Shown: in pieces, positions 1 through 64,000 of the stretch
Layout of the letters: each line of letters starts with the position of its first letter
Numbering within the stretch: position 1 is the stretch's first letter
Source: Naegleria gruberi
Lineage: Eukaryota
Assembly (NCBI GenBank): GCA_000004985.1
Contig: GG738911.1
Direction: 5' to 3' (one strand)
Length of the DNA: 64,000 bases
The notes under the pieces: model-generated
What the model was told of the DNA's origin: nothing
Database searches by the model: none
Seen by the model: the letters and a program-made list of their open reading frames with translations, nothing else
Position numbers and translations under genes: made by a program

Positions 1-1108
1 CTTTTTTCGTTTCTGTTCAATAAAACTCAACACTGTTTCGTTTTCTATCAACATTGCTGGATCAAGAATGAATAAAGTTTCTCCCGTTTTCTTGAAAGAT
101 GATGCAGCTTGATACATTTCATACTTGTAATATTCAAGAAAAATCATTCCACTCAACAGATAAAATTCAATACACGATTCAGTTTGATGTATCATCATTA
201 AATATTTCACATCTTTCGAATCTAAAATGATATTATTCTTTTTGAAAAAGTGAATCATTCTTCCTCCAAATATTTGACTGCCACCTTCTTGGTTGTAAAT
301 AATTAGTTCATGAAATTGAGGAGAAACTGAGGCAACAACATTAATCAACTCGACACTATCTATAAATTCAAATATACTACACAACACATTCTCAACCTCA
401 CATAAAATTTGAAATGGATTCGTCTTCTTTTTCGATTTGAAAAACGAAAAGAAATTAAATAATTTCGTTCGTTTTTTCCATGGCCTCATACTTCTGCGCC
501 TTCCCTTCACGTTATTTACCAACATGGAAGGCAAACTAGTAGAAATAAATCGTTCCAAACAAGCCAATTTAAGTGCCTCATTATTATTTCCATATCCATA
601 ACTTCCAACACCAACAATCATTCCATCAAAATTAAAAGCCACCTTTCCACAATTAAAATCCACAACTATTGATCGTCTACACAACTCCAAATTATCAATC
701 ATTGCATTGCCATCCTCATCATAACTATAATTCACAAATTGATTAAGTGGATCAAATCTCAAGTCATCATCAGAATCTGATACTTTACATCGATTCGGAA
801 CAAACCAACCATTAATTTCCTCCTCACCAATCCAAACAATAAACATTCTCCTAATTTTCAATGCATATTTCCCTTTCAATAGCAAATGATTGGAGAGAGA
901 AATTCTCTCCGATCTGTAACCATAGTGATAGACAGTCAATTCATTATTAATTTGCTCGATGGATGATTTTTGAGAATTAATTTGATGAATATTGTTATCA
1001 TCATTGGTCAATCCAAGGATAATGGCAAGGACCTCGATTATGCTCTCCCTGGAAATTGTATTGAGTGCTGTGGATCCGTAATCAAAGCTTCCACCACGAC
1101 AAGGCATT
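1..1108 (-). CDS. hypothetical protein, 5' portion only. The start codon is at 1106-1108 and the gene runs off the left edge of the window.
   Basis: Open reading frame on the minus strand from the ATG (reverse complement 'cat' at 1106-1108, preceded by an A/T run) to position 1 with no stop. The ORF track omits it because it lacks a stop. I recognise no family, for example '...CGKVAFNFDGMIVGVGSYGYGNN...'. Confidence 0.35.
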
Positions 1109-1286
1109 TTTTTTTAGTAAAGTTCTGTTTACAATAAAATTAGTATCTTTAATATTTAATATAGCCTTTTTGTAAACTTTACAATAAAGATTATTGATTG
1201 TTATTGGATGCACTTTTCAAATTGCAACTAGAATTATTTACAAGTTCCAAGTTCATTTGGTCAACTAAAGAAAATACCAAAAAAAA

Positions 1287-2489
1287 ATGCAAACACTTCT
1301 CTTAGATCAATCATTTCAATCCAATTTACTCTCCACTAAAATCAGAGACATTCCTCACCATTTAAAATACCAAACAATCATAGCTCCGATCGTCTCCGGA
1401 GGTTCCGAACATTTAAAGGAAACCATTAAATTTCTCGATACAAGACGAGATTGGTTTACAATTCTCAAATTTATGAATGAACACAATTCGGGTCATAATC
1501 CATTCAGCAATGTTTCCATCAGTTCATTGGGATTTAAATATTCACTAAGTAGCCGCCATGAATTATTTGAAATTTACATCAATTTGGGAAAGGAATTGAA
1601 ATTTGATTCAAATTTTATATTTCAAATAGTTGGAATTAGTCCTGGATTTATTTATAATAATTCTAATGAAGTTATTAGAAATGATAGAGAAGTTGTGTTG
1701 AGATCTGTTAAGGGAGTTGGTTCTATGCTTAGTATTGCTTCTGATAGATTGAAAGATGACAGAGAAATAGTTATGGCAGCTGTCAAGCAAGATGGTGGAA
1801 GTTTAAGATATGCAAATGATAGATTTAAGAGTGATAGAGAACTTGTCCTGTCAGCAGTCAAATCAAGTGGTCATGCTCTTCAATCCGTTCATGAATCATT
1901 AAGGAATGATAGGGAAATTGTAGAGTTGGCAATTTCACATTGTTGGTCATTTCTAGGGAGTGCAGGCGAGGAAATGAAAAACGACAGAGAAATTGTAATG
2001 AAGGCCGTAATGAGAAATGAACAAGGAAGTGCCTTTCAATATGCTAGCAGAGAATTGAAACTAGATAAGAAGTTTGTTTTGGAGGTTGTCAGAAAAAGTA
2101 AGGGATTTGCACTTGAATATGCTCTTGAAGAATTAATTAAGGATAGGGAATTTCTTGTTGAAATATTGGAAATTCCTGAAAGATCTTCCACGGCTATATA
2201 TTCTATAGCGAGATTTATTAAGGATGATAGAGATTTGATATTACTAACTGCTAAATATGATGGATTTATAATCAAATATATTAATGAGGAGTTTAAGAAG
2301 GATAAGGAGATTGTATTTGAAGCTGTCAGTCAAAATATCAATGTTTTTCAACATATTGACAAGTCATTAAGGGATGACAAGGAATTTGTGTTGAGATTGG
2401 CAAGGAAAAATTCAAAGATTATTCAATTTTTGACCAAATCAATGAAGAAAGATCATGAATTTATGTCTCAAATCAATAAATTGAAATAG
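1287..2489 (+). CDS. repeat protein with about ten ~25-aa tandem repeats of consensus D[RK]E[IVF]V[LM]xAVKxxGxxLxxAxxxLKx (DUF4116-like); copy 1 of a duplicated gene
   Basis: 400-aa ORF with an 'aaaaaaaATG' start context. The internal periodicity is visible in the translation (DREVVLRSVKG..., DREIVMAAVKQDGGSL..., DRELVLSAVKSSGHAL..., and so on). It is ~93% identical at protein level to the gene at 42357-43589 on the minus strand. Confidence 0.6.
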   Translation: MQTLLLDQSFQSNLLSTKIRDIPHHLKYQTIIAPIVSGGSEHLKETIKFLDTRRDWFTILKFMNEHNSGHNPFSNVSISSLGFKYSLSSRHELFEIYINLGKELKFDSNFIFQIVGISPGFIYNNSNEVIRNDREVVLRSVKGVGSMLSIASDRLKDDREIVMAAVKQDGGSLRYANDRFKSDRELVLSAVKSSGHALQSVHESLRNDREIVELAISHCWSFLGSAGEEMKNDREIVMKAVMRNEQGSAFQYASRELKLDKKFVLEVVRKSKGFALEYALEELIKDREFLVEILEIPERSSTAIYSIARFIKDDRDLILLTAKYDGFIIKYINEEFKKDKEIVFEAVSQNINVFQHIDKSLRDDKEFVLRLARKNSKIIQFLTKSMKKDHEFMSQINKLK

Positions 2490-2513
2490 ATTGATTAGTA
2501 AACTTGGTCAAAA

Positions 2514-2586
2514 CAGATACAAGAGGAATCGAACCTCTGACCTGCAGATTTGGAGTCTACTGCTCTCCCTGCTGAGCTACACATCT
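2514..2586 (-). tRNA. tRNA-Trp (anticodon CCA)
   Basis: The reverse complement folds as a cloverleaf:
- acceptor AGATGTG/TGTATCT, with three G-U pairs
- D arm GCTC-AGCAGGGA-GAGC
- anticodon stem GTAGA/TCTGC with loop CU-CCA-AA
- variable loop AGGTC
- T arm AGAGG-TTCGATT-CCTCT, a GGTTCGATTCC B box
- discriminator G
A TTTT run follows the 3' end, consistent with a Pol III terminator. Confidence 0.7.
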
Positions 2587-2759
2587 GTTAATTTGAAATT
2601 TAAAATATTTGAGTGTATGACAAAACTGGAAATCCATAGTAAATTTCAAAGTGCATCAAATTTTATTGTGTGACAGAACACAGTAGGGTGTTCTATCGAA
2701 TATTTGTAAATAAATTAAGTTTCTTAGGTTTCCATTAGGTGGTTAGAAGAGTAATATCT

Positions 2760-3806
2760 TTAAATATTTGCTGAAATACTACCATGATTGATTTCTTCAA
2801 AGGTGATACCTTCATTCTTCAAATATTCCAAAACGGCTGGCTTAATCTTTGGTCCCTTTTCATCAGAGTGATTACCTGCACCATAAATAATGGTCAACTT
2901 TGGTTGTTTTTCACCTCTCAATTTTTCAATTCTCTTCTTCAAAAAGTCCATAGCATTGTCAACATATTGACCATGCAAATCAATTTCCAAATCACCCTTA
3001 TCCTTATTCAAATGTTCAAACATTGTGTTGGCAGATTCTTGTTGATACTTCTTCATCAATTCTTGATGTTGTTTTCCTTCTTCAGACAATTGCTTAGAGA
3101 GACCACCATCACCACTTTCGTAGGCCTTCTTGGCTCTTTCGAAACAATCGGACATCAATTTAGATTCTTCGGAAATCTTCTTTTCCAATTCCTTGAACAT
3201 TTTCATAGCATCGGTATCATGTTCAACAAATTGATTTTCCTTGGCATCGAATTCCCAACCGTACTTCTTCAATTCGGCCATAATACGATCATAACAGGCC
3301 TTTGGATTGGCTGATTGTTCAATGGTAATATGCTTGGAATCATCATCAGAGTCTTTAACATTAATTCTTGATGAAGTTTCCTCTTGTAATTGCTTGATGG
3401 TTGAACCCTTTGGACCAATAATAAACTTGGCAATAACAGCAGGCTTGAGAACGAATGAATTAGTAGCTTCATCAAAGTTAGAGGCAGCAACAGATGGAGT
3501 AGTGGTAGTAGCCTTTGGTGGTTCGGCCACAGCCTTCTTCTCCTCAACTACAACATCAGTAGTCTTGATTGGTTCGGCTGGTTTGGTTACTTCTGGCTTT
3601 TTAGTTGGTTCTTCAACAATGGCAGGTTGTTCGGAAGCCTTAGTTGTAGTAGTGGCAGCAGCAGTTGTTGATGTACTTGTGGAAGTAGTGGCAGCAGTTG
3701 TTGTTGCTGGTTCCTTCTTGGTTTCTTCCAATCTCTTGTTATTATTCTTCGACTTGTTGTTGGTGGAGGATGAAGATTCCTTTTGTCCTGAAAAACAATT
3801 GCCCAT
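2760..3806 (-). CDS. N-myristoylation-signal protein with a KH domain, a DUF1771-like coiled region and a C-terminal Smr (small MutS-related) domain
   Basis: 348-aa ORF starting MGNCFSG, the MGxxxS myristoylation consensus plus Cys4. The KH core is 'IIGPKGSTIKQLQEETSSRI'. The C-terminus, 'IDLHGQYVDNAMDFLKKRIEKL...LTIIYGAGNHSDEKGPKIKPAVLEYLKNEGITFEEIN', matches the Smr pattern LDLHG...GxGxHS...IKPAV. The N-terminal T/A/S-rich tract is encoded by trinucleotide-like repeats. Confidence 0.7.
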   Translation of the reverse strand: MGNCFSGQKESSSSTNNKSKNNNKRLEETKKEPATTTAATTSTSTSTTAAATTTTKASEQPAIVEEPTKKPEVTKPAEPIKTTDVVVEEKKAVAEPPKATTTTPSVAASNFDEATNSFVLKPAVIAKFIIGPKGSTIKQLQEETSSRINVKDSDDDSKHITIEQSANPKACYDRIMAELKKYGWEFDAKENQFVEHDTDAMKMFKELEKKISEESKLMSDCFERAKKAYESGDGGLSKQLSEEGKQHQELMKKYQQESANTMFEHLNKDKGDLEIDLHGQYVDNAMDFLKKRIEKLRGEKQPKLTIIYGAGNHSDEKGPKIKPAVLEYLKNEGITFEEINHGSISANI

Positions 3807-4832
3807 TTCTTCTTATTAATGTTTTGAGTTTTGAGTTTTTTTTCAAACAAATTTTGAATGGATTTTTTTTAAAGTCGCGATCTTGATCCCAAATTGTCTT
3901 GTGCCAAACTCAAAGAATAATTTGGATGACACATGTCAACTTGAATTAGCTAGAAAAAAAACGATAATTGATAAATTGATAATAGGAGCAGTAAGACGGC
4001 CAATAACAGATGATGCTATCAAAAGTTTTCGACTCAACGGATAGGATGACAATGGGCAATCCTCATTGTAAAAAAACTTCAAGTATTCGTTGATGATGAT
4101 GATATTTATTCTCATCACAACATCTGGGCTGTAAAATTATTTACTTGTGTGGAAATTAATTGACGAGCAAAATTTGTTGGAAAGAATTAGATTAATGGTT
4201 CAACTCATTTCGGAGATTCATCAATTTATTATTTTCTAATTATTTACTTAGTGGTTCATGAAATTTTAAATTGTAGTCACGAGATGGAAACATTTGGAAA
4301 GGCAATTGCAAACAACAAGTACTGCATTGTTGGATCCACATGGTTATATATGGCCATTAAATAAGTCTCTCTTGTTCTTAATTTCCTCATCACCATATAT
4401 ATGTTTCATTGAATCCAAAGTCTTTTTATCTCAGTACATCCAACTGCACATCAATCTTCAAAAAAACAAAGATCCCATTTAGCCACAATCTCTGAGTGCC
4501 AAGTGTCATCTCCATATAGAGATGTTAACAACCGGAAAAGCTCAAAAACCGTATCTGGCCAATTTTATGTTTTTACTTTTAGATATAAGTTGCGCACGCA
4601 AAAGTGTTTTTGCCTTAATACCTTTGGCGCCAAGTCAGCACTGCACTTTTTTATGGAGAGTTTTTGCAAGCGTAAATTTATATATTATACTTTCAGAAAA
4701 AAAACCTGAACCACCGACGAGGAGGAAAATAGCCAACAACATAAGCCTCTCATTATTATATTATTATTATAATTATTATTACTTTGAAGTCTACATTTTA
4801 TACTTTGGTATTTCAAATTTGATAGTTTAAAA

Positions 4833-7800
4833 ATGGCGCCAACAGCATCTGTGATTGGTGGAAGCAGTGCCATCATGTCTGAGTCAAATTCAACCTCGGA
4901 TAGTGGAAATAACTCAGATATGTCCAATACAATAGTACAACTGAAAAATAGGATTAGAGATGAGAGTTTTCACTTTTTATTTTCAATGCAGAGAAATGAA
5001 CGAATTAAGGGTAACAAGACATTCTCTTTCCTTTTGATATTTTATATTATATTCTTTTGGAGTTATATTTGGGCACCAGTGTTGAGCCCAACAGATTTTA
5101 ATTTTGGATTGTGGGGATCATGGATATTGACTGTGATTAATTATCCAACAACATATTCGCTGGATTTGATACCCTATGTTGGAGTGATAGTTTTGTCAGC
5201 ATTTAGTATGCTCTTAATAGTATCTTATTTTGTTATTTTTATAGTTAGTATTAGGGCTGTTAAGACCTCATCACAGTACGTGAAAAAGATTAAGAAATTC
5301 CTTAATTACTCATCGATGGCCATGCTATTGTTGGCCATTCCGATGGCTTTCATACTAACGAGTTTTGTGGATTGCGACCATGGCTATGGGCGGTCAAACT
5401 TACTAAGAGAAACAATCACGCTCTCTACTAATACTAACTCTCACTATGAAAACTTTCTATATCAGAATGGTGTAAAGAGTTCCAATTCTTCTATCAATCT
5501 AAATTCCTCACCTTCATCAACATTAACACTCAATAGATTTCCAGCTGAATCCATTGTGTGTTACACTCTTGGAAATACCATACTTGTAGCAGTGACACTT
5601 ACTTTCTATTTGATTTTAATATTCTTGACCGTCCTTTCTTCCACACTGATACCGAACTCTCATCCACTTAGCTATGCTCCAATGATTGTTGACAATCCTA
5701 TCTTTCTTCCATTATTTTTCGTTCTTCATTTGTTTGGTATTTTGATTCACTTTCTCATTCCACCTCATTTTTCCTTTATTAGATCAATAGTGCATGTGCT
5801 ATTTTCATTGGTGGGAATATGGTTTGTAAAGAGTAAGGTACCAATGATGAGGCGATTCGAGAATTCCATTGTTTCAGCTGTAGCCTTTGGTAAATTGGGA
5901 TCTTCTATTGGAGGAATTGTTTGTTCTTTAGCCAATAATTTACACGGTAATGAGTTAGGTGTTGGTCTTACTGGAATGACTATTGTACTAGTTTTAGTAT
6001 TTGCCTTGATTGGATATGTTACAATGGAGATTTATACGAGATATGTTATCAAGACGATAAAATCAAGATATTTAACTTTATTGGGAGAGGGTAGCTTGGA
6101 GAGAGAAGCTGGTGGCATTTTCCAACAATTGGAAGAACAAGAGAATGTTGAATTATTGGATTTGTATGGAAAGTTTGTAATGATGAGTAATGCTAAATCA
6201 TTCAGACTTTACAGAAAGGAAATTGTAACCAGTACAGATTTACAAGAGCTCATTGGATTTATCAGAGGCATTTCAACACAAAAAACTGTACAACATGTGA
6301 ATTTGTTGCTGACATCAGCAAGTTTGGTTGCTTATTTCATTCCAGACGAATCAAACTCGACTGTTTTTGCCAATGCCCTAATCAAGAGAGCCGTAAAGCA
6401 ACATCCAAGTACCTATTTCAAATACAAGATTGGCCAGAAAGCAAAGGAAGTTGAAGTTTATGCTTCGGAACAACTTCGAGGTGCAAAGAATATGATTGAA
6501 CTTAAATCAATTTTGAGAAATATTGAAAAACAAACTACAGAGCTTACCTCTCTTCATAGACACTACTTTAAAGAACTAATGCAAGGTATGTTATTGGTAT
6601 ATTTAATAATTACTAAATTACTTCTTAAAGAAATGATAAATTACAAAAAGGTAGAACAAATTCTTCATAGAGCAGCCGTTTTAACAGGGAGCTTGGATAG
6701 TATCTTTGATAATATTTTAAGATTATATTATAATGACAAAACTGTTTTAAGAACATATGCTTCATATATGGAGTCTTTTAAATTCAATAGAGAAATAGCT
6801 CAAGAATATTATGGTGAAGCAATGATGCTGGAAGATGAAGAGTCTCAGGCAGTTAGAAAGCCACCAACCTATATCACAGCTTTGAAAAAGAGATCTAATA
6901 CTGTAACTTCATTATCAGAATCAATTGTTGATACTGATAATTCGAGAAGAAAGATGTTAAACTCGGTAGCTTTCAATAACATTGTAAACGAGCTCAGCGA
7001 ACCATCTGTGGCTAGTATTGAAAACTTTGAGGGTATAGAAAATCAAAACGAAGCTAAAAGAGAGCTGGTTTACAGAACAGCATTAGAAAGTCACGGTTCT
7101 AGAGCCATGCCATTGATATTTTTCAGTGTGTTTATCCTTTTTTCGCTTGCTTTGATAGCTGTCGGTTTGGGTGTTGGTTATTCTTTCAGTTTAGCTGTCA
7201 CTGAAAATGTGGTAAATGTTATTGATGCATGTTCTCCAATAGCTTCCCTTACCAATCTTATTATTACCTTGAGAGGATTCCAGGCAACTCAAAATTTGTT
7301 GGATATGGGTGTTACTTTGCAACCAACATTAACCAATAGAATTTATTCTGATATGACAAATACCAAATCTACTGTTAAAACTTTGGCTCAACTCTTGACA
7401 AATTTACAACAAAAAGCATATGACGCCAAGTTAACAGAATTGGTTTATTCTAGATATCATGAATATTATTATACTATTCTAATACCTTTGGCTTCAAATA
7501 GGTCAAGTATCTCAGAAAAGTTTTATTTCGCTACTACAGAACAGAATGTTACCATAACAGATATTAACAATGTTCTGCTCAAAATTACTACTCAATTATT
7601 GACAGCATCGAAAGAGGATTTGATGAAAACAGTGTCCAGTTATGAGTACATGTATCTCTACAGAAATCAAGAAAAAATCACAAGAGCTTATTCTGATTTT
7701 TGTAAAATATTCATGATTTCAGCCAAAGATGATGCAGTAACAATTAACACAATATTTACATATTACATTTCCTTTTCATTGAGTGTATATATAGTCTTTG

Positions 7801-10116
7801 GATTTATTTTCTTAATAATTCAATATAGATATTTATCTGGTGTTAAGAAACAAATCAAACTAATGCAAGAAAATGTATCCAAGAATGAAATTGGTAAATT
7901 ATTCCATGATTTGGGAAAGAAAGTAAGCGATGATACTCATTTGAGGGCTTCCAGGAATGCTTTATTGACACCAAAAAACTTGTTTTCTTTGTTTGGATTT
8001 TTAACCATTGTAATTGTTTCAATTTGTTGTGGTATTTACTTGAGTGAAACTTTAGGAAATTCTACATACAGTTTTGAATCATACGTTACCATGGAAGATG
8101 GTTTTGATGCCATGTCATACTTACAGCATACCACATTTGCAATTTCAGAGGTATTTATTCATGCTGTGAATGCAAAGTTCAATGTCAGTGAGAGCAGTTA
8201 TGCTCTTCTTGGGAATAGTGATATTGAACTAATGGCCACTGGATTTACAACTACTGTGAAATCATTGAGATACTATTGGAATTTATGTATGTATGGATCG
8301 GCTGTAAAGGCCTATGAAACCCTTGTTGTGGGAATGTTTACTGAAACAGATGACATGATAAGAGGAGAGGTTAATTGTGATATCGAGGCTTCTTTAAAGA
8401 CTTTTGAAAAAATCAAATCCTCTGGAAATTCTACAACTTATTGTAAAATGGGTGTTGACTACATGGTACAAGATATTATTCTAAAATGTTCTAATTTGAA
8501 AGAGGATATCAAGACCTTACCGCAACTGAGCAATTTCAAATCTACTAGCTTGAATTTTTTCAATGAGTTTTATAGTATTGCCTATCTTACCAATGCAGTG
8601 TCTATGAAATTGATAGATTTCTCAAATGTTTTTGCTGTTAAATCCGCCACTCCAAGAACAGAACAAATGATTTCTTTAGCGATTATTGCCTTGATTTTGA
8701 GTTCCACCTTTTTCGGTATAATGTACTATTCTATTGATACCTATTGGAAAGATTCTCATATTGCAAGATCATTATTTAACTATCTTTCAATTGATACATT
8801 GGAATCCAATGAAATAATTAAGAATTACGTTCTCTATCACACCACAAATGATGGTATTAAGAGAAAGAAGAAGAGCACTGAAGAATCCAAAGTGAATGCC
8901 ATTTTGAATGCTGCAGTTGATGGAGTTGTTGTTTGTGATGCTCAATTCTGGGTAAAGAGTTTCAACCCAGCTGCTTCCAGAATGTTTGGAGCTCAACAAG
9001 AAGAGTTTGTGAATAAGCCAATCTATTGTTTGATGACTCCTTGGTTCCATGACGATGTTCGTAAATTCCTGAATGCTTCCAAGAACAATACTAGTCTCAA
9101 TGACGCCAAATCAGCATCATTTGAAGTGGATTGTGTCAGAACAAATCTTTCAACATTCTCAGCAAGAATTAACCTTTTCATTACCGTTTTTGATAAGAAA
9201 CCAATTGTTACATGTTTCATTAAGGATATTACTTCAGAGAAGAAGCACAACTCACTTCTTCAAGAAGAAAGAAAGCACTCTGAAGATCTCTTGCTTAACA
9301 TTTTACCAAGTGCTGTTGCCACAAAATTGAAAGGAGGAGCCAGCTTGATTGCTGAGAAATTCCCAGATGTAACATGTTTCTTCTCTGATATGGTTGGATT
9401 TACGGCATTATCTTCTAAAATGGGTCCTAATGACCTAGTTCAAATGTTGAATACTATTGTTATTGGATTTGATGATTTAATGGATGTTTATCACCTTGAA
9501 AAGATTAAAACTATTGGTGATGCCTATTTCTGTGCAGGGTATGTTGTTTATATTAATTAATATATACTAATAATTATTCAGAGGTCTTCATGATTTGAAT
9601 GCCCAATCTGATCACCCTGAGAGAACTTTGAGATTTGCTATTGATACATTTGGAGTTATTAGAAATTATAACTTGAAATTTAGAAGAAACAATTTGAAGG
9701 AACAAATTAACATTAGAATTGGTATTAATACTGGGCCAGTTGTTGCTGGTGTCATTGGACGTAAGAAGTTTGCCTACGATTTGTGGGGTGACTCTATTAA
9801 TACAGCCTCTAGAATGGAATCAAATTCCAAGCCAGGAAGAATTCAAGTTTCCAGATCTACTTATGAAAGAGTTTTTGATTTAGGACTTGTTTTTGAGGAA
9901 AGAAAAATTGAAGTGAAAGGAAAGGGAATGTGTCAAACCTATTTGTTGGATGCTAAGCACCATACATCTGCTATAATTACAGAAGAGGATGTAAAAAACT
10001 CTGCTGATAAAGAAACCAAATCTGAGATTGCTGCACACACCGCTCCAATTGATAATCACGAATTGGAGATTGAGTTAGTACCAAAAACACCAAAAGGTGA
10101 AGTTGAAAATCAATAA
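4833..10116 (+). CDS. multi-pass membrane class III adenylyl cyclase with a PAS domain
   Basis: Two exons: join(4833..9538, 9582..10116). The intron at 9539-9581 runs gtatgt...ttattcag, is phase 2, and joins '...IGDAYFCAG' to 'GLHDLNAQSD...'. Two hydrophobic clusters of about 6 TM each lie at aa 60-400 and ~750-1180. A PAS-like segment is 'AVDGVVVCDAQFWVKSFNPAASRMFG'. The cyclase core is 'FFSDMVGFTAL...KIKTIGDAYF...IRIGINTGPVVAGVIG...YDLWGDSINTASRMES'. The specificity positions read Lys (KIKTIGDAY) and Asp (YDLWGDS), the adenylyl-type pair. More 5' exons cannot be excluded. Confidence 0.75.
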
Positions 10117-10293
10117 ATTATTAGGATTTTATTTCTATTAGAATTAAAATACTAACCAATTGAAGAACAACCACTCTCATCATCGAATTTAACATTTACA
10201 ATTTCAAAATTGATTAATGATTTTTATTAAATTGTGTCACCTCAAATTGCTTTAGTCTTTTTATGTCCTCTGCATCAAAATGAAATGCTTCGT

Positions 10294-11766
10294 CTACTTT
10301 TCTCTTCTNNNNNNNNNNNNNNNNNNNNNNNNNNNNNNNNNNNNNNNNNNNNNNNNNNNNNNNNNNNNNNNNNNNNNNNNNNNNNNNNNNNNNNNNNNNN
10401 NNNNNNNNNNNNNNNNNNNNNNNNNNNNNNNNNNNNNNNNNNNNNNNNNNNNNNNNNNNNNNNNNNNNNNNNNNNNNNNNNNNNNNNNNNNNNNNNNNNN
10501 NNNNNNNNNNNNNNNNNNNNNNNNNNNNNNNNNNNNNNNNNNNNNNNNNNNNNNNNNNNNNNNNNNNNNNNNNNNNNNNNNNNNNNNNNNNNNNNNNNNN
10601 NNNNNNNNNNNNNNNNNNNNNNNNNNNNNNNNNNNNNNNNNNNNNNNNNNNNNNNNNNNNNNNNNNNNNNNNNNNNNNNNNNNNNNNNNNNNNNNNNNNN
10701 NNNNNNNNNNNNNNNNNNNNNNNNNNNNNNNNNNNNNNNNNNNNNNNNNNNNNNNNNNNNNNNNNNNNNNNNNNNNNNATTGATAGAGGGATTCTTTGGT
10801 AATGTTCACATTTGTTTGAGGCGAATTGGATTGATTAGGAATATTATTAACATGTGATGTAAAATCTCCCAAAGGAACTTGTTTTTGTTGGAATAATTGT
10901 TGTGGATTATTTTGAGGGGATTGGTTGTAAACCATTTGATTCTGGTTCACCTTAAAGTTATCCATGTTCATTTGTTGAGATGGTTTTTGTGGAGAGAATG
11001 TTCCTTGATTGAAGAATTGAGTGTCTGGAGAATGTGAATGTTGCATCGAACCATTGGGTATGTTCTTGTCCATTGTTGCAGATTGGTAATTGGTATTATT
11101 TTGGCCATTACCGTTGGTGCTATTGTTAAGCATCATGTTCATGTTATTTCCATTAGATGGAACTTTTTGATTCATTTGATTCATCACTTGTGTTTGATTC
11201 ATTCTTGTCGGAGATGCCATCATTTGATTAAAGTTCTGTTGTTGTGGTTGCTTTTGGAGGAATGTATTATTTGGATTGTTATTACTGGTGTTTGCATTAG
11301 ATCCTCCTCCATTATTTAAAGAGGTAGTAGGTAAGGTATTATGGAAATCAAAGGATTGATATTGTTGTTGCGGAGTTAACTCATCATTATATGATTGGAA
11401 GAGTCTATCATTTTCTAAATTAACCTTATTCGAGACCGAGGCATGGATCATTTGTTGTTGATGAATGTTATTCATCATGTTTTGGGAAGCCTTTTGGTAG
11501 TGGTTTTGAGGAGAGTGGAGATTATTCATTACGTTGTTAGAATTACTCGTATAGTTGTTGGTGTTATTCATGTTCGATAAATGGAGATTGTTATTAATAT
11601 TGTTATTTGTATTATTATTGTTTTGGAGGTGATGATGATAGGAGGATGAAGAACCTTGTTGATGTTGTTGTTGAGACGTGTTATTGTTCGAGGAGGAGCT
11701 ACTAAGGGATAATTGAGGTGGTAGTTTTAAGAGTGGATTATGATGACCTTGTTCCATCGAAGACAT
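10294..11766 (-). CDS. Gln/Asn-rich low-complexity (prion-like) protein. The 3' part is interrupted by the assembly gap.
   Basis: ORF starts at the ATG at 11764-11766 (MSSMEQGHHNPLLKLPP...) and runs into the N-gap. Composition is dominated by N, Q and S, encoded by AAT/CAA-type repeats. I recognise no domain. Confidence 0.4.
   Translation of the reverse strand: MSSMEQGHHNPLLKLPPQLSLSSSSSNNNTSQQQHQQGSSSSYHHHLQNNNNTNNNINNNLHLSNMNNTNNYTSNSNNVMNNLHSPQNHYQKASQNMMNNIHQQQMIHASVSNKVNLENDRLFQSYNDELTPQQQYQSFDFHNTLPTTSLNNGGGSNANTSNNNPNNTFLQKQPQQQNFNQMMASPTRMNQTQVMNQMNQKVPSNGNNMNMMLNNSTNGNGQNNTNYQSATMDKNIPNGSMQHSHSPDTQFFNQGTFSPQKPSQQMNMDNFKVNQNQMVYNQSPQNNPQQLFQQKQVPLGDFTSHVNNIPNQSNSPQTNVNITKESLYQXXXXXXXXXXXXXXXXXXXXXXXXXXXXXXXXXXXXXXXXXXXXXXXXXXXXXXXXXXXXXXXXXXXXXXXXXXXXXXXXXXXXXXXXXXXXXXXXXXXXXXXXXXXXXXXXXXXXXXXXXXXXXXXXXXXXXXXXXXXXXXXXXXXXXXXXXXXXXRREK
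10309..10778. other. assembly gap (470 N)
   Basis: Run of N. Confidence 0.95.
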
Positions 11767-13131
11767 TTTATTTGAAAAAGGAGAGAAACTTGCAATTTCC
11801 TTGTGAGAGTTTATTATCTTTTAAAAGAGGCTGTTGGACCTCTGGCGAGTTTTAATGTGTTTTGGGGGATTTAAGCAAACTCTGAATAGAAATTTTTGGT
11901 CCTAAACATTGTATAAGGAACTCTCTTAGTGAAGATACTTTTTTAGCCAGGTACGTGCCTATAATAGACAGTTTCTTCACCCAAAAGGAGGCTTAAGTAC
12001 ATTGTTTACCGCTTGTATTCGGCGAAAACAAAGGAACGATTTTGCTCACATTGATAAAAACAAACTCCTTGCCTTATTGATCAACATTTCAGCAAATAAA
12101 TTTAAGAAGGTTCTATTAAGTATTTAAAGAAGGTTCTTTATTTCAATATCAATATTTTCATTCATGAGCATTTAACAACCTTCCTCCGTTCTTCTCCAAT
12201 GATTATGAGGAGAAATAAATGCATCATATCTCTATTTACAACAACGACCTTTTAGGATGACCTTAATTAGCAAGCTTAATAACAAACTAATGCAAAAAGT
12301 TCATCAATAGGTCGCCGTTGATCATAGTCTAAGCGTAAACTAACTCATATCATGTGTGTTAATCAGTTTTTGATTACATGAAGGCTCAGGAAAGTGAAAC
12401 ATAAACGTGGCCTTAATTGGAAGCTGTACAATTGATAGATTATAAAGCACGTCATTTCTCCTTTGTTAATATCACCAAATGCATTCTCACAATATTCAAT
12501 TTGAAAAACAACTCAATCTTCCGCTTCTCATCACCACCAACATATTATCAAGTAACCTTACACTTATCATATTGAGACAACTCTACCTTGATGAATTAAC
12601 AATTATTCAAAGATTCGGCAGACAAGGATACCAAATGGGGAAAGTCATGCGAATTTGCCGAACCTGAAAAAAGCGCGCTGGTCCAACACGTTGTGGTTTT
12701 TGTTTGGTGCTAAGAGGGTGGGGCCACACAGAAGGACAGAGATGCCGCACTCTTTTCACTCATTTGGCATTGTGTGTACATAAAACAATTAAATTATTTA
12801 CAACAATGTGCTTCTCAGCTGCTGGTAGTAGTACAGTGCTCGCCTTTGTTTAGATGCAGAATTTTCCTTTGAGAAAAAAATCACCACAACAAGACAAGGA
12901 AAAGCACCACTCTCTTTCCTTAGAATAATTTTGATTAACTAACCAAATAGTAGTAACAATTCTCGGTTATATTGAACAAGATAACAACAACATCATCAAT
13001 AGCACACTTTGTAAAATAGGCTCTTGATCTCTAATATTCTCCATCATTCTCTCTATTAATAGCTTTAGTAATATTACTTCTCAAGGAGGAGAGAAAGAAA
13101 TCAAAATCGAGTATATATACATTGAAAAAAC

Positions 13132-14328
13132 ATGAGACAATATCCTCTTGTTTGTGGCAACGTTAAATGCAAAACGAGTCAAACACCATTGTGGCGTAAA
13201 GGTTGGACCACAAAGGAAGGTAAACCAGTCATGTTATGTAATGCCTGTGGTTGTAAGTTATTATATACCAACGAATTGTCATCCTAATTATTACCCAAAT
13301 ATGATGACATGAAAAATTAAATATTTTCATTGAACCAACCGAACAGTGCACTACAAGTATGTATTCAATCAATTTTAATTTACTGATCATCTATTATCAT
13401 CATCAATAGGAAGGGACACTTTTGCATATATTGCAATCAAATTTACAAGGAAAGTGATGCTGATGATAAAGAAGAACCATGGATTGGATGTGATAGTTGT
13501 CATCGTTGGGTTCATCAAAATTGTGAGCGTCAGAATGGATTTGAAATTAAACCAAATGGTTATCTGTGTCCTTGTTGCAGAAATCAACCAAGTAATGGAT
13601 CGGTACCTTCAAACATTCCAGCTGCTGCATTAACTGCTGCTGCTAACAAACATTATGAACCAATTCTTATGAAACCAGGTGCAGGATCCAGTAATAGTAA
13701 GGAAAATAAGAAGAGAAGAAGAAAACCAACTCTTGAAACAAATTCAAAGAAGGTTAAACAAGAAATGAAACAACAATTAACAATTGATATTAACAATTCA
13801 AAATCTAATAGTAATCAAACATTATCTAGCCAAAATACTTCAAACCGATTATGTACACCAACAAGTGCTTTGAGTCTTTCTCCATCAACAACATTGGGAC
13901 TCCCTAAAGCACCACAACCTTCTACAAGTACTTGTTATTTTGATAATCCAAAACAATTATATGATGTTGATTCCTATTATAAAGAGAATGAATCACAGTG
14001 CATTTCACCATCAACCAATTCAAAACTTTCCATGAGTAGTGATGACGAATATTCATATGAGAGCAATACTGAAGAGGAAGAAGAGGATGAATATGAATCC
14101 GACAATTCTCCACAAGCCTCCTTCATTTGTGGCGAAGATTTCATAGATAATCAACAAGAGTTTATCATTTGGGATCCTCTCAAAGATAAGAAGAGTTCTG
14201 TTGGAGTTTCTTTCGAGCAAGTTGAAAACCTAATTAACAAGAACTTTGGTTATTCAACCTTGTTCACAAGAAAGATTCAATCACTCTCTGCAATTTGTGC
14301 TTACGAATTGTCCAATTTTGATAACTAA
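13132..14328 (+). CDS. putative transcription regulator with a GATA-like zinc finger exon followed by a PHD finger and an acidic, Ser-rich tail
   Basis: Exon 1 from 13132 encodes 'CGNVKCKTSQTPLWRKGWTTKEGKPVMLCNACG', with a TPLWR GATA signature but unusual C-x4-C-x22-C-x2-C spacing. A GTAAGT donor lies at 13253. After the AG at 13408-13409 the frame continuous with ORF 13669-14328 encodes 'FCIYCNQIYKESDADDKEEPWIGCDSCHRWVHQNCERQNGFEIKPNGYLCPCC', a C4HC3 PHD finger. The simple GTAAGT/AG join leaves a splice-phase conflict. A weaker donor at 13278 would fix it. Confidence 0.5.
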
Positions 14329-14480
14329 GTTGCTCTCTAGGATTTCTCAATCTTATTGAAAACAAATATTCGAGTGTTTTCAATAACTCAATTTTGATTA
14401 TTTCGGCAAATAAACAACAAAAATGTAAATAACCGATTCAGTTTTAATATGTTGTTTAAAAAGTTTATTAGTTAAATAAT

Positions 14481-16670
14481 TTAAAAGTCTTCGTCATTTC
14501 TTGACAAAACAACGTCAGTAATTTGAACTTCGTCGTCATCTTCTACACGATTAGCTGAAGAAGGTTTGGTAAAGTCACTCTTATCATTTGCATCCATTTC
14601 TTTAGCTGATGCACTCAGTTCAGGTTTTCTTTCTTCATTCTTGCCAGGCATTAAGAGGAATGACAGTGAGGCAAAATAGACATAAACAATTCCGTGTAAT
14701 AAGAGGAAAGTCAATGATTGAACATCAGTTCTGAAACCATTGCCAGCAATTGTTAAACCAATGAAACAGGCAGCAACAATGAAACTGAAACTACCAACAA
14801 CTCTAAATCTGGAAGAGTACTTGGCTTTGAGTTTACCAACAGCTCCCATAGCACGGAAAATATAATAAGCCAAATCAATACCCCACAAAACGAGGAAAAC
14901 AATATTAGCGGCAAGTAAATAGGCATAACCAGGAACTGATGAAATGTCAACTGAGGATGGATTGGCAACATTGTAAACTCTACTCCAAATCATCAAAATT
15001 AAGGTCAAAATGTAGCCAATACCAACAATGATAATCTTGGTCAAATAAAAGTTCATAAATGTTCTATCTTGTGGTGCCTTGAATACAGAGTGGAAGAAGA
15101 TCAAGAGATACAACAAGAATCCATAAACAAATGTTACTGAGAGAATAATGTCAACAACTGGGAAACCTTCCCAACCTGTCCACATCATGGCTGGATATAA
15201 TGGATCATGATACCAGAAGTGTAAGAACAACAAGACAACTAACCACTTTTGGGCAGTGTGCCAATTTCTCAATTGTTGTGACCAGAAAGTAACGACAAGG
15301 AAAGCAATCCAATGCAAAATTGACAAAACAGAGAAGGTCATTCTAAAGCCCAATTCGTACATGGAATATTGTGGATTGTTGGATTGCAAACTAGTCTCAA
15401 TAGCATTTTCTAATAAGCCTGAACGGTAAACATTTTCCAAATTCAAAATTGTAAGATTCATCTTGTAATTAGAATATCTAATAACTCTAGAGTGGAAGAG
15501 AGTAATTGCTGAACAACCACCAGATTGAAGAATAGACAAATATCCAGTTTGAGCACAAATCAATTCGTGAGTAGATACAGAATCATCAACATTGTTGACC
15601 ATTGTCCAATCTTCAGAATCAGAATTTCTACCATACATGTGAACTCGGACTTTAAGATCACTCTTTATGGCTGCTCCAAACAAGTCTTTCCCACCATTAA
15701 CAGGATTTAATTTCAGAATATATTTAAACTCCATAGCATAAATACTAATACTATCAAAGGTATCAATAATAGATCGTTTTCCTGTGAAAATTTCTTCCAT
15801 ATATGTTGGTGGTACGACAATTGTACCATTATCAGGTGTAGTACCATTGTTAGGGGCAGGATTGATTGGATCTGTAGAATTGGTTGTGGAATTACTAGTT
15901 CCATTCGTGATGATGGTATCATTACCAATAACAGTTCCATTATTGATAGTGTCATTACCAGAAGTGTAATTATTATTTGTGGTATTACTAATCACTGTAC
16001 TATTATCAATGATCGTATCATTACCAGAGGTGTAATTACCAGATGTATCATTACCATAGGTATAATTACCAGTTGTGGTATTACTAATAGTTGTGTTATC
16101 CACAATAGTATCATTACCACTGATAATTGTGGAATTATCTGTTGATGTGTTGTTGTTGTTCATAGTAGAATTATCTGATGTAGTAGTATTGGTACTGTTA
16201 TCTATGATGGTGTTATTAGAATAATCAGAAGTATTAGAATTAGTAGTACTATTATCAACAATGCTGCCATTATTAACTAGTGTACTATTATCACCACCAA
16301 CAACAATATCTGTCCCATTTGTAGTAGTAGAATTGCCTCCATCAGTAGTAGTGTCTGTGGTGGTACTATTTGTCGAATTATCTTCCACTATTGTATTTTC
16401 TATAGTTAATTCCAAAACTTCATCACGATCCTGTTCAGTAATAAATTTATAATCCTCTACAAGACTATTTGTGGTTGTAACAATGGTAGAACCATTACTA
16501 CTATGCCTCCTTGTTACCGTAACAGAGGCTTCTGGGCTCGCAAACAGAGAAATAATAACAAATAATCCTACAATCAGCAAGACGAGCACTAAAATCAAGA
16601 TGACACTCCATCGCGGAAGACAATCCAATACAAATTCATACCGCTTGGAACGATCTCGGCGAAGATTCAT
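14481..16670 (-). CDS. membrane protein with an N-terminal signal-anchor, a long N/S/T-rich ectodomain dense in N-x-S/T sequons, and a C-terminal 7-TM domain (possibly GPR107/108/TMEM87 Lung-7TM-like)
   Basis: 729-aa ORF with an N-terminal hydrophobic segment 'WSVILILVLVLLIVGLFVIISLF'. About 250 aa of repeats follow, of the form 'GNDT(I/S)..N(S/T)T'. Seven predicted helices lie in the last ~330 aa (MTFSVLSILHWIAFLVVTFW ... LTFLLLHGIVYVYFASLSFLLM). The family call is tentative. Confidence 0.5.
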   Translation of the reverse strand: MNLRRDRSKRYEFVLDCLPRWSVILILVLVLLIVGLFVIISLFASPEASVTVTRRHSSNGSTIVTTTNSLVEDYKFITEQDRDEVLELTIENTIVEDNSTNSTTTDTTTDGGNSTTTNGTDIVVGGDNSTLVNNGSIVDNSTTNSNTSDYSNNTIIDNSTNTTTSDNSTMNNNNTSTDNSTIISGNDTIVDNTTISNTTTGNYTYGNDTSGNYTSGNDTIIDNSTVISNTTNNNYTSGNDTINNGTVIGNDTIITNGTSNSTTNSTDPINPAPNNGTTPDNGTIVVPPTYMEEIFTGKRSIIDTFDSISIYAMEFKYILKLNPVNGGKDLFGAAIKSDLKVRVHMYGRNSDSEDWTMVNNVDDSVSTHELICAQTGYLSILQSGGCSAITLFHSRVIRYSNYKMNLTILNLENVYRSGLLENAIETSLQSNNPQYSMYELGFRMTFSVLSILHWIAFLVVTFWSQQLRNWHTAQKWLVVLLFLHFWYHDPLYPAMMWTGWEGFPVVDIILSVTFVYGFLLYLLIFFHSVFKAPQDRTFMNFYLTKIIIVGIGYILTLILMIWSRVYNVANPSSVDISSVPGYAYLLAANIVFLVLWGIDLAYYIFRAMGAVGKLKAKYSSRFRVVGSFSFIVAACFIGLTIAGNGFRTDVQSLTFLLLHGIVYVYFASLSFLLMPGKNEERKPELSASAKEMDANDKSDFTKPSSANRVEDDDEVQITDVVLSRNDEDF

Positions 16671-16841
16671 TTTTTTTTTAATTTTAAATTTTCTGATTTT
16701 TTTTAATGGATGGCAAACAAAAATAGAATTGACAACTAAAAAGGAGGTGGATGTGTGAAATTGGATGTGAAACTGCTTTTATTGGATTTCTAATTTAATT
16801 GAAGAAAGTAAATGGAATGTAAGTTGAAAAATTGATTGTTT

Positions 16842-19115
16842 TTAAACAATATCATCTTCTTCATTCAAATCATCTTTGAATTTCGAATACTTTTTGAAGA
16901 AACGTTTCTTTTGTGGAATGACATGATCTAGTTCAATATCTGTATCATCAACAGGAGTATTTTCAGGTTCTGGTGTCTTATTCAAATTATCACTCGATTT
17001 GTGAGTTACATGTGAAGCTGAAATCTTGACATTTGAATTTTGATGCTTATTCATATTGTTGAGAATTGGATTCATCCATTCCATATCTTTAGGCAAGAAG
17101 AAGGAATTTTCTTGAATAAACACTTGTGAAATAATTTCAATAAAATCCTTCTTTGTAATCTTGACAAATGTCACATCCTTCACAATACGAACATCATAAT
17201 CTGGAATAAAGGTTTCTCTTGTAAGTGCTCTTTCTCCAATAAAACTCCAAGGTCCCATTTCAGAAGTGAATTTTTCCTCACAAAACACAGCTTCAAGTTT
17301 ACCACTGAATACAAGAGCAAAATAATCACATTCCTTATTCTTTTCAATGAGGAGTAATTCCTCATCAGAGGAGCTCTTCTTAACATCCACAACTGCACAT
17401 TTACCAAGGAGTCTGTGCAAATATTCTTCTGGTAATAGTCTGAAAGTGGCCATACTCTTCCACAAGTAGGAGCCAACAGCAACCACTTGTTTTGGAGTGA
17501 GTCTGTTGGTTCTTTCCAATTTTAGTAACAAACTGGTAGAATTTTGTGGTCTGTTAATCTTGGATTGATTGGTATTATCTACATAGATATCAGTTTCATC
17601 GACAATTTCGTCCTTAATAATTTCCTCAATGATATCTTCAAGAGATACAATACCAACAATAGCATAGTATGGATCACCACCAGTTTCAGATTCTCTTGGT
17701 TCTTGAACAATGGCAATGTGAGTTCTACCAGATTTGAAGGTCTTTAACATTTCATCACAGTAAGTGTCTGGGAAAACTTTGAGAACTTCTCTTCCGTAGA
17801 ATGTCAAAATTGTAGAAATTGGCACACATTCATCAGGGTTGACCAGAATCAAATCTTTCACATAGAGTAAACCAACAACATTATTCTTATCACCCTTGAA
17901 AACAGGAATACGAGAGTGACCAGCTTGCCAAATACTTGTCATTGTGTCCACATCAAGTTGGCTATCAAAATCCAACATGAAAACATTTTCAAATTTGGTC
18001 AAAATTTGACTAACAGGAATTCTAGCAAATTCCAAAGCACCACCCAAAATTTTAGCTTCATGTTCAGTCAAGTGGAAATTAGGATCATGAGCCTTTGAGT
18101 GAATATTAACCAATTCCTTCAATTCAGTTCTCTTATAGAGAGTGCCATGATCAGATCCAAGCATCCAATCCAAAAGTTTACTAATTGGATAAGCAATAAC
18201 AAAAGCAAGTCCAATCAAGAACCAAACCAACCAATATAAAGTACCACCAATAGCCATACCATATCTAGAAATGACAGATTGTGGAATAACCTCACCAAAT
18301 AACAAGACGAAAGTAATACCCAACAAGATGGCAGCCCACTCAGGAACGAGCTTGTCCAAGAAGAGAGGAAGACATTCCACACACAAAGCATTCCACAACA
18401 ACAAGGTAACTAACAACAAGTGATGTCTTTTCAGGATTGGAGCCAAACGAGCAGCATACTTTCTCTCCTTTTCAGTTCCAGTCGATTTGAGAATATCCAA
18501 TTGCATTGTATCAATGGAAAGTAAACCAAGTGTGAAACCAGACATTAAACCAGCACCCAAAATAAAGAACATACTCGCTCCAACATTAATGACAATATCA
18601 TACCAAGGCATATTCAAGATATTTGGTTCTTCTTCTTCTTCGTGGTGGGGAATTGGGGCAGATCCATTATTAGTGTGATTATAGTAATTGGCACAAACTG
18701 AAGGCCAATCAATGGTCATGTTATTACTATTAACAGCACTACTACTGCTGCTGCTAGCAAAAACATGACTAATTCTTCTTCTTGTTGGAACATAACCCTC
18801 AACAACAAACATTGAATGTTGTTCGTAAGAAAAAGTTGCCAAAACAACCAAAATTAAAAGAGCCAACAATAATACGAGTGAAAAACTCCTCTTTTTAATT
18901 GGTGGTGGTGATGGTGGTGGCGGACAATTAGGATTTTCCTTTCTGTTATGATCATCACTTTTACCATGATTGAGTAGTGGAAATGATAATGATAATAACA
19001 TTCTGGATAGTGTTATTACAGAAGGATGGTTGATTCCCTCCTTTTCACTATTCCCAAATTCATCCCTAATGAGCAGGGAAGCATTGTGAGTTGGTTTTTT
19101 GAAGGTTTGTATCAT
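16842..19115 (-). CDS. CNNM/CorC-type metal (Mg2+) transporter-like protein: DUF21 TM domain, CBS pair and a C-terminal cyclic-nucleotide-binding-like domain
   Basis: ORF to 19178 in the track, but the first ATG is at 19113-19115. The DUF21-like region is 'LLSIDTMQLDILKSTGTEKERKYAARLAPILKRHHLLLVTLLLWNALCVECLPLF'. It is followed by a CBS-pair-like region ('VFMLDFDSQLDVDTMTSIWQAGHSRIPVFKGDKNNVVGLLYVKDLI') and a C-terminal region typical of CNNM proteins. Confidence 0.6.
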   Translation of the reverse strand: MIQTFKKPTHNASLLIRDEFGNSEKEGINHPSVITLSRMLLSLSFPLLNHGKSDDHNRKENPNCPPPPSPPPIKKRSFSLVLLLALLILVVLATFSYEQHSMFVVEGYVPTRRRISHVFASSSSSSAVNSNNMTIDWPSVCANYYNHTNNGSAPIPHHEEEEEPNILNMPWYDIVINVGASMFFILGAGLMSGFTLGLLSIDTMQLDILKSTGTEKERKYAARLAPILKRHHLLLVTLLLWNALCVECLPLFLDKLVPEWAAILLGITFVLLFGEVIPQSVISRYGMAIGGTLYWLVWFLIGLAFVIAYPISKLLDWMLGSDHGTLYKRTELKELVNIHSKAHDPNFHLTEHEAKILGGALEFARIPVSQILTKFENVFMLDFDSQLDVDTMTSIWQAGHSRIPVFKGDKNNVVGLLYVKDLILVNPDECVPISTILTFYGREVLKVFPDTYCDEMLKTFKSGRTHIAIVQEPRESETGGDPYYAIVGIVSLEDIIEEIIKDEIVDETDIYVDNTNQSKINRPQNSTSLLLKLERTNRLTPKQVVAVGSYLWKSMATFRLLPEEYLHRLLGKCAVVDVKKSSSDEELLLIEKNKECDYFALVFSGKLEAVFCEEKFTSEMGPWSFIGERALTRETFIPDYDVRIVKDVTFVKITKKDFIEIISQVFIQENSFFLPKDMEWMNPILNNMNKHQNSNVKISASHVTHKSSDNLNKTPEPENTPVDDTDIELDHVIPQKKRFFKKYSKFKDDLNEEDDIV

Positions 19116-19371
19116 GCAACAGGCGAGTAAACTTGTGTTCTTTGTGTTGATTGGTAGGCAACAAAAGTAAGCAGACAAGATGTTTTTTTTTTGTTTGTTG
19201 AATCTTTTCTAATATCCAAAGGATTCGTTTTTTGATATTCGAAATGTGAAGATGCAGTAAAATTAATATCTATTTCGTTCCTTGATTGTGAATGACCGAT
19301 TTCGGTAACCTCGCAAGATTTTTACAAAATTTTCAAGATTTTTCTCTCTTCTTCTTGAAAAATTATTGAAC

Positions 19372-21213
19372 TCATTGAATTTCACATTTGGATGTTTTTT
19401 TGGTGGTAATAATTTCCTTGTCATTGGAATTTACATTTTCATTCTTGAAGGTTTGTTTCATTTCAGAGTGTCTTCCACTTGATAGAATGGAGAAGGGAGG
19501 AGTCCTTTCGAATAGAATATAACTTGGATAGCAATAGGTCATGTAAGGCTGATCTGGTTGATGGCTTGCTAGAATATAAAACGAAACATAAATCTTCTCA
19601 TTGGAAAGGAGAATAAATTTCACATTATTCAATCCACCTTCAAATTGGTTCTTATTTTGACAAATTTGTTCAGTAATAGATTGATGAATGGTTTCAGATC
19701 CAGTTTCGGATAAAACTGGAATAAGGTTTCCAGTTGCATTATATATCCTACTGATGTGAATGACACAGTTATGGAGTAGATACTCTTCTATCAAATTAGT
19801 TGATGAGCTACTCGATGAAATTTCTGCATATGAAAACCCTAAATATTTCAGATTAGTCAACTTTTTCAAAGAAATATTTTGGTAGGATGATAAAATAGAT
19901 AAATATTCCAAACTAATCATTTGCTCAATCGGTGATAGATCATCATTTTCACCAGGATAAATAGTTAACTTTCTCAATTGAAGTCCACTAAGAAGTGAAA
20001 TATCAAGAAAATGGATTGAGCGTGCTGTTGTAATGTTCAATTCTTCCAATTCTTTACACTGAAATTCAACATTTGATTGTAATTTGAAATCACACTTATC
20101 CAAAATCAAACTTTTCAATTTCCTAATTCTTGTAAAAAAATCAATTCCACTATTGAAAAAGCAACAAAAACATTTTACAAATTCCAAAGAGGGAAATGAG
20201 TTTGAGGCACCTTCTAAATTTCTCACTCGAAGCAATTCCAATCGTTTAAGGTGATCAAACTTGTTTCCCATTAAGAAATCCTTGTTCAAAAATTGGCAAC
20301 TAATTGGTGGTACTGTGGAATAGGTTCCAATTTTCAATTCCCTTAACGATGGATTCAACAATAGAGGATTAGGAAGTTGATTAATTTCCAATCTTGATAA
20401 GTTACTGATATAATCTAATTGTAATTGATTGACAATGGCTGTGCCCTCAAATCTGAGAAATAATTCTTGGCAATTTGAAGATACATTCCTAAAGAAATCA
20501 ACTAGAAAATTTGGATCCTTTTCAATTTCTTCCAATATTGTTGTTTCGATTGGAATTTCCAATATTAATTTTTGTAATTTCTTCATTTGAAGAATTAACT
20601 TTTCAATTCGTTTCACATGAGCGGATTTGATCTGGCTCTGACTTGATGAAGAGAAATGAGGAACATGGATAGAGAATTCGAATATCTTCAATTGTGTGAA
20701 TTTGGTTTGTTCCAATTCAGTCAAAATCAAATCCAAACTATTATGGAAAGTTGTGAAACCTATTGAAAGTGAGTGCAAATTATTGAAATTGGAAAGGAAT
20801 GAGGATTGTACTGGTATGGGACTATTTAATCCAAAGTAAACGGTCAATTTCAAATTCCACACTAAATTACATTTGCACCTTTCGAATATTTTTGTAATAA
20901 ATTCGAAAGGTTGAATTTCAAACATGTACAAATTAACTGAAATCGTCTCAATTTTTCCAATATTTTCCTCCATAAATTTACTTGAAGATTCAACTGTATT
21001 TTCATCACTTTTCATATCTCGTAGTAATAAATTCGCCTCTCGTATCCAAAAAAAATTCGAATAATTCTTGTGAAAATTAACTTGTTCGAAAGTAATGTAA
21101 TTCTTCACAAATGATAGAAATTTACAAGTTAATCGTAGATTAGACCTTGTATCCCGATCACTGTATCCAAGTATGAGAATGAACATTTCTTTGGGAAGTG
21201 ATAGTAGAGACAT
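19372..21213 (-). CDS. F-box-like / leucine-rich-repeat protein
   Basis: 613-aa ORF. The N-terminus 'LPKEMFILILGYSDRDTRSNLRLTCKFLSFV' resembles an F-box. The remainder is Leu-rich with LxxLxL-type periodicity. Confidence 0.45.
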   Translation of the reverse strand: MSLLSLPKEMFILILGYSDRDTRSNLRLTCKFLSFVKNYITFEQVNFHKNYSNFFWIREANLLLRDMKSDENTVESSSKFMEENIGKIETISVNLYMFEIQPFEFITKIFERCKCNLVWNLKLTVYFGLNSPIPVQSSFLSNFNNLHSLSIGFTTFHNSLDLILTELEQTKFTQLKIFEFSIHVPHFSSSSQSQIKSAHVKRIEKLILQMKKLQKLILEIPIETTILEEIEKDPNFLVDFFRNVSSNCQELFLRFEGTAIVNQLQLDYISNLSRLEINQLPNPLLLNPSLRELKIGTYSTVPPISCQFLNKDFLMGNKFDHLKRLELLRVRNLEGASNSFPSLEFVKCFCCFFNSGIDFFTRIRKLKSLILDKCDFKLQSNVEFQCKELEELNITTARSIHFLDISLLSGLQLRKLTIYPGENDDLSPIEQMISLEYLSILSSYQNISLKKLTNLKYLGFSYAEISSSSSSTNLIEEYLLHNCVIHISRIYNATGNLIPVLSETGSETIHQSITEQICQNKNQFEGGLNNVKFILLSNEKIYVSFYILASHQPDQPYMTYCYPSYILFERTPPFSILSSGRHSEMKQTFKNENVNSNDKEIITTKKTSKCEIQ

Positions 21214-21258
21214 TTTTTTCTATTAGAAACTTTACAATTAAACTAATCTCTAAAAAAA

Positions 21259-23115
21259 ATGCAAATGGATAAAACTGAGTCTATTCACTTGGATCTAACA
21301 ATCGGATCCAATTTACTCATACAAAAATATCATCGAGAGAAGAAACTAATTCGTTTCATCACACAACATTCCACAATTTATTCGAAACTTGTGCCTGATG
21401 ATCTTCCTTTAATCATACAAATCCTCCGAACCAGTGAAGCCTTTCCCGATTTATTTGTTGGTAGATTTAAAGGGAGTGGTATGTTTCGTATATCAACTCC
21501 CAACTTTCCAATACCAGATCAATGGATGAAACACAGACAAGTAGCTCTCTTTCTAGCTAAAAAAGGATTGTTATTTCAACAGGAAACTTTGAATTACGAA
21601 CCCTATCTAACAGATAAAGAAATCATGATGGAGGCATGCTCAAACAACTCTCATTATCTTTCGAATTTTCCACTTGGAACAGATGGAGAATTTATGCGAA
21701 AGTTATGTAAACTGAATGGAACCATGTTGGGCTATGCCAGTAAAGAATTGAAGAAGGATAAGGAATTGGTATTGGAGGCAGTTCGTTCAACACCTGAAGC
21801 TTTCCATTTTTGTGATGAGTCGTTCAATAAGGATAATACAGTTGTATACGAAGCTGCCAAACATGCATCATTTAATATAACCAAAATTGATGGAGAAATG
21901 TTCAATAGGAGGAAGTTTGTTTTGGCACTGATGGAATATCGTCCTGAAATATTTATTCACCTTCCATATGAACTCAAAACAGATCCTAAAGTGTTAAATT
22001 TGGCGCCTTGCAAGAATTTGAAAGTTTTGAGCTTGGTGCCACCTTCCTATCAGAAAGATAGAGATTTTGTGTTGAAATGTGTGAGAAATAATGGTTTGGA
22101 TTTAGAGTTTGCCCATCCATCACTGAGAAAGGACAGGGAAGTTGTTATGGAAGCTGTCAAACAAAATGGACTGGCTCTAGAATTTTCATCTGAAATGTTA
22201 AGAAATCAAGATAGAGAAATAGTTTATGAGGCTGTTAAAAGTAATGGAAATGCAATAGAATTCACTAGTGATCAATTCAAAAGGGATTTAGAACTAGCTC
22301 GGATGGCAGTTATGAAAAACCATGAATCTTTTATGCTTGTGGACAGTTCAATCAAGCAAGATAAGAAACTGATTCAAAGCTTTTTGGAAGAAACTGGTTA
22401 CTACTATTATATTGCATCAAATGAATTGAAAACTTCACTTCATGATACCATTAGAGGGGATAGAGATTTACTGGGATTGGCAATTTTAAAAGACGAAACA
22501 TTACTTGAAGAGCCATTGCCAGATTTTGTGGACGAAGAATTCATGTTAAATGCAGTGAGAAATGGCTTTAGTTTGGACTGTGTTCCTCAGAAATTCAAAC
22601 AAAACGAAGAGATTATTCTCGAATCGATCAGACATGCGAGCATTAATTTCAAATATGTCGATTCTTCTCTAGCTTCCAATAGAGATTTTGTTCTAAAGTG
22701 TGTGAAAGCAAGTGGTTTTGTACTTTTTTACACTGATGAAAAATTCAGAATGGATAGGGAAATAATATTGGAAACATTGAAAGCAACAACTTCAGGATCA
22801 ATTTCATTGGACTGGAGTGAATCTCATCCTTTTAATTCAGATAGAGAAATTTTATTGGAATGTGTGAGAGGAAGTGGTGATCTTCCCTCTCAAGCAGATT
22901 CGAATATTATGAATGACCCTGAATTTATTGTGGAATGTGTAAAAATTGGAAAGGATAGAAACAAAGATATTACCGACTATTTGGAGAAAGTAAGAAATAC
23001 CATATTGAGTAATGAGAGTTTATTCTTGAAACTGGTCAAAATTAATCCCAAAATTGTCGAATCCTTAAATTTAGATTTAGATTTCCTCACCTTGGCTTTC
23101 AACTCTTTAACATGA
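21259..23115 (+). CDS. DUF4116-like ~25-aa tandem-repeat protein (paralog 3, larger and more diverged)
   Basis: 618 aa with an aaaaaaaATG start. Repeats include 'KKDKELVLEAVRSTPEAF', 'RKDREVVMEAVKQNGLALEFSSEMLRNQDREIVYEAVKSNGNAIEFTSDQFKRDLELARMAVMKN' and 'NRDFVLKCVKASGFVLFYTDEKFRMDREIILETLKA'. It lies 93 bp upstream of fucosyltransferase gene A. Confidence 0.6.
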   Translation: MQMDKTESIHLDLTIGSNLLIQKYHREKKLIRFITQHSTIYSKLVPDDLPLIIQILRTSEAFPDLFVGRFKGSGMFRISTPNFPIPDQWMKHRQVALFLAKKGLLFQQETLNYEPYLTDKEIMMEACSNNSHYLSNFPLGTDGEFMRKLCKLNGTMLGYASKELKKDKELVLEAVRSTPEAFHFCDESFNKDNTVVYEAAKHASFNITKIDGEMFNRRKFVLALMEYRPEIFIHLPYELKTDPKVLNLAPCKNLKVLSLVPPSYQKDRDFVLKCVRNNGLDLEFAHPSLRKDREVVMEAVKQNGLALEFSSEMLRNQDREIVYEAVKSNGNAIEFTSDQFKRDLELARMAVMKNHESFMLVDSSIKQDKKLIQSFLEETGYYYYIASNELKTSLHDTIRGDRDLLGLAILKDETLLEEPLPDFVDEEFMLNAVRNGFSLDCVPQKFKQNEEIILESIRHASINFKYVDSSLASNRDFVLKCVKASGFVLFYTDEKFRMDREIILETLKATTSGSISLDWSESHPFNSDREILLECVRGSGDLPSQADSNIMNDPEFIVECVKIGKDRNKDITDYLEKVRNTILSNESLFLKLVKINPKIVESLNLDLDFLTLAFNSLT

Positions 23116-23208
23116 TGCATATCAAACACTTTTATTTTCACAAACTCTTGCTGCATGTGTTAAAGTTTTGTAAACCAAAAAGTTTTAATTTTTAAAATTA
23201 AAAAAAAA

Positions 23209-25068
23209 ATGTTGCCAACCTACGCTTCGGAACGGCCAAACCAAGACCTCCACACACGAAGGAATGCACCATTAACAAATTCAATCAATAATTCATCATC
23301 ACGAACGACCGATATGGAAAATCCATCATCTTTGAATTTTCCAACAATTTCTCATCAATTCACATTTAAACAAAAAGTTTTACGAATTGTAAAATTGTTT
23401 GTGTTGATTATTGTGGCAATTGTTGTGTTGCATGTGATGATGCACTATTTGGAGTTTAAATTCTTTAATAATTCGACACATAGAAAGGAACAAATACGAA
23501 TCTATGAGCAAATTACGAATCTATTGACTAATCCGGACCAAACCAAGGAAGGTTCATATGGATGGTATAGAAAACAACTGGATAAGAAGAATCAACTAGG
23601 AAATACACTATTTAAAGATCCAATAATGACTAAATTGGGGTTTCAAGAGACACACACAACGAGTGCTGAATTATTTCCATATTTCAGAACTATTAACACA
23701 ACTGAAGAGTGTAGGAATCAACATTCTTGTAGATTTTATGCAGACAAGACAGCAGGAGAGTTCTTGAAAGAGGGAGTGGAATTGGATGCAGTTTTGCAAC
23801 ATTGTCAATATAAGGATCCATACTTTTTAAATTCTGAAAGTGATGAAGCAAAAATTGTGAATGAATTTCAGTTTAATGTTGTGAATTCGAATATGAATTT
23901 GAGGAGGGAGAAATTGGTTGGAGATGAAGAGGCACTTTTACATCACTCTCATCAGTTGGATAATTTATTTGGTGAAAAGATTTGGAGAGGAATGAGAAGA
24001 TTGTCAATTATCATGTGTAGTGAGGCTCGTGTTCATGAACTCGTTGGTGGAATTACACAACATGCAGATAGCTATTGGTCAAAGCAAAGATTTGCACGTT
24101 CCACAGCCGACATTTCCATTTGCTTCCTTTCCACATGTTCTGTTTGGATCAATTACCATTATCAGGATATGAGTCTTTCCAAGTCAAAGGAATTTGGAAC
24201 TAAACCATTCAAAAAAAATAAGGGAATTTGTGCTTTTATTTCAAATTGTGATCAAGCTGGTTGCACTGATTTGAAACAAAGATTTGAACTCTTGAATACA
24301 CTCTCAAAATACATTCCAGTGAGACAATATGGTAGATGTGGAAAGAATGCACAAGAAGGACCAGGTGGTAAAACATTTGAAATTGAAAATAATTGTCGAT
24401 TCTATTATGCAGCTGAAAATTCAATTGCCAAAGATTATGTTACTGAGAAATTCTTTGAAGGATTGAGAGCTCTCGAGCACGGATCGAAAGTATTAATGCT
24501 CTACAGAGGTGCTCCAAATTTGAGACAAGATTGGGGTATTCCAAAGAGTCTCTACTTGGATCATAATGATTTTGAATCTGTGGATGCATTGGGTCAATAT
24601 TTGAAGAAATTGAATGATGATGATAATGCCTTTGAAGAACGGTTCAGTAAAATTACAATGCAAGAAAGAAAGAAGGTTGATAAGGCACTTGCAGCATTCA
24701 ATCCACGTCTTGGATCAAACATTCCATGTAGAATTTGCAGTGTAATTGGAGAAATGAAATTGGCACGTTATTTACTCTTCAAAATTGGATTAAAGACAAG
24801 TAGAGCTAAGGTCAACCTGAACGAGTGGAATGAATTTAAATCTAAATTCAATCTTTCAGAGGAAAGAGTGAAAATATTGGACGATATTTATCATACTGCC
24901 TATGGAATCTTCCAATCTGCAAACAATAAGGAAAATAGATTTAATTTGGGATGGGATTTCGGGAGGAAGGATGAAGTACAGCACACAGAGGGAGAGGGGG
25001 TTGGTTCTGGTGACAGAAAATTCTCTGGTCTTGTGGTTAAGCGAAATAATAAACGAAAATTACTCTAA
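23209..25068 (+). CDS. GT10 alpha-1,3-fucosyltransferase-like type II membrane protein (paralog A)
   Basis: 619 aa. The N-terminal TM is 'LRIVKLFVLIIVAIVVLHVMMHYL'. The C-terminal catalytic region has the alpha-1,3-FucT motif 'FYYAAENSIAKDYVTEKFFEGL' (compare FYLAFENSxxxDYITEK). The C-terminal ~250 aa are nearly identical to gene 43780-45741. Confidence 0.7.
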   Translation: MLPTYASERPNQDLHTRRNAPLTNSINNSSSRTTDMENPSSLNFPTISHQFTFKQKVLRIVKLFVLIIVAIVVLHVMMHYLEFKFFNNSTHRKEQIRIYEQITNLLTNPDQTKEGSYGWYRKQLDKKNQLGNTLFKDPIMTKLGFQETHTTSAELFPYFRTINTTEECRNQHSCRFYADKTAGEFLKEGVELDAVLQHCQYKDPYFLNSESDEAKIVNEFQFNVVNSNMNLRREKLVGDEEALLHHSHQLDNLFGEKIWRGMRRLSIIMCSEARVHELVGGITQHADSYWSKQRFARSTADISICFLSTCSVWINYHYQDMSLSKSKEFGTKPFKKNKGICAFISNCDQAGCTDLKQRFELLNTLSKYIPVRQYGRCGKNAQEGPGGKTFEIENNCRFYYAAENSIAKDYVTEKFFEGLRALEHGSKVLMLYRGAPNLRQDWGIPKSLYLDHNDFESVDALGQYLKKLNDDDNAFEERFSKITMQERKKVDKALAAFNPRLGSNIPCRICSVIGEMKLARYLLFKIGLKTSRAKVNLNEWNEFKSKFNLSEERVKILDDIYHTAYGIFQSANNKENRFNLGWDFGRKDEVQHTEGEGVGSGDRKFSGLVVKRNNKRKLL

Positions 25069-25179
25069 CAAATAAATTGTCCCTATCATGTTCAATGTAA
25101 CAATTTAAAAAGTTATTGACAACAATTTTTCACAGCAATAACTGGAAATTGTAATCAACAAAAAATCATAGAAAAAAAA

Positions 25180-25866
25180 ATGTCTCAAAGCAATAACACC
25201 ACCAATTACGCCTCTCCAATCATTGCCAATCTTCCACGAGGCTGGATTAATTTCGAAGGCTCCATTCCCAATAGAACTCCACTCCACTCCTATGGCATGT
25301 ATGAAAATTATGATCATTCCGAGTTGCCAGCCTTTCCTCAAGATACCAACTATAATGAATCATTGGTAAAGTGTGGGGCCATCAGTACTACCACCCCGAA
25401 TAATAATAATCTTACTCAATTGGTTGATCCAAATATTCCGAATGTTTTGAAACAATTATTTAGTGATCAAAGTTTCTTTGGCAGTAAGAATGGAGTTTGT
25501 CATTATTGGTTGAGAGATATGATTGGGCCATTGGATGTCTATTTGCCAAATAATCAATTTGTTTTGTATCCTTTCTATCATGATCAACAATCGTGTATGA
25601 CTTGGTTTGCATTGTGTGATTTGACAGTTACTGATCCAACTAAAATTGGAAGTACTGAAAAACCATGTGTTGTTTCTGGGTTGAGTGGTGAAGATATTGA
25701 GGCAGATGAAGATTTCTTTCCAAATGTTTTGAGATTGACAAGTTTTGTGTTAGTTGCTGATACCATTGAAGAGTTTGTGTGGAGAGAAGGAATTGAGGCT
25801 GAAATCAGCAATCCGAATGGAAATTTGAGTACTGAAGCTCAAAATTATCTTCAAGAATATCAATAA
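25180..25866 (+). CDS. hypothetical protein
   Basis: 228-aa ORF with an aaaaaaaaATG context. I recognise no motif. Confidence 0.4.
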   Translation: MSQSNNTTNYASPIIANLPRGWINFEGSIPNRTPLHSYGMYENYDHSELPAFPQDTNYNESLVKCGAISTTTPNNNNLTQLVDPNIPNVLKQLFSDQSFFGSKNGVCHYWLRDMIGPLDVYLPNNQFVLYPFYHDQQSCMTWFALCDLTVTDPTKIGSTEKPCVVSGLSGEDIEADEDFFPNVLRLTSFVLVADTIEEFVWREGIEAEISNPNGNLSTEAQNYLQEYQ

Positions 25867-25896
25867 ATTGGCTATTTCAAATAATTAGGAAATGAT

Positions 25897-26271
25897 TTAA
25901 CTTGTTTCCAGGCCTTTACTTGTTCTTGTTTTAATTTTGACAAGTTCAACATCTTCTCTCAAACTTTCTGATGCAAATTCTAAAAGTGTGCCTCTATGTT
26001 GTACAGCTATCAGTACAACCTCCTTATTGTTCTTAATGTTAATTGGTGCAAATTGTAGAGAGTCTGGATTTGCAGAGATGGCTCTCTTTGAGAATTTCAC
26101 ATTTCTTCTCAATAATTCTGATGCATTCTCATAGGATCCGACTTGTTTCCACAATTCTTCAATAATCATTTCATTTTCCATCAAGTCTTTCGATAGATAT
26201 TTAATGACAGATTCGCCATAAGTTTTGATTGCTAAACAGACTATTTCAATATATTTTAACCTCTTGATCAA
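25897..26271 (-). pseudogene. short DUF4116-like repeat fragment, either an exon of an unresolved gene or a relic
   Basis: The translation contains 'NKEVVLIAVQHRGTLLEFASESLREDVELVKI', which matches the repeat consensus of the neighbouring repeat-protein family. No in-frame ATG sits at the ORF start (the track start is TTG). Confidence 0.3.
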
Positions 26272-26396
26272 CTGGTTTGTATAAAATCTTTCATAATTAC
26301 CATTTTTTTATGATTTCTGAAAAATGAATTTGACACGTTTGTGTTTCGTCCACTTTATTAATAGATTAGTTCTAAGAAATAATTTCAATGTAATCG

Positions 26397-27790
26397 TTAC
26401 CGTCTAGGAGGTGAGTCAGTATAGACTTCAGTGATCACACCAAAAACACAAATATTACCATTATCCCACATTAGAAACCTTCCAAATGGAGGATAAGAAT
26501 AAACCGTAGCAACATAGATTTGATTTTTTGGTTTCAGAAGAACGGTAGCATATTGACCTTTTCTGAGCTCCATTGGATTTTCATCTCTCTCATATCTTTT
26601 AATCGTATTGGAGGAGACATAAAAATCCTTGAATTTACAGCTGGTTTGTAGTGAGTGAATATTAAATGTGGGATTGTACCCTCTTCGAAATGGTGACTCT
26701 CTCAATACAGCAATATCTGCCTTGAAACTATGTACTTCTTTAGCATAATCATTATTAAAATCTGATAATACCATTCCAGGTTTAACGTTTGAAGGATTCA
26801 AACTTGTTTTCAATTGGATGGTTACCAATTGACCTGCTTTTGCTTCCCTGACAAGTTTTCTGCAAATTGCAATGGATTCAATTTTCATGGAGGGAGGAAA
26901 TTGTTTCTTGTGGGGAGTGAGTCTAATTTCTGTTTCCAATTTCAAAATTCCAGTTTCAATTTTTCCAAACACAACCAATGCACCTTTCAAATTAAAAACC
27001 TTTGAAATTGAAATTCGAAGTGGTAAATCGTACCTGTAGAGAGGTGCCTTTAGAGAATTGATAGCATCCAAAAGACAAGGTCTACCACCTTTATACCATT
27101 CCATTTTACTGCCACACGCTGGTTCCAAAATATTATCATCATTATGATTTCCCAATAATGATGACAAGGCAGAAATTGGAATTACTGTAGCATTTCCATT
27201 CTTATATCCATTGTTCTTGTATATTTTAGTGATTTCACTCTTAATTTCCATAAATCTTGTTTTAGAATAATCAACACTCTCCATCTTATTCACACAGAAA
27301 ATCAATTGAATTGATCCGAGACAATATGTGGCTCTAATCATTGTTGTAATATTTGGAATTCCAGCTTCAAAGGCTCCAATTTCAGCATCCAACACAACAA
27401 TTCCAATATTTGCTTGTGATATTCCTCTAAACATACTTTTCAAAAATGGATTCGCTTTTTATCATCATCATTACCACATATATTTAAATTAATCAAATTT
27501 TCCTAATTACCTGGAGCATCAATAATATTTAAATGAAAATGTTTAGTTTCGGCCATGCTGTAAACTAAATTCATTGTTCTTCCTCTCTTAATTTCATCCT
27601 TCGTTCTCGATAACACGCTTGCATAGTTTCGAATAGAATCAGACGAATCTAATTGCATGCCAGATTCTACTCGTTCCATGATTGAAGAATTGATAGTCCC
27701 GAGGGAGTGTAGTAATTGTACGGCCAATGTTGTTTTACCAGAATTAGCTTGACCAAGAATAATCACACTCAGTGTTGGCTTTTCAAGCAT
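26397..27790 (-). CDS. EF1A/HBS1/eRF3-family translational GTPase paralog with a degenerate switch-II catalytic motif
   Basis: Two exons: join(27790..27511, 27454..26397). The intron at 27455-27510 runs gtaatt...aaaaag and is phase 1. The G1 motif is 'GQANSGKTT'. The join gives 'DAPG-A-NPFLKSMFRGISQANIGIVVLDAEIGAFEAGI' where EF1A has '[37 protein letters not shown]'. Also present are 'CVNKM' (NKxD) and the downstream beta-barrel domains II/III. Confidence 0.7.
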
Positions 27791-27810
27791 TTTTTTTTGT
27801 TGTAAAGTTT

Positions 27811-27824
27811 ATTGCACGTGCAAT
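27811..27824. promoter_or_regulatory. 14-bp perfect palindrome ATTGCACGTGCAAT containing a CACGTG core, 21-34 bp upstream of the ATG of the EF1A-like gene
   Basis: Read directly from the sequence. Its position relative to the 27790 start codon suggests a promoter or 5'UTR element. Confidence 0.3.
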
Positions 27825-28602
27825 TTTGACATTGAAACATATATCTACCAACAGTTGTCATTATGAAAAAATAATGTATGTGAATAGAACCAATCAGGCG
27901 AAAAAAATCTTTTGACAAACCATGCAAAAAAAACTGTTCGCATAATTAAGCTCATAATGCTAAAAAATATCTTTGGACATATATATCCTTAGTTATAATC
28001 AATCAACAAGAACTTGGAAAAATATTGACAACAAGTAAGTCCATCCCGACTCGGTTGATTCTTGGAGAATGATTTAAATAGTAGTATTAATAGTAATTTT
28101 TGGAATTTAATTGTTCATCATGATTTGGAAATAATTTTATTATTTGGAAAAATTCAAGTTGGTACCAACCATCATCGGAACAACAACCAACCTGATCATC
28201 ATTGTTATTTACCATCATTATAATATTTGTGGAAATAAATCTGATAATAATAATATTTTAGTATAACATGAATGTTTTGTAAACTTGATAAAATGTTCTT
28301 TTTATAAACGAATAAAGATATTTGAGTAATGTGGAGAAAAACTGTCTTTATTTTGAATCTTGTGAATTTGAATTACCTAAAGATCTCAATAGTGAAAATT
28401 GGTATTTTAAAAGTGAATGGATAATTTTCATCTTTTTCACAATTTGAAAATAATTTCCAAAATTGGAAATTAGACAACTTGGGTGATTGAGTTTCATTTT
28501 CACAAATCATTGAATCTCAGCCATCCTCATGCCGAAACAGTATAAATTGGCTCATCAGACGAAACATTGACTTTCAAACAATCACAAAAAAAACAAAACA
28601 AA

Positions 28603-29733
28603 ATGTATTCGAATATCAAAACTATCCGAAACACCTTGAGCAACTTGTTGCTCCTCACTCTCCTTACATTGACTTTCATCAACTGTTCCTCAATGCAAAC
28701 CAATCTCTTTCCCTCCAATTCTAGAGCAATCAACGTTGCTGGTGGCACATCAGTGTCATCTGCCAATGAATTTCCACATATGGTCAGCATTCAATACTAC
28801 TCGAGCTCATCAGTTGCCACAGGAATCCACTTCTGTGCAGGAACCATCATATCCCCTCTCCACATTGTCACTGCTTCTCACTGTGATATTGGTGTCACTT
28901 TAGATAAATTGAGAATTATTGCTGGGAATTCGAATAATCAATGCACCGCTAGTTCAACATCATGCACGATTCGTACAGTTACCAAATTCACAAAGCATCC
29001 AAATTATGACAGTTCTACCATTAAGAATGATATTGCAATCATTGAATTGGATCAACCAATTCCATTGGACGGAGTTAGAGCAGTTGCCGCCAAAATTGAG
29101 AATTTGACATTGGATCAATTTCTTTCATCTAGTTCTAGCTCAATGGTAAATATTGCTGGTTGGGGAAGAACTACAACTCAATCAAGCGTTCAAGTGATTC
29201 AGAAGGCTATGGTTCCAATTTCGCCAGTTTCAGTTTGTAACGCCAAAAATTTGGGAGTTTCGTCTCCAAATCAAATATGTGCTGGTAATGGAAATGGTAT
29301 TGATACTTGTGGTGGTGATAGTGGTGGTCCACTTTTCAGAGTTATTGCTGCAGGAACTGTCAATAACAATTTACCAATCTTTGTCTTGACAGGTGTCGTT
29401 TCTTATGGACCTCCAGGATGTGGTGGATCAAATGTTGGTGCCTACACAAATGCAACTCAATATATCTCATTTATAAGAGAACAAGTTGGTTCCTCATATA
29501 CAGTTGAAAAGTACGGAGATAGTTCAAAGCCAATTATTACTCCAACTCCTGTGCCATCTCCTTCTCCAGTCGTTCCTGTTCCTTCTAATAATGGTAATAA
29601 TCAATCTTGTAAATGCAAGTGGTATTGTAAGAAGGTTAGACAAATGAGGGAAATGAGATTGAGAGGTGGAATGAATGTTGATGAGAGTCAATTTATGAAA
29701 TGGATAAAGTTAAATCCATTCAATAAAATGTAA
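28603..29733 (+). CDS. secreted trypsin-like (S1 family) serine protease with a Pro/Ser-rich linker and a Cys/Lys-rich C-terminal tail
   Basis: Signal peptide 'MYSNIKTIRNTLSNLLLLTLLTLTFINC'. The catalytic triad motifs are 'TASHC' (His), 'DIAIIEL' (Asp) and 'GDSGGPL' (Ser). The track ORF starts at a TTG at 28567, and the first ATG is at 28603. Confidence 0.8.
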   Translation: MYSNIKTIRNTLSNLLLLTLLTLTFINCSSMQTNLFPSNSRAINVAGGTSVSSANEFPHMVSIQYYSSSSVATGIHFCAGTIISPLHIVTASHCDIGVTLDKLRIIAGNSNNQCTASSTSCTIRTVTKFTKHPNYDSSTIKNDIAIIELDQPIPLDGVRAVAAKIENLTLDQFLSSSSSSMVNIAGWGRTTTQSSVQVIQKAMVPISPVSVCNAKNLGVSSPNQICAGNGNGIDTCGGDSGGPLFRVIAAGTVNNNLPIFVLTGVVSYGPPGCGGSNVGAYTNATQYISFIREQVGSSYTVEKYGDSSKPIITPTPVPSPSPVVPVPSNNGNNQSCKCKWYCKKVRQMREMRLRGGMNVDESQFMKWIKLNPFNKM

Positions 29734-29820
29734 ACAAGATTTACAGAAATAGTTCAATAAAATAGTAACAAACTTTAACAAAATCGCACCATTGAAAAAA
29801 TCGAAAAGAAGATAAAAAGA

Positions 29821-29907
29821 TCCGATTATACGGAATCGAACCGCCGACCACAGGATAACAGTTTTTCTTGCTACAGTCCCATGCTCTACCAGCTGAGCTA
29901 TCATCGG
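29821..29907 (-). tRNA. tRNA-Tyr (anticodon GUA) with a 14-nt intron after position 37
   Basis: The reverse complement folds as:
- acceptor CCGATGA
- TA
- D arm GCTC-AGCTGGTA-GAGC
- A
- anticodon stem TGGGA
- loop CU-GUA-G, then intron [CAAGAAAAACTGTT] (29857-29870), then A
- anticodon stem TCCTG
- variable loop TGGTC
- T arm GGCGG-TTCGATT-CCGTA
- acceptor TAATCGG
- discriminator A
There are two G.A mismatches, at 6:67 and 49:65. A T-run (TCTTTTTA) follows the 3' end. Confidence 0.6.
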
Positions 29908-30144
29908 TTATGATATTGTTATTTAATGGTACACAATTATAATATATAAATTATGTCGCAACTACATTTATCTCTTGAGCCATATGACTTTTCAAAATTT
30001 GGTGAATGTTCAAATATTGTAAAGAAGGGTATAAAGAGTATTTAGAGGGTTAACGGATTACACCACAATTCAGCGACCTTTAACACTCATTAATCCTAAA
30101 AAGAAAGAAAGACTCAGCGATTTACGAATCGAAACATAAAAAAA

Positions 30145-31500
30145 ATGCAAATTTCATCCAGCAGCGAACAATGCCTCACATTGTTGGCTGTACTTTTCTT
30201 ACCACTTTTCGTTTATTGCTCAGATTTCGGCAAAATCTACACTGTCTCCAAGTACAACAGTAAACAAGTATACGAAAATATATACGAAAGTTCAACATAT
30301 AACTATCAAGGTTTTCAATCACCCTCTGATTACTACAAGCTTCCTACTGGTATTCAAGTGAGTTTCCGATACCAATTCCAAAATATTGATGATGAAATTT
30401 CCTCATCAGATTCTTTTTCTTTCCAATTTCACAGAGAAACTAAACTAAAGTATTCCATTGACTTTCCACTCATCCAAAACGTTACCATTTTGAACGCAAC
30501 TGTCCTATTAAACGCTAGATTTGGTATTTTCAATGTTGACATTCCCAATCAACTAATTGCCAGAATTGGAGATTTGCACTTTACAAAATTAAATCAAACT
30601 TTGAAGGAAAAAAGTGAATTTGGTGAAGAAATTTCTTCAATTGATGAATTTTCATTGAATTTAAATCTTTCTCAGATATTTACTACCATTAATTCAACAA
30701 CAGTTGCCTTAATTTATAATTTGGGAGATACTGAGCCAAGAAATGTGAAATTTTCACAATGGACGAAACTTTCATGTCCTTCCTCTTATGAGCTAATTGA
30801 AGAAAAGTTGAGAAATTCGAAAGAGTTTACATCTCTTGGATTTGTAGAGGGACCAGTTTCGTATAATGATCCATCAATTCCAAAGTTTAAAATTGAAGAA
30901 ATGAACCAAGTTAGAGTGGAAGATATTCAAGATTCGTATAACAAAAGACCAGGTTTCGAATATACAATTTTGAAGAGCTACATGTTTTATCAAAGTAATA
31001 TCGAGTACGATAATCTATTATCTTCCTATATTAATTTCAACTTTGAATCCAATGGAAATTTCACAGATATTTATGGAAGAAATGTCATAATTGACTTGGC
31101 ATCAATGTCATGTGGAGCTCGTGTCAAATACGGATACAAATTCGGAGATGAGATTAAGGATTATTCATTTGAGGATAAAAGATCCAATGAATACGTTCAA
31201 TGTGATCACGGAACTTTCTTCAATAATTCCTTAATAGTTTTCTATGGGAAAGTTCTGAATGGACCATTACCACCTGTTCCTTATCCATCATTTTCTCCTT
31301 CTCCTTCTCCTCATCCACATTATTCGAAACAAATTGTTTCATCTTCTTCATCTAAAAATGGAAATAATCAATCTGTGATTATTGGTGTGAGTGTTGGCTT
31401 GGGATTATTTGCTTTTTGTGTTGTGATTTCAATCATTTCAATGGTGATTTGTATTGTGGTGAAAAGACGTCAGAAATATGCCTATCAATCCGTTCAATAA
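30145..31500 (+). CDS. type I membrane glycoprotein-like protein: signal peptide, ectodomain, Pro/Ser-rich stalk, single TM, and a short YxxPhi-containing tail
   Basis: 451 aa. The N-terminal signal is 'LTLLAVLFLPLFVYC'. The stalk is 'PPVPYPSFSPSPSPHPH', the TM is 'VIIGVSVGLGLFAFCVVISIISMVICIVV', and the tail is 'KRRQKYAYQSVQ'. Confidence 0.5.
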   Translation: MQISSSSEQCLTLLAVLFLPLFVYCSDFGKIYTVSKYNSKQVYENIYESSTYNYQGFQSPSDYYKLPTGIQVSFRYQFQNIDDEISSSDSFSFQFHRETKLKYSIDFPLIQNVTILNATVLLNARFGIFNVDIPNQLIARIGDLHFTKLNQTLKEKSEFGEEISSIDEFSLNLNLSQIFTTINSTTVALIYNLGDTEPRNVKFSQWTKLSCPSSYELIEEKLRNSKEFTSLGFVEGPVSYNDPSIPKFKIEEMNQVRVEDIQDSYNKRPGFEYTILKSYMFYQSNIEYDNLLSSYINFNFESNGNFTDIYGRNVIIDLASMSCGARVKYGYKFGDEIKDYSFEDKRSNEYVQCDHGTFFNNSLIVFYGKVLNGPLPPVPYPSFSPSPSPHPHYSKQIVSSSSSKNGNNQSVIIGVSVGLGLFAFCVVISIISMVICIVVKRRQKYAYQSVQ

Positions 31501-31669
31501 AATTTAACACGTTCAAATCTGTTTATTGTGATAAAATTATGGAACTATCGAATAATTTGTGTGTGAAAAAGGTTTTGTAAACAATTTAGAGTTTATTTTG
31601 GGTAAGTTTGACGGTTCTCCGCTTTTGCATTGACTTCTAACCGTTGGGGTAAATGGTCCTTTCGTTTAC

Positions 31670-32917
31670 ATGCAATTAATTGGCAATAGAAAACTGAAAC
31701 TTTGGTTGACACTTGTTAAAAAAATGTCAAAAGTCAGCTTGCTTGTTTTTATCATTGTTTTCGCTTGTTTTGTTGGTTGCGTACAAGCTTCTATCCATCT
31801 AGTACCACAAGCAACCAAATCCACTCCAGCTAGTCAAAGTAAACTTGAAGAAACTAAACTAATCATCTTGCCTTCATGGACACAAATATTCGAAACTAGA
31901 CAAATCAATGGACAAACCATCTCACAATACGCCCAACAATATGTCAACTGGGCAGGTGTCATTGGAGGTTCCGTAGCTGGTCTTTTATTTTTAATTATCA
32001 TCTTACCAACAATTATTGCCTGCGTTGCTTTATGCATTGTTGGATGTTGTGTGAAACAAACTAATTCAAACGAAACCGAGTTGGAATCAAAGAATCCATA
32101 CTCTGAGTTACCTACCACATCCATTTCAGGTCAATTGGTCAATGGAACAACTTTATATGATGTCAATTATGCTGATTGTGCAGTTTTCCTTTTTTGGGCA
32201 GTTACATGGATTTTCAGAAAATTAACATGTGGAATTTTTGATTCCATTTTCATTTTGAGAAGAACAAGATTTCGTGTCAGAAAAATGTTGGTTGGAAATC
32301 GGAAATTAGACATGGACATTTCTGATCACTGTTGTCACATTCCATTTCTTCATTATTTGAACGGTTGGCTGAATTTGTACACTTGTGGATTGTGGAGAGT
32401 CTTTGGAATGACCCACAGATTCTATTACAGAAAGATTGATGATAGAATTTATTGGAAACCATTAGAAAGTTCAAAAGAAAATTCAGAAGAAATTCAATGG
32501 ATTGGCTTTAACAATGAAAAAGGTGGCAAAAATCAATTCACATGGTTTAGTATCTATTGTGGATGGAGAATTGAATTAATGTATTGGTTCTTGAAGAGAT
32601 TTGTAAATGTTTTCACATTATTCTTTGCAGGACCATTTATAGAAGCTTGGTATTTAAGGGAAAAGATTCAATTTGCTAAATTTGGAGGGAAGGGAAGTTT
32701 TGCAATTATTCAAAATGGTCAACCAATTTCGATGGTTGCTGGTTCTCCAATGAAATTATCATTTAATTCCATTTTGGATGGATGTTCCTATTTAGGAAGG
32801 TTAGTATTGTTTAGATTTTTGGTAATTGTTTCATGTGGAGTGTTTGCTTGTTGTCCTGGTGAGAGATTTGTATTGTCATTTATTGATGAACATTTGGTAT
32901 TGAATTCTTCTCATTAA
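31670..32917 (+). CDS. hypothetical membrane protein
   Basis: 415-aa ORF. The likely start is the internal ATG at 31724, giving signal 'MSKVSLLVFIIVFACFVGCVQA'. A TM is at 'WAGVIGGSVAGLLFLIIILPTIIACVALCIVGCCV'. I recognise no family. Confidence 0.4.
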   Translation: MQLIGNRKLKLWLTLVKKMSKVSLLVFIIVFACFVGCVQASIHLVPQATKSTPASQSKLEETKLIILPSWTQIFETRQINGQTISQYAQQYVNWAGVIGGSVAGLLFLIIILPTIIACVALCIVGCCVKQTNSNETELESKNPYSELPTTSISGQLVNGTTLYDVNYADCAVFLFWAVTWIFRKLTCGIFDSIFILRRTRFRVRKMLVGNRKLDMDISDHCCHIPFLHYLNGWLNLYTCGLWRVFGMTHRFYYRKIDDRIYWKPLESSKENSEEIQWIGFNNEKGGKNQFTWFSIYCGWRIELMYWFLKRFVNVFTLFFAGPFIEAWYLREKIQFAKFGGKGSFAIIQNGQPISMVAGSPMKLSFNSILDGCSYLGRLVLFRFLVIVSCGVFACCPGERFVLSFIDEHLVLNSSH

Positions 32918-33257
32918 TAAACCAGTACTTTACAATTTTATTAAATATATTTAAAGATGATTACAAAAAAAATGCAAACCCAACAAGAAGGAGCCAATAA
33001 TTGGAAACGAATCATCCTGTTGTTAATCTTGCTCGTTCCTGCCCAGCTATTTATTTATTACTATTATTATTATTTCATCGGAAGATGAAGGCTTTAAATT
33101 TTCATCATCATTAAAATCGGCTGATGAAGAAATTAAAACAATAATCAGTGATCAGCATCATCTTAATGTTGTTGATAAGTTAATATTACTTTCCAATTTT
33201 TCTACTTGTTTTAATTCAGCATCAGCATCGGAAGGAAAATTAATTCTACAAAAATTG

Positions 33258-35699
33258 ATGAATGAACGAAAGAAGCCTTCAAATCATCACAATCATCATA
33301 CTTTGGAATCATTGAGGGAATTATTAAAATTATTAATCGAATTTAAATATTATCATCATTACGATCATGATGATGAAAGAGCGAATGATAACAAATTGCT
33401 CAATGAACATTCAAGAATGATGATGGAAAGAATTGAATTCCCTCTCCGAATTTATGTTTATCCACTGAGTGAAAATGGAAAGCAAATGTATGAGAGAACT
33501 ATAGACATGTGTAAGAATCATTCCTTTGATAATGAGGAAATGACCTTCTTTCCACATGCCTATATTGATTGCTATTTAATTGATTTTATCATGTTGAATA
33601 CTTCTAATTACTATGATGGAAATTTGATAAAAAGAGTGAATAATATTGAGGAGGCAAATATTGCATACATTCCAATTCCTCTCGTAATGAATTTCTATGA
33701 TAATATTAAAAAGGAGGGAGAGAAGGATTTTCTAAACTTGACAGAAAAGATTAAATCTGATTTTTACAATGAAATGATTTACAATACTGAAATGGAAGAT
33801 AATTTTGAAAAAGTTCCACATTTTGTAACGTATTCCTTTGTTTCGTATAGACTTTCATTTAGTGGAATTCCAAAACAGGTTAAAATTGTAACGTTGGAAA
33901 ATGTGGCAATTAGTGGTTCACCACAGAATGCTTGGTATGATAATGGATGTCAAGATAGATGCCTCACCATTCCATATGCAACCATTTTTGATTGGCCATC
34001 AGCATATAATGAAAGTTCTAACACTCTCTATGCAGAGGATTATACACACAATTGGAAGAATAGACCCTATCTTCTCTCATTCATTGGTTCATTGAATAGA
34101 ACTGAAATTCTATTCACTCATAGATATCATCTTGTGACCAAGTTGAGCGAATTCAGAGGTAGATATTTTCATACATTCAAGGAATCAATTTCTACGAGTA
34201 GTAATATTGAAATTTATGGAAAATCCAAATTTTGTTTACAACTTCATGGAGATACACCAACTAGAAATGCATTCTATGAATCCTTGCTCATGGGTTGCAT
34301 ACCAGTCATTACTGAGAAGACATTTATTAGTTATCGATCACTTTTTGGATATTTATTACCAGTTGAGGAATTTACAATTGTAATTGATAACAAGTATGCT
34401 GAAGAACATGTTCCTGTAAAGGAAATTATTGAGAGATTGAATCAAATTGATAGGAATGGTGAATATTTGAGAATGTTGAACATTTTCAAATCCATTTCCT
34501 TTTTCCTTCGATACAAACATGCTCAATCATCAAATCTACTTGCTATTCTATCTATCTTGAGTGCACAGATACCACTTTCAATTCCTCCAAGATATAACAA
34601 TCGTCCCAGAGATGAACAACATGACAATTTTAATCCTATTGATATATTTATGGGAAGACCAATTGAAAAAGTTTACAAGTGGATGAATTTATCAATTCCT
34701 AAATTTAACATGACAATGAAAATGGAAAATTGTGGAGAATTTACTTGTAAAATTTACATTCCACAATTCTATCATGAATTAACAATTGATTCCCTATCAA
34801 CACATAATAGCATTGATCATTTACCAACTCTAATGGAATTTGCACTTATTCAACGATTGAAGAATGAAAATATTCTCACCAGCAATACTGAACATGCCAA
34901 TTTGATATTCTATCCATTTAATCTCAATGTGATATTCAATCAACATGTATTGGATCAACAAGTGAAACAAGTTGGAATTCAGAAGAAGGGATTTCTCATT
35001 AGCAACAACACTGGAAATGAACAAATACCAAAAATTATTGAAAATCTAAACAAAATTCAATCCATTTTCAATAATTTCACCATTTATACATTATCACCAC
35101 ATGCAATTGAGCAAAAGAATGTGAAAACTCTACCATTCACAACCATTGAACTTTTTGATTCCAATTTCCATCAAATTTCCACTTCTTTCAATAGAAATTC
35201 TCTACTTTGTCAATTAATTGAAGAAAATTTCAATGGGGAGGAAAATCAAATTGCGGAAATGTTGGAAATTCACTTTGGAAATGATTATCCACATTTATTC
35301 TCTAAAAAGGTCAATTCGATCGAATTACTGAACTGTACCTATGTCATCATGTCAAATGTAAATCCATCAAAATTATTACATCAATCAATTCGACATGGCT
35401 CAATACCCATTTCTTTAAATTCCAATAATCAGGACCTTAATGCATTATTACCACATCAAGTTATTGATCGATCTCAAATAATTCTTGAAATTCCAAAACC
35501 AATTCAAAAACTTTACAAAAATTTGGAATTTTTCTCAAATTGGCTGATTCGATTTTTACAAAATATTTCACATGAAGAAATTCAAGCAAGAAGACAAGCA
35601 ATGACAAAGTTAAAAAGTTATTTTAATTTATCGAATGAAAAACATGGTGGTAAATATGATTTAGCTGATCTTGTCTTGTGTTCCCTTAACTGTCACTAA
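33258..35699 (+). CDS. exostosin-like GT47 glycosyltransferase with two tandem GT47-like domains
   Basis: The first ATG is at 33258 (the track start 33255 is TTG). Domain 1 has 'ANIAYIPIPL' and 'SKFCLQLHGDTPTRNAFYESLLMGCIPVI', matching the exostosin motif S(K/R)FCLxPxGDxxxSxRxF(D/E)xxxxGCIPV. Domain 2 has 'ANLIFYPFNL' and 'CTYVIMSNVNPSKLLHQSIRHGSIPISLN'. No N-terminal TM is seen, so a 5' exon may be missing. Confidence 0.6.
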   Translation: MNERKKPSNHHNHHTLESLRELLKLLIEFKYYHHYDHDDERANDNKLLNEHSRMMMERIEFPLRIYVYPLSENGKQMYERTIDMCKNHSFDNEEMTFFPHAYIDCYLIDFIMLNTSNYYDGNLIKRVNNIEEANIAYIPIPLVMNFYDNIKKEGEKDFLNLTEKIKSDFYNEMIYNTEMEDNFEKVPHFVTYSFVSYRLSFSGIPKQVKIVTLENVAISGSPQNAWYDNGCQDRCLTIPYATIFDWPSAYNESSNTLYAEDYTHNWKNRPYLLSFIGSLNRTEILFTHRYHLVTKLSEFRGRYFHTFKESISTSSNIEIYGKSKFCLQLHGDTPTRNAFYESLLMGCIPVITEKTFISYRSLFGYLLPVEEFTIVIDNKYAEEHVPVKEIIERLNQIDRNGEYLRMLNIFKSISFFLRYKHAQSSNLLAILSILSAQIPLSIPPRYNNRPRDEQHDNFNPIDIFMGRPIEKVYKWMNLSIPKFNMTMKMENCGEFTCKIYIPQFYHELTIDSLSTHNSIDHLPTLMEFALIQRLKNENILTSNTEHANLIFYPFNLNVIFNQHVLDQQVKQVGIQKKGFLISNNTGNEQIPKIIENLNKIQSIFNNFTIYTLSPHAIEQKNVKTLPFTTIELFDSNFHQISTSFNRNSLLCQLIEENFNGEENQIAEMLEIHFGNDYPHLFSKKVNSIELLNCTYVIMSNVNPSKLLHQSIRHGSIPISLNSNNQDLNALLPHQVIDRSQIILEIPKPIQKLYKNLEFFSNWLIRFLQNISHEEIQARRQAMTKLKSYFNLSNEKHGGKYDLADLVLCSLNCH

Positions 35700-35903
35700 T
35701 CAAAAAAATTGTTACTAATGAAATTCAATTTTCAAAATTATTGTAGTCTTCAATTTTATACAACAAACAAACCCTATCCAAAATGAGAGTTTCATCAGAT
35801 CAGGAAAATAAATGTTGATTGGTGGCATGTGACAGGTAACCTTCCAGTTTGATCTCTTTAAAAAACATCAAAAAAAAAATAACTGATCCTATTATTCACC
35901 AAC

Positions 35904-36914
35904 ATGTTAAAACCAACAATTCTCATCGTCATCATCTTGCTTTTTCATCAATTTTTTATTAACTGTCAACAATCATTTGAAATTGCCAAATTTATTTCCG
36001 AACAAAATGAACAATTTAAACAAGAAATTAATCAAGAATTTGAATTTCCAATTCATTCATCACGAAATATACAACAAGAATCATGTGTCCCATTGACAAC
36101 ACCTGTAGAATATTGTTCCGGACTAATTCCAAATAACATTTCGTATATAACTTCAAGATCATTAAACACAGTCGAACCTAGACTAATCTCACAAATTGAC
36201 AATTTTATTACAAAAATGGAAGTTAATTATGGTTCTATTACATCTAATTGTAAAAATTCAGCAATTGATTTATATTGTAGCATGTCATTTAAAAGATGTG
36301 TTCATGACAGGAGTAGAGGATTAGTTGAGCTCTATAAACCATGTCAATATTTATGTCAAGAATTATATTTGAATTGCATTCCTGATAGAAAAGTTGCAAT
36401 TGCTTCATCTAGAAATGATTGTGGTGATGAAAATTATCCGAAAGGTGCTTATTCAGTTCAACCAACTTGTACTGATATTTATTTTGATAGAGATGTCACT
36501 TCTTATTATATTATGAGTTTTACTTTATTAGGTGTTGGATTATTGAGCTCATTGATGTGTGGTGGAAGTTTTTTAATTTGTATTTGTTGTGCCAAGTCAA
36601 TTAAACCATCAAATTCAACCATTGGTGATGCTTATTCACATCAACAAGAATCTGATACTAATTCTAGACAAAGTATTAATAGTGGATTTAGATTTTCAAT
36701 TGATGAAGGAAAACCAATGTTTTCAAATTCACCAATTATCAATTCATCCATTAATTCAACTAATTCAGTTGGTGGTGGTGTTAATACTACTTCTGGTAAT
36801 GCTGCTAATACTACAACTACCACTGCAAGTGGTAATAGTAATGCATTTGGAGGAAATGATAATGATGGATTGACTGTTATTAATATTAGTGGTGGTGATA
36901 ATGATTCAAATTAA
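35904..36914 (+). CDS. secreted/membrane Cys-rich protein: signal peptide, ~10-Cys ectodomain, one TM, and an S/T/N/G-rich tail
   Basis: 336 aa. The signal is 'MLKPTILIVIILLFHQFFINC'. The Cys-rich segment is 'CVPLTTPVEYCSG...CKNSAIDLYCSMSFKRCVHD...CQYLCQELYLNC'. The TM is 'YYIMSFTLLGVGLLSSLMCGGSFLICICC'. A Frizzled-like CRD is possible but not established. Confidence 0.45.
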   Translation: MLKPTILIVIILLFHQFFINCQQSFEIAKFISEQNEQFKQEINQEFEFPIHSSRNIQQESCVPLTTPVEYCSGLIPNNISYITSRSLNTVEPRLISQIDNFITKMEVNYGSITSNCKNSAIDLYCSMSFKRCVHDRSRGLVELYKPCQYLCQELYLNCIPDRKVAIASSRNDCGDENYPKGAYSVQPTCTDIYFDRDVTSYYIMSFTLLGVGLLSSLMCGGSFLICICCAKSIKPSNSTIGDAYSHQQESDTNSRQSINSGFRFSIDEGKPMFSNSPIINSSINSTNSVGGGVNTTSGNAANTTTTTASGNSNAFGGNDNDGLTVINISGGDNDSN

Positions 36915-37226
36915 TCATCATCATCACTCTCATCTCATTGTGTAAATTATAAAGTGTGCATTTTCTTGAACATTCTTACTTGTTTGATTATTGAAGTGTG
37001 CATTGCTACCACTGTGTGTGTGTGAAAAATCGATTGCCTTTAGAGAGATCTGTTCTTCCAGCTGGTACAACACATATCACTTTCTCGCTTTATTTTGCTG
37101 ACTATTTTAGAAATAGGTTGGGAAATGATGTAACTCTCTCAATGCGAGCGGCAAAAGAATTTTATTGATACTAATCGAGAGAGGTAATATAATTCGATTT
37201 CAAAAAAAAACGAATCATTCAGAGAG

Positions 37227-38312
37227 ATGCATCAACAACATAACAGCATCCAAGAGAAGGACAAGTTAACAAGCGATCTTTGTAGGTCTTCCTTGTTGCG
37301 AATTATTCCCAAAGAATGTTTTCAACCGAGTGCTTTGATTTACTATTCTGATTTCACACTCTCACTCGTTTTGTATCATTTGTTGTTTTATGCATGTTAT
37401 AAATTGATGAAGGAGGGTTATATTTATCAGGCAGTGGTATTGGCATTCATTACATCCTTCATATTTTACAGGGTCATGTTGTTCATTCATGAATCTGTTC
37501 ATCAATCTCAAAATTTGCCCAATTTTGTAAAGTATTACAACCTTGTGAATGGATTCCCTAACAAGGTTCCTCTCTATTGCTACAAACCACATCTGACACA
37601 TCATGATCCAAAAGTCTATGGTCAAGCTAACGATCCAGAATATCAGAGCATCAGTAGTGGTTCAATATGGTTTCATTACCTATTGGTTCCAGTGATTTTT
37701 CAATTTCCTGTTGCAGTATTTACATGTTTACGTTTTAATCTAGTTCCATTCCTTCTACCATTCATTGGAAGTAAGGGAAGAGAGTTCATTTGGAGATATG
37801 CATCCACATTGGCCATGAATCCATTCTTTGACAGAGGTCTCCCAACTGAACAAGATAAGAAGGAGTGGTATGTGCAAGACTTTGGATGTGCATGTGCAAC
37901 AACTTGTCAATTTATTGCTATTTACTTTGGATTTATTGAAGATGGTTTGAGTTTTATGAGAACAACTCTTATCATTGTTTACTTTTTGCTTGTTGTGAAC
38001 ATGTACAGAGCAATGGCTGCTCACAGATACTTTGCTGAACCACATCAACCACCACTCTCTAGAAAACAAATGATTTTGGATTCGGTCAACTATGCAAGTG
38101 ATTCTTGGATTTGTTTCTTTTGGTTTCCTGTTGGAACACTTTATCATGGCTTACATCATGTATTTCCCACAATTCCATATCATCACCTTGCAAGAGTTCA
38201 CTCAATTTTGGTTGAACATTTGAGAAGGAATGATCCTTCCCATCCCTATTTATGTACTGTGATTGAAAGTTATTGGGAAAATGTGAGAGCTCAAATCAAC
38301 TTGAAATTGTAA
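37227..38312 (+). CDS. membrane fatty-acid desaturase-family protein (three His boxes)
   Basis: 361 aa with 'HESVHQS' (HxxxH), 'HLTHHD' (HxxHH) and 'HGLHHVFPTIPYHH' (HxxHH), separated by hydrophobic segments. Confidence 0.7.
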   Translation: MHQQHNSIQEKDKLTSDLCRSSLLRIIPKECFQPSALIYYSDFTLSLVLYHLLFYACYKLMKEGYIYQAVVLAFITSFIFYRVMLFIHESVHQSQNLPNFVKYYNLVNGFPNKVPLYCYKPHLTHHDPKVYGQANDPEYQSISSGSIWFHYLLVPVIFQFPVAVFTCLRFNLVPFLLPFIGSKGREFIWRYASTLAMNPFFDRGLPTEQDKKEWYVQDFGCACATTCQFIAIYFGFIEDGLSFMRTTLIIVYFLLVVNMYRAMAAHRYFAEPHQPPLSRKQMILDSVNYASDSWICFFWFPVGTLYHGLHHVFPTIPYHHLARVHSILVEHLRRNDPSHPYLCTVIESYWENVRAQINLKL

Positions 38313-38405
38313 ACATAGTTTCATAGTATTAAAAGTATCATTATTACTTGATTGAAATTTAATCTTACAGAGGAAAGGTGAGAGTTAATTAGACTAGAAA
38401 GCAAT

Positions 38406-38921
38406 TTATTTCTTGGCAATCTTTTTAGTCTTACATTTCAATTTCTTCAGTGAAGCCTTCAACTTGACAATTTTGGCTCTGAGCTTCTTAATATTCTTCA
38501 AAGCATTCTTTTTAGCAGCAGCATTACTAGTGGTGGCTGTCTTCTTGAGTTTCTTCACAGCAAGAATAGTCTTTCTGAGTGATCTTCTGAGTTTGGCACA
38601 TTTCGAAGCCTTCTTTGACTTTTTAGCCTTCTTCTTACTTGTCTTCTTGGTAGAAGAATTCTTCTTCTTTGGAGTTGTTTTCTTCTTTGATGATTTCTTA
38701 GCAGAAGAATTGGTCTTCTTACCAGATTTCTTACCAGATTTCTTGGTTGTGCTACTTGTTGATTTCTTGCTGCTTGATTTCTTACTAGAAGAAGATTTTC
38801 TGGCTGTTGCTGTTGTTTGGACAGATTGAGTTTCAGCTTGTTGTGCAGCTGCGAAAGAAACGCACAATAACAATGATAATAATAACAATGAAAGAATTAA
38901 CCACTTGCCACTACTATTCAT
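38406..38921 (-). CDS. secreted polycationic (Lys/Ser-rich) protein, paralog 1
   Basis: Start at the ATG at 38919-38921. The signal peptide is 'MNSSGKWLILSLLLLSLLLCVSFAAAQQAETQ'. The mature part is about 45% Lys with 3 Cys, for example 'KKASKCAKLRRSLRKTILAVKKLKK...LKKLKCKTKKIAKK'. It sits in tandem with 39169-39987. Confidence 0.55.
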   Translation of the reverse strand: MNSSGKWLILSLLLLSLLLCVSFAAAQQAETQSVQTTATARKSSSSKKSSSKKSTSSTTKKSGKKSGKKTNSSAKKSSKKKTTPKKKNSSTKKTSKKKAKKSKKASKCAKLRRSLRKTILAVKKLKKTATTSNAAAKKNALKNIKKLRAKIVKLKASLKKLKCKTKKIAKK

Positions 38922-39168
38922 TTTGTTGTTGTATTTTTTTGATGGATGTTTGGACACGGGAAGGAAGAAGCTGTCACTGATGGAACAAATGATTGGACAA
39001 ATGAACTTGCAAGAGTTCCTTTAAAGTGGTGTGAGTGCAATTTTGGTAATTTCTCAAAGTGAGATAATTTGCAAGATTTTTTAAACAAATCAATTTGATC
39101 AACAAAATTAATTAATGGAAAATATTGAGACAATTAAATTGATTTAATGTTTTTCAATTATGTACATT

Positions 39169-39987
39169 TTAATTGGCCTTCTTGGCAACCTTCTTAGCAG
39201 CAACCTTCTTGGCAGACTTTTTAGCTTTCTTGGCCTTCTTGAGCTTCTTCAAAGCATTCTTGCAAGCGTTTCTCTTGGTCAAGTTCTTGGCCTTCTTGGC
39301 ACATCTTCTCAACTTTCTGAGTTTTCTGAGTTTCTTCAATGCTTTCTTACAGGCATTTCTCTTCTTCAAGGATTTAGCCTTCTTTGCGCATCTCTTCAAC
39401 TTTCTGAGCTTTCTAATTCTCTTCAATGCCTTCTTACAAGCCTTCTTCTTCTTCAAATTCTTTGATTTCTTGGCACATCTTCTCAATTTTCTGAGCTTTC
39501 TGAGTTTCTTCAATGCCTTCTTGCAAGCCTTTCTCTTCTTCAAATTCTTTGATTTCTTGGCACATCTTCTCAATTTTCTGAGTTTTCTGACTCTTTTCAA
39601 AGCCCTCTTGCATGCCTTTCTCTTCTTCAAAGATTTAGCCTTCTTGGCACATCTCTTCAACTTTCTAACTCTCTTAGCCTTCTTTGATTTCTTGGCAGAC
39701 TTCTTTGACTTTTTACATTTCTTCTTTAATTTGAGTTTCAATTTGCGAACCTTTGATCTGAGTTTCTTGACTCTCTTGGCAAGTTTAGCACATTTCTTTG
39801 ATTTCTTAGCCTTCTTCCAAGTCTTCTTTGGCTTTGTAGCCTTCTTGTTGGTAGTTGAAGTCTTCTTTACAATTGATGATGATTTGACGGCTTGAGTTTC
39901 GGCTTGTTCAGCAGATGCGAAAGAAACGCAACATGCCAACAATGCGAGCAACAACAAGGAGAGAATAACCCACTTGCCACTATTCAT
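39169..39987 (-). CDS. secreted polycationic repeat protein, paralog 2, with about 4.5 repeats of a 29-aa unit 'CAKKSKNLKKRKACKKALKKLRKLRKLRR'
   Basis: Start at the ATG at 39985-39987. The signal peptide 'MNSGKWVILSLLLLALLACCVSFASAEQAETQ' is homologous to paralog 1. The mature protein is more than 50% K+R with two Cys per repeat. The coding repeats have an 87-bp period. Confidence 0.6.
   Translation of the reverse strand: MNSGKWVILSLLLLALLACCVSFASAEQAETQAVKSSSIVKKTSTTNKKATKPKKTWKKAKKSKKCAKLAKRVKKLRSKVRKLKLKLKKKCKKSKKSAKKSKKAKRVRKLKRCAKKAKSLKKRKACKRALKRVRKLRKLRRCAKKSKNLKKRKACKKALKKLRKLRKLRRCAKKSKNLKKKKACKKALKRIRKLRKLKRCAKKAKSLKKRNACKKALKKLRKLRKLRRCAKKAKNLTKRNACKNALKKLKKAKKAKKSAKKVAAKKVAKKAN
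39258..39651 (-). repeat. 87-bp coding tandem repeat (~4.5 units) inside the polycationic gene
   Basis: Units recur at an 87-bp period, for example 'ttcttcaatgctttcttacaggcatttct' at ~39328 and near-copies at ~39415 and ~39502. The array boundaries are approximate. Confidence 0.6.
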
Positions 39988-40646
39988 TTTGTATGTTTTT
40001 TTTTGGATGATGAATGAGAACTTTCTAGTAGAGAGAAATAGCACTCGTGTCATGCAGATTCGTTAATTGTACTACGATTTTTGAAGTGAAATGACAAGTT
40101 GACTCGATTGATTTCCCGCCAAACGAACTACTCTTTTACAACGTTCGTATATGGAAGGCAGCTTCAATTTGGTATCATCGTTGGATAATACAAAATTATC
40201 AATGAATGTTAATTTTTATTATCATGGTTACAATTACAATGTATGAAATATTAAAGAGTTTTACAGTTTGTTCAGTCAATAAGTCCAATTACTCCATTCA
40301 CTACAAGCGACAATTCTCATCTTTGCATCTCTTATTAAACTGTATTGTAAAGTATTAACAATATTAAGCCACATTTATAAATCCCTTATTTGGTCAATAT
40401 TCCGAATCATCAAAATAAAACCCTCAACAAATGCACATTAAACAATCGTGAGAGTGCGCACTCAAGCCACTGAGCTGAAATTAACCAACACTTCTCAAGC
40501 GCAACCTTTATTTTCACATTTGTGCGTACTCACAAATCCTATTCATCTCATCTATTAAGCAAGGCTGTAAAATGCCATGAACTTTCAGTAGACAAAAACT
40601 CTCAAACAAATATTGAAAAAAACAAGCCGATTTGAAAACTAGCAAA

Positions 40647-42272
40647 ATGAATACTACTATCGAAACATCATTTATTAATGTTGCTGCTGCTTCTTCTTCT
40701 TCAACACCTTCATCATCTTGGAAGGAAATCTTGATGAATGCTTATAAGAATGGACAAACTAATGTTACCGATCAAATAAGTTATGCTCTTAATTGCTTAA
40801 TTAAGCAACTTCATAAGATTTTAACCGTCACTCATCAAAAGAAAGGTCCTTTATTTAATAAGATGTTGGTTTCTTCTTTCACTGCACAAAATTTGATTGA
40901 TTGCATTTGTAAAGTCTTGTTGGAAACTTCCACAAGTGACAAGTTGGCAGATTACATTGGTCAATTGATGGTTCAATTGAATATGATTGAATTTGATTGT
41001 CAAAATAAGAATTCCACTAGATTATCTGATGATAGAAAGAGATTGGTTCGTTTCTTACATCCATACATGCCAAGATTGGTTATCATTGGAGGTGGACATT
41101 CTGGAGTATTGACAGCTTGTCAGTTAAATGATTATTTCTCTATTGTTTTGATTGACAAGAATCCACATTGCACTTTAAAGCCGGCATTTCCAGTAATTCT
41201 AGAGAAAGTTGATCATGTTAACAAGATTTCTATCAATTACTCTGAAATTCTCCCTTCAAATGTCACTTTCATTCATGGGTTGACCAAAATAGTGAGACAG
41301 GATGGTGTCTTTATTGAAATTGCTGGAAAAGAGCCACAAATCAAGCACATGTTGACAAATGAATATTCAGATTCCAACACAGATGTAAGAAATTGTAAAT
41401 TCCTTTCCTTTGATTATTTGGTCATCGCCACAGGTTGCAATGGTTGGAAAAATGTTCCACAAATGGAAAATCCTCAAAAGGAAAACAAGATTTTATATGT
41501 TGATGGTTATAACATGGACATGGTCGAGTTGTCAGTCACTGCCATTAATCAATCCAATCATGATATTGTTGTAATTGGAGGTGGAAGTGTCGGATGTGAA
41601 TATTTTGGATCACTAGCTCAAACTTTCCCAAATAGGAATTGTTATTTAATTCAAAGATCTGACATGTTAATGAAACCATCCAAAGATGCTCACAAGGCAG
41701 CAACTGATACATTTGCCAAGATGAAGAATGCAAATGTCAAATTTAATTGTCAAGTTGATCGTCAAGAAGATTCGAATATTCTTGTTGTAAAGTCATTGGA
41801 AAGTGGAGAAGAAACAAGAATCAAGTGTTGTGTTTGCTTCCTTGCCTCAGGTATCTCACCAAACACTAAAATGATGAATGAATACTTTGGAGAAAGCATG
41901 GACGAAAATAATTATCTGAAAGTGAATCCTTCCTTCCAATTATGGAAATCTAATTCTGAGTATTTTAACAATATTTTCGTTTTGGGAGATGCCAATAATG
42001 CTGATACTGAAAAACTAATTCAAAATGCAGATATTCATGCTGAGAAATTTGTTGAAATTGCCAAATCTATTCTAAAGGTTTCGTCTCCCAACTCAAATGA
42101 AGGTATTTTAGCAACGTATGATAATGCTCCTCGTGTGATGGCTGTTTCACTTGGTCCTAAAACTGGTTTCTTAATGAAAGATAACAAGATCATGTTCAAA
42201 TCTGGCGTTGTAAACAAATTGAAATCTGCCATTCAAAATTCAACTCTAAAAACCTACAAAAAATTTCAATAA
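40647..42272 (+). CDS. FAD/NAD(P)-binding pyridine-nucleotide-disulfide oxidoreductase-family protein (AIF/FSP1-like) with an N-terminal extra domain
   Basis: The first ATG is at 40647 (the track start is TTG). Two Rossmann dinucleotide motifs are 'LVIIGGGHSGVLTACQL' and 'VVIGGGSVGCEYFGSLA'. A C-terminal 'VLGDANNAD' resembles the FAD-binding GD motif. Confidence 0.55.
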   Translation: MNTTIETSFINVAAASSSSTPSSSWKEILMNAYKNGQTNVTDQISYALNCLIKQLHKILTVTHQKKGPLFNKMLVSSFTAQNLIDCICKVLLETSTSDKLADYIGQLMVQLNMIEFDCQNKNSTRLSDDRKRLVRFLHPYMPRLVIIGGGHSGVLTACQLNDYFSIVLIDKNPHCTLKPAFPVILEKVDHVNKISINYSEILPSNVTFIHGLTKIVRQDGVFIEIAGKEPQIKHMLTNEYSDSNTDVRNCKFLSFDYLVIATGCNGWKNVPQMENPQKENKILYVDGYNMDMVELSVTAINQSNHDIVVIGGGSVGCEYFGSLAQTFPNRNCYLIQRSDMLMKPSKDAHKAATDTFAKMKNANVKFNCQVDRQEDSNILVVKSLESGEETRIKCCVCFLASGISPNTKMMNEYFGESMDENNYLKVNPSFQLWKSNSEYFNNIFVLGDANNADTEKLIQNADIHAEKFVEIAKSILKVSSPNSNEGILATYDNAPRVMAVSLGPKTGFLMKDNKIMFKSGVVNKLKSAIQNSTLKTYKKFQ

Positions 42273-42356
42273 ATAAATTTAATAAAATCAATTATTTGAA
42301 TTCCTCTTCAAGTTTTCTGTTTGAATTTCTTGTAATTTTTACCGAAAGTTGACTGT

Positions 42357-43589
42357 TTAGTTTAGTTTATTGATTTGAGACATGAATTCATGATCTTTCT
42401 TCATTGATTTGGTTAAAAATTGAATAATCTTTGAATTTTTCCTTGCCAATCTCAACACAAATTCCTTGTCATCCCTTAATGACTTGTCAATATGTTGAAA
42501 AACATTGACATTTTGACTGACAGCTTCAAATACAATCTCCTTATCCTTCTTAAACTCTGGATTAATATATTTGATTATAAATCCATCATATTTAGCAGTT
42601 AGTAATATCAAATCTCTATCATCCTTAATAAATCTCGCTATATAAAATGTACTCGTGGAAGATCTTTCAGGAATTTCCAATATTTCAACAAGAAATTCCC
42701 TATCCTTAATTAATTCTTCAAGTGCATATTCAAGTGCAAATCCCTTACTTTTCCTGACAACCTCCAAAACAAACTTCTTATCTAGTTTCAATTCTCTGCT
42801 AGCATATTGAAAGGCACTTCCTTGTTCATTTCTCATTATGGCCTTCATTATAATTTCTCTGTCGTTTTTTATTTCCTCGCCTGCACTTCCTATAAATGAC
42901 CAACAATGTGAAATTGCCAACTCTACAATTTCTCTATCATTCCTTAATGATTCATGAACGAATTTAAGAGCATGACCACTTGATTTGGCTGCTGCCATTA
43001 CTATTTCTCTATCACTCTTAAATCTATCATTTGCATATCCTAAACTTCCACCATCTTGTTTGACAGCTGCCATTACTATTTCTCTGTCATCTTTCAATCT
43101 ATCAGAAGCAATACTAAGCATAGAACCAACTCCCTTAACAGATCTCAACACAACTTCTCTATCATTTCTAATAACTTCATTAGAATTATTATAAATAAAT
43201 CCAGGACTAATTCCAACTATTTGAAATATAAAATTTGAATCAAATTTCAATTCCTTTCCCAATTGGGCACCAATTTCGAATGCATTTTGGCGGTAATATG
43301 CTAATGAATATTTAAATCCCAATGAACTGATGGAAACATTGCTGAATGGATTATGACATGAATTGTGTTCATTCATAAATTTGAGAATTGTAAACCAATC
43401 TCGTCTTGTATCGAGAAATTTAATGGTTTCCTTTAAATGTTCGGAGCCTCCGGAGATGATCGGATCTATGATTGTTTGGTATTTTAAATAATGAGGAATA
43501 TCTCTGATTTTAGTGGAGAGTAAATTGGATTGAAATGATTGATCTAAGAGAAGTAATACTTGTAAAGGTGGTGTTTGTTGTGCTTGCAT
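42357..43589 (-). CDS. DUF4116-like ~25-aa tandem-repeat protein; copy 2, the inverted near-identical duplicate of 1287-2489
   Basis: The track ORF extends to a TTG at 43673, but the first in-frame ATG, at 43587-43589, gives 'MQAQQTPPLQVLLLLDQSFQSNLL...', collinear with copy 1. Sampled DNA stretches show a few mismatches per 60 nt against the reverse complement of copy 1. Confidence 0.6.
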   Translation of the reverse strand: MQAQQTPPLQVLLLLDQSFQSNLLSTKIRDIPHYLKYQTIIDPIISGGSEHLKETIKFLDTRRDWFTILKFMNEHNSCHNPFSNVSISSLGFKYSLAYYRQNAFEIGAQLGKELKFDSNFIFQIVGISPGFIYNNSNEVIRNDREVVLRSVKGVGSMLSIASDRLKDDREIVMAAVKQDGGSLGYANDRFKSDREIVMAAAKSSGHALKFVHESLRNDREIVELAISHCWSFIGSAGEEIKNDREIIMKAIMRNEQGSAFQYASRELKLDKKFVLEVVRKSKGFALEYALEELIKDREFLVEILEIPERSSTSTFYIARFIKDDRDLILLTAKYDGFIIKYINPEFKKDKEIVFEAVSQNVNVFQHIDKSLRDDKEFVLRLARKNSKIIQFLTKSMKKDHEFMSQINKLN

Positions 43590-43779
43590 TTTTTGAATTT
43601 TCTTTTGTTGACCAATGAACTTGGAACTTGTAAACAATTCTAATTGCAATTTGAAAAGTGCATCCAATAACAATCAATAATCTTTATTGTAAAGTTAGTA
43701 TTAAAGATAATTAAATACACACATAAAATAAATACAAAATGCAGATGAACTTGACACTCCAGAAGCCTTCAAAAAAAAA

Positions 43780-45741
43780 ATGTTACCCACCTACTCATCG
43801 GAACGTCCCAATCAGCATTTACGTGGACGAGGAAATAATGTAACATCTCCATCACCTTCATCTTCGTCATCTTCGTCATCATCACCATTGGAAAATAATT
43901 TATCTTCTGCATCATCATCAAATTTTGGCGCCAGAAAGTCCAAATGTTCAGGCAAGAAAATAGGCTGTTTAATAATAGGCTTGTTATTGCTCATCATTGC
44001 CTTGTATTGGTTGTTTAGTGTTGTGAGTGAGAATGTAATTATTGTTACGGATGATGATGCTGATAATGCTGTTGCAACAAATTTTAGGAATATTGCAGAA
44101 TTGGATGGAAATGAAAATACTAATATTAAATCAGCATCGGAGAAGGATACTAAAACAAGCCTTAAAAAAGATAAGAAAGAGGAAGGTGATGAAAAGAAGG
44201 AGGAAATTGTACCACCACCTCCAATTGTTAAACGTAAGAAGAACAAACAAGAGAAACAACAAGATTTAATATTTGAAGAAATTGCTAAATTATTAACTAA
44301 TCCAGATCAAACAAGCGAAGGATCCTATGGATGGTATAGAAAACAATTAGATACTAATAATAGATTAGGTAATACTTTATTTGATGATCCTATAATGACT
44401 AAATTAGGATTTCAAGATACTCTTACCACTAGTGAATTATTATTTTACTATTTTAGAACATTTAATACGACACAGGAATGTAGACAACAACATACATGTA
44501 AAATTTATGCAGATAGAACTGCAGGTGAATTTTTGGAAGAGGGAACTCAATTGGATGCTGTTGTGCAACATTGTCAATATAAGGAACCTTACTTTTTAAA
44601 TTCACATGAACAAGAATCCAAGAATTTGAATGTTTTTCATTCACTCATTACAAAATCAGATGATAATTTAAAGAATATTGACAAATTAGAAGTATCTAAT
44701 GTTTTAGCACATTCTAATCATATGGATTATTTATATGGAGAACAAATGTGGAGAGGAATGAGAAGATTATCAATTATCATGTGTAGTGAAGCTCGTGTTC
44801 ATGATCTTGTTGGTCCAATAACACAAAAGAAGAATGATTACAAATCAATGCAAAGATTTTCAGATTCTACAGCTGACATTTCAATTTGTTTCCTTTCAAC
44901 ATGTTCTGTTTGGGTTAATTATCATTATTGGCAATTATCTTTATCCAAATCAAATGAATTTGGAACTAAACCATTCAAAAACAATAAGGGAATTTGTGCT
45001 TTTATTTCAAATTGTGATCAAGCTGGTTGCACTGATTTAAAACAAAGATTTGAACTCTTGAATACACTCTCAAAATACATTCCAGTGAGACAATATGGTA
45101 AATGTGGAAAGAATGCACAAGAAGGACCAGGTGGTAAAACATTTGAAATTGAAAATAATTGTCGATTCTATTATGCAGCTGAAAATTCAATTGCCAAAGA
45201 TTATGTTACTGAGAAATTCTTTGAAGGAGTAAGAGCTCTTCAAAATGGTGCCAGAGTAATTACATTATATAGAGGTGCTCCAAATTTGAGACAAGATTGG
45301 GGATTTCCAAAGTCTCTCTACTTGGATCATAATGATTTTGAATCTGTGGATGCATTGGGTCAATACATGAAGAAATTGAATGATGATGACAATGCCTTTG
45401 AACGATGGTTCAACAAGATGACAATGCAAGAAAGAAAGAAGGTTGATAAGGTTTTAGATGGTTTCGAACATAGACTTGGAACTAATATTCCATGCAGAAT
45501 TTGTGCCATTGTTGGTGAAATGAAATTAGCACGTTATTTATTATTTAAAATTGGATTGAAAACAACAACAGCAAAGGTCAATTGGTATGAATGGCAACAA
45601 TTCAAAGCAGATAAGTTTGAAAATCTCTCCAAGGACAGACTTGCAATATTGGATCATATTTATGTGATGGCCTTTAATATTTTCCAAACTGAAAATAATA
45701 AGGCAAATAGATTTAATCTTGCTTGGGATTTTAATAAGTAA
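43780..45741 (+). CDS. GT10 alpha-1,3-fucosyltransferase-like type II membrane protein (paralog B)
   Basis: 653 aa with an aaaaaaaaaATG start. The cytoplasmic Ser-rich tail is followed by TM 'CLIIGLLLLIIALYWLFSVV' and an acidic, Lys-rich stem. The catalytic region carries 'FYYAAENSIAKDYVTEKFFEG'. It is transcribed divergently from 42357-43589. Confidence 0.7.
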   Translation: MLPTYSSERPNQHLRGRGNNVTSPSPSSSSSSSSSPLENNLSSASSSNFGARKSKCSGKKIGCLIIGLLLLIIALYWLFSVVSENVIIVTDDDADNAVATNFRNIAELDGNENTNIKSASEKDTKTSLKKDKKEEGDEKKEEIVPPPPIVKRKKNKQEKQQDLIFEEIAKLLTNPDQTSEGSYGWYRKQLDTNNRLGNTLFDDPIMTKLGFQDTLTTSELLFYYFRTFNTTQECRQQHTCKIYADRTAGEFLEEGTQLDAVVQHCQYKEPYFLNSHEQESKNLNVFHSLITKSDDNLKNIDKLEVSNVLAHSNHMDYLYGEQMWRGMRRLSIIMCSEARVHDLVGPITQKKNDYKSMQRFSDSTADISICFLSTCSVWVNYHYWQLSLSKSNEFGTKPFKNNKGICAFISNCDQAGCTDLKQRFELLNTLSKYIPVRQYGKCGKNAQEGPGGKTFEIENNCRFYYAAENSIAKDYVTEKFFEGVRALQNGARVITLYRGAPNLRQDWGFPKSLYLDHNDFESVDALGQYMKKLNDDDNAFERWFNKMTMQERKKVDKVLDGFEHRLGTNIPCRICAIVGEMKLARYLLFKIGLKTTTAKVNWYEWQQFKADKFENLSKDRLAILDHIYVMAFNIFQTENNKANRFNLAWDFNK

Positions 45742-45849
45742 ATTAATATATTGATATTTACATTTATTAAATATATTAAAATACTATTTTACTATTAATA
45801 TTGAATATTAATAGAAAGTATGTTGTTTTAAATGAATATAATAGGAAAT

Positions 45850-46712
45850 TTAAACAGTAAATTGTTCATGATATTTCTTATCTAATTCTTTCAATTCTTC
45901 CACAACTTTGGCCTTTAATTCTTCTTGTTCTTCTGTTAATTGTTTCTTGTTATTTAAAATAACAAGTGTCTTTCTCAATTCCAATATTTCATTTTTCATT
46001 CTGAATATTCATATTCATTATTCATAATAATATCAGAATTGTAACAAAAAAAACAAATTGATTAATAATAAAATATCACACATTTGTACATACTGAGATG
46101 TTATTGGATTTTGTAAAATTTCCTCTGCTTTTTTAATTCTTGCATTTTCATAGGCGCGTGAAAATTGATTTGCAGCACTAATTACATTCAAAGCCTTGTT
46201 CCATCTCTTAATTGCTTGTTTCTTTTCATATTTAAATGTTTTATAGGTTAATTCATCTATTTTAGCAATTGCTAAATGATTATTTAATTTTAATTGATTA
46301 TTACTGTTATTAGTATTATTAGTATTATTATTATTGGATAATTCATTTAATTTTAAACCATTAATATATTCATTATATTCTTGTATTCTTAATTTGGATA
46401 ATTCACTTTCCAAAACATGTAATTGTCCGATCAATTTCTTTTTTACAAATCAACAATAAACATTAAATATACTATACTATTTAAAATATATACCTTAATT
46501 TCAATTTTATAAGAATCATCAATAATAACTCTAGTATTATATCTCTTTTCAAGTAATTCCTTTTTAATTTGATCAATTTGTAAAACTTTGCTTTGAATTT
46601 CCTTCTTTTTGGAAAGGCTTTGTTTGGTGGAAAGAATTGATGTTGTTGTTGTTGGAGATGTTGGTGATGATCCGAAATCTAAGAGTGGTACTTCATGAAG
46701 AGTTGATGACAT
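45850..46712 (-). CDS. three-exon coiled-coil protein (~237 aa), only partly seen in the ORF track
   Basis: join(46712..46494, 46437..46094, 46000..45850). Introns are 46438-46493 (gtatat...aaaaag) and 46001-46093 (gtatgt...tattcag). The total is 714 nt in frame, ending '...KELDKKYHEQFTV*'. It is heptad-rich and I recognise no family. Confidence 0.5.
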
Positions 46713-48093
46713 TTTTTTTTAAAATCTATTTTTGAGCACTGACAGTTTTTTTCAATCAGGTCCATTTATGGAAATAATACAGAAAAAGTGATAAAATGGT
46801 TATTATCATTTGAATTTATTTCAATAATTAAATATTTAATGTGAAAATTAAAACAATAATGTTTACTCATCCAATTAGAGAAGGTATTCCAATATTTGTT
46901 TGTAAAATAGTATCAAGTTACAACAAGATTATTTTAAAATTATTAAAATTCATTCATTGTAATCATTTTAATATAGCTTTCAAAATTAAGGTGAATTTGA
47001 TATTATCCTGAAAGTTTTCGCGTCGAATTTGTTCATACAGAAAAGGAAAGTGGTGCTTCTCATGAGAACAATTTTCCATCTATTCTGTAAATTTACAATA
47101 ATAACTGTAAAGAATCAATTATTTTATAATAATCATGGATGCATATATATTTGTATTCCAATTATTACTTTATCCTTTATCACACACTAGTTTCGAATAA
47201 CATTTTACTACTCCGCATTCAATCATTTCCAATATAAAAATCTTTAGAGATTCCTTCTAGGTTGATTACTTGTGTTTTTTTTGAAGGTTACCTTCAACTT
47301 GTTTCACTGTAGTTAATTGTTCATCATGATTTAACACTCAATAAGTTTACAATAAATTTGTGATCAATCAGATTGAATACAACCATCCTCACAAATCAAT
47401 CAATGTTGAAGTTCATTGTAAAAATTTACAGTTGTCCACAAGTACCCACTCACCATCCAATCCATTCACTCCACTCCACATTTTACAATTATTTTGACAA
47501 TCTTTGAGTTCATCAAAACGAAGGTGTGGACAATGAGAGATTGGCTAATATTTCCTTTCATGATAAACAACCAATAGTCAATCCATAGTCATACAAGAAG
47601 GTAACGCCATATATCAAATCATGGCGCTGAATCATCATGCATGATTTGTATCATCTTCACCAACTTCTGTCCAACGGAACTTTGCATTTCTCATTATAGA
47701 TTGTTGTGTTGAATCTAATTCCGAAGTCGTCAAAGATTACAATGGAAAGTACTGTAAATGCAAAGTGAAGGAGGGAACTATCAAATTAGCCTTCTTCCAT
47801 TGTATGTAACAACATCTTCAAGAAGAAATTGATAGTACTGCTGTAGTACATCAGACGAAACTTTGGAAGTGCCCCATACGAATCTCTTTCCAAGTTCAAA
47901 AGCCTAATGATTGCTTTAATCGCTGCAACCCAACAAAGGTACTCAAAATTTTCACAACATGTCAAACTTATTGTTACGTCACCTTCGAACGACATTTTGA
48001 TGTAACACAAATTCACAAAGGCTATAAAATCGCCCTCTGAGTTATCATTCCCTGATCAAATCAACAACAAAAAAAATCAACTAAAACAACAAA

Positions 48094-48831
48094 ATGCCAG
48101 CCATTAACGCTCACCTCCGTTCTGCTCACGGTAAATTCTTGTGTATCGAACCATCCGGACAAGTTGTTGCCAACAGAGATGCCAATGGTCCATGGGAAAC
48201 TTTAACTTTGATTCCATATGGTGGTAACTATGTTTTCAGATCTGCTCACGGAAAGTATGTCTGTGCTGAACCATCTGGTTTGGTCATTGCTAACAGAGAT
48301 GCTATTGGACCATGGGAACAATTTTCATTGGTTCAATCTGGATCACATGTTGCATTCAGATCTGCTCATGGTAAATTGGTTTGTGCTGAACCAAGTGGTT
48401 TGGTTGTTGCTAATAGAGATGCTGTTGGTCCATGGGAACAATTCCACTTCTCATTGGCTCCAAATCAAACTATTGCTTTGAGACATGCTCATGGTCAATT
48501 GTTGTGTGCTGAATCTAATCACTCTGTTGTTGGTAATAGAAGTGCTGTTGGTCCTTGGGAAAACTTCCATGTTGAACATCATAGTGGTAAGAATGCTTTC
48601 AGATCTGCTCATGGTAAATTGATGTGTGCTGAACCAAGTGGTTTGTTGGTTGCTAACAGAGATGCTGTTGGTCCATGGGAACAATTCACTGTTGAATTGC
48701 ACGGAAATGGTAATATTGCATTGAAGTCTGCTCACAATACCTACGTTTGTGTTGAACCAAGTGGTCAAATTGTTGTCAATAGAAGCGCTGTTGGTGCTTG
48801 GGAACAATTGTCTTTCAATCCACACTTTTAA
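48094..48831 (+). CDS. fascin-like beta-trefoil repeat protein (six ~41-aa repeats, i.e. two predicted trefoils)
   Basis: 245 aa. It repeats '(F)RSAHGK(F/Y)(L/V)C(A/I)EPSG(L/Q)V(V/I)ANRDAxGPWE(Q/T)F' six times, which resembles the fascin/hisactophilin-type trefoil subrepeat (compare fascin '[20 protein letters not shown]...ELF'). Confidence 0.55.
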   Translation: MPAINAHLRSAHGKFLCIEPSGQVVANRDANGPWETLTLIPYGGNYVFRSAHGKYVCAEPSGLVIANRDAIGPWEQFSLVQSGSHVAFRSAHGKLVCAEPSGLVVANRDAVGPWEQFHFSLAPNQTIALRHAHGQLLCAESNHSVVGNRSAVGPWENFHVEHHSGKNAFRSAHGKLMCAEPSGLLVANRDAVGPWEQFTVELHGNGNIALKSAHNTYVCVEPSGQIVVNRSAVGAWEQLSFNPHF

Positions 48832-49246
48832 ATTGAATCATTAAATGATAATGATATTCAATAACACTGATATTAATAATAAAAATTATTATCCAACAGT
48901 GATGAATGTACTTTAAAACACAACATGATTGTTTTATTTTGTTAAAAGTTGGACTTTGACTATTGTATGTTATTCTATTACCAACCATGAAGGCTTTGTG
49001 GACTATCAACAACAAGGCTTTAATAATGTAAGTTTAAATATCCTTAATGAGACACATCCTTATGAAGAATCTTCAATACGCATCCATAATTAGTTCTCCG
49101 TAAAGAACGCTGCATCGTCTCTATTAAGGCAATCTTCACAAAACACTGTAATTGCGCAAACATCACATTAATGTACAAACAGAGCCTCACTCACTCATCA
49201 TCTTCACAACAAACAAACAAAAAAACAACACCAACCACTGACTGGT

Positions 49247-50695
49247 ATGAAATTAACTCATTCTCAACAACACTGTAACAAACCACTCACTTCAATATTG
49301 CTATTTTCATGTATCTTAATAATAGGCTATTCTACACTACTATTTATTAAACATCATCACGGAAATGGACAGAATGAGAAGAAACTAGTAGGCTTGGAAA
49401 ATGTTCATGATGAAGTTGTGTGGACGGGAAGAGATGAAGACTTTGAAAAAAGCCTAACAAAATCAGCCTACAAGAAAATGTTTACTTTACAAGATTTATT
49501 ATCACTTTCTAAAATTTACATTTATGAAGATTTTCCAAATTTTAATATAAAATTATTTGAAAATGATGGAATTCAAATTTCTAAAAATGAAATTTTTAAA
49601 TATAAAAATTTGGATTCAATTTCACAAAATATTGTTGCAAATATTAAAAATTTAATTATTGGAAAGGAAATTAAATTAAAAATAACTCCATTTGGAAATA
49701 ATATAAATAGTAAATTTTATTCAACAAGTGAACAAGTACTTGAACCCTATTTACATTATAGATTATTAACACATCCAAATAGAGTAGCAAATATACAAGA
49801 TGCAGATTTAGCATTTATTCCATTTTATTCACATTTATTAAAATTTGCTACTAAAAATGGAAATATAATTCCATTAAATACAATTATTCAATATACAAAT
49901 TCACTTTTACCTAAAACTACAAACACAAATATTCCACATTTAATTGCTTATTCTGATTTGGGATATAATACAAAAGAAGCCTTGAGAGAAATGTTTAAAT
50001 TTGCACCAAATAATTTTTATTTTGTTTGTTATGAAGAAGATCAATCTAGTAGTGGATATTACCTTCCTAAAAAGGCACCTTCAAGAGTAATTACAGTTCC
50101 ATATATGTCAATTATTCATAAATCGAAATTTGAAAATTTTTATGAAAATTTCAAAATAATGAAAAATAGAACTTTTTTTACATGTCATGTCGGTAATTTA
50201 AATAGATGGCCAATTCAATACATGTCAAAATATTTATCAACACCATTTTATACATCACTTTCCAATGAACAAGCTTCCAATTTAGGAAATTTAATTGAAT
50301 TTTATTCTAATTGTAAATTCTCAATTCATATTTCAAGTTTAGATGGAGAGATGAGGATTTCCCGCCATTTTTATACATCACTTACAACTGGTACCATTCC
50401 TATTTTATTTAATTCTAATGAAATGAGTTATTCAAGCCTTTTTAGGGGTGCACTCGATTTGGAAATGATGGCTATTATTATACCAAATTCAATTCATCAA
50501 ATTAGAGATGAAAAGGAACAATCATGGGCAATTATTAATTATTTAAAAAGTATTCCATTAAATGTTTTTGAAAAAAAGAGAAGATTTATTTATGATCATT
50601 TACAATATTTACAATATTCAATGGAAAATGATCAACAAGATGCAATTTCATTAATTATTGGAAGTGTTGTTAAATTAAATTCAATATTAATTTGA
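49247..50695 (+). CDS. exostosin-like GT47 glycosyltransferase (single domain, type II membrane)
   Basis: 482 aa. The N-terminal TM is 'LTSILLFSCILIIGYSTLLFI'. Motifs are 'ADLAFIPFYSHLL' and 'CKFSIHISSLDGEMRISRHFYTSLTTGTIPILFN'. Confidence 0.6.
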   Translation: MKLTHSQQHCNKPLTSILLFSCILIIGYSTLLFIKHHHGNGQNEKKLVGLENVHDEVVWTGRDEDFEKSLTKSAYKKMFTLQDLLSLSKIYIYEDFPNFNIKLFENDGIQISKNEIFKYKNLDSISQNIVANIKNLIIGKEIKLKITPFGNNINSKFYSTSEQVLEPYLHYRLLTHPNRVANIQDADLAFIPFYSHLLKFATKNGNIIPLNTIIQYTNSLLPKTTNTNIPHLIAYSDLGYNTKEALREMFKFAPNNFYFVCYEEDQSSSGYYLPKKAPSRVITVPYMSIIHKSKFENFYENFKIMKNRTFFTCHVGNLNRWPIQYMSKYLSTPFYTSLSNEQASNLGNLIEFYSNCKFSIHISSLDGEMRISRHFYTSLTTGTIPILFNSNEMSYSSLFRGALDLEMMAIIIPNSIHQIRDEKEQSWAIINYLKSIPLNVFEKKRRFIYDHLQYLQYSMENDQQDAISLIIGSVVKLNSILI

Positions 50696-51531
50696 AAAAT
50701 AAAAATGAATAACAATTAAATATTATTTGTTTAAAATGAAAAAAGGAAAATTTCTTTGGTGAAATAGTTATATTAATAATTCAAATAAATTTAAAATTAA
50801 TTTTCAGTCTGTTCTCTTCTAAATTCTTTATTTGATTGAATTAATTTGTTGAGCTGAATTTTCTCTGATATTCCAAAAGCTGTTGATTCCAACAACTAAG
50901 GGAGGTAGCAAGAGTGTTCACAAGCTAAAGACCACACTCTTTCTTTTAAAATATTTTGTTTTCGGTTCTTTCTTGGATGCTTCTAAAACATCGAGTGGTA
51001 AAATTTAAGTTCCTATTTTCACTAACAATTGGAATAAGGTTGAACATTATTCTTATCAGGTACTTCAAATTCAATTTATTTCTTCAGATACCACTAATCT
51101 TGTAAGAGGAAATGCAATGAAGTAACATTGGGATGACGATTATAGCAATTAAGATAATTCAAACCCTGATTGTTACACTGTAATAAAATCCTTTTCCAAA
51201 AATAATATCATTTCTCGAATTCTTTCAAAATGATTCATTGTAACAATGGATTTTGTTGGCAAAATTGCAAAACAAGATATGAGCTTTCTTTTTGGAATAT
51301 CTTAAAATTGAATTTACTCTAATAGTTTACTAATATATTTGGAGTTTAGTTTGATTTGTTTAATCCTACACTATAATCTTGTAATTGATATTGTAATTTC
51401 TAATAAAATATCCATTATATATGCGACACCATCGCAAACATCCGTTCTTGTAATGGAAATAGGACGTTCTTTGGTCGTTCATTTTCTAATTATGCGCATG
51501 CATGTATTCTTTAATTCAACAACATTAAAAA

Positions 51532-53835
51532 ATGGTCAATAAATCAATGCTACCCTCACTACCACCATCATTAACAACTACCACCACTCCAACATCATCA
51601 TCCTCATCCTCATCCTCCATAACAGCCTCATTAGTGTCACAACATTTTAGACCATTCAATAATATTAATAATCAATATGGAAATGAATGTTTATTATCAC
51701 TTCCTACTTTACAATTACCATCATCATTTCATTCACAACAACAACAACACCACTCATCATCATTATATGATAATAGTAATACAATAATAGAACAACAACA
51801 ACAACATTCATATCAACCTTATGATAGTTTTAATTTTACTACTACCAATAATACCAATAATAATAGTACTACAAATGGTGATACATTTTCATCATCAATT
51901 AATGCTCAAATATTATTTAATAATAATAATAATTTGAATAATAATTTGAATAATAATAATAGTAATAATAATATTAAAATTGAGAATGATATAATTAGTA
52001 ATAATAATAATGAAGATAATGTTGATAATAGTGCTATTAATAATGATAATAATGAATTCCATCCAATATCATGTAATAATTGTAGACGTGTACACAAATT
52101 TTGCGGTATGTATATAGTAATTAATATTTTTAAAATATTTTTTTTTTAAATAGATAGAAAATTACCATCATGTGAAAGATGTTCAACTAAAGGAATGACA
52201 TGTGAATATAAAATACCTAAGAGAATGAGATATCATAGATCTGATAAATCTGAAAAGAAACAAAAAATTGTAAATAATATTTCTACTACTATTAATAATA
52301 ATACTATAAATAATAATACTTCCAATTATATTAATAATAATATAAATAGTAATACTAATTTATTAAATAATAATAATAATAATTTAAATAATAATAATTT
52401 ATCTAATTTAAATAATAATAATTTAAATAATAATTTAAATATAAATTTAAATAAAAAATTAATAATACCAAATAAATTAAGTAAAAAACAAGTATTAGAT
52501 TATTATTATTCATTACATAAAGATGAAATATTTGATAAAAATTATTTTGAACAATTACTTTTAAAAAAATCCAAAGATGTAACATGTTTATTTTATTCAA
52601 TGAAATTACTTGTTGAACAAAGGCTAGGAATATCATGTGATAAATCATTACAAAAATGTAAAGAATATCTATCTAAATATTTTGATCAAGTGTCAAATTT
52701 TTATATAGCCTACACTTATTTATGTTTATGTGGATATGAATTTGGAAATGGAAAGAGAAATTTACAAAAATTTTATTTTCATGCCTCCAAGTCATATTTT
52801 CATGATAAAGATTTAAATGAATTAAATTCACATGAAAAAATACTTCATCAAAAATTATTTATATTTGAAATTTTAATTTCAGATTCTGAATTTGGATTAA
52901 GTTTAATTTCTAAAAATTATCCAAAATTATTTGAATTTGTAACAAATTATAAATTACCAAATGAAATTGCATCTACTTTAGAACAAGAAGTAAATTCAAC
53001 AAATTGTTTTGAAAAATTAAAAATTATTGAAATTGTACATTCATATATGGTAAATTATTTAGATAATAAACCTAATAATAATAATAATAATAATTCTAAT
53101 AATAGTAATAAATCTAATAATAATTCTAATAATAATTCTAATAATAAATCTAATAATAATAATAATGAAATTATATTATTTGAAGAATCTAAAATATATG
53201 AACAAGCCTTTAATAATATATTTTTAAATGGTATGAGAATTGCATTATTAACAAAAGCAGGATATGGTGATTATGAAATGGTTGAAGATGCAGCTCTAAA
53301 TATAACTTATTTAACAGAACATGAATCTTTCCAAATTTGTCCTGTTTTTGTTGTTTCATATATAGCATTAGCTAGTAGAGTACATTATCATATTGTTAAA
53401 AGAATTGAACAAGGATTAAGAAGTAATCATTTAATTGGTTTATTAAATAATAATAATATTTTATTAAATTCAAATAATTTAAATGTATTATATCATTTAT
53501 CTAATAATAATAATAATACTATAAATGGAAGTGGAAATGAAAATTTAATAAGAGGACCTGTTGATTATTATGAAATTATAGAAAAAGATTTAAATGCATT
53601 AAATACATTAAAAAAGAAATATAAATTACCAGTTGAACATTATCAATCTCTTATTGATGATTTACAACATTTATTAAATAGATATAAAAATAATTTATTA
53701 AATAATAATTTATTAAATAATAATAATAATTTATTATTAAATAGTAATTCAAGAATGGATACATATATTAGTTGTGATGATATTTTACAAATGTTATTAT
53801 ACAGTACTCCAAATACACCCAATTCAATAAATTAA
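51532..53835 (+). CDS. Zn(II)2Cys6 (GAL4-type) binuclear-cluster transcription factor with long Asn-rich tracts
   Basis: join(51532..52105, 52154..53835). The 48-nt intron at 52106-52153 (gtatgt...aaatag) is phase 1. The spliced product reads 'ISCNNCRRVHKFC-DRKLPSCERCSTKGMTCEY', which is C-x2-C-x6-C-x6-C-x2-C-x6-C, the exact GAL4 spacing. The rest is Asn/Ser low complexity plus a ~350-aa alpha-helical-looking region. Confidence 0.65.
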
Positions 53836-53996
53836 TTTAAAATATTAAAATATTTAATGAAGGCTTTTAGTATCTTTTGTTCACCTTTTTAAAGATAAAT
53901 TTCTTAATTTGTCCGTTCTCATTATTATCCTTTTACTGCTGTGATGTATTAGTTGAGTTGTAGTAACAGTCACACACTACTGATGGATTGAAAAAA

Positions 53997-54162
53997 ATGT
54001 TACCAACATTTAATTCCTCAAATCTTCACACTAGAAAGAGAGGAGATTTATCATCTTCATCGTCATCGTCATCTTCATCAAATCAACAACAACAACAACA
54101 TTTTAAATCAAACAAGTCTAATTGTCTGAGTAAAATAGTTTATTTAATAATAGGCTTGTTAT
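53997..54162 (+). CDS. 5' fragment of a third alpha-1,3-fucosyltransferase-like gene (cytoplasmic tail and start of the TM), truncated by the assembly gap
   Basis: 'MLPTFNSSNLHTRKRGDLSSSSSSSSSS...KSNCLSKIVYLIIGLL' parallels the N-termini of paralogs A ('MLPTYASERPNQDLHTRRN...') and B ('MLPTYSSERPNQHLRGRGN...SSSSSS...KIGCLIIGLLLLIIALY'). It has an aaaaaaATG context. The sequence after the gap is non-coding, so the gene is either incomplete in the assembly or a relic. Confidence 0.4.
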
Positions 54163-54212
54163 NNNNNNNNNNNNNNNNNNNNNNNNNNNNNNNNNNNNNN
54201 NNNNNNNNNNNN
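54163..54212. other. assembly gap (50 N, the unknown-size convention)
   Basis: Run of N. Confidence 0.95.
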
Positions 54213-57200
54213 ACTACTTATTAGAATAGTTATTGTTAAACTATTGAGAATAAGTTCCTAAGATGGCTCTTGAATAAATGCTTAGTTAGTAAAGTTCATA
54301 AATTAATGTTTCACTAAGAAGCTCATAACCATACTTCCTTAGAACGCGAGTTACCGGCAATTGTTACCTACACCAACTCTAAATGTCAAATGTTTCAAAA
54401 CATTAAAAAACACATCTTCACTGCATCGTTCCAAACTCCACACAAGAATCACCAAGATAAATCACCTCTGATGATATCAAAAATTTGAAGGAAAAAATTG
54501 ATGATTATTTGGCACAATTAGTTGTTGATCAACTTCCTTTTGCTAATCTTCAAGGTTATACTTCGCAATTCCTCCACCATCAAAGGAAGAAATTTAGATA
54601 AAGTATTATAGACCTGATGGTTATCCTGTGGGATGTAAGGAAAGATTCAATCTGCTGATGGAGATGTCGGATTTAATTATTATTTGAACAACCATTTTAC
54701 TTTTGTTGTATTACCATGTTAGGACCACAAGTTATTGTTGTTGCTGAAGTTAATCCAACTTATTTGCATTGTAAATAACTTCATAAACATCTCCATATCA
54801 TTTAAAACAAAACAGACTAAAACTGTTGTGTTATAAATTGTGTTACGAGCGAAATTCCTAATGATATCCGACAACAACTTAGCAAAACAAATGAAATATA
54901 GAAAATTGGCATAGTTCTTATTTACCAGCCATATAAACTTTGGTAATTTACAAGATACCATTTAGTACCACATTATTACACTCAATTAATGAAACTATTG
55001 AGAAGCATGCGTATAGTAGATAATTCAATGATACAACCATAACCAACTCTATTCTCGATAGTGTGATAATCATCTTCCTTACACAATTTACCGACGGAGA
55101 GGGCAATGATACCCTAAGACCTGAATAACTGCACAATCACCAAAACACCAGATTACGATTAATGATTCACCCACATCCACAACAACAGTTACCATCAACA
55201 ATTTTAGTAGCGAATAGTTGTGTTTGGTAGCAAGAATACACTATGTTGGTGGAAATATGACTGCACAACTTACCTTTATGAACCAAATGCATTATGCGTT
55301 TGTAAACGGTGTTGGCATTATTACATACTTACGCTATCAAGTAATGGTTGTGATTATTTTTGTTCGCACATCACTTGTGCCCAACAGTATTTTTGAGGCT
55401 TAAAGTCGGTGGTTCACTTTTGATGTCATCTTTTCAAAAGTGAGAGCAATATATGGAGCTAAAATGGTCGGCGCAGACCCCCACTTTGTTCTCAATGCCA
55501 GTTAGTATTTAACTAGTTCATTGATTGATGGTTTGTTCAAAAATTTTACAAGTTCAATTAAGGTTGACTTGGGTATATTCGAATATATGATTTAACCTTC
55601 TTTATAATATTACAATTTTTACTATTAGAATTCTTCCTCTTTATGCTGCTCTCCATTACCATCTTCCTCAATTTCTCCATCAGATTCTTGATGTTTAGAC
55701 ATCTTTCTCTTGGATGGATTTGAAATAGGCGTTTCATCATCTCATACTTGGCCTTTCTTTTCAACTCTTCCAATAATATTCCTTCTCTATTGAAAACATC
55801 TCCACGATAAGGACTCCGATTTTTCATCAAGATAATCCTCTTAAAATTCATTAGAAAGTTCTAATAATTTCATCTTGCAATCGAACTGATCTCTTTTCCA
55901 ATAAAGTATATGTTTCTTTTCAACTTTGAAGGCTACTCACCTTTCTCAACATCTCAACAAACATTAGCTTGAATTCGAAATACAATTGTTGTTGGGTTGA
56001 AAAGTTCTTTACTCGAAGCCTCTTTTCCACCTTGTTGATTCTTGGTGGTCTTTGTGTTTTGAGATGATGTCTTTTTAGATGTTGCTGAGGGCTTCTCAGA
56101 AGATGATGAAGGCTGAGATAGATTCATATCACTGAGTTAGAAAGCCTTTGTAGCTTCCATCACTTTGAAACGGAGACTACAATAGTCACAAGCTTAATCT
56201 ATTGGTCTCTAATTCATCACAGAGACAGAGAGATGGTAAAATTGCAGCCATCAATTCAGAGTAAGTATATTGAATAATGATTGAGATCATTTCATACAGA
56301 TGTCGTATCTCCCTTCACTACATGTTGAAGTGTCATTCCATTCCATTGAAATAGGTTTGTTATTAATTTTTCTCATATTAACCATTAATCATACTTGTTG
56401 TTATTGATAAAAGATGTGGAAAATCTACTGGTTATTCACCACTACTATATTTATTCTCAATAATACTATTCTACTTTATGTTTCTATTTGTGGAACTTAC
56501 TATACCACTTTCTAAATATCCATGGTTTCAAATCTAGTTTCAAATCTATTCATAATTAACAATCTAATTTCAAATCTATTGATGCTCTATAATTAATTAG
56601 ATTAATAATCTACTCTGTTATATTTACAATGTGTGACATCATTCAGCATGGTTAATATATTTACAAGTTAAAGTATAATTATTACAATAAAGTTTATTTA
56701 TTTGAATTTCAAAGTTGGTCTTGTGTGAGTACTGTGTGAAAAAAGAAGTGAAAAGTGAGCCTTAAAAGATAACCCTTAACTAATTTAAAGACAGCACCCA
56801 ACTTTTACTGTCCACTTTATAAAAGTTGAGGAAAAAGTTAGCCCCCAACTAGTTTACACATAACTTTCACACCTAAGAAGTGAAAGTTGGGTGCTAACTA
56901 GCCACCAACTTTTAAAAGTTGAATGCCTTATCCACACTATTGGCTACTACTTGGCTTCTGAAAAATAGCTGCAAATAATGTATTCGGGATTATTCAAAAT
57001 AAACTTGTGGTAAGGAAACCATCTTGTCCATAATTCTCATTGATGAAAGAATTGCAAAGATGTCCCATTGTAATACTTTTAGTACCATTAACTGATTCTC
57101 CAATATATTTACAACCATAAATAGATTTTCCAATTACAGTTTGAAAATGCTAACATCCTCTAATTTTAATAATTGGAAACAATCCAAACAACCTTTCTAT

Positions 57201-57942
57201 TAAGCATCAATTTGAACCTTTCCACATCAAGTTGATAGATTTCCTTGCCTGAAATGAACAATACTATAAAAATCTCACCCAACAACAGCATTCTGTTAAA
57301 AGGAATAATATTTCAAATAGCAAAAAAATTACTCTAATTGCGTAGTTGCAATTCCAAACAATTAATTGACTGTAAAGGTGACATTGTCAACAGACAATTG
57401 TTTTAATTATTAGGAGTAGTAGTAGTATTAGAAAATATTGTAAAGTTGTGCAAGGTAGGTAGGGTGTACTATCTTTAATGATCATTCAAATCAAGTATAC
57501 AAATCACAAAAGTCAATTTTTATACAAATTGAGAGTATTCTTCAAGTCATTGTTGGAAATTTCATCATCAACCCATTACATCAAAACAAAACCAATATTA
57601 CTTACTATTAGAATAACTACAAGATGAAATGGTGACTTTACAGTAATTATTACAATAATATTTAATTCAATCCAGTAATGAATTATTTAATTCAATCCAC
57701 TAATGAATCAAATATTACTCACTCAATACACCCGCATACGTACGTACCACCTTCAACAAGAATTATCCAATTTACAAGTCCAACCTTGTTAAAATTGGAA
57801 ATTCTCAATAAGATTCGCTTCTAAAAAAGGAAAATTTGAGAAATCATCCCATTTAACTCAATCTGATATTTAATAATTCCTACTATTTCCTTCATAAAAA
57901 AGTACAAAATATCATCACAAGCCTAATATTAATAATAACAAA

Positions 57943-58725
57943 ATGAAACAAGAGTATCAACAAGTATTTAATCCTAGGAATGCATCTTCTAATATTAATA
58001 AATATAATACTAATAATAATAATAACAAAATGTCATTCATTGATGAAACTAATAATGTAACATTAAAAGTAAAAGTGAATCAACGAAATAATAATATGCA
58101 TATTAAACAATCAAGATTGAGAAAACCATTACAAAATGATAAATTTCTATTAAATTATTTTGAATTTGATAAACAACAACATTCAAATGATTTAACTGTT
58201 TACAAAATTGTTAATATTACAAATAGTAGTACATCATCAGCACCACCATCATCAATAATTCCCAATGTTATTCAACAGTATCATCAAGGCTTGACTGCAA
58301 TATCACCATCATCATTGGAATCTAATGATTTCATTTCTAATAATTATGGTAATTGTAAAATTAGTAAGAATCATGGTAGAAGAAGATTATCAGTTGATAG
58401 TATTGTTACAACTGAGAAAGTTAAAGTTAAATCACCACTCTCTCCTCAAATTGTAAATTATTCTAATAATAATGAATCTAATTCAAGCAATGCTACCACC
58501 ACCACTAATAGTAGTACTAGTACTAGTTGTAGTAGTAATGATTGTAATATAACTGATAGTAATGATAATTATTATTGGGATTTACTTCTTTCAGAATTAC
58601 AACAGGAAGAAACCAAAGGCTTGGAGTCATCATCTTCTCATCTTAATACACTTTGTACCACAACAACAACAAGTGAAGTAGACGCGAACAACGTACCATG
58701 TGATTGTCTTGCTCAAATATTTTGA
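57943..58725 (+). CDS. Asn/Ser/Thr-rich low-complexity hypothetical protein
   Basis: 260-aa ORF with an ATG start. I recognise no domain. Confidence 0.35.
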   Translation: MKQEYQQVFNPRNASSNINKYNTNNNNNKMSFIDETNNVTLKVKVNQRNNNMHIKQSRLRKPLQNDKFLLNYFEFDKQQHSNDLTVYKIVNITNSSTSSAPPSSIIPNVIQQYHQGLTAISPSSLESNDFISNNYGNCKISKNHGRRRLSVDSIVTTEKVKVKSPLSPQIVNYSNNNESNSSNATTTTNSSTSTSCSSNDCNITDSNDNYYWDLLLSELQQEETKGLESSSSHLNTLCTTTTTSEVDANNVPCDCLAQIF

Positions 58726-59483
58726 GTGTTATCCATGTACAAGTTCTGAAGTTTACATATATGGCATAAAGTGATATCACACTAATAAAATTTCAAGCTT
58801 AAAAAAAAATAACGCACTTTCCCATTCTTCTGCATAAAATTGAGTGCCAAGTCACCCAATCCGTTCTTCTAAAACAATCAGGTTACCTAAACATGATGAT
58901 CATCAACTGCCACAAACAATCAACAACTACACTATCACCATATTATCACCAACAACAACAACATTATCATCAACATTAACAACTATCAACATGTGATGGA
59001 TAATACATACACATCTAATAATTATTATTAATTTAATAATAATAATAATTAAAATCAACAAGACTTGATGATCAACAACGGTTGTGCATGCATAACATCA
59101 ACATCATGTTTAACAAACACATTTACATTTGATGTTATGATACACATCTCGAATGTAAATGTACACAACAATATAATCACAATAACAACAACACTACTAT
59201 TAACATATGATTAATTTTACATCATGATGATTAACACATTTACATCTAGATGTTATCCACATACATCCTTTTTACAATCTAACATCTAATGCATGTAAAA
59301 TGTGATGTGAATAATGTTGTACATGATGTTGCCGTTATTGAAGTCATTAATGATGAGTTGTGTCGTTGTATTATGTTGATATAAATGGTATTACACATAT
59401 ATGTATTTAACGAAAAAGAACTATATTACTACTTTTTGTGAAATATTCGAACAGTTGTTGTTGTGTTGTGGATATTCGAAAAA

Positions 59484-60198
59484 ATGTTTAAACAACCTGT
59501 AGATGCTACTGACAACTTTGGAAATGATCATCATCAACAAGTTAACTTGGAAGGTATAATTTTATTTTTTAAATATTTATATTAATAATTATTATTATCT
59601 ACATTAAAAAATTTGAAAAATTTGAAAATTATTTAGGATCATCAACATTACCAAATAATGATCAAATTATTGATGCATATAAATTATTGAATAATTTATT
59701 ATTATTNNNNNNNNNNNNNNNNNNNNNNNNNNNNNNNNNNNNNNNNNNNNNNNNNNNNNNNNNNNNNNNNNNNNNNNNNNNNNNNNNNNNNNNNNNNNNN
59801 NNNNNNNNNNNNNNNNNNNNNNNNNNNNNNNNNNNNNNNNNNNNNNNNNNNNNNNNNNNNNNNNNNNNNNNNNNNNNNNNNNNNNNNNNNNNNNNNNNNN
59901 NNNNNNNNNNNNNNNNNNNNNNNNNNNNNNNNNNNNNNNNNNNNNNNNNNNNNNNNNNNNNNNNNNNNNNNNNNNNNNGTTACATTTAATAATATTATAA
60001 ATAATAATTTAATTAATAATATTGTAGTATATGATAATAATGATCAACAAGATAATTATTCATTACCTAAAGAAGAAGAAGAAGCAGATAATTTATTAAA
60101 TATTGAAGATGAATCAATTTTCAATAATATTGAATTAAATAATGAAAGTGATGGTAATAGTTTTATCAGTTCATTTTCATTTCTATTTAAAGAATAAT
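59484..60198 (+). CDS. hypothetical gap-spanning gene, Asn/Ile-rich with an acidic C-terminus
   Basis: Exon 1 (59484-59552) encodes 'MFKQPVDATDNFGNDHHQQVNLEG', followed by an intron (gtataatt...atttag, ~59553-59635). Exon 2 runs into the N-gap and resumes in frame after it, ending '...LPKEEEEADNLLNIEDESIFNNIELNNESDGNSFISSFSFLFKE*' at 60198. Continuity across the gap is unverifiable. Confidence 0.35.
59707..59988. other. assembly gap (282 N)
   Basis: Run of N. Confidence 0.95.
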
Positions 60199-60713
60199 AA
60201 ATTTATATTTAAACTTATTATAATCACCAAGGGATTCTATCAAATTTGTTAATAATCGTTTTACGCTAATGATTAGCAAGTAATATTGAGCCTACATGTT
60301 GAGATTCAAATGTGAGAATCCCTCAAGAATTTGGACTCCATGTATCATGAACTTGGTTCCTTAATTTAAACATTAAGAAGGAGTGCCAACAGTGGTTGGT
60401 GACATGAAAGTCAAAACGACTGATTTATTCACAATCACAGTTCTGACATGTAATTGCTGAATTGTGTTTTAGAGATTATGTTTTTATTTTCATGCCATGT
60501 TCGCACAATACAGCAATAGTACTATCGTCCGAATTCGTCATGAAATCTGGAATTGTCAATTATTTCTTTCTATTGTAGTGTATTGCTTCCGAGTTTCGTT
60601 CAATACAATTCAATACAAGGAAAGTATTATTGGAAATATGAGAGTGGATGAAATAGAGGATGCAAGTTTCTTTTGCTTGATGCTCAGTTGAATATTCACA
60701 AAAAAACAACATT

Positions 60714-61703
60714 ATGATGAATAATAACTCGACTTCAAGTTGGATAAATGAATTTTCCTCTACTGCTCATACCTGTTCAGTTGATGTTTTTTGTGGAATG
60801 GTCTCTCCATCATTCTCCAACAACAAGCCTTCAATAACAATGAACAATACAATTACAGATGATGAATGTATTGAACCAAGTCTAAATCTTGATGTTATTG
60901 ATTTTATTCAGAGTTGGGAATTATTAAAGATGATGACAACTCCAAAGCAACAATTATTTAATAGAAAGCCTTTTGACAAGCCTTCTATTCACCAAATGTC
61001 AGCCTTCAATAATATCCAATGTACTAAAATCACCTCAACTGTTATGAATTCTATTGATGCTGATATTAAGTGCACTCCATCACACTCATCCACATGCCAT
61101 ATTGTATTACCATCACCAACTGAGACATTATCTCTACTGACACTTAACACCTCACCATCTCCTCATCAGCAACCCTTCAATGCTAATACTATTGAAAATA
61201 GCCTGACCAATACCATTTCTAATACTGACATTGCTGATAAGGTACTTTTAACCAATTTAGAATCATATCAATTTCCCAAGAATCCTTATCATGAACATTA
61301 TGATCAATCACCACCACCATCAAATGATATATCCATGATGCCACTCCAACAACAAACTAATGTAAACAATACATTCAACAAGAAGGATGATAATCGTATT
61401 CTAAAGAGAAAGAGAAAGATTTCTAATGTATCTTCATTCGAATCAGAAAAGAGAAAAACCTCAATTTCATCCACCACACCACCTACAACATGTTCAAGTA
61501 ATTCATCCTCAATTGGTAATAATAGTTCATTATCAACAAATGTGCACTCACAACAATCATTCAATAATTGTATTATAATTTCAAATCCAAAACATTTGAA
61601 AAGAAGAAGAAAATATCAAAAGAGAAAGAATTCAGCCAATACAAATCCTGCTCAAACTCAAATGGAATTTCACTTTCCAGTTTGGACTTTTCATTTAGAA
61701 TAA
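60714..61703 (+). CDS. hypothetical Ser/Thr-rich protein with basic NLS-like clusters, tandem paralog 1
   Basis: 329 aa. Blocks conserved with paralog 2 are 'SSWINEFSSTAHTCSVDVFCGMV', 'CIEPSLNLDVIDFIQSWELLKMMTTPKQQLFNRKPFDKPSI', 'ILKRKRKISNVSSFESEKRKTS' and 'NPKHLKRRRKYQKRKNSANTNPAQTQMEFHFPVWTFHLE*'. Confidence 0.5.
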   Translation: MMNNNSTSSWINEFSSTAHTCSVDVFCGMVSPSFSNNKPSITMNNTITDDECIEPSLNLDVIDFIQSWELLKMMTTPKQQLFNRKPFDKPSIHQMSAFNNIQCTKITSTVMNSIDADIKCTPSHSSTCHIVLPSPTETLSLLTLNTSPSPHQQPFNANTIENSLTNTISNTDIADKVLLTNLESYQFPKNPYHEHYDQSPPPSNDISMMPLQQQTNVNNTFNKKDDNRILKRKRKISNVSSFESEKRKTSISSTTPPTTCSSNSSSIGNNSSLSTNVHSQQSFNNCIIISNPKHLKRRRKYQKRKNSANTNPAQTQMEFHFPVWTFHLE

Positions 61704-61785
61704 ATTGTTTTTTTAATAATATTTGTTTTATATTCTCTGTGTGTCCGAATAATTTAATATTCAACAAGATAATTATTCATTACCA

Positions 61786-61878
61786 CTTGAAGAAGCAGAT
61801 AATTTATTAAATATTGAAGATGAACCAATTTTCAATTTTATTGAATTAAATAATGAAAGTGAAAATAAACTTCTGTAA
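61786..61878 (+). pseudogene. relic copy of the last exon of gene 59484-60198, carried along in the tandem duplication
   Basis: 'LPLEEADNLLNIEDEPIFNFIELNNESENKLL*' parallels '...LPKEEEEADNLLNIEDESIFNNIELNNESDGNSF...' at 60040-60180. There is no upstream exon context. Confidence 0.35.
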
Positions 61879-62275
61879 AGAATATACAATTTATGATCAA
61901 GTAATAGTGAGATTGTATAATTTCGAAATACGATGAACCAGAATTTACCCTAACACTTACTGACATTCTATTAAGAAGGAGTGCCACAGCTGACGACATG
62001 AAAGAACTGTAATTGTTTAAGAGATTTTATTCGCACTGTACAACAATAGAACTATCGTCCGAATTAGTCATGAAATCTAGGAATTGTAGATTATTTCTTT
62101 CTATTGTTGGGTATTGCTTCAGGATTTTGTATTTTTAAGGACCTCAATTACTAACATTATTCTTCAAGTACATCAAGTATTGGAAATATGAGAGAATAAA
62201 TTGGGCGAGATGCAATTCTCTTTGGAGTTTATGCAGAAGAAATATTCAATGAATATTCTCAAAAAAACAAACATT

Positions 62276-63265
62276 ATGATGAGCAATAACTTGACTTCAA
62301 GTTGGATAAATGAATATTCCTCTCCTGCTCATACCTGTACAGTTGATGTTCTTTGTGGAATGGTCACTCAATTTTCATCATCATTCTCAAACTACTCAAT
62401 TAACAATCAATGTATTGAACCAAGTCTAAATCTTGATGTTATTGAGTTTATGCAGAGTTGGGAATTATTAAAGATGATGACAACTCCAAAGCAACAATTA
62501 TTTAATAGACAGCCTGTTGACAAGCCTTCTATTCAACAAATGTCAGCCTTCAATAATATCCAATGTACTAACATCAGCTCAACAGTTATGAATTCTATTG
62601 ATGATCATGATGATGATATGAAGGACACTCCACCACACTTATCCAAATCCCATATTGTATTTCCATCACCTCAACCATCAACTCAACTGTTCCTATCACC
62701 AACAAAAACATTATCTCTGACTCTTAACACCTCATCTCCTCATCAGCAACCATTCAATAACCATAACGAAAATAGCCTGACCAATACCATTTCTAATACT
62801 GACACTGCTGATCAAGTACTTTTAACCAATTTAGAATCATATCAATTTCTGATGAGCATTAAGAATCCTTATCAACAATATGTGGATCAATCACCACCAT
62901 CATCATCAATTGAAATATCCATGATGCCACTCCAACAACAAACTAATGTAAACAATACATTCAATGATAATCGTATTCTAAAGAGAAAGAGAAAGATTTC
63001 TAATGTATCTTCATTCGAATCAGAAAAGAGAAAAACCTCAAGTTCATCCTCCTCATCATCTACAAGTAATGTATCCTCAATTGGTAATAACAGTTCATTA
63101 TCAACAACATTCAAAACTCCACTCAATAATTGTATTGTAATTTCAAATCCAAAACATTTGAAAAGAAGAAGAAAATATCAAAAGAGAAAGAATTCAGCCA
63201 ATACAAATCCAGCTCAAACTCAAATGGAATTTCATTTTCCAGTATGGACATTTCATTTAGAATAA
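62276..63265 (+). CDS. hypothetical Ser/Thr-rich nuclear-like protein, tandem paralog 2
   Basis: The track ORF starts at 62201, but the ATG at 62276 gives 'MMSNNLTSSWINEYSSPAHTCTVDVLCGMV...', collinear with paralog 1 ('MMNNNSTSSWINEFSS...'). The C-terminal 40 aa are identical to paralog 1. Confidence 0.5.
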   Translation: MMSNNLTSSWINEYSSPAHTCTVDVLCGMVTQFSSSFSNYSINNQCIEPSLNLDVIEFMQSWELLKMMTTPKQQLFNRQPVDKPSIQQMSAFNNIQCTNISSTVMNSIDDHDDDMKDTPPHLSKSHIVFPSPQPSTQLFLSPTKTLSLTLNTSSPHQQPFNNHNENSLTNTISNTDTADQVLLTNLESYQFLMSIKNPYQQYVDQSPPSSSIEISMMPLQQQTNVNNTFNDNRILKRKRKISNVSSFESEKRKTSSSSSSSSTSNVSSIGNNSSLSTTFKTPLNNCIVISNPKHLKRRRKYQKRKNSANTNPAQTQMEFHFPVWTFHLE

Positions 63266-63792
63266 ATTGTTTTTTTAATCATATTTGTATGCAATATTCT
63301 CAAGACATGTAGTTTTCGGTTGTGTGTGAGCATCAAGTTGTGGATCCACAACACAGCCTAGCAGCAATGGAACCTCGGCACGGATACCCATAAGTAAATA
63401 AACCATGGAATCTCAAAGTTACATTGTTCACTTTAATACTCACATTTCAGAAAAGAGACCATTCTATAATTTGCAAAAGATCATTTCAAGATTCCAGATA
63501 ACAATCAGAAAGAATATTCTCGTTATCTAGTTACATTTTAACATAGAGATTGGAAGTTTCAAATTTCTTAATTGTACGGAATGGAAACGCATCTTCAAAC
63601 TGAGTTTTTTATTCATGAAGTTTTGCATGATAAATGGTTAGATATCCTTAATATTTTTGTTAAATTTCCATTTTTAGTATATAGATTAAAAGGCTTCACT
63701 GAAATCTGCATGTTATAAACAGTAACAATTTCACGAAAGTAAACCATACCAAACACAATATAGAAAGAAAACACACAACGAATATTCTATCC

Positions 63793-64000
63793 AATGAATT
63801 CAAACAAACAATCGAATAGAAGAAAGTCTAAAGCACTCAAATTAACTGTTGTTGATTTTTGTTCTTCCAATCCAACATCAACAACAACTAGAAGATCTAA
63901 CAATGATCATGCTGATGTTGTTGATGATAATTGTAAAGTAATGACAAGTAAATATACAGAATACTTTTCAAATAATTCAAAGCCTTTCCAAGTCATTTCA
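63793..64000 (+). CDS. start of an unidentified gene running off the right edge of the window
   Basis: An ATG at 63793 is followed by an open frame of 69 codons with no stop before the window ends ('MNSNKQSNRRKSKALKLTVVDFCSSNPTSTTTRRSNNDHADVVDDNCKVMTSKYTEYFSNNSKPFQVIS'). It is too short to classify. Confidence 0.3.

What the first reader, a model, noticed from the sequence alone, without database searches (positions are those of the whole stretch)
1287..43589. Two near-identical copies of a 1.25-kb repeat-protein gene in inverted orientation bracket ~40 kb
Genes 1287-2489 (+) and 42357-43589 (-) encode proteins about 93% identical. Even spurious antisense ORFs are conserved between them (1652-1861 against 42985-43194), so the duplication is recent and at DNA level. 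Homology extends about 90 bp upstream of the ATG and stops at the stop codon. In copy 1 an in-frame TAA just upstream of the annotated ATG ends what is an N-terminal extension in copy 2. As inverted repeats about 41 kb apart, the copies are a substrate for recombination-mediated inversion of the intervening ~17 genes.
Basis: seen in the sequence. Interest (0 to 1): 0.5.

Follow-up and report, generated by a model that had tools for sequence, protein, structure and literature searches.

The report
Recent inverted gene duplicate in Naegleria
Two about 95%-identical copies of a helical-repeat (DUF4116) gene of unknown function lie head-outward about 40 kb apart in the Naegleria gruberi genome; this is a real but ordinary young gene duplication, and nothing shows that the DNA between the copies ever flips.

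Summary
Window 1175-2489 (+) and 43696-42357 (-) align over 1341 columns: 93.0% identity counting gaps, 94.6% counting substitutions only. Synonymous sites are far from saturated (dS 0.09, dN/dS 0.47).

The window is Naegleria gruberi. Both genes are already annotated there as "predicted protein" (400 and 410 aa), and a third paralogue (76% identity) sits on another scaffold. Both carry 7-9 DUF4116 repeats, and the model of copy B is an alpha-solenoid with no solved relative.

Both copies start at the same ATG. Copy A has lost 9 codons after codon 3. The "N-terminal extension" of copy B is only an open frame in the 5' leader.

Differences are clustered in short hypervariable patches. Outside them both copies are under purifying selection (dN/dS 0.19).

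A metagenome contig from a close relative (97.8% identity) carries an A-type 3' end, so the duplication predates that split.

Two caveats apply. A 470-N scaffold gap (10309-10778) lies between the copies, so their relative orientation rests on scaffolding. Inversion is possible in principle but entirely untested.

A 13-nt direct repeat flanking the A-type unit remains unexplained.

The parts
1175..2489 (+). Copy A of the duplicated unit: 112-nt 5' flank (1175-1286) plus an intronless CDS 1287-2489 (400 aa, DUF4116 repeat protein). It equals the public N. gruberi 'predicted protein' P0001.
42357..43696 (-). Copy B of the unit: CDS 43589-42357 (410 aa, equals public model P0002) plus a 107-nt 5' flank (43590-43696).
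1172..1184 (+). GTAAACTTTACAA at the 5' edge of the homology. AACTTTACAA is shared with copy B (43696-43687). It is part of the palindrome TTGTAAACTTTACAA (1170-1184). The same 13-mer recurs 9-21 nt after the stop codon of the A-type copy in the close relative (L003).
2498..2505 (+). GTAAACTT, the remnant of the 3' copy of the 13-nt direct repeat in this strain. It lacks 11 nt that L003 has.
1548..1583 (+). Main hypervariable patch (alignment codons 97-109, including a 1-codon indel). Ten of 13 codons differ between A and B, and the third paralogue differs from both. In the model of copy B it falls in the low-confidence segment 77-116.
42991..43085 (-). In copy B the 20-mer AGAGAAATAGTAATGGCAGC occurs twice, 75 nt (one 25-aa repeat) apart, at 43085-43066 and 43010-42991. 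Copy A differs at both places. I read this as intragenic micro-conversion between adjacent DUF4116 repeats after the duplication.
2513..2587 (-). tRNA-Trp(CCA), 23 nt beyond the stop codon of copy A. It is not part of the repeat and is present at the same place in the close relative.
1..1107 (-). Divergent upstream neighbour of copy A (ATG at 1107, runs off the window, no Pfam match). The ATG-to-ATG spacer is 179 nt, of which the repeat covers 112.
43780..45741 (+). Divergent upstream neighbour of copy B: a GT10 fucosyltransferase. The ATG-to-ATG spacer is 190 nt, of which the repeat covers 107.
10309..10778 (.). Scaffold gap (470 N) between the two copies. No gene bridges it with evidence, because the cyclase gene ends at 10116. 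The relative orientation of the copies therefore rests on this join.

Best explanation
This is a young DNA-level duplication of a single gene unit in the Naegleria gruberi lineage. The unit comprises about 110 nt of promoter/leader plus the intronless CDS of a lineage-specific DUF4116 alpha-solenoid protein. Its two copies now lie about 40 kb apart with their 5' ends pointing outward.

Shown: both copies are intact and both have evolved under purifying selection outside a few short hypervariable patches. Small-scale events account for part of the clustered differences, namely a 9-codon N-terminal indel, a 1-codon indel and an intragenic micro-conversion between neighbouring repeats.

Inferred: both copies are functional genes. 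The copies could in principle recombine to invert the intervening segment, but this would leave every gene intact and there is no evidence it happens.

Not settled: which copy is the parent, and the copying mechanism. A 13-nt direct repeat around the A-type unit hints that A is the inserted copy.
For: - Identity and boundaries.
- Divergence: dS 0.092, dN 0.043, dN/dS 0.47, which is below 1 (Fisher p=0.007). Outside the patches dS is 0.071 and dN/dS 0.19.
- The purely synonymous differences (16 codons) are spread along the gene by eye, with no formal test.
- The organism and both public gene models are identified, and a third paralogue lies on another scaffold.
- Pfam DUF4116 scores 250.7 and 323.7 bits against a cut-off of 24.9. 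The AF2 model of copy B is an alpha-solenoid with pLDDT above 90 over residues about 140-410.
- Independent contig L003 (97.8% identical) carries KH-Smr, tRNA-Trp and the last 110 codons of an A-type copy. At all 15 A/B differences in that stretch, L003 agrees with A. The two copies were therefore already distinct before that lineage split, and A has not been overwritten by B since.
- Micro-conversion in copy B.
- N-terminal deletion in A, polarised with the third paralogue.
Against: - Differences are strongly clustered (CV-squared of spacing 2.96 against 0.92 in random placements; 0 of 5000 placements reach it). In the patches both dS and dN are very high (0.47 and 0.77, though the patches were defined post hoc). 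Simple point-mutation divergence does not explain this.
- The sharp coincidence of the boundaries with the gene limits is not explained by a random segmental duplication.
- Expression of either copy was not testable.
- The relative orientation rests on a scaffold gap. The KH-Smr gene on copy A's contig is inverted relative to the conserved GATA-like/WLS block on copy B's contig when compared with N. fowleri and N. lovaniensis.
Confidence: 0.8

Rival explanations
1. The two genes are older paralogues whose bodies have been homogenised by gene conversion, so the high identity reflects concerted evolution rather than a recent duplication.
For: Identity stops almost exactly at the gene limits. Differences are mosaic, with long identical runs (188, 94, 86 and 85 nt) between very divergent patches. 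Micro-conversion does occur in this gene.
Against: - The 112-nt non-coding 5' flank is included, and identity falls abruptly rather than gradually at 1175.
- The purely synonymous differences are spread along the gene by eye.
- In the 334 columns covered by the close relative, every A/B difference is A-specific in both strains. No B-to-A conversion has therefore happened since that split.
- The flanks show no residual old homology.
Confidence: 0.08
2. One copy is a processed, RNA-mediated retrocopy. The shared region runs from about the transcription start to about the end of the message, and the 13-nt direct repeat is a target-site duplication.
For: Homology is limited to leader plus CDS. Both copies are intronless. 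A 13-nt exact direct repeat, GTAAACTTTACAA, flanks the A-type unit (5' edge in this strain, 3' flank in L003; 0 of 2000 shuffles reach it).
Against: - There is no poly(A) tract at the 3' end of either copy.
- There is no clearly shared 3' UTR.
- Ten of the 13 repeat bases are also present at the 5' edge of copy B, so the repeat is not a pure target-site duplication.
- No reverse-transcriptase gene was seen among the ORFs scanned in the window.
- Intron loss cannot be scored, because neither copy nor the third paralogue shows an intron.
Confidence: 0.06
3. The contig carrying copy A is mis-oriented in the scaffold, so the copies are direct rather than inverted repeats. Recombination would then delete or duplicate the interval rather than invert it.
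For: A 470-N gap at 10309-10778 separates the contigs and no gene bridges it. Relative to N. fowleri and N. lovaniensis, KH-Smr (on copy A's contig) is flipped with respect to the collinear GATA-like/WLS block 13130-16686 (on copy B's contig).
Against: Paired-end scaffolding of a contig longer than 10 kb is usually reliable (general knowledge). Synteny with those species is otherwise poor: the intervening genes differ, and there is no tRNA-Trp or DUF4116 gene next to KH-Smr. A real lineage-specific rearrangement is therefore at least as likely.
Confidence: 0.07
4. The pair is an active recombination substrate, and the 40-kb segment exists in both orientations in N. gruberi populations or clones.
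For: The 1.3-kb inverted repeats have identical runs of up to 188 nt. From general knowledge, such low-copy repeats mediate inversions in yeast and humans.
Against: No data on orientation polymorphism are available. From memory of the yeast inverted-repeat assays of Datta, Jinks-Robertson and colleagues, about 5% mismatch suppresses mitotic homologous recombination strongly. The 3' part of A shows no exchange with B since the split from the close relative, although that part would move with the segment and so is uninformative.
Confidence: 0.05

Closest known systems
DUF4116 (Pfam PF13475) repeat proteins of protists, bacteria and giant viruses
   Same: Both copies match the family far above its gathering score with 7-9 repeat stretches. 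The repeat period is about 25 aa with a D-R-E-[IV]-V core. The predicted fold of copy B is an alpha-solenoid, as a contact-based model predicted for the family (PMC8078820).
   Different: An N-terminal region of about 130 aa outside the repeats is shared at high identity only with one other N. gruberi protein (P0003). The nearest other homologues are 35% identical or less, mostly over the repeat region only. No function is known for any member, and there is no solved structure.
Low-copy inverted repeats that mediate inversions by non-allelic homologous recombination (for example human int22h/F8, or inverted paralogue pairs in yeast)
   Same: Two kb-scale inverted copies bracket tens of kb of unique genes.
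   Different: No inversion has been observed here. The copies are 5% diverged with at most 188 nt of perfect identity. The orientation is inferred across a scaffold gap.
Other young paralogue pairs in the same window (GT10 fucosyltransferases 23209-25068 and 43780-45741; tandem pair 60500-61737 and 62030-63301)
   Same: All are lineage-specific gene-sized duplications in the same 64 kb.
   Different: Those pairs are direct repeats and older (about 80% nucleotide identity). The A/B pair is inverted and about 95% identical.

Membership tests
DUF4116 (PF13475) repeat protein | Match to the Pfam profile above its gathering score, in several tandem stretches | tested here: met
   250.7 bits (7 stretches) and 323.7 bits (9 stretches) against a cut-off of 24.9
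DUF4116 (PF13475) repeat protein | All-helical solenoid architecture of the repeat region | tested here: met
   AF2 model of copy B: pLDDT above 90 over residues about 140-410, regular short helices. No significant PDB match, best Foldseek E=0.0057. This is a prediction only.
Recent DNA-level gene duplication | Nucleotide identity with unsaturated synonymous sites, extending into non-coding flank | tested here: met
   dS 0.092. In the 112-nt 5' flank, 103 of 111 aligned bases are identical.
Recent DNA-level gene duplication | Two distinct loci with unique flanks, not a collapsed repeat or an allelic haplotig | tested here: met
   The flanks are unrelated. The copies differ at 71 sites. Each lies more than 1 kb inside contiguous sequence. 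The 3' junction of copy A is reproduced in independent contig L003.
Inverted-repeat pair capable of NAHR inversion | Copies in inverted orientation on one molecule | tested here: inconclusive
   They are inverted in the scaffold, but a 470-N gap lies between them and outgroup synteny flags the orientation of the left contig.
Inverted-repeat pair capable of NAHR inversion | Both orientations of the interval observed | not testable with these tools
   No reads or alternative N. gruberi assemblies could be reached. Two metagenome pattern scans found nothing.
Processed retrocopy | Poly(A) tract at the 3' end of the copy | tested here: not met
   There is no A-run after either stop codon.
Processed retrocopy | Target-site duplication flanking the insert | tested here: inconclusive
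   A 13-nt direct repeat surrounds the A-type unit, but 10 of its 13 bases also occur at the 5' edge of copy B.
Processed retrocopy | Loss of the parent gene's introns | not testable with these tools
   Both copies are single uninterrupted ORFs equal to the public models, and DNA of the third paralogue could not be fetched.
Concerted evolution by gene conversion | Evidence of sequence exchange between the copies after their divergence | tested here: not met
   In the 334 columns with an outgroup strain, 15 of 15 A/B differences are shared by A and A'. The purely synonymous differences are spread along the gene by eye. This covers only the last quarter of the gene.

The most novel reading that the evidence does not exclude
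The DUF4116 gene unit may be a self-contained cassette that was copied by a motif-directed event. Its 5' edge is exactly the sequence AACTTTACAA in both copies. The A-type copy is bracketed by a 13-nt exact direct repeat, GTAAACTTTACAA. The same 8-mer core lies upstream of the third DUF4116 gene in the window. This could mark a microhomology- or site-directed insertion mechanism, through template switching or a circular intermediate, that spreads such genes in Naegleria. The resulting inverted pair could then also flip the 40-kb interval.
Probability: 0.06. Interest if true: 0.5.

Novelty: new member of a known kind. Interest (0 to 1): 0.15.

Why it matters
It matters little beyond bookkeeping. 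The finding documents one more young, lineage-specific paralogue pair of an uncharacterised repeat family in a published protist genome. It corrects the reading of the N-terminus and flags a scaffold join that should be checked.

If the 13-nt direct repeat turned out to mark a directed copying mechanism, or if the 40-kb interval were found in both orientations, it would give a small, tractable example of structural genome dynamics in a free-living heterolobosean. Mitotic or meiotic recombination in that group is poorly documented.

Tried and rejected
- **Fetching N. gruberi DNA around the paralogues.** Exact-protein look-ups for P0001, P0002, P0003 and P0121 were all "not on record". The third paralogue could therefore be used only as protein.
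- **Synteny test at the right junction.** The pyridine-nucleotide oxidoreductase gene (40632-42272) has no Naegleria orthologue in the database. Its best relative (40%) sits among unrelated genes.
- **Synteny test at the left junction.** KH-Smr orthologues in N. fowleri, N. lovaniensis and an environmental heterolobosean are followed by a T4-type RNA ligase gene, not by tRNA-Trp, a DUF4116 gene or L0. This gave no polarity for parent and daughter copies. It showed only that KH-Smr is flipped relative to the conserved GATA-like/WLS block.
- **Two degenerate-pattern scans of JGI metagenome contigs** for the conserved N-terminal region of the subfamily found nothing.
- **3' flank homology.** Local alignments give p of about 0.016-0.045, with inconsistent registers between A and A'. 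I treat this as unproven.
- **5' flank similarity beyond 1175.** It is only the shared A-rich context of the neighbours' start codons (CAT followed by a T-run), not homology.
- **Asymmetric evolution.** Copy B has 13 derived residues against 6 in A, which is not significant (binomial p=0.17).
- **Bacterial-type promoter/terminator scan.** It is irrelevant for a eukaryote and only re-found the tRNA T-arm.
- **Searches of solved structures** by sequence and by fold gave no meaningful relative.
- **Literature.** Only four papers mention DUF4116 and none gives a function. Nothing was found on segmental duplications in N. gruberi.


Full report

Yes. A self-comparison of the window gives one strong inverted match, 1175-2488 against 43696-42358, at 92.99% identity over 1341 columns with E=0. 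The repeat finder splits it at two indel sites into ungapped arms of 936 nt (95%), 253 nt (96%) and 83 nt (98%). A global alignment has 71 substitutions and 27 gap columns, which is 94.6% identity when gaps are left out. The longest perfectly identical runs are 188, 94, 86 and 85 nt.

The ORFs 1287-2489 (+, 400 aa) and 43589-42357 (-, 410 aa) are intact.

**2. What and whose are the genes?**

The 400-aa product is 100% identical to a public "predicted protein" of Naegleria gruberi (P0001). The 410-aa product corresponds to a second public model (P0002, 92% identity to A) recorded on a contig of the same length, 261,328 bp. A third paralogue (P0003, 324 aa, 76% identity to A) is on a different scaffold. 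All other homologues are 35% identical or less over more than half of the query (sequences).

Both proteins match Pfam DUF4116 (PF13475) at 250.7 and 323.7 bits, against a cut-off of 24.9, in 7-9 stretches. An AlphaFold2 model of copy B, built with 60 homologues, has mean pLDDT 82. Residues about 140-410 form a regular alpha-solenoid (pLDDT above 90), and the N-terminal 130 residues or so are poorly defined. No PDB chain matches by sequence, and none matches convincingly by fold: the best Foldseek E-value is 0.0057, with TM-scores below 0.35. The literature holds only a contact-based prediction of an alpha-solenoid for the family and no function.

**3. Age and mode of divergence**

Nei-Gojobori estimates are dS=0.092, dN=0.043 and dN/dS=0.47. 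The ratio is below 1 (Fisher p=0.007).

The differences are strongly clustered. The squared coefficient of variation of their spacing is 2.96, against 0.92 for random placement, and 0 of 5000 random placements reach the observed value. They concentrate at alignment codons 97-109, 196-201, 209-210, 313-316 and 344. Outside these 26 codons dS is 0.071 and dN/dS is 0.19, which indicates purifying selection on both copies. Inside them dS is 0.47 and dN is 0.77, although the patches were chosen post hoc.

At least one patch has a mechanistic explanation. In copy B a 20-mer is present twice, exactly one 25-aa repeat apart (43085-43066 and 43010-42991), where copy A differs at both places. This indicates micro-conversion between adjacent repeats within B. 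The largest patch (A 1548-1583) also differs in the third paralogue and lies in the low-confidence segment 77-116 of the model of copy B. It is therefore a fast-evolving, probably unstructured stretch. The purely synonymous differences (16 codons) are spread along the gene by eye, which argues against a mosaic of old and recently converted tracts.

**4. The N-terminus**

Both genes start at the homologous ATG (1287 and 43589). Copy B has 9 additional codons after codon 3, and there is a 1-codon indel further in. The third paralogue is intermediate in length at this end, so the shorter A more likely results from a deletion in A. This N-terminal stretch aligns poorly, so the inference is tentative.

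The in-frame TAA at 1266-1268 is real, and the corresponding frame is open in B up to a TTG at 43673. However, that stretch is the shared 5' leader with a 1-nt indel between the copies, and the public model of B begins at 43589. It is not an N-terminal extension.

**5. Boundaries and surroundings**

The 5' boundary is sharp, at 1175 and 43696. It lies 112 and 107 nt upstream of the ATGs. Both copies sit head-to-head with an unrelated gene. An ORF without a Pfam match has its ATG at 1107 on the minus strand. A GT10 fucosyltransferase starts at 43780. The unit has thus taken about 60% of a 180-190-nt divergent intergenic spacer.

The similarity a little further out is only the T-run that follows both neighbours' start codons on this strand. 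At the 3' end, identity decays in the last 9 nt or so of the CDS. After the stop codon there is only weak similarity (p=0.045, 0.016 and 0.017 in three tests, with inconsistent registers).

Copy A is followed after 23 nt by a tRNA-Trp(CCA) gene on the other strand and then by a KH-DUF1771-Smr gene. Copy B is followed after 84 nt by the end of a pyridine-nucleotide oxidoreductase gene.

Between the copies I count about 20 protein-coding ORFs and 2 tRNAs. They include a PAS adenylate/guanylate cyclase, a Wntless-like protein, a CNNM transporter, a third and distant DUF4116 gene (26% identity), a second GT10 gene, an eEF1A-like GTPase, a trypsin-like protease, a GT47 enzyme and a desaturase.

**6. 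An independent view from a close relative**

The KH-Smr protein has a 98%-identical counterpart on a 2591-bp ENA metagenome contig, L003. L003 aligns to window 4740-2156 at 97.8%. It carries KH-Smr, the tRNA-Trp gene and the last 110 codons of a DUF4116 gene.

Over 334 shared columns there are 5 differences between A and A', 15 between A and B, and 20 between A' and B. At all 15 A/B differences, A' agrees with A. Three conclusions follow:
- The A-side junction is not an assembly artefact.
- The duplication is older than the split of these two lineages, by roughly threefold on these counts.
- A has not been overwritten by B in this part since that split.

**7. An unexplained detail**

In L003 the 3' flank holds 11 nt that this strain lacks. 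As a result, GTAAACTTTACAA lies 9-21 nt after the stop codon. The same 13-mer forms the 5' edge of the unit in this strain (1172-1184). None of 2000 dinucleotide-preserving shuffles reaches a 13-nt match. This strain retains GTAAACTT at 2498-2505.

The repeat looks like a target-site duplication or a microhomology junction, and it would make A the inserted copy. However, ten of the 13 bases (AACTTTACAA) are also the first bases of homology in copy B, and B's 3' flank holds a degenerate version, GGTAAAAATTACAA. The motif may therefore instead be a regulatory element present at both ends of the ancestral gene.

The 10-mer with up to one mismatch is about threefold over-represented in the window, with 43 matches against 15.2 expected. 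The exact 8-mer CTTTACAA occurs within 150 nt upstream of a long ORF's ATG only at the three DUF4116 genes. I could not resolve this.

**8. Mechanism and rivals**

The best-supported account is a DNA-level copy of a single promoter-plus-CDS unit, with both copies retained under selection.
- Gene conversion of older paralogues is disfavoured by the sharp non-coding boundary, the spread of the synonymous differences and the A' result.
- Retroposition is disfavoured by the absence of a poly(A) tract and of a shared 3' UTR. The direct repeat keeps it alive at low probability.

**9. The inversion idea and an assembly caveat**

Both genes have their 5' ends outside and their 3' ends inside the interval. 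A crossover would therefore invert 2.5-42.3 kb and swap the 3' parts of two in-frame genes, breaking nothing. This is inference from the geometry.

Nothing available here can show either orientation state. N. gruberi DNA could not be fetched, and metagenome scans were empty.

The window also contains a 470-N scaffold gap at 10309-10778 between the copies. The cyclase gene ends at 10116, so no gene bridges the gap.

Compared with N. lovaniensis and N. fowleri, window 13130-16686 (a GATA-like gene and a Wntless-like gene) is collinear and in the same orientation as in both species. KH-Smr, on the other side of the gap, is flipped relative to that block. Synteny is otherwise poor, so a real lineage-specific rearrangement is the more likely cause. 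Even so, the join should be checked against the nanopore re-assembly reported in PMC12695648. If the left contig were mis-oriented, the copies would be direct repeats.

**10. Verdict**

This is a real, correctly spotted, young inverted gene duplication of an uncharacterised alpha-solenoid family in a published genome. It is ordinary in kind. Its interpretation as a recombination substrate is untested, and one small anomaly (the 13-nt flanking repeat) remains. Interest is low.

Noticed in passing
window 10309-10778, 54163-54212, 59707-59978: Three runs of N (470, 50 and 272 nt) are scaffold gaps. Several ORFs listed across 10234-10857 are artefacts of translating N. The first gap separates the two copies.
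   Followed up: partly
window 23209-25068 (+) and 43780-45741 (+): A second, older paralogue pair: GT10 fucosyltransferases, 74% aa identity and about 80% nt identity over 1.48 kb, in direct orientation. Each lies next to a DUF4116 gene (21259-23115 and copy B), but those two DUF4116 genes are only 26% identical.
   Followed up: partly
window 60500-61737 and 62030-63301: Tandem duplication of about 1.3 kb at 80.6% identity covering ORFs 60714-61703 and 62201-63265. The two ORFs scanned had no Pfam match.
   Followed up: partly
window 2760-3806 against 13130-16686; L004, L005: Relative to N. lovaniensis and N. fowleri, the KH-DUF1771-Smr gene is inverted with respect to the conserved GATA-like/Wntless-like block. 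The T4-type RNA ligase gene that follows KH-Smr in three other heteroloboseans is absent from the window.
   Followed up: partly
window-wide; exact sites 1175, 21228, 27800-27809(-), 35509, 43687-43696(-), 57438-57447(-): AACTTTACAA with up to one mismatch occurs 43 times against 15 expected. At 1170-1184 it forms the palindrome TTGTAAACTTTACAA between two divergent genes. It may be a promoter-type element of N. gruberi.
   Followed up: partly
window 29821-29907 (-): Rfam finds a second tRNA (40.2 bits, 87 nt) that ARAGORN did not report. It may be intron-containing or a long-variable-arm tRNA.
   Followed up: no
window 48094-48831 (+): This ORF is made of six repeats of about 120 nt (69-94% identity to the reference copy) and matches FRG1-like and fascin domains, suggesting a beta-trefoil repeat protein.
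   Followed up: no
window 39204-39723: An 87-nt tandem repeat (at least four copies, 75-77% identical to the first) lies inside overlapping ORFs on both strands (39169-40053 on the minus strand, 39173-39895 on the plus strand). The minus-strand ORF has no Pfam match.
   Followed up: no
window 51900-53800: A very AT-rich stretch (GC 18% over 52001-54000) of AAT-type codon repeats lies inside ORFs 51532-52149 and 52195-53835, which would encode asparagine-rich low-complexity protein.
   Followed up: no
window 4833-10116 (+): A large PAS-domain adenylate/guanylate cyclase gene appears split by a short intron at about 9561-9594. The cyclase domain continues from profile position 65 in the first ORF to position 71 in the second.
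   Followed up: partly
L003 (ENA ERZ929261, contig k127_90471): A metagenome assembly contains DNA 97.8% identical to N. gruberi NEG-M over 2.6 kb, so a close relative of the sequenced strain is present in that sample. It could be mined for more of this locus.
   Followed up: partly
window 33255-35699 and 49247-50695: Two exostosin-like GT47 genes lie in the same 64 kb as the two GT10 genes, making the region rich in glycosyltransferases.
   Followed up: no

Follow-up and report, generated by a model that had tools for sequence, protein, structure and literature searches.

Two open reading frames (ORFs), g1 and g2, lie in tandem on the minus strand of a 64,000-nucleotide stretch of Naegleria gruberi DNA, referred to here as the window (Table 1). 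Both are intronless, begin at ATG, and end with TAA. Four ORFs beside them are exact matches to N. gruberi EFC38092-38095, on a 261,328-bp scaffold. A pair of paralogs in a bacterivorous amoeba had been proposed from the DNA letters before the source was disclosed; the two minus-strand ORFs with their homologous leader bear out the pair, and the host was named correctly. We read g1 and g2 as two real, tandemly duplicated protein-coding genes.

Table 1. Features of the g1-g2 locus (positions in the window)
Feature	Position	Strand	Description	Basis
g1	38406..38921	-	Complete CDS, 171 aa + stop; signal peptide, QQAETQ, ~60-70-aa S/T/K-rich spacer (predicted disordered), K-rich hairpin (predicted helical)	ORF, translation
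g1 signal peptide	38844..38921	-	aa 1-26, MNSSGKWLILSLLLLSLLLCVSFAAA; predicted cleavage after A-A-A	
g1 5' leader	38922..38951	-	Short, resembles g2 39988-40017	Repeat search, alignment
g2	39169..39987	-	Complete CDS, 272 aa + stop; signal peptide, EQAETQ, short S/T/K spacer, 2 degenerate + 5 clean units, K/A-rich tail	ORF, translation
g2, five clean in-frame 87-bp/29-aa units	39217..39651	-	aa 113-257 of g2	
g2, two degenerate units	39652..39822	-	aa 56-112, Cys at aa 66 and 91	29-aa register
g2 signal peptide	39910..39987	-	aa 1-26, MNSGKWVILSLLLLALLACCVSFASA; predicted cleavage after A-S-A	

The right edge of the pair was originally placed at 40053, which is an in-frame ATG upstream in a longer g2 ORF. 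Because the paralogs become similar from ~25 nt ahead of the 39987 ATG onward, and because g1 has no equivalent of the upstream ATG, g2 likely starts at 39987. An A-rich context, ACAAAATG, precedes the start codon in both genes. In a repeat search, the similarity ahead of the ATG amounts to 81% over 26 nt, and it is weak past -30; when the flanks up- and downstream of g1 and g2 were aligned for regulatory motifs, only ~25 to 30 nt before the ATG were alike.

The N terminus of g1 divides into MNSSGK, WLILSLLLLSLLL, and CVSFAAA, followed by QQ, and that of g2 into MNSGK, WVILSLLLLALLA, and CCVSFASA, followed by EQ. On inspection of the sequence, both display n, h, and c regions and small residues at -3/-1. 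KD19 hydropathy peaks at the N terminus only, with maxima of 2.69 at aa 8 to 26 in g1 and 2.65 at aa 7 to 25 in g2. Both products appear to carry a cleavable signal peptide of 26 residues. Across their first ~100 nt, the g1 and g2 leaders share 76% nucleotide identity (z = 13.5 relative to shuffles), whereas the flanks are near random (z = 1.6 to 2.7). The original prediction of a common signal-peptide leader therefore stands, canonical-looking in both genes, although the pattern given for its end, A[AS][AE]QAETQ, is only approximate. The acidic residues of the mature proteins, two in g2 and one in g1, all fall within the (E/Q)QAETQ patch.

Repeat units of g2

TRF reports a repeat of period 87 in g2, at 39204-39666, with 5.3 copies, 81% matches, and a score of 530; a second repeat search gave the same spacing of 87 nt, and chance cannot produce a repeat of this score. 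The clean units start at 39651, 39564, 39477, 39390, and 39303, and tblastn with a two-unit query found 62% identity at 39732-39565. These results confirm the 87-bp coding repeat first noticed in the second paralog and replace the ~4.5 copies counted then with five clean units and two degenerate ones. In this array, a candidate hotspot for copy-number variation in the original prediction, clean units are 67 to 90% identical to one another, and with an offset of 87 nt they share exact runs of at most 49 nt. The unit consensus reads C-A-K-K-[SA]-K-[NS]-L-K-K-[RK]-[KN]-A-C-K-[KRN]-A-L-K- and continues with [KR]-[LVI]-[RK]-K-[LA]-[RK]-K-[LA]-[RK]-[RK].

Two cysteines per unit had been proposed, and both are invariant in all five clean units, their codons switching synonymously between TGT and TGC. 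Cysteines occur at positions 66, 91, 113, 126, 142, 155, 171, 184, 200, 213, 229, and 242 of g2; between aa 113 and 242, spacings of 12 and 15 intervening residues alternate, and the spacings are 24 and 21 in the degenerate units. The mature Cys counts are even, 12 in g2 and 2 in g1, where the pair belongs to the hairpin (C108 and C163). Every unit closes with RR or KR directly ahead of the first Cys. Dibasic sites, which might have been taken for unit boundaries, also occur five or six times inside each unit and so mark no boundary.

Coding evidence and database searches

Coding on the minus strand is supported by constraint, indels, leader conservation, and avoidance of A-runs. Variable columns among the five units are distributed 5/11/23 over the three codon positions, and pN/pS among the units is 0.20 in the sense frame. 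The antisense frame that shares third positions has a pN/pS of 0.24; this test does not separate the two frames, and it was not used alone to choose the strand. An F/L-rich antisense ORF was considered as a real gene and rejected, as it has no ATG, ends before reaching the conserved leader, and found no match among database proteins.

An ortholog of g1, 98% identical, is present in an ENA contig from a 98.1%-identical environmental strain; the contig was reached via the neighboring desaturase and stops before g2. Seven of the 10 substitutions lie at codon position 3, and two independent 3-nt indels, both in low-complexity runs, preserve the frame. Because no ortholog was found beyond this one near-identical strain, our estimates of constraint apply to the paralogs, the internal repeats, and one 2%-divergent allele.

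Neither gene contains a run of six or more A residues, despite 52 (g1) and 102 (g2) Lys codons and many KK pairs. With each gene's own AAA/AAG codons shuffled, this absence has a P value of 0.018 for g1 and 0.005 for g2, and under neighbor codon usage it was matched in 0 of 5,000 simulations. AAG makes up 67 to 75% of Lys codons in g1 and g2 versus 36% in neighboring genes. On poly(A) runs, ribosomes stall and shift frame (PMC7295572).

We therefore regard it as highly improbable that the locus holds no genes and is purine-rich minisatellite or low-complexity DNA with frames open by composition: this would account for the absence of any product from the protein collections searched, it would suit the lack of homologs, and AAR-rich DNA is open by composition in the sense and one antisense frame, but the third-position bias with its pN/pS of 0.20, Cys residues kept while their codons vary, two frame-preserving indels in another strain, a signal-peptide-like leader conserved between decayed flanks, A-run avoidance with a codon choice unlike that of the neighbors, and ORFs that both run from an ATG preceded by a common A-rich context to a TAA all argue against it.

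phmmer searches with g2 and g1 against 5.8 billion proteins returned zero matches, self included; in a local control, a self-match would score 431 bits for g2 and 277 bits for g1. Full HMMER with g2 against 1.84 billion representatives found two weak, unrelated repeat proteins only, and exact look-ups of g1 and g2 with alternative starts, as well as a PDB sequence search with both, found nothing. Pfam gave no hit for g2 and none above threshold for g1. Both products are absent from collections covering assembled public sequencing runs, and we call the genes unannotated in the sense that they are missing from the protein collections searched. No related locus was found in JGI metagenome contigs, searched with degenerate peptide patterns and a leader DNA pattern, or in IMG/VR viral contigs. 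The earlier statement that no characterized family has such a unit agrees with the Pfam, PDB, and 5.8 and 1.84 billion protein searches. Homology to histone H1, which the original prediction had named as evidence against itself, was looked for, and the Pfam search found no H15 globular domain; a linker histone H1 or nuclear K-rich protein was rejected on this ground together with the predicted N-terminal signal peptide and the empty PDB search. In the literature searched, such proteins are unreported in Naegleria and ENA project PRJEB11402 is not mentioned; a 2026 preprint deals with the action of exogenous, not endogenous, cationic peptides on N. gruberi.

Composition and predicted structure

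Lysine and arginine account for 52% of mature g2 and 39% of mature g1, so the ~50% K/R first estimated for both mature parts is right for g2 and too high for g1. The net charge of the mature part is +55 in g1 and +127 in g2. A chain with 50% K/R may be disordered before binding.

AlphaFold2 (AF2) gave g2 a mean pLDDT of 82, with repeats above 90, but when idealized helical repeats are modeled from a single sequence, such confidence is not strong evidence. In the prediction, each g2 unit comprises a helix of 26 residues and a turn of 3 residues flanked by the two Cys; helices span aa 120-145, 149-174, 178-203, and 207-232, with the 3-residue breaks at [SA]-K-[NS], and together the units form a single continuous helical zigzag. 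In g1, aa 28 to 88 have pLDDT values mostly of 44 to 63, and a helical hairpin (helices 89-129 and 134-160) is predicted with values above 90.

The predicted 26-residue helices of g2 each have a charge of +15 to +16, ~60% K/R, and a mean Eisenberg hydrophobicity of -0.77 to -0.90. Their hydrophobic moment, 0.35 to 0.39, is equaled by 11 to 23% of same-residue shuffles. The reference antimicrobial peptides (AMPs) magainin, cecropin, and melittin have a mean hydrophobicity of -0.3 to +0.2 and 17 to 30% K+R.

The g1 spacer contains N-x-S/T sequons at aa 71 and 88. g1 also matches the Pfam mucin-like family PF01456 at 18 bits (E = 0.0029), below the gathering cut-off of 34.7; a mucin-like glycoprotein was rejected on this score, and the match reflects compositional likeness of the S/T/K spacer only.

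Candidate functions and known systems

We favor, with moderate confidence, the explanation that g1 and g2 encode intact polycations, predicted to be disulfide stapled, that bind polyanions outside the cytosol. It builds on the gene structure, repeat, constraint, composition, and absence of relatives observed above. Each product would enter the ER via its cleavable 26-residue signal peptide, and QAETQ would become the new N terminus, a conserved neutral/acidic patch that holds the protein's only acidic residues and that, we infer, keeps the charge balance right for translocating a hugely cationic chain. The S/T/K-rich spacer that follows is probably disordered and possibly glycosylated. The working part would be the polycationic alpha-helical domain, built as one hairpin in g1 and, in g2, as 26-residue helices running in a zigzag with each turn bracketed by C-x12-C; each such Cys pair would form a disulfide staple in the oxidizing secretory pathway. 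The predicted g2 pairs are 113-126, 142-155, 171-184, 200-213, and 229-242, plus 66-91 in the degenerate units. The intact chains (+55 and +127) may work after secretion or within the lumina of phagosomes or granules, in either case outside the cytosol, and their binding to polyanionic surfaces would be electrostatic and multivalent.

The products most likely bind negatively charged surfaces, such as bacterial envelopes, although the target is conjectured on physicochemical grounds, and the gene neighbors of g1 and g2, among them a desaturase and a pyridine-nucleotide oxidoreductase, gave no pointer to it. The most plausible targets would be the envelopes of prey bacteria (LPS and teichoic acids), which might be coated, aggregated, or permeabilized; other candidates include acidic glycans, nucleic acids, and polyphosphate. 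The LRKLRK of the g2 units is identical to the heparin-binding stretch of apoE at residues 141-146. Two copies of apoE 141-149 joined in tandem have antibacterial and antiviral activity (PMC2855520), and heparin-binding segments commonly bind LPS too and kill Gram-negative bacteria (PMC12223310).

Polyanion binding is preferred over a classical AMP because of the charge of +15 to +16 per helix, a hydrophobicity near -0.8, and a moment not above shuffles. A polyanion-binding secreted protein, initially offered as the alternative to an AMP precursor, is thus the better fit, the helices being far too hydrophilic and not significantly amphipathic. It is unlikely that g2 is an AMP polyprotein cut after the unit-ending RR or KR into about five 29-residue, membrane-disrupting bactericidal peptides, in each of which a C1-C14 disulfide would close an N-terminal loop ahead of a cationic helical tail. 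A signal peptide with tandem Cys-containing helical modules is found in type-2 alpha-hairpinin precursors (5 to 12 modules; PMC7191063), RR or KR stands right before the first Cys at the end of every unit, the host is a bacterivore, and the very cationic apoE(141-149) dimer is antibacterial. However, the g2 units have no acidic or neutral spacers between them, and with five or six dibasic sites inside units, a dibasic-specific convertase would shred the peptides rather than release them. At 60% K/R and about -0.8, composition and hydrophobicity are far outside those of known helical AMPs, and 11 to 23% of shuffles reach the moment. In addition, g1 has the same leader and a helical K-rich domain without the repeat cassette, and AF2 gives a continuous helical zigzag.

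We also consider it improbable that the products are structural polycations, adhesive or matrix proteins (substrate glue or a cross-linker of cyst wall or glycocalyx) that would bind acidic polysaccharides or negative mineral or glass surfaces, like poly-lysine, and kill no bacteria. This role would draw on the same physical features as the favored explanation, and the sequons of the g1 spacer, with the subthreshold mucin-like match, suggest a glycosylated surface or matrix stalk; nothing points to this role specifically, the Pfam search found no carbohydrate-binding domain, and the searches run revealed no known Naegleria wall protein of such a kind.

Very unlikely, in our view, is a membrane-anchored or intracellular polybasic protein, in which an uncleaved anchor would leave the K/R domain in the cytosol or nucleus to bind nucleic acids or acidic lipids. 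The N-terminal hydrophobic segment is Leu rich and long (up to ~18 to 21 residues counting the c-region; KD19, 2.65 to 2.69), the overall charge C-terminal to it is positive, the -KKAN C terminus of g2 formally fits the KKXX ER-retrieval motif, and K-rich proteins are mostly nucleic-acid binders. Yet the charge difference, with K5/K6 before the core and the sole acidic residues of each protein (two in g2, one in g1) after it, favors an N-cytosolic/C-lumenal orientation, the small -3/-1 residues (A-S-A and A-A-A) suit signal peptidase, and the conserved, evenly spaced, even-numbered cysteines point to an oxidizing compartment. Moreover, Pfam found no H15 or other nucleic-acid-binding domain, and the C terminus of g1 is not KKXX.

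Beyond the favored intact polycation, we tentatively raise a broader and doubtful possibility: that g1 and g2 belong to a previously unrecognized class of secreted "protein poly-lysines," super-cationic helical zigzags of up to +127 with a disulfide locking every turn, with which a bacterivore might bind, aggregate, or permeabilize bacterial envelopes or other polyanions. Such a class might have escaped notice because gene predictors skip it and trypsin-based proteomics destroys it.

If expressed, the g1 and g2 products would join the saposin-like pore formers of amoebae as a second kind of secreted effector with a very different chemistry, and they would be naturally occurring helical polycations with disulfide staples. 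The 29-residue unit is small enough for synthesis and for LPS, heparin, DNA, and antibacterial assays, and the conserved acidic patch behind the signal peptide offers a testable idea for ER translocation of a +127 chain. The pair also marks a blind spot: low-complexity, lysine-rich secreted proteins can drop out of protist gene sets, and tryptic proteomics is blind to proteins of this type because almost every tryptic fragment is 1 to 4 residues long. Similar genes may therefore hide in other genomes.

Among known systems, the plant alpha-hairpinin type 2 precursors (such as those of Sm-AMP-X and Tk-AMP-X) resemble g2 in their signal peptide, their tandem Cys-stabilized basic helical modules, and a helix-turn-helix, which AF2 predicts at each g2 corner. 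Alpha-hairpinins are helix-loop-helix peptides held by two disulfides and made from a multimodular precursor with a signal peptide (PMC7191063), and their Cys motif is C1-x3-C2-x(4-20)-C3-x3-C4 (PMC11591084). g2 has no C-x3-C anywhere and follows C-x12-C-x15 instead; with two Cys per unit rather than four per module, at most one disulfide is predicted per corner. Further differences are a K/R content of up to 60%, the lack of linker or processing segments, the heterolobosean host, and the absence of sequence similarity.

Cecropins, magainins, LL-37, polycationic granule proteins, and protamine-like polycations share with g1 and g2 a secretory origin (predicted here), helical propensity, positive charge, and a plausible bacterial-envelope target. 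Compared with linear AMPs, the charge density of g1 and g2 is 3 to 4 times higher, hydrophobicity is about -0.8 versus about 0, amphipathicity does not reach significance, an anionic pro-piece is lacking, and the chains have 145 to 246 residues with predicted disulfides; the moderate charge, ~40 to 50% hydrophobic residues, and high moment of linear amphipathic AMPs are not found in the g2 helices. CHCH proteins have two helices with C-x3-C or C-x9-C and two disulfides and are made in the cytosol and imported into the mitochondrial intermembrane space. A twin Cx3C/Cx9C (CHCH) hairpin protein was rejected for g2, which has C-x15-C within its helices and a predicted ER signal peptide.

Naegleriapores, from the same genus, and amoebapores are antibacterial proteins of amoebae with a presumed common setting, the killing of ingested bacteria, and they too are secretory proteins with disulfides, made in Naegleria from multi-unit precursors. 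They are saposin-like, compact five-helix bundles of modest charge, whereas g1 and g2 differ in Cys framework and composition: Pfam found in neither a SapB domain, whose six conserved Cys pair in three disulfides, the Cys spacing is not that of saposins, and fold searches gave no saposin match. The likeness to apoE 141-150 (LRKLRKRLLR) and Cardin-Weintraub-type helices consists of LRKLRK in every unit and a basic helix with a leucine stripe, a low-complexity resemblance and not homology. Peptides of the Cardin-Weintraub type bind LPS and sulfated glycans. ApoE is a lipid-binding four-helix bundle with a single site, whereas g2 has the motif five times, predicted Cys staples, and no lipid-binding domain. 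Finally, exported proteins of Plasmodium (PMC5207086), whose repeats are short, Cys-free, unrelated in sequence to g1 and g2, and active in the host erythrocyte cytoplasm, likewise combine secretory entry with expanded K-rich tandem repeats that serve as electrostatic targeting or binding modules.

The g1/g2 locus and its surroundings

Four open reading frames (ORFs) around g1 and g2, the paralogous genes under study, match Naegleria gruberi proteins EFC38092 to EFC38095 exactly (scaffold, 261,328 bp), so the bacterivorous amoeba named as the host in the original prediction is right. The window has a G+C content of ∼33% and densely packed, mostly intronless long ORFs. The tandem pair of K/R-rich, Cys-containing repeat proteins seen from the sequence was confirmed with small corrections. 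Position 40053, formerly the right boundary, is an in-frame ATG upstream of g2; since paralog similarity begins only ∼25 nt 5′ of a second ATG, at 39987, and the upstream ATG lacks a counterpart in g1, we took 39987 as the g2 start.

Features of the g1/g2 locus and of the wider window
Feature	Position	Strand	Remarks
g1	38406-38921	-	ORF, 171 aa; tandem with g2
g2	39169-39987	-	ORF, 272 aa; tandem with g1
Open frame exactly antisense to g1	38413-38829	+	138 codons, F/L-rich
Open frame exactly antisense to g2	39173-39895	+	240 codons, F/L-rich
Fatty-acid desaturase	37227-38312	+	Immediate neighbor of the pair
Pyridine-nucleotide-disulphide oxidoreductase	40647-42272	+	Immediate neighbor of the pair
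DUF4116-repeat/GT10 fucosyltransferase pair 1	21259-23115 with 23209-25068	+, +	
DUF4116-repeat/GT10 fucosyltransferase pair 2	42357-43673 with 43780-45741	-, +	
Third DUF4116 gene	1287-2489		
tRNA, 87 nt	29821-29907	-	Rfam, 40.2 bits; not called by ARAGORN
tRNA-Trp(CCA)	2513-2587	-	Called by both ARAGORN and Rfam

Elsewhere in the window, a DUF4116-repeat gene twice adjoins a GT10 fucosyltransferase gene, which may reflect segmental duplication of a gene pair. The 87-nt tRNA may be of the intron-containing or long-variable-arm type. Three stretches are AT-rich (52001-54000, 58001-60000, and 10001-12000, with G+C of 0.18, 0.23, and 0.26 versus ∼0.33 elsewhere), the last with a strong GC skew (+0.28); ORFs 10294-11766 and 52195-53835 within such stretches have no Pfam match. 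Besides the fucosyltransferases, further secretory-pathway or glycosylation genes (at 33255-35699, 49247-50695, 14481-16670, 28567-29733, and 35904-36914) comprise two GT47 exostosin-like genes, a Wntless-like membrane protein, a trypsin-like protease, and an Fz-domain protein with a signal peptide; we imply no functional link between these and g1/g2.

Coding potential, strand, and distribution

We consider it highly likely that g1 and g2 are real protein-coding genes. Among the five clean 29-aa units of g2, variable columns number 5, 11, and 23 at the first, second, and third codon positions (pooled pN/pS, 0.20). The antisense frame that uses the same third positions scores 0.24 and thereby mimics purifying selection, so pN/pS alone leaves the strand unfixed. 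However, the F/L-rich plus-strand ORFs contain no ATG and end before the leader, the region best conserved between the paralogs, and were rejected as the true genes on these grounds; together with Cys codons that switch between TGT and TGC from unit to unit while the residue stays constant, this fixes the minus strand as coding. Open frames of this kind can mislead automated gene callers, and also dN/dS-based coding tests applied to AAR-rich genes.

Conservation between the paralogs is concentrated in the first ∼100 nt of the coding sequence (76% identity, z = 13.5 against shuffles; 8 synonymous and 6 nonsynonymous codon differences), with near-random 5′ and 3′ flanks (z = 1.6 to 2.7). Despite 52 and 102 lysine codons in g1 and g2, many of them neighboring, the longest A-run in either gene is 5. 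This limit is rarely reached when each gene's own AAA/AAG codons are shuffled among Lys positions (P = 0.018 for g1 and 0.005 for g2) and was matched in 0/5000 simulations under neighbor-gene codon usage (64% AAA). In most organisms, ribosomes stall and shift frame on poly(A) runs within ORFs (PMC7295572). Avoidance of such runs is sensible only if the sequence is translated. AAG makes up 67 to 75% of Lys codons in g1/g2 versus 36% in neighboring genes; unlike in those genes, AGA reaches 93 to 100% and Leu is preferentially encoded by TTG/CTC. This codon choice would be compatible with strong expression.

A second N. gruberi-like strain, from an environmental sample, was found via the neighboring desaturase. 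Positions 1-3320 of its metagenome contig (ENA ERZ929261, run ERR1078381, project PRJEB11402) correspond to window positions 35691-39020 with 98.1% identity (35 mismatches, 10 gaps) and cover all of g1, which carries 10 substitutions, 7 at third codon positions, and two indels of 3 nt each. The desaturase coding sequence on this contig has a 12-nt net deletion near its 5′ end.

Exact look-up of g1 and g2 with either start found neither in a 15-billion-sequence protein collection; we use "unannotated" in this sense, absent from the protein collections searched. phmmer against a 5.8-billion set returned zero matches for g1, g2, and the g2 antisense ORF; in a local control, self-matches would reach 277 (g1) and 431 (g2) bits despite compositional bias. 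Full HMMER with g2 against 1.84 billion cluster representatives gave only two marginal, unrelated repeat proteins. PDB sequences had no match, nor did g2 in Pfam, where g1 showed only a Mucin match below threshold on its S/T/K-rich spacer. The earlier statement that no characterized family with this exact unit is known was thus borne out, and no related locus turned up among JGI metagenome contigs or in IMG/VR. Protists often have orphan genes of low complexity; g1 and g2 are very probably genuine, lineage-restricted genes, absent from the protein collections searched.

Predicted protein architecture

Both proteins begin with a leader (g1, MNSSGKWLILSLLLLSLLLCVSFAAA followed by QQAETQ; g2, MNSGKWVILSLLLLALLACCVSFASA followed by EQAETQ) that shows the tripartite organization of a eukaryotic signal peptide, with A-x-A preceding the predicted cleavage site, and is the sole strongly hydrophobic segment in either. 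The only acidic residues are one or two Glu immediately after this site. Net charge is +55 for g1 and +127 for g2; K and R make up 52% of mature g2, in line with the ∼50% first proposed for both, but 39% of mature g1. The acidic patch may, through a charge difference, give the signal its N-cytosolic, C-lumenal orientation and would let the +127 chain begin translocation.

After the conserved QAETQ comes an S/T/K-rich segment (g1 aa 28-88, with N-x-S/T sequons; g2 aa 35-57), unstructured in AlphaFold2 models. The remainder of g1 is modeled as a helical hairpin (helices 89-129 and 134-160, pLDDT above 90) and that of g2 as helices 58-100, 102-116, 120-145, 149-174, 178-203, 207-232, and 236-271. 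In g2, Tandem Repeats Finder detects a period of 87 bp at 39204-39666 (5.3 copies, 81% matches, score 530), a register recovered by a separate repeat search. The repeat was thus correctly seen, but instead of ∼4.5 copies the protein has five clean units (aa 113-257), preceded by two degenerate ones. In the models of the clean units, the 29-aa period is made up of a 26-residue helix and a 3-residue break at [S/A]-K-[N/S]. The unit's two invariant cysteines, C1 and C14, flank this break, and therefore a C-x12-C bracket around every turn joins successive helices. One predicted disulfide per corner (113-126, 142-155, 171-184, 200-213, and 229-242), with another (66-91) closing the degenerate N-terminal hairpin, would leave none of the 12 Cys in mature g2 unpaired; the two Cys of mature g1 would likewise pair.

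Proposed function and comparison with known systems

We favor g1 and g2 as intact, multivalent polycations; the secreted polycation idea was a reasonable one, and the stronger of the two original suggestions. We infer the target, like the expression, location, and disulfides: binding to polyanions outside the cytosol would be electrostatic and multivalent, and in a bacterivore the most plausible target would be the envelopes of prey bacteria. The main alternative is a structural role, as an adhesive, matrix, or cyst-wall component. The other original suggestion, that g2 is a polyprotein precursor of antimicrobial peptides, is weaker: its helices carry +15 to +16 per 26 residues at a mean Eisenberg hydrophobicity of ∼-0.8 (magainin, cecropin, melittin, and LL-37 have 17 to 30% K/R and means of -0.3 to +0.2), their hydrophobic moment (0.35 to 0.39) is equaled by 11 to 23% of shuffles, the units are contiguous without acidic or neutral spacers, dibasic sites mark no processing sites because they are scattered through every unit, and g1 shares the leader and K-rich helical domain but lacks the cassette. 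The intact polycation is favored on these grounds, and its +127 charge, strict Cys periodicity, and total absence of relatives in the searches make the pair worth modest experimental follow-up.

Homology to histone H1-like proteins, named in the original prediction as a finding that would count against it, was looked for; linker histones were ruled out (no H15 domain, signal peptide present), as were saposin-like (no SapB domain) and CHCH proteins. The nearest architecture to g2 is the plant type-2 alpha-hairpinin precursor, a signal peptide followed by 5 to 12 helix-loop-helix modules (PMC7191063); membership is ruled out by absence of the defining C-x3-C...C-x3-C motif (PMC11591084). Every unit contains LRKLRK, identical to apoE 141-146, the heparin/receptor-binding site; as a tandem dimer, apoE 141-149 acts against bacteria and viruses (PMC2855520), and heparin-binding helices often bind LPS too and kill Gram-negative bacteria (PMC12223310). 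This likeness is a chemical analogy, not homology. Outside every family tested, g1 and g2 would by analogy work in the manner of a heparin/LPS-binding cationic helix in repeated, stapled form, as cationic, Cys-stabilized helical repeat proteins whose secretion and stapling are predicted.
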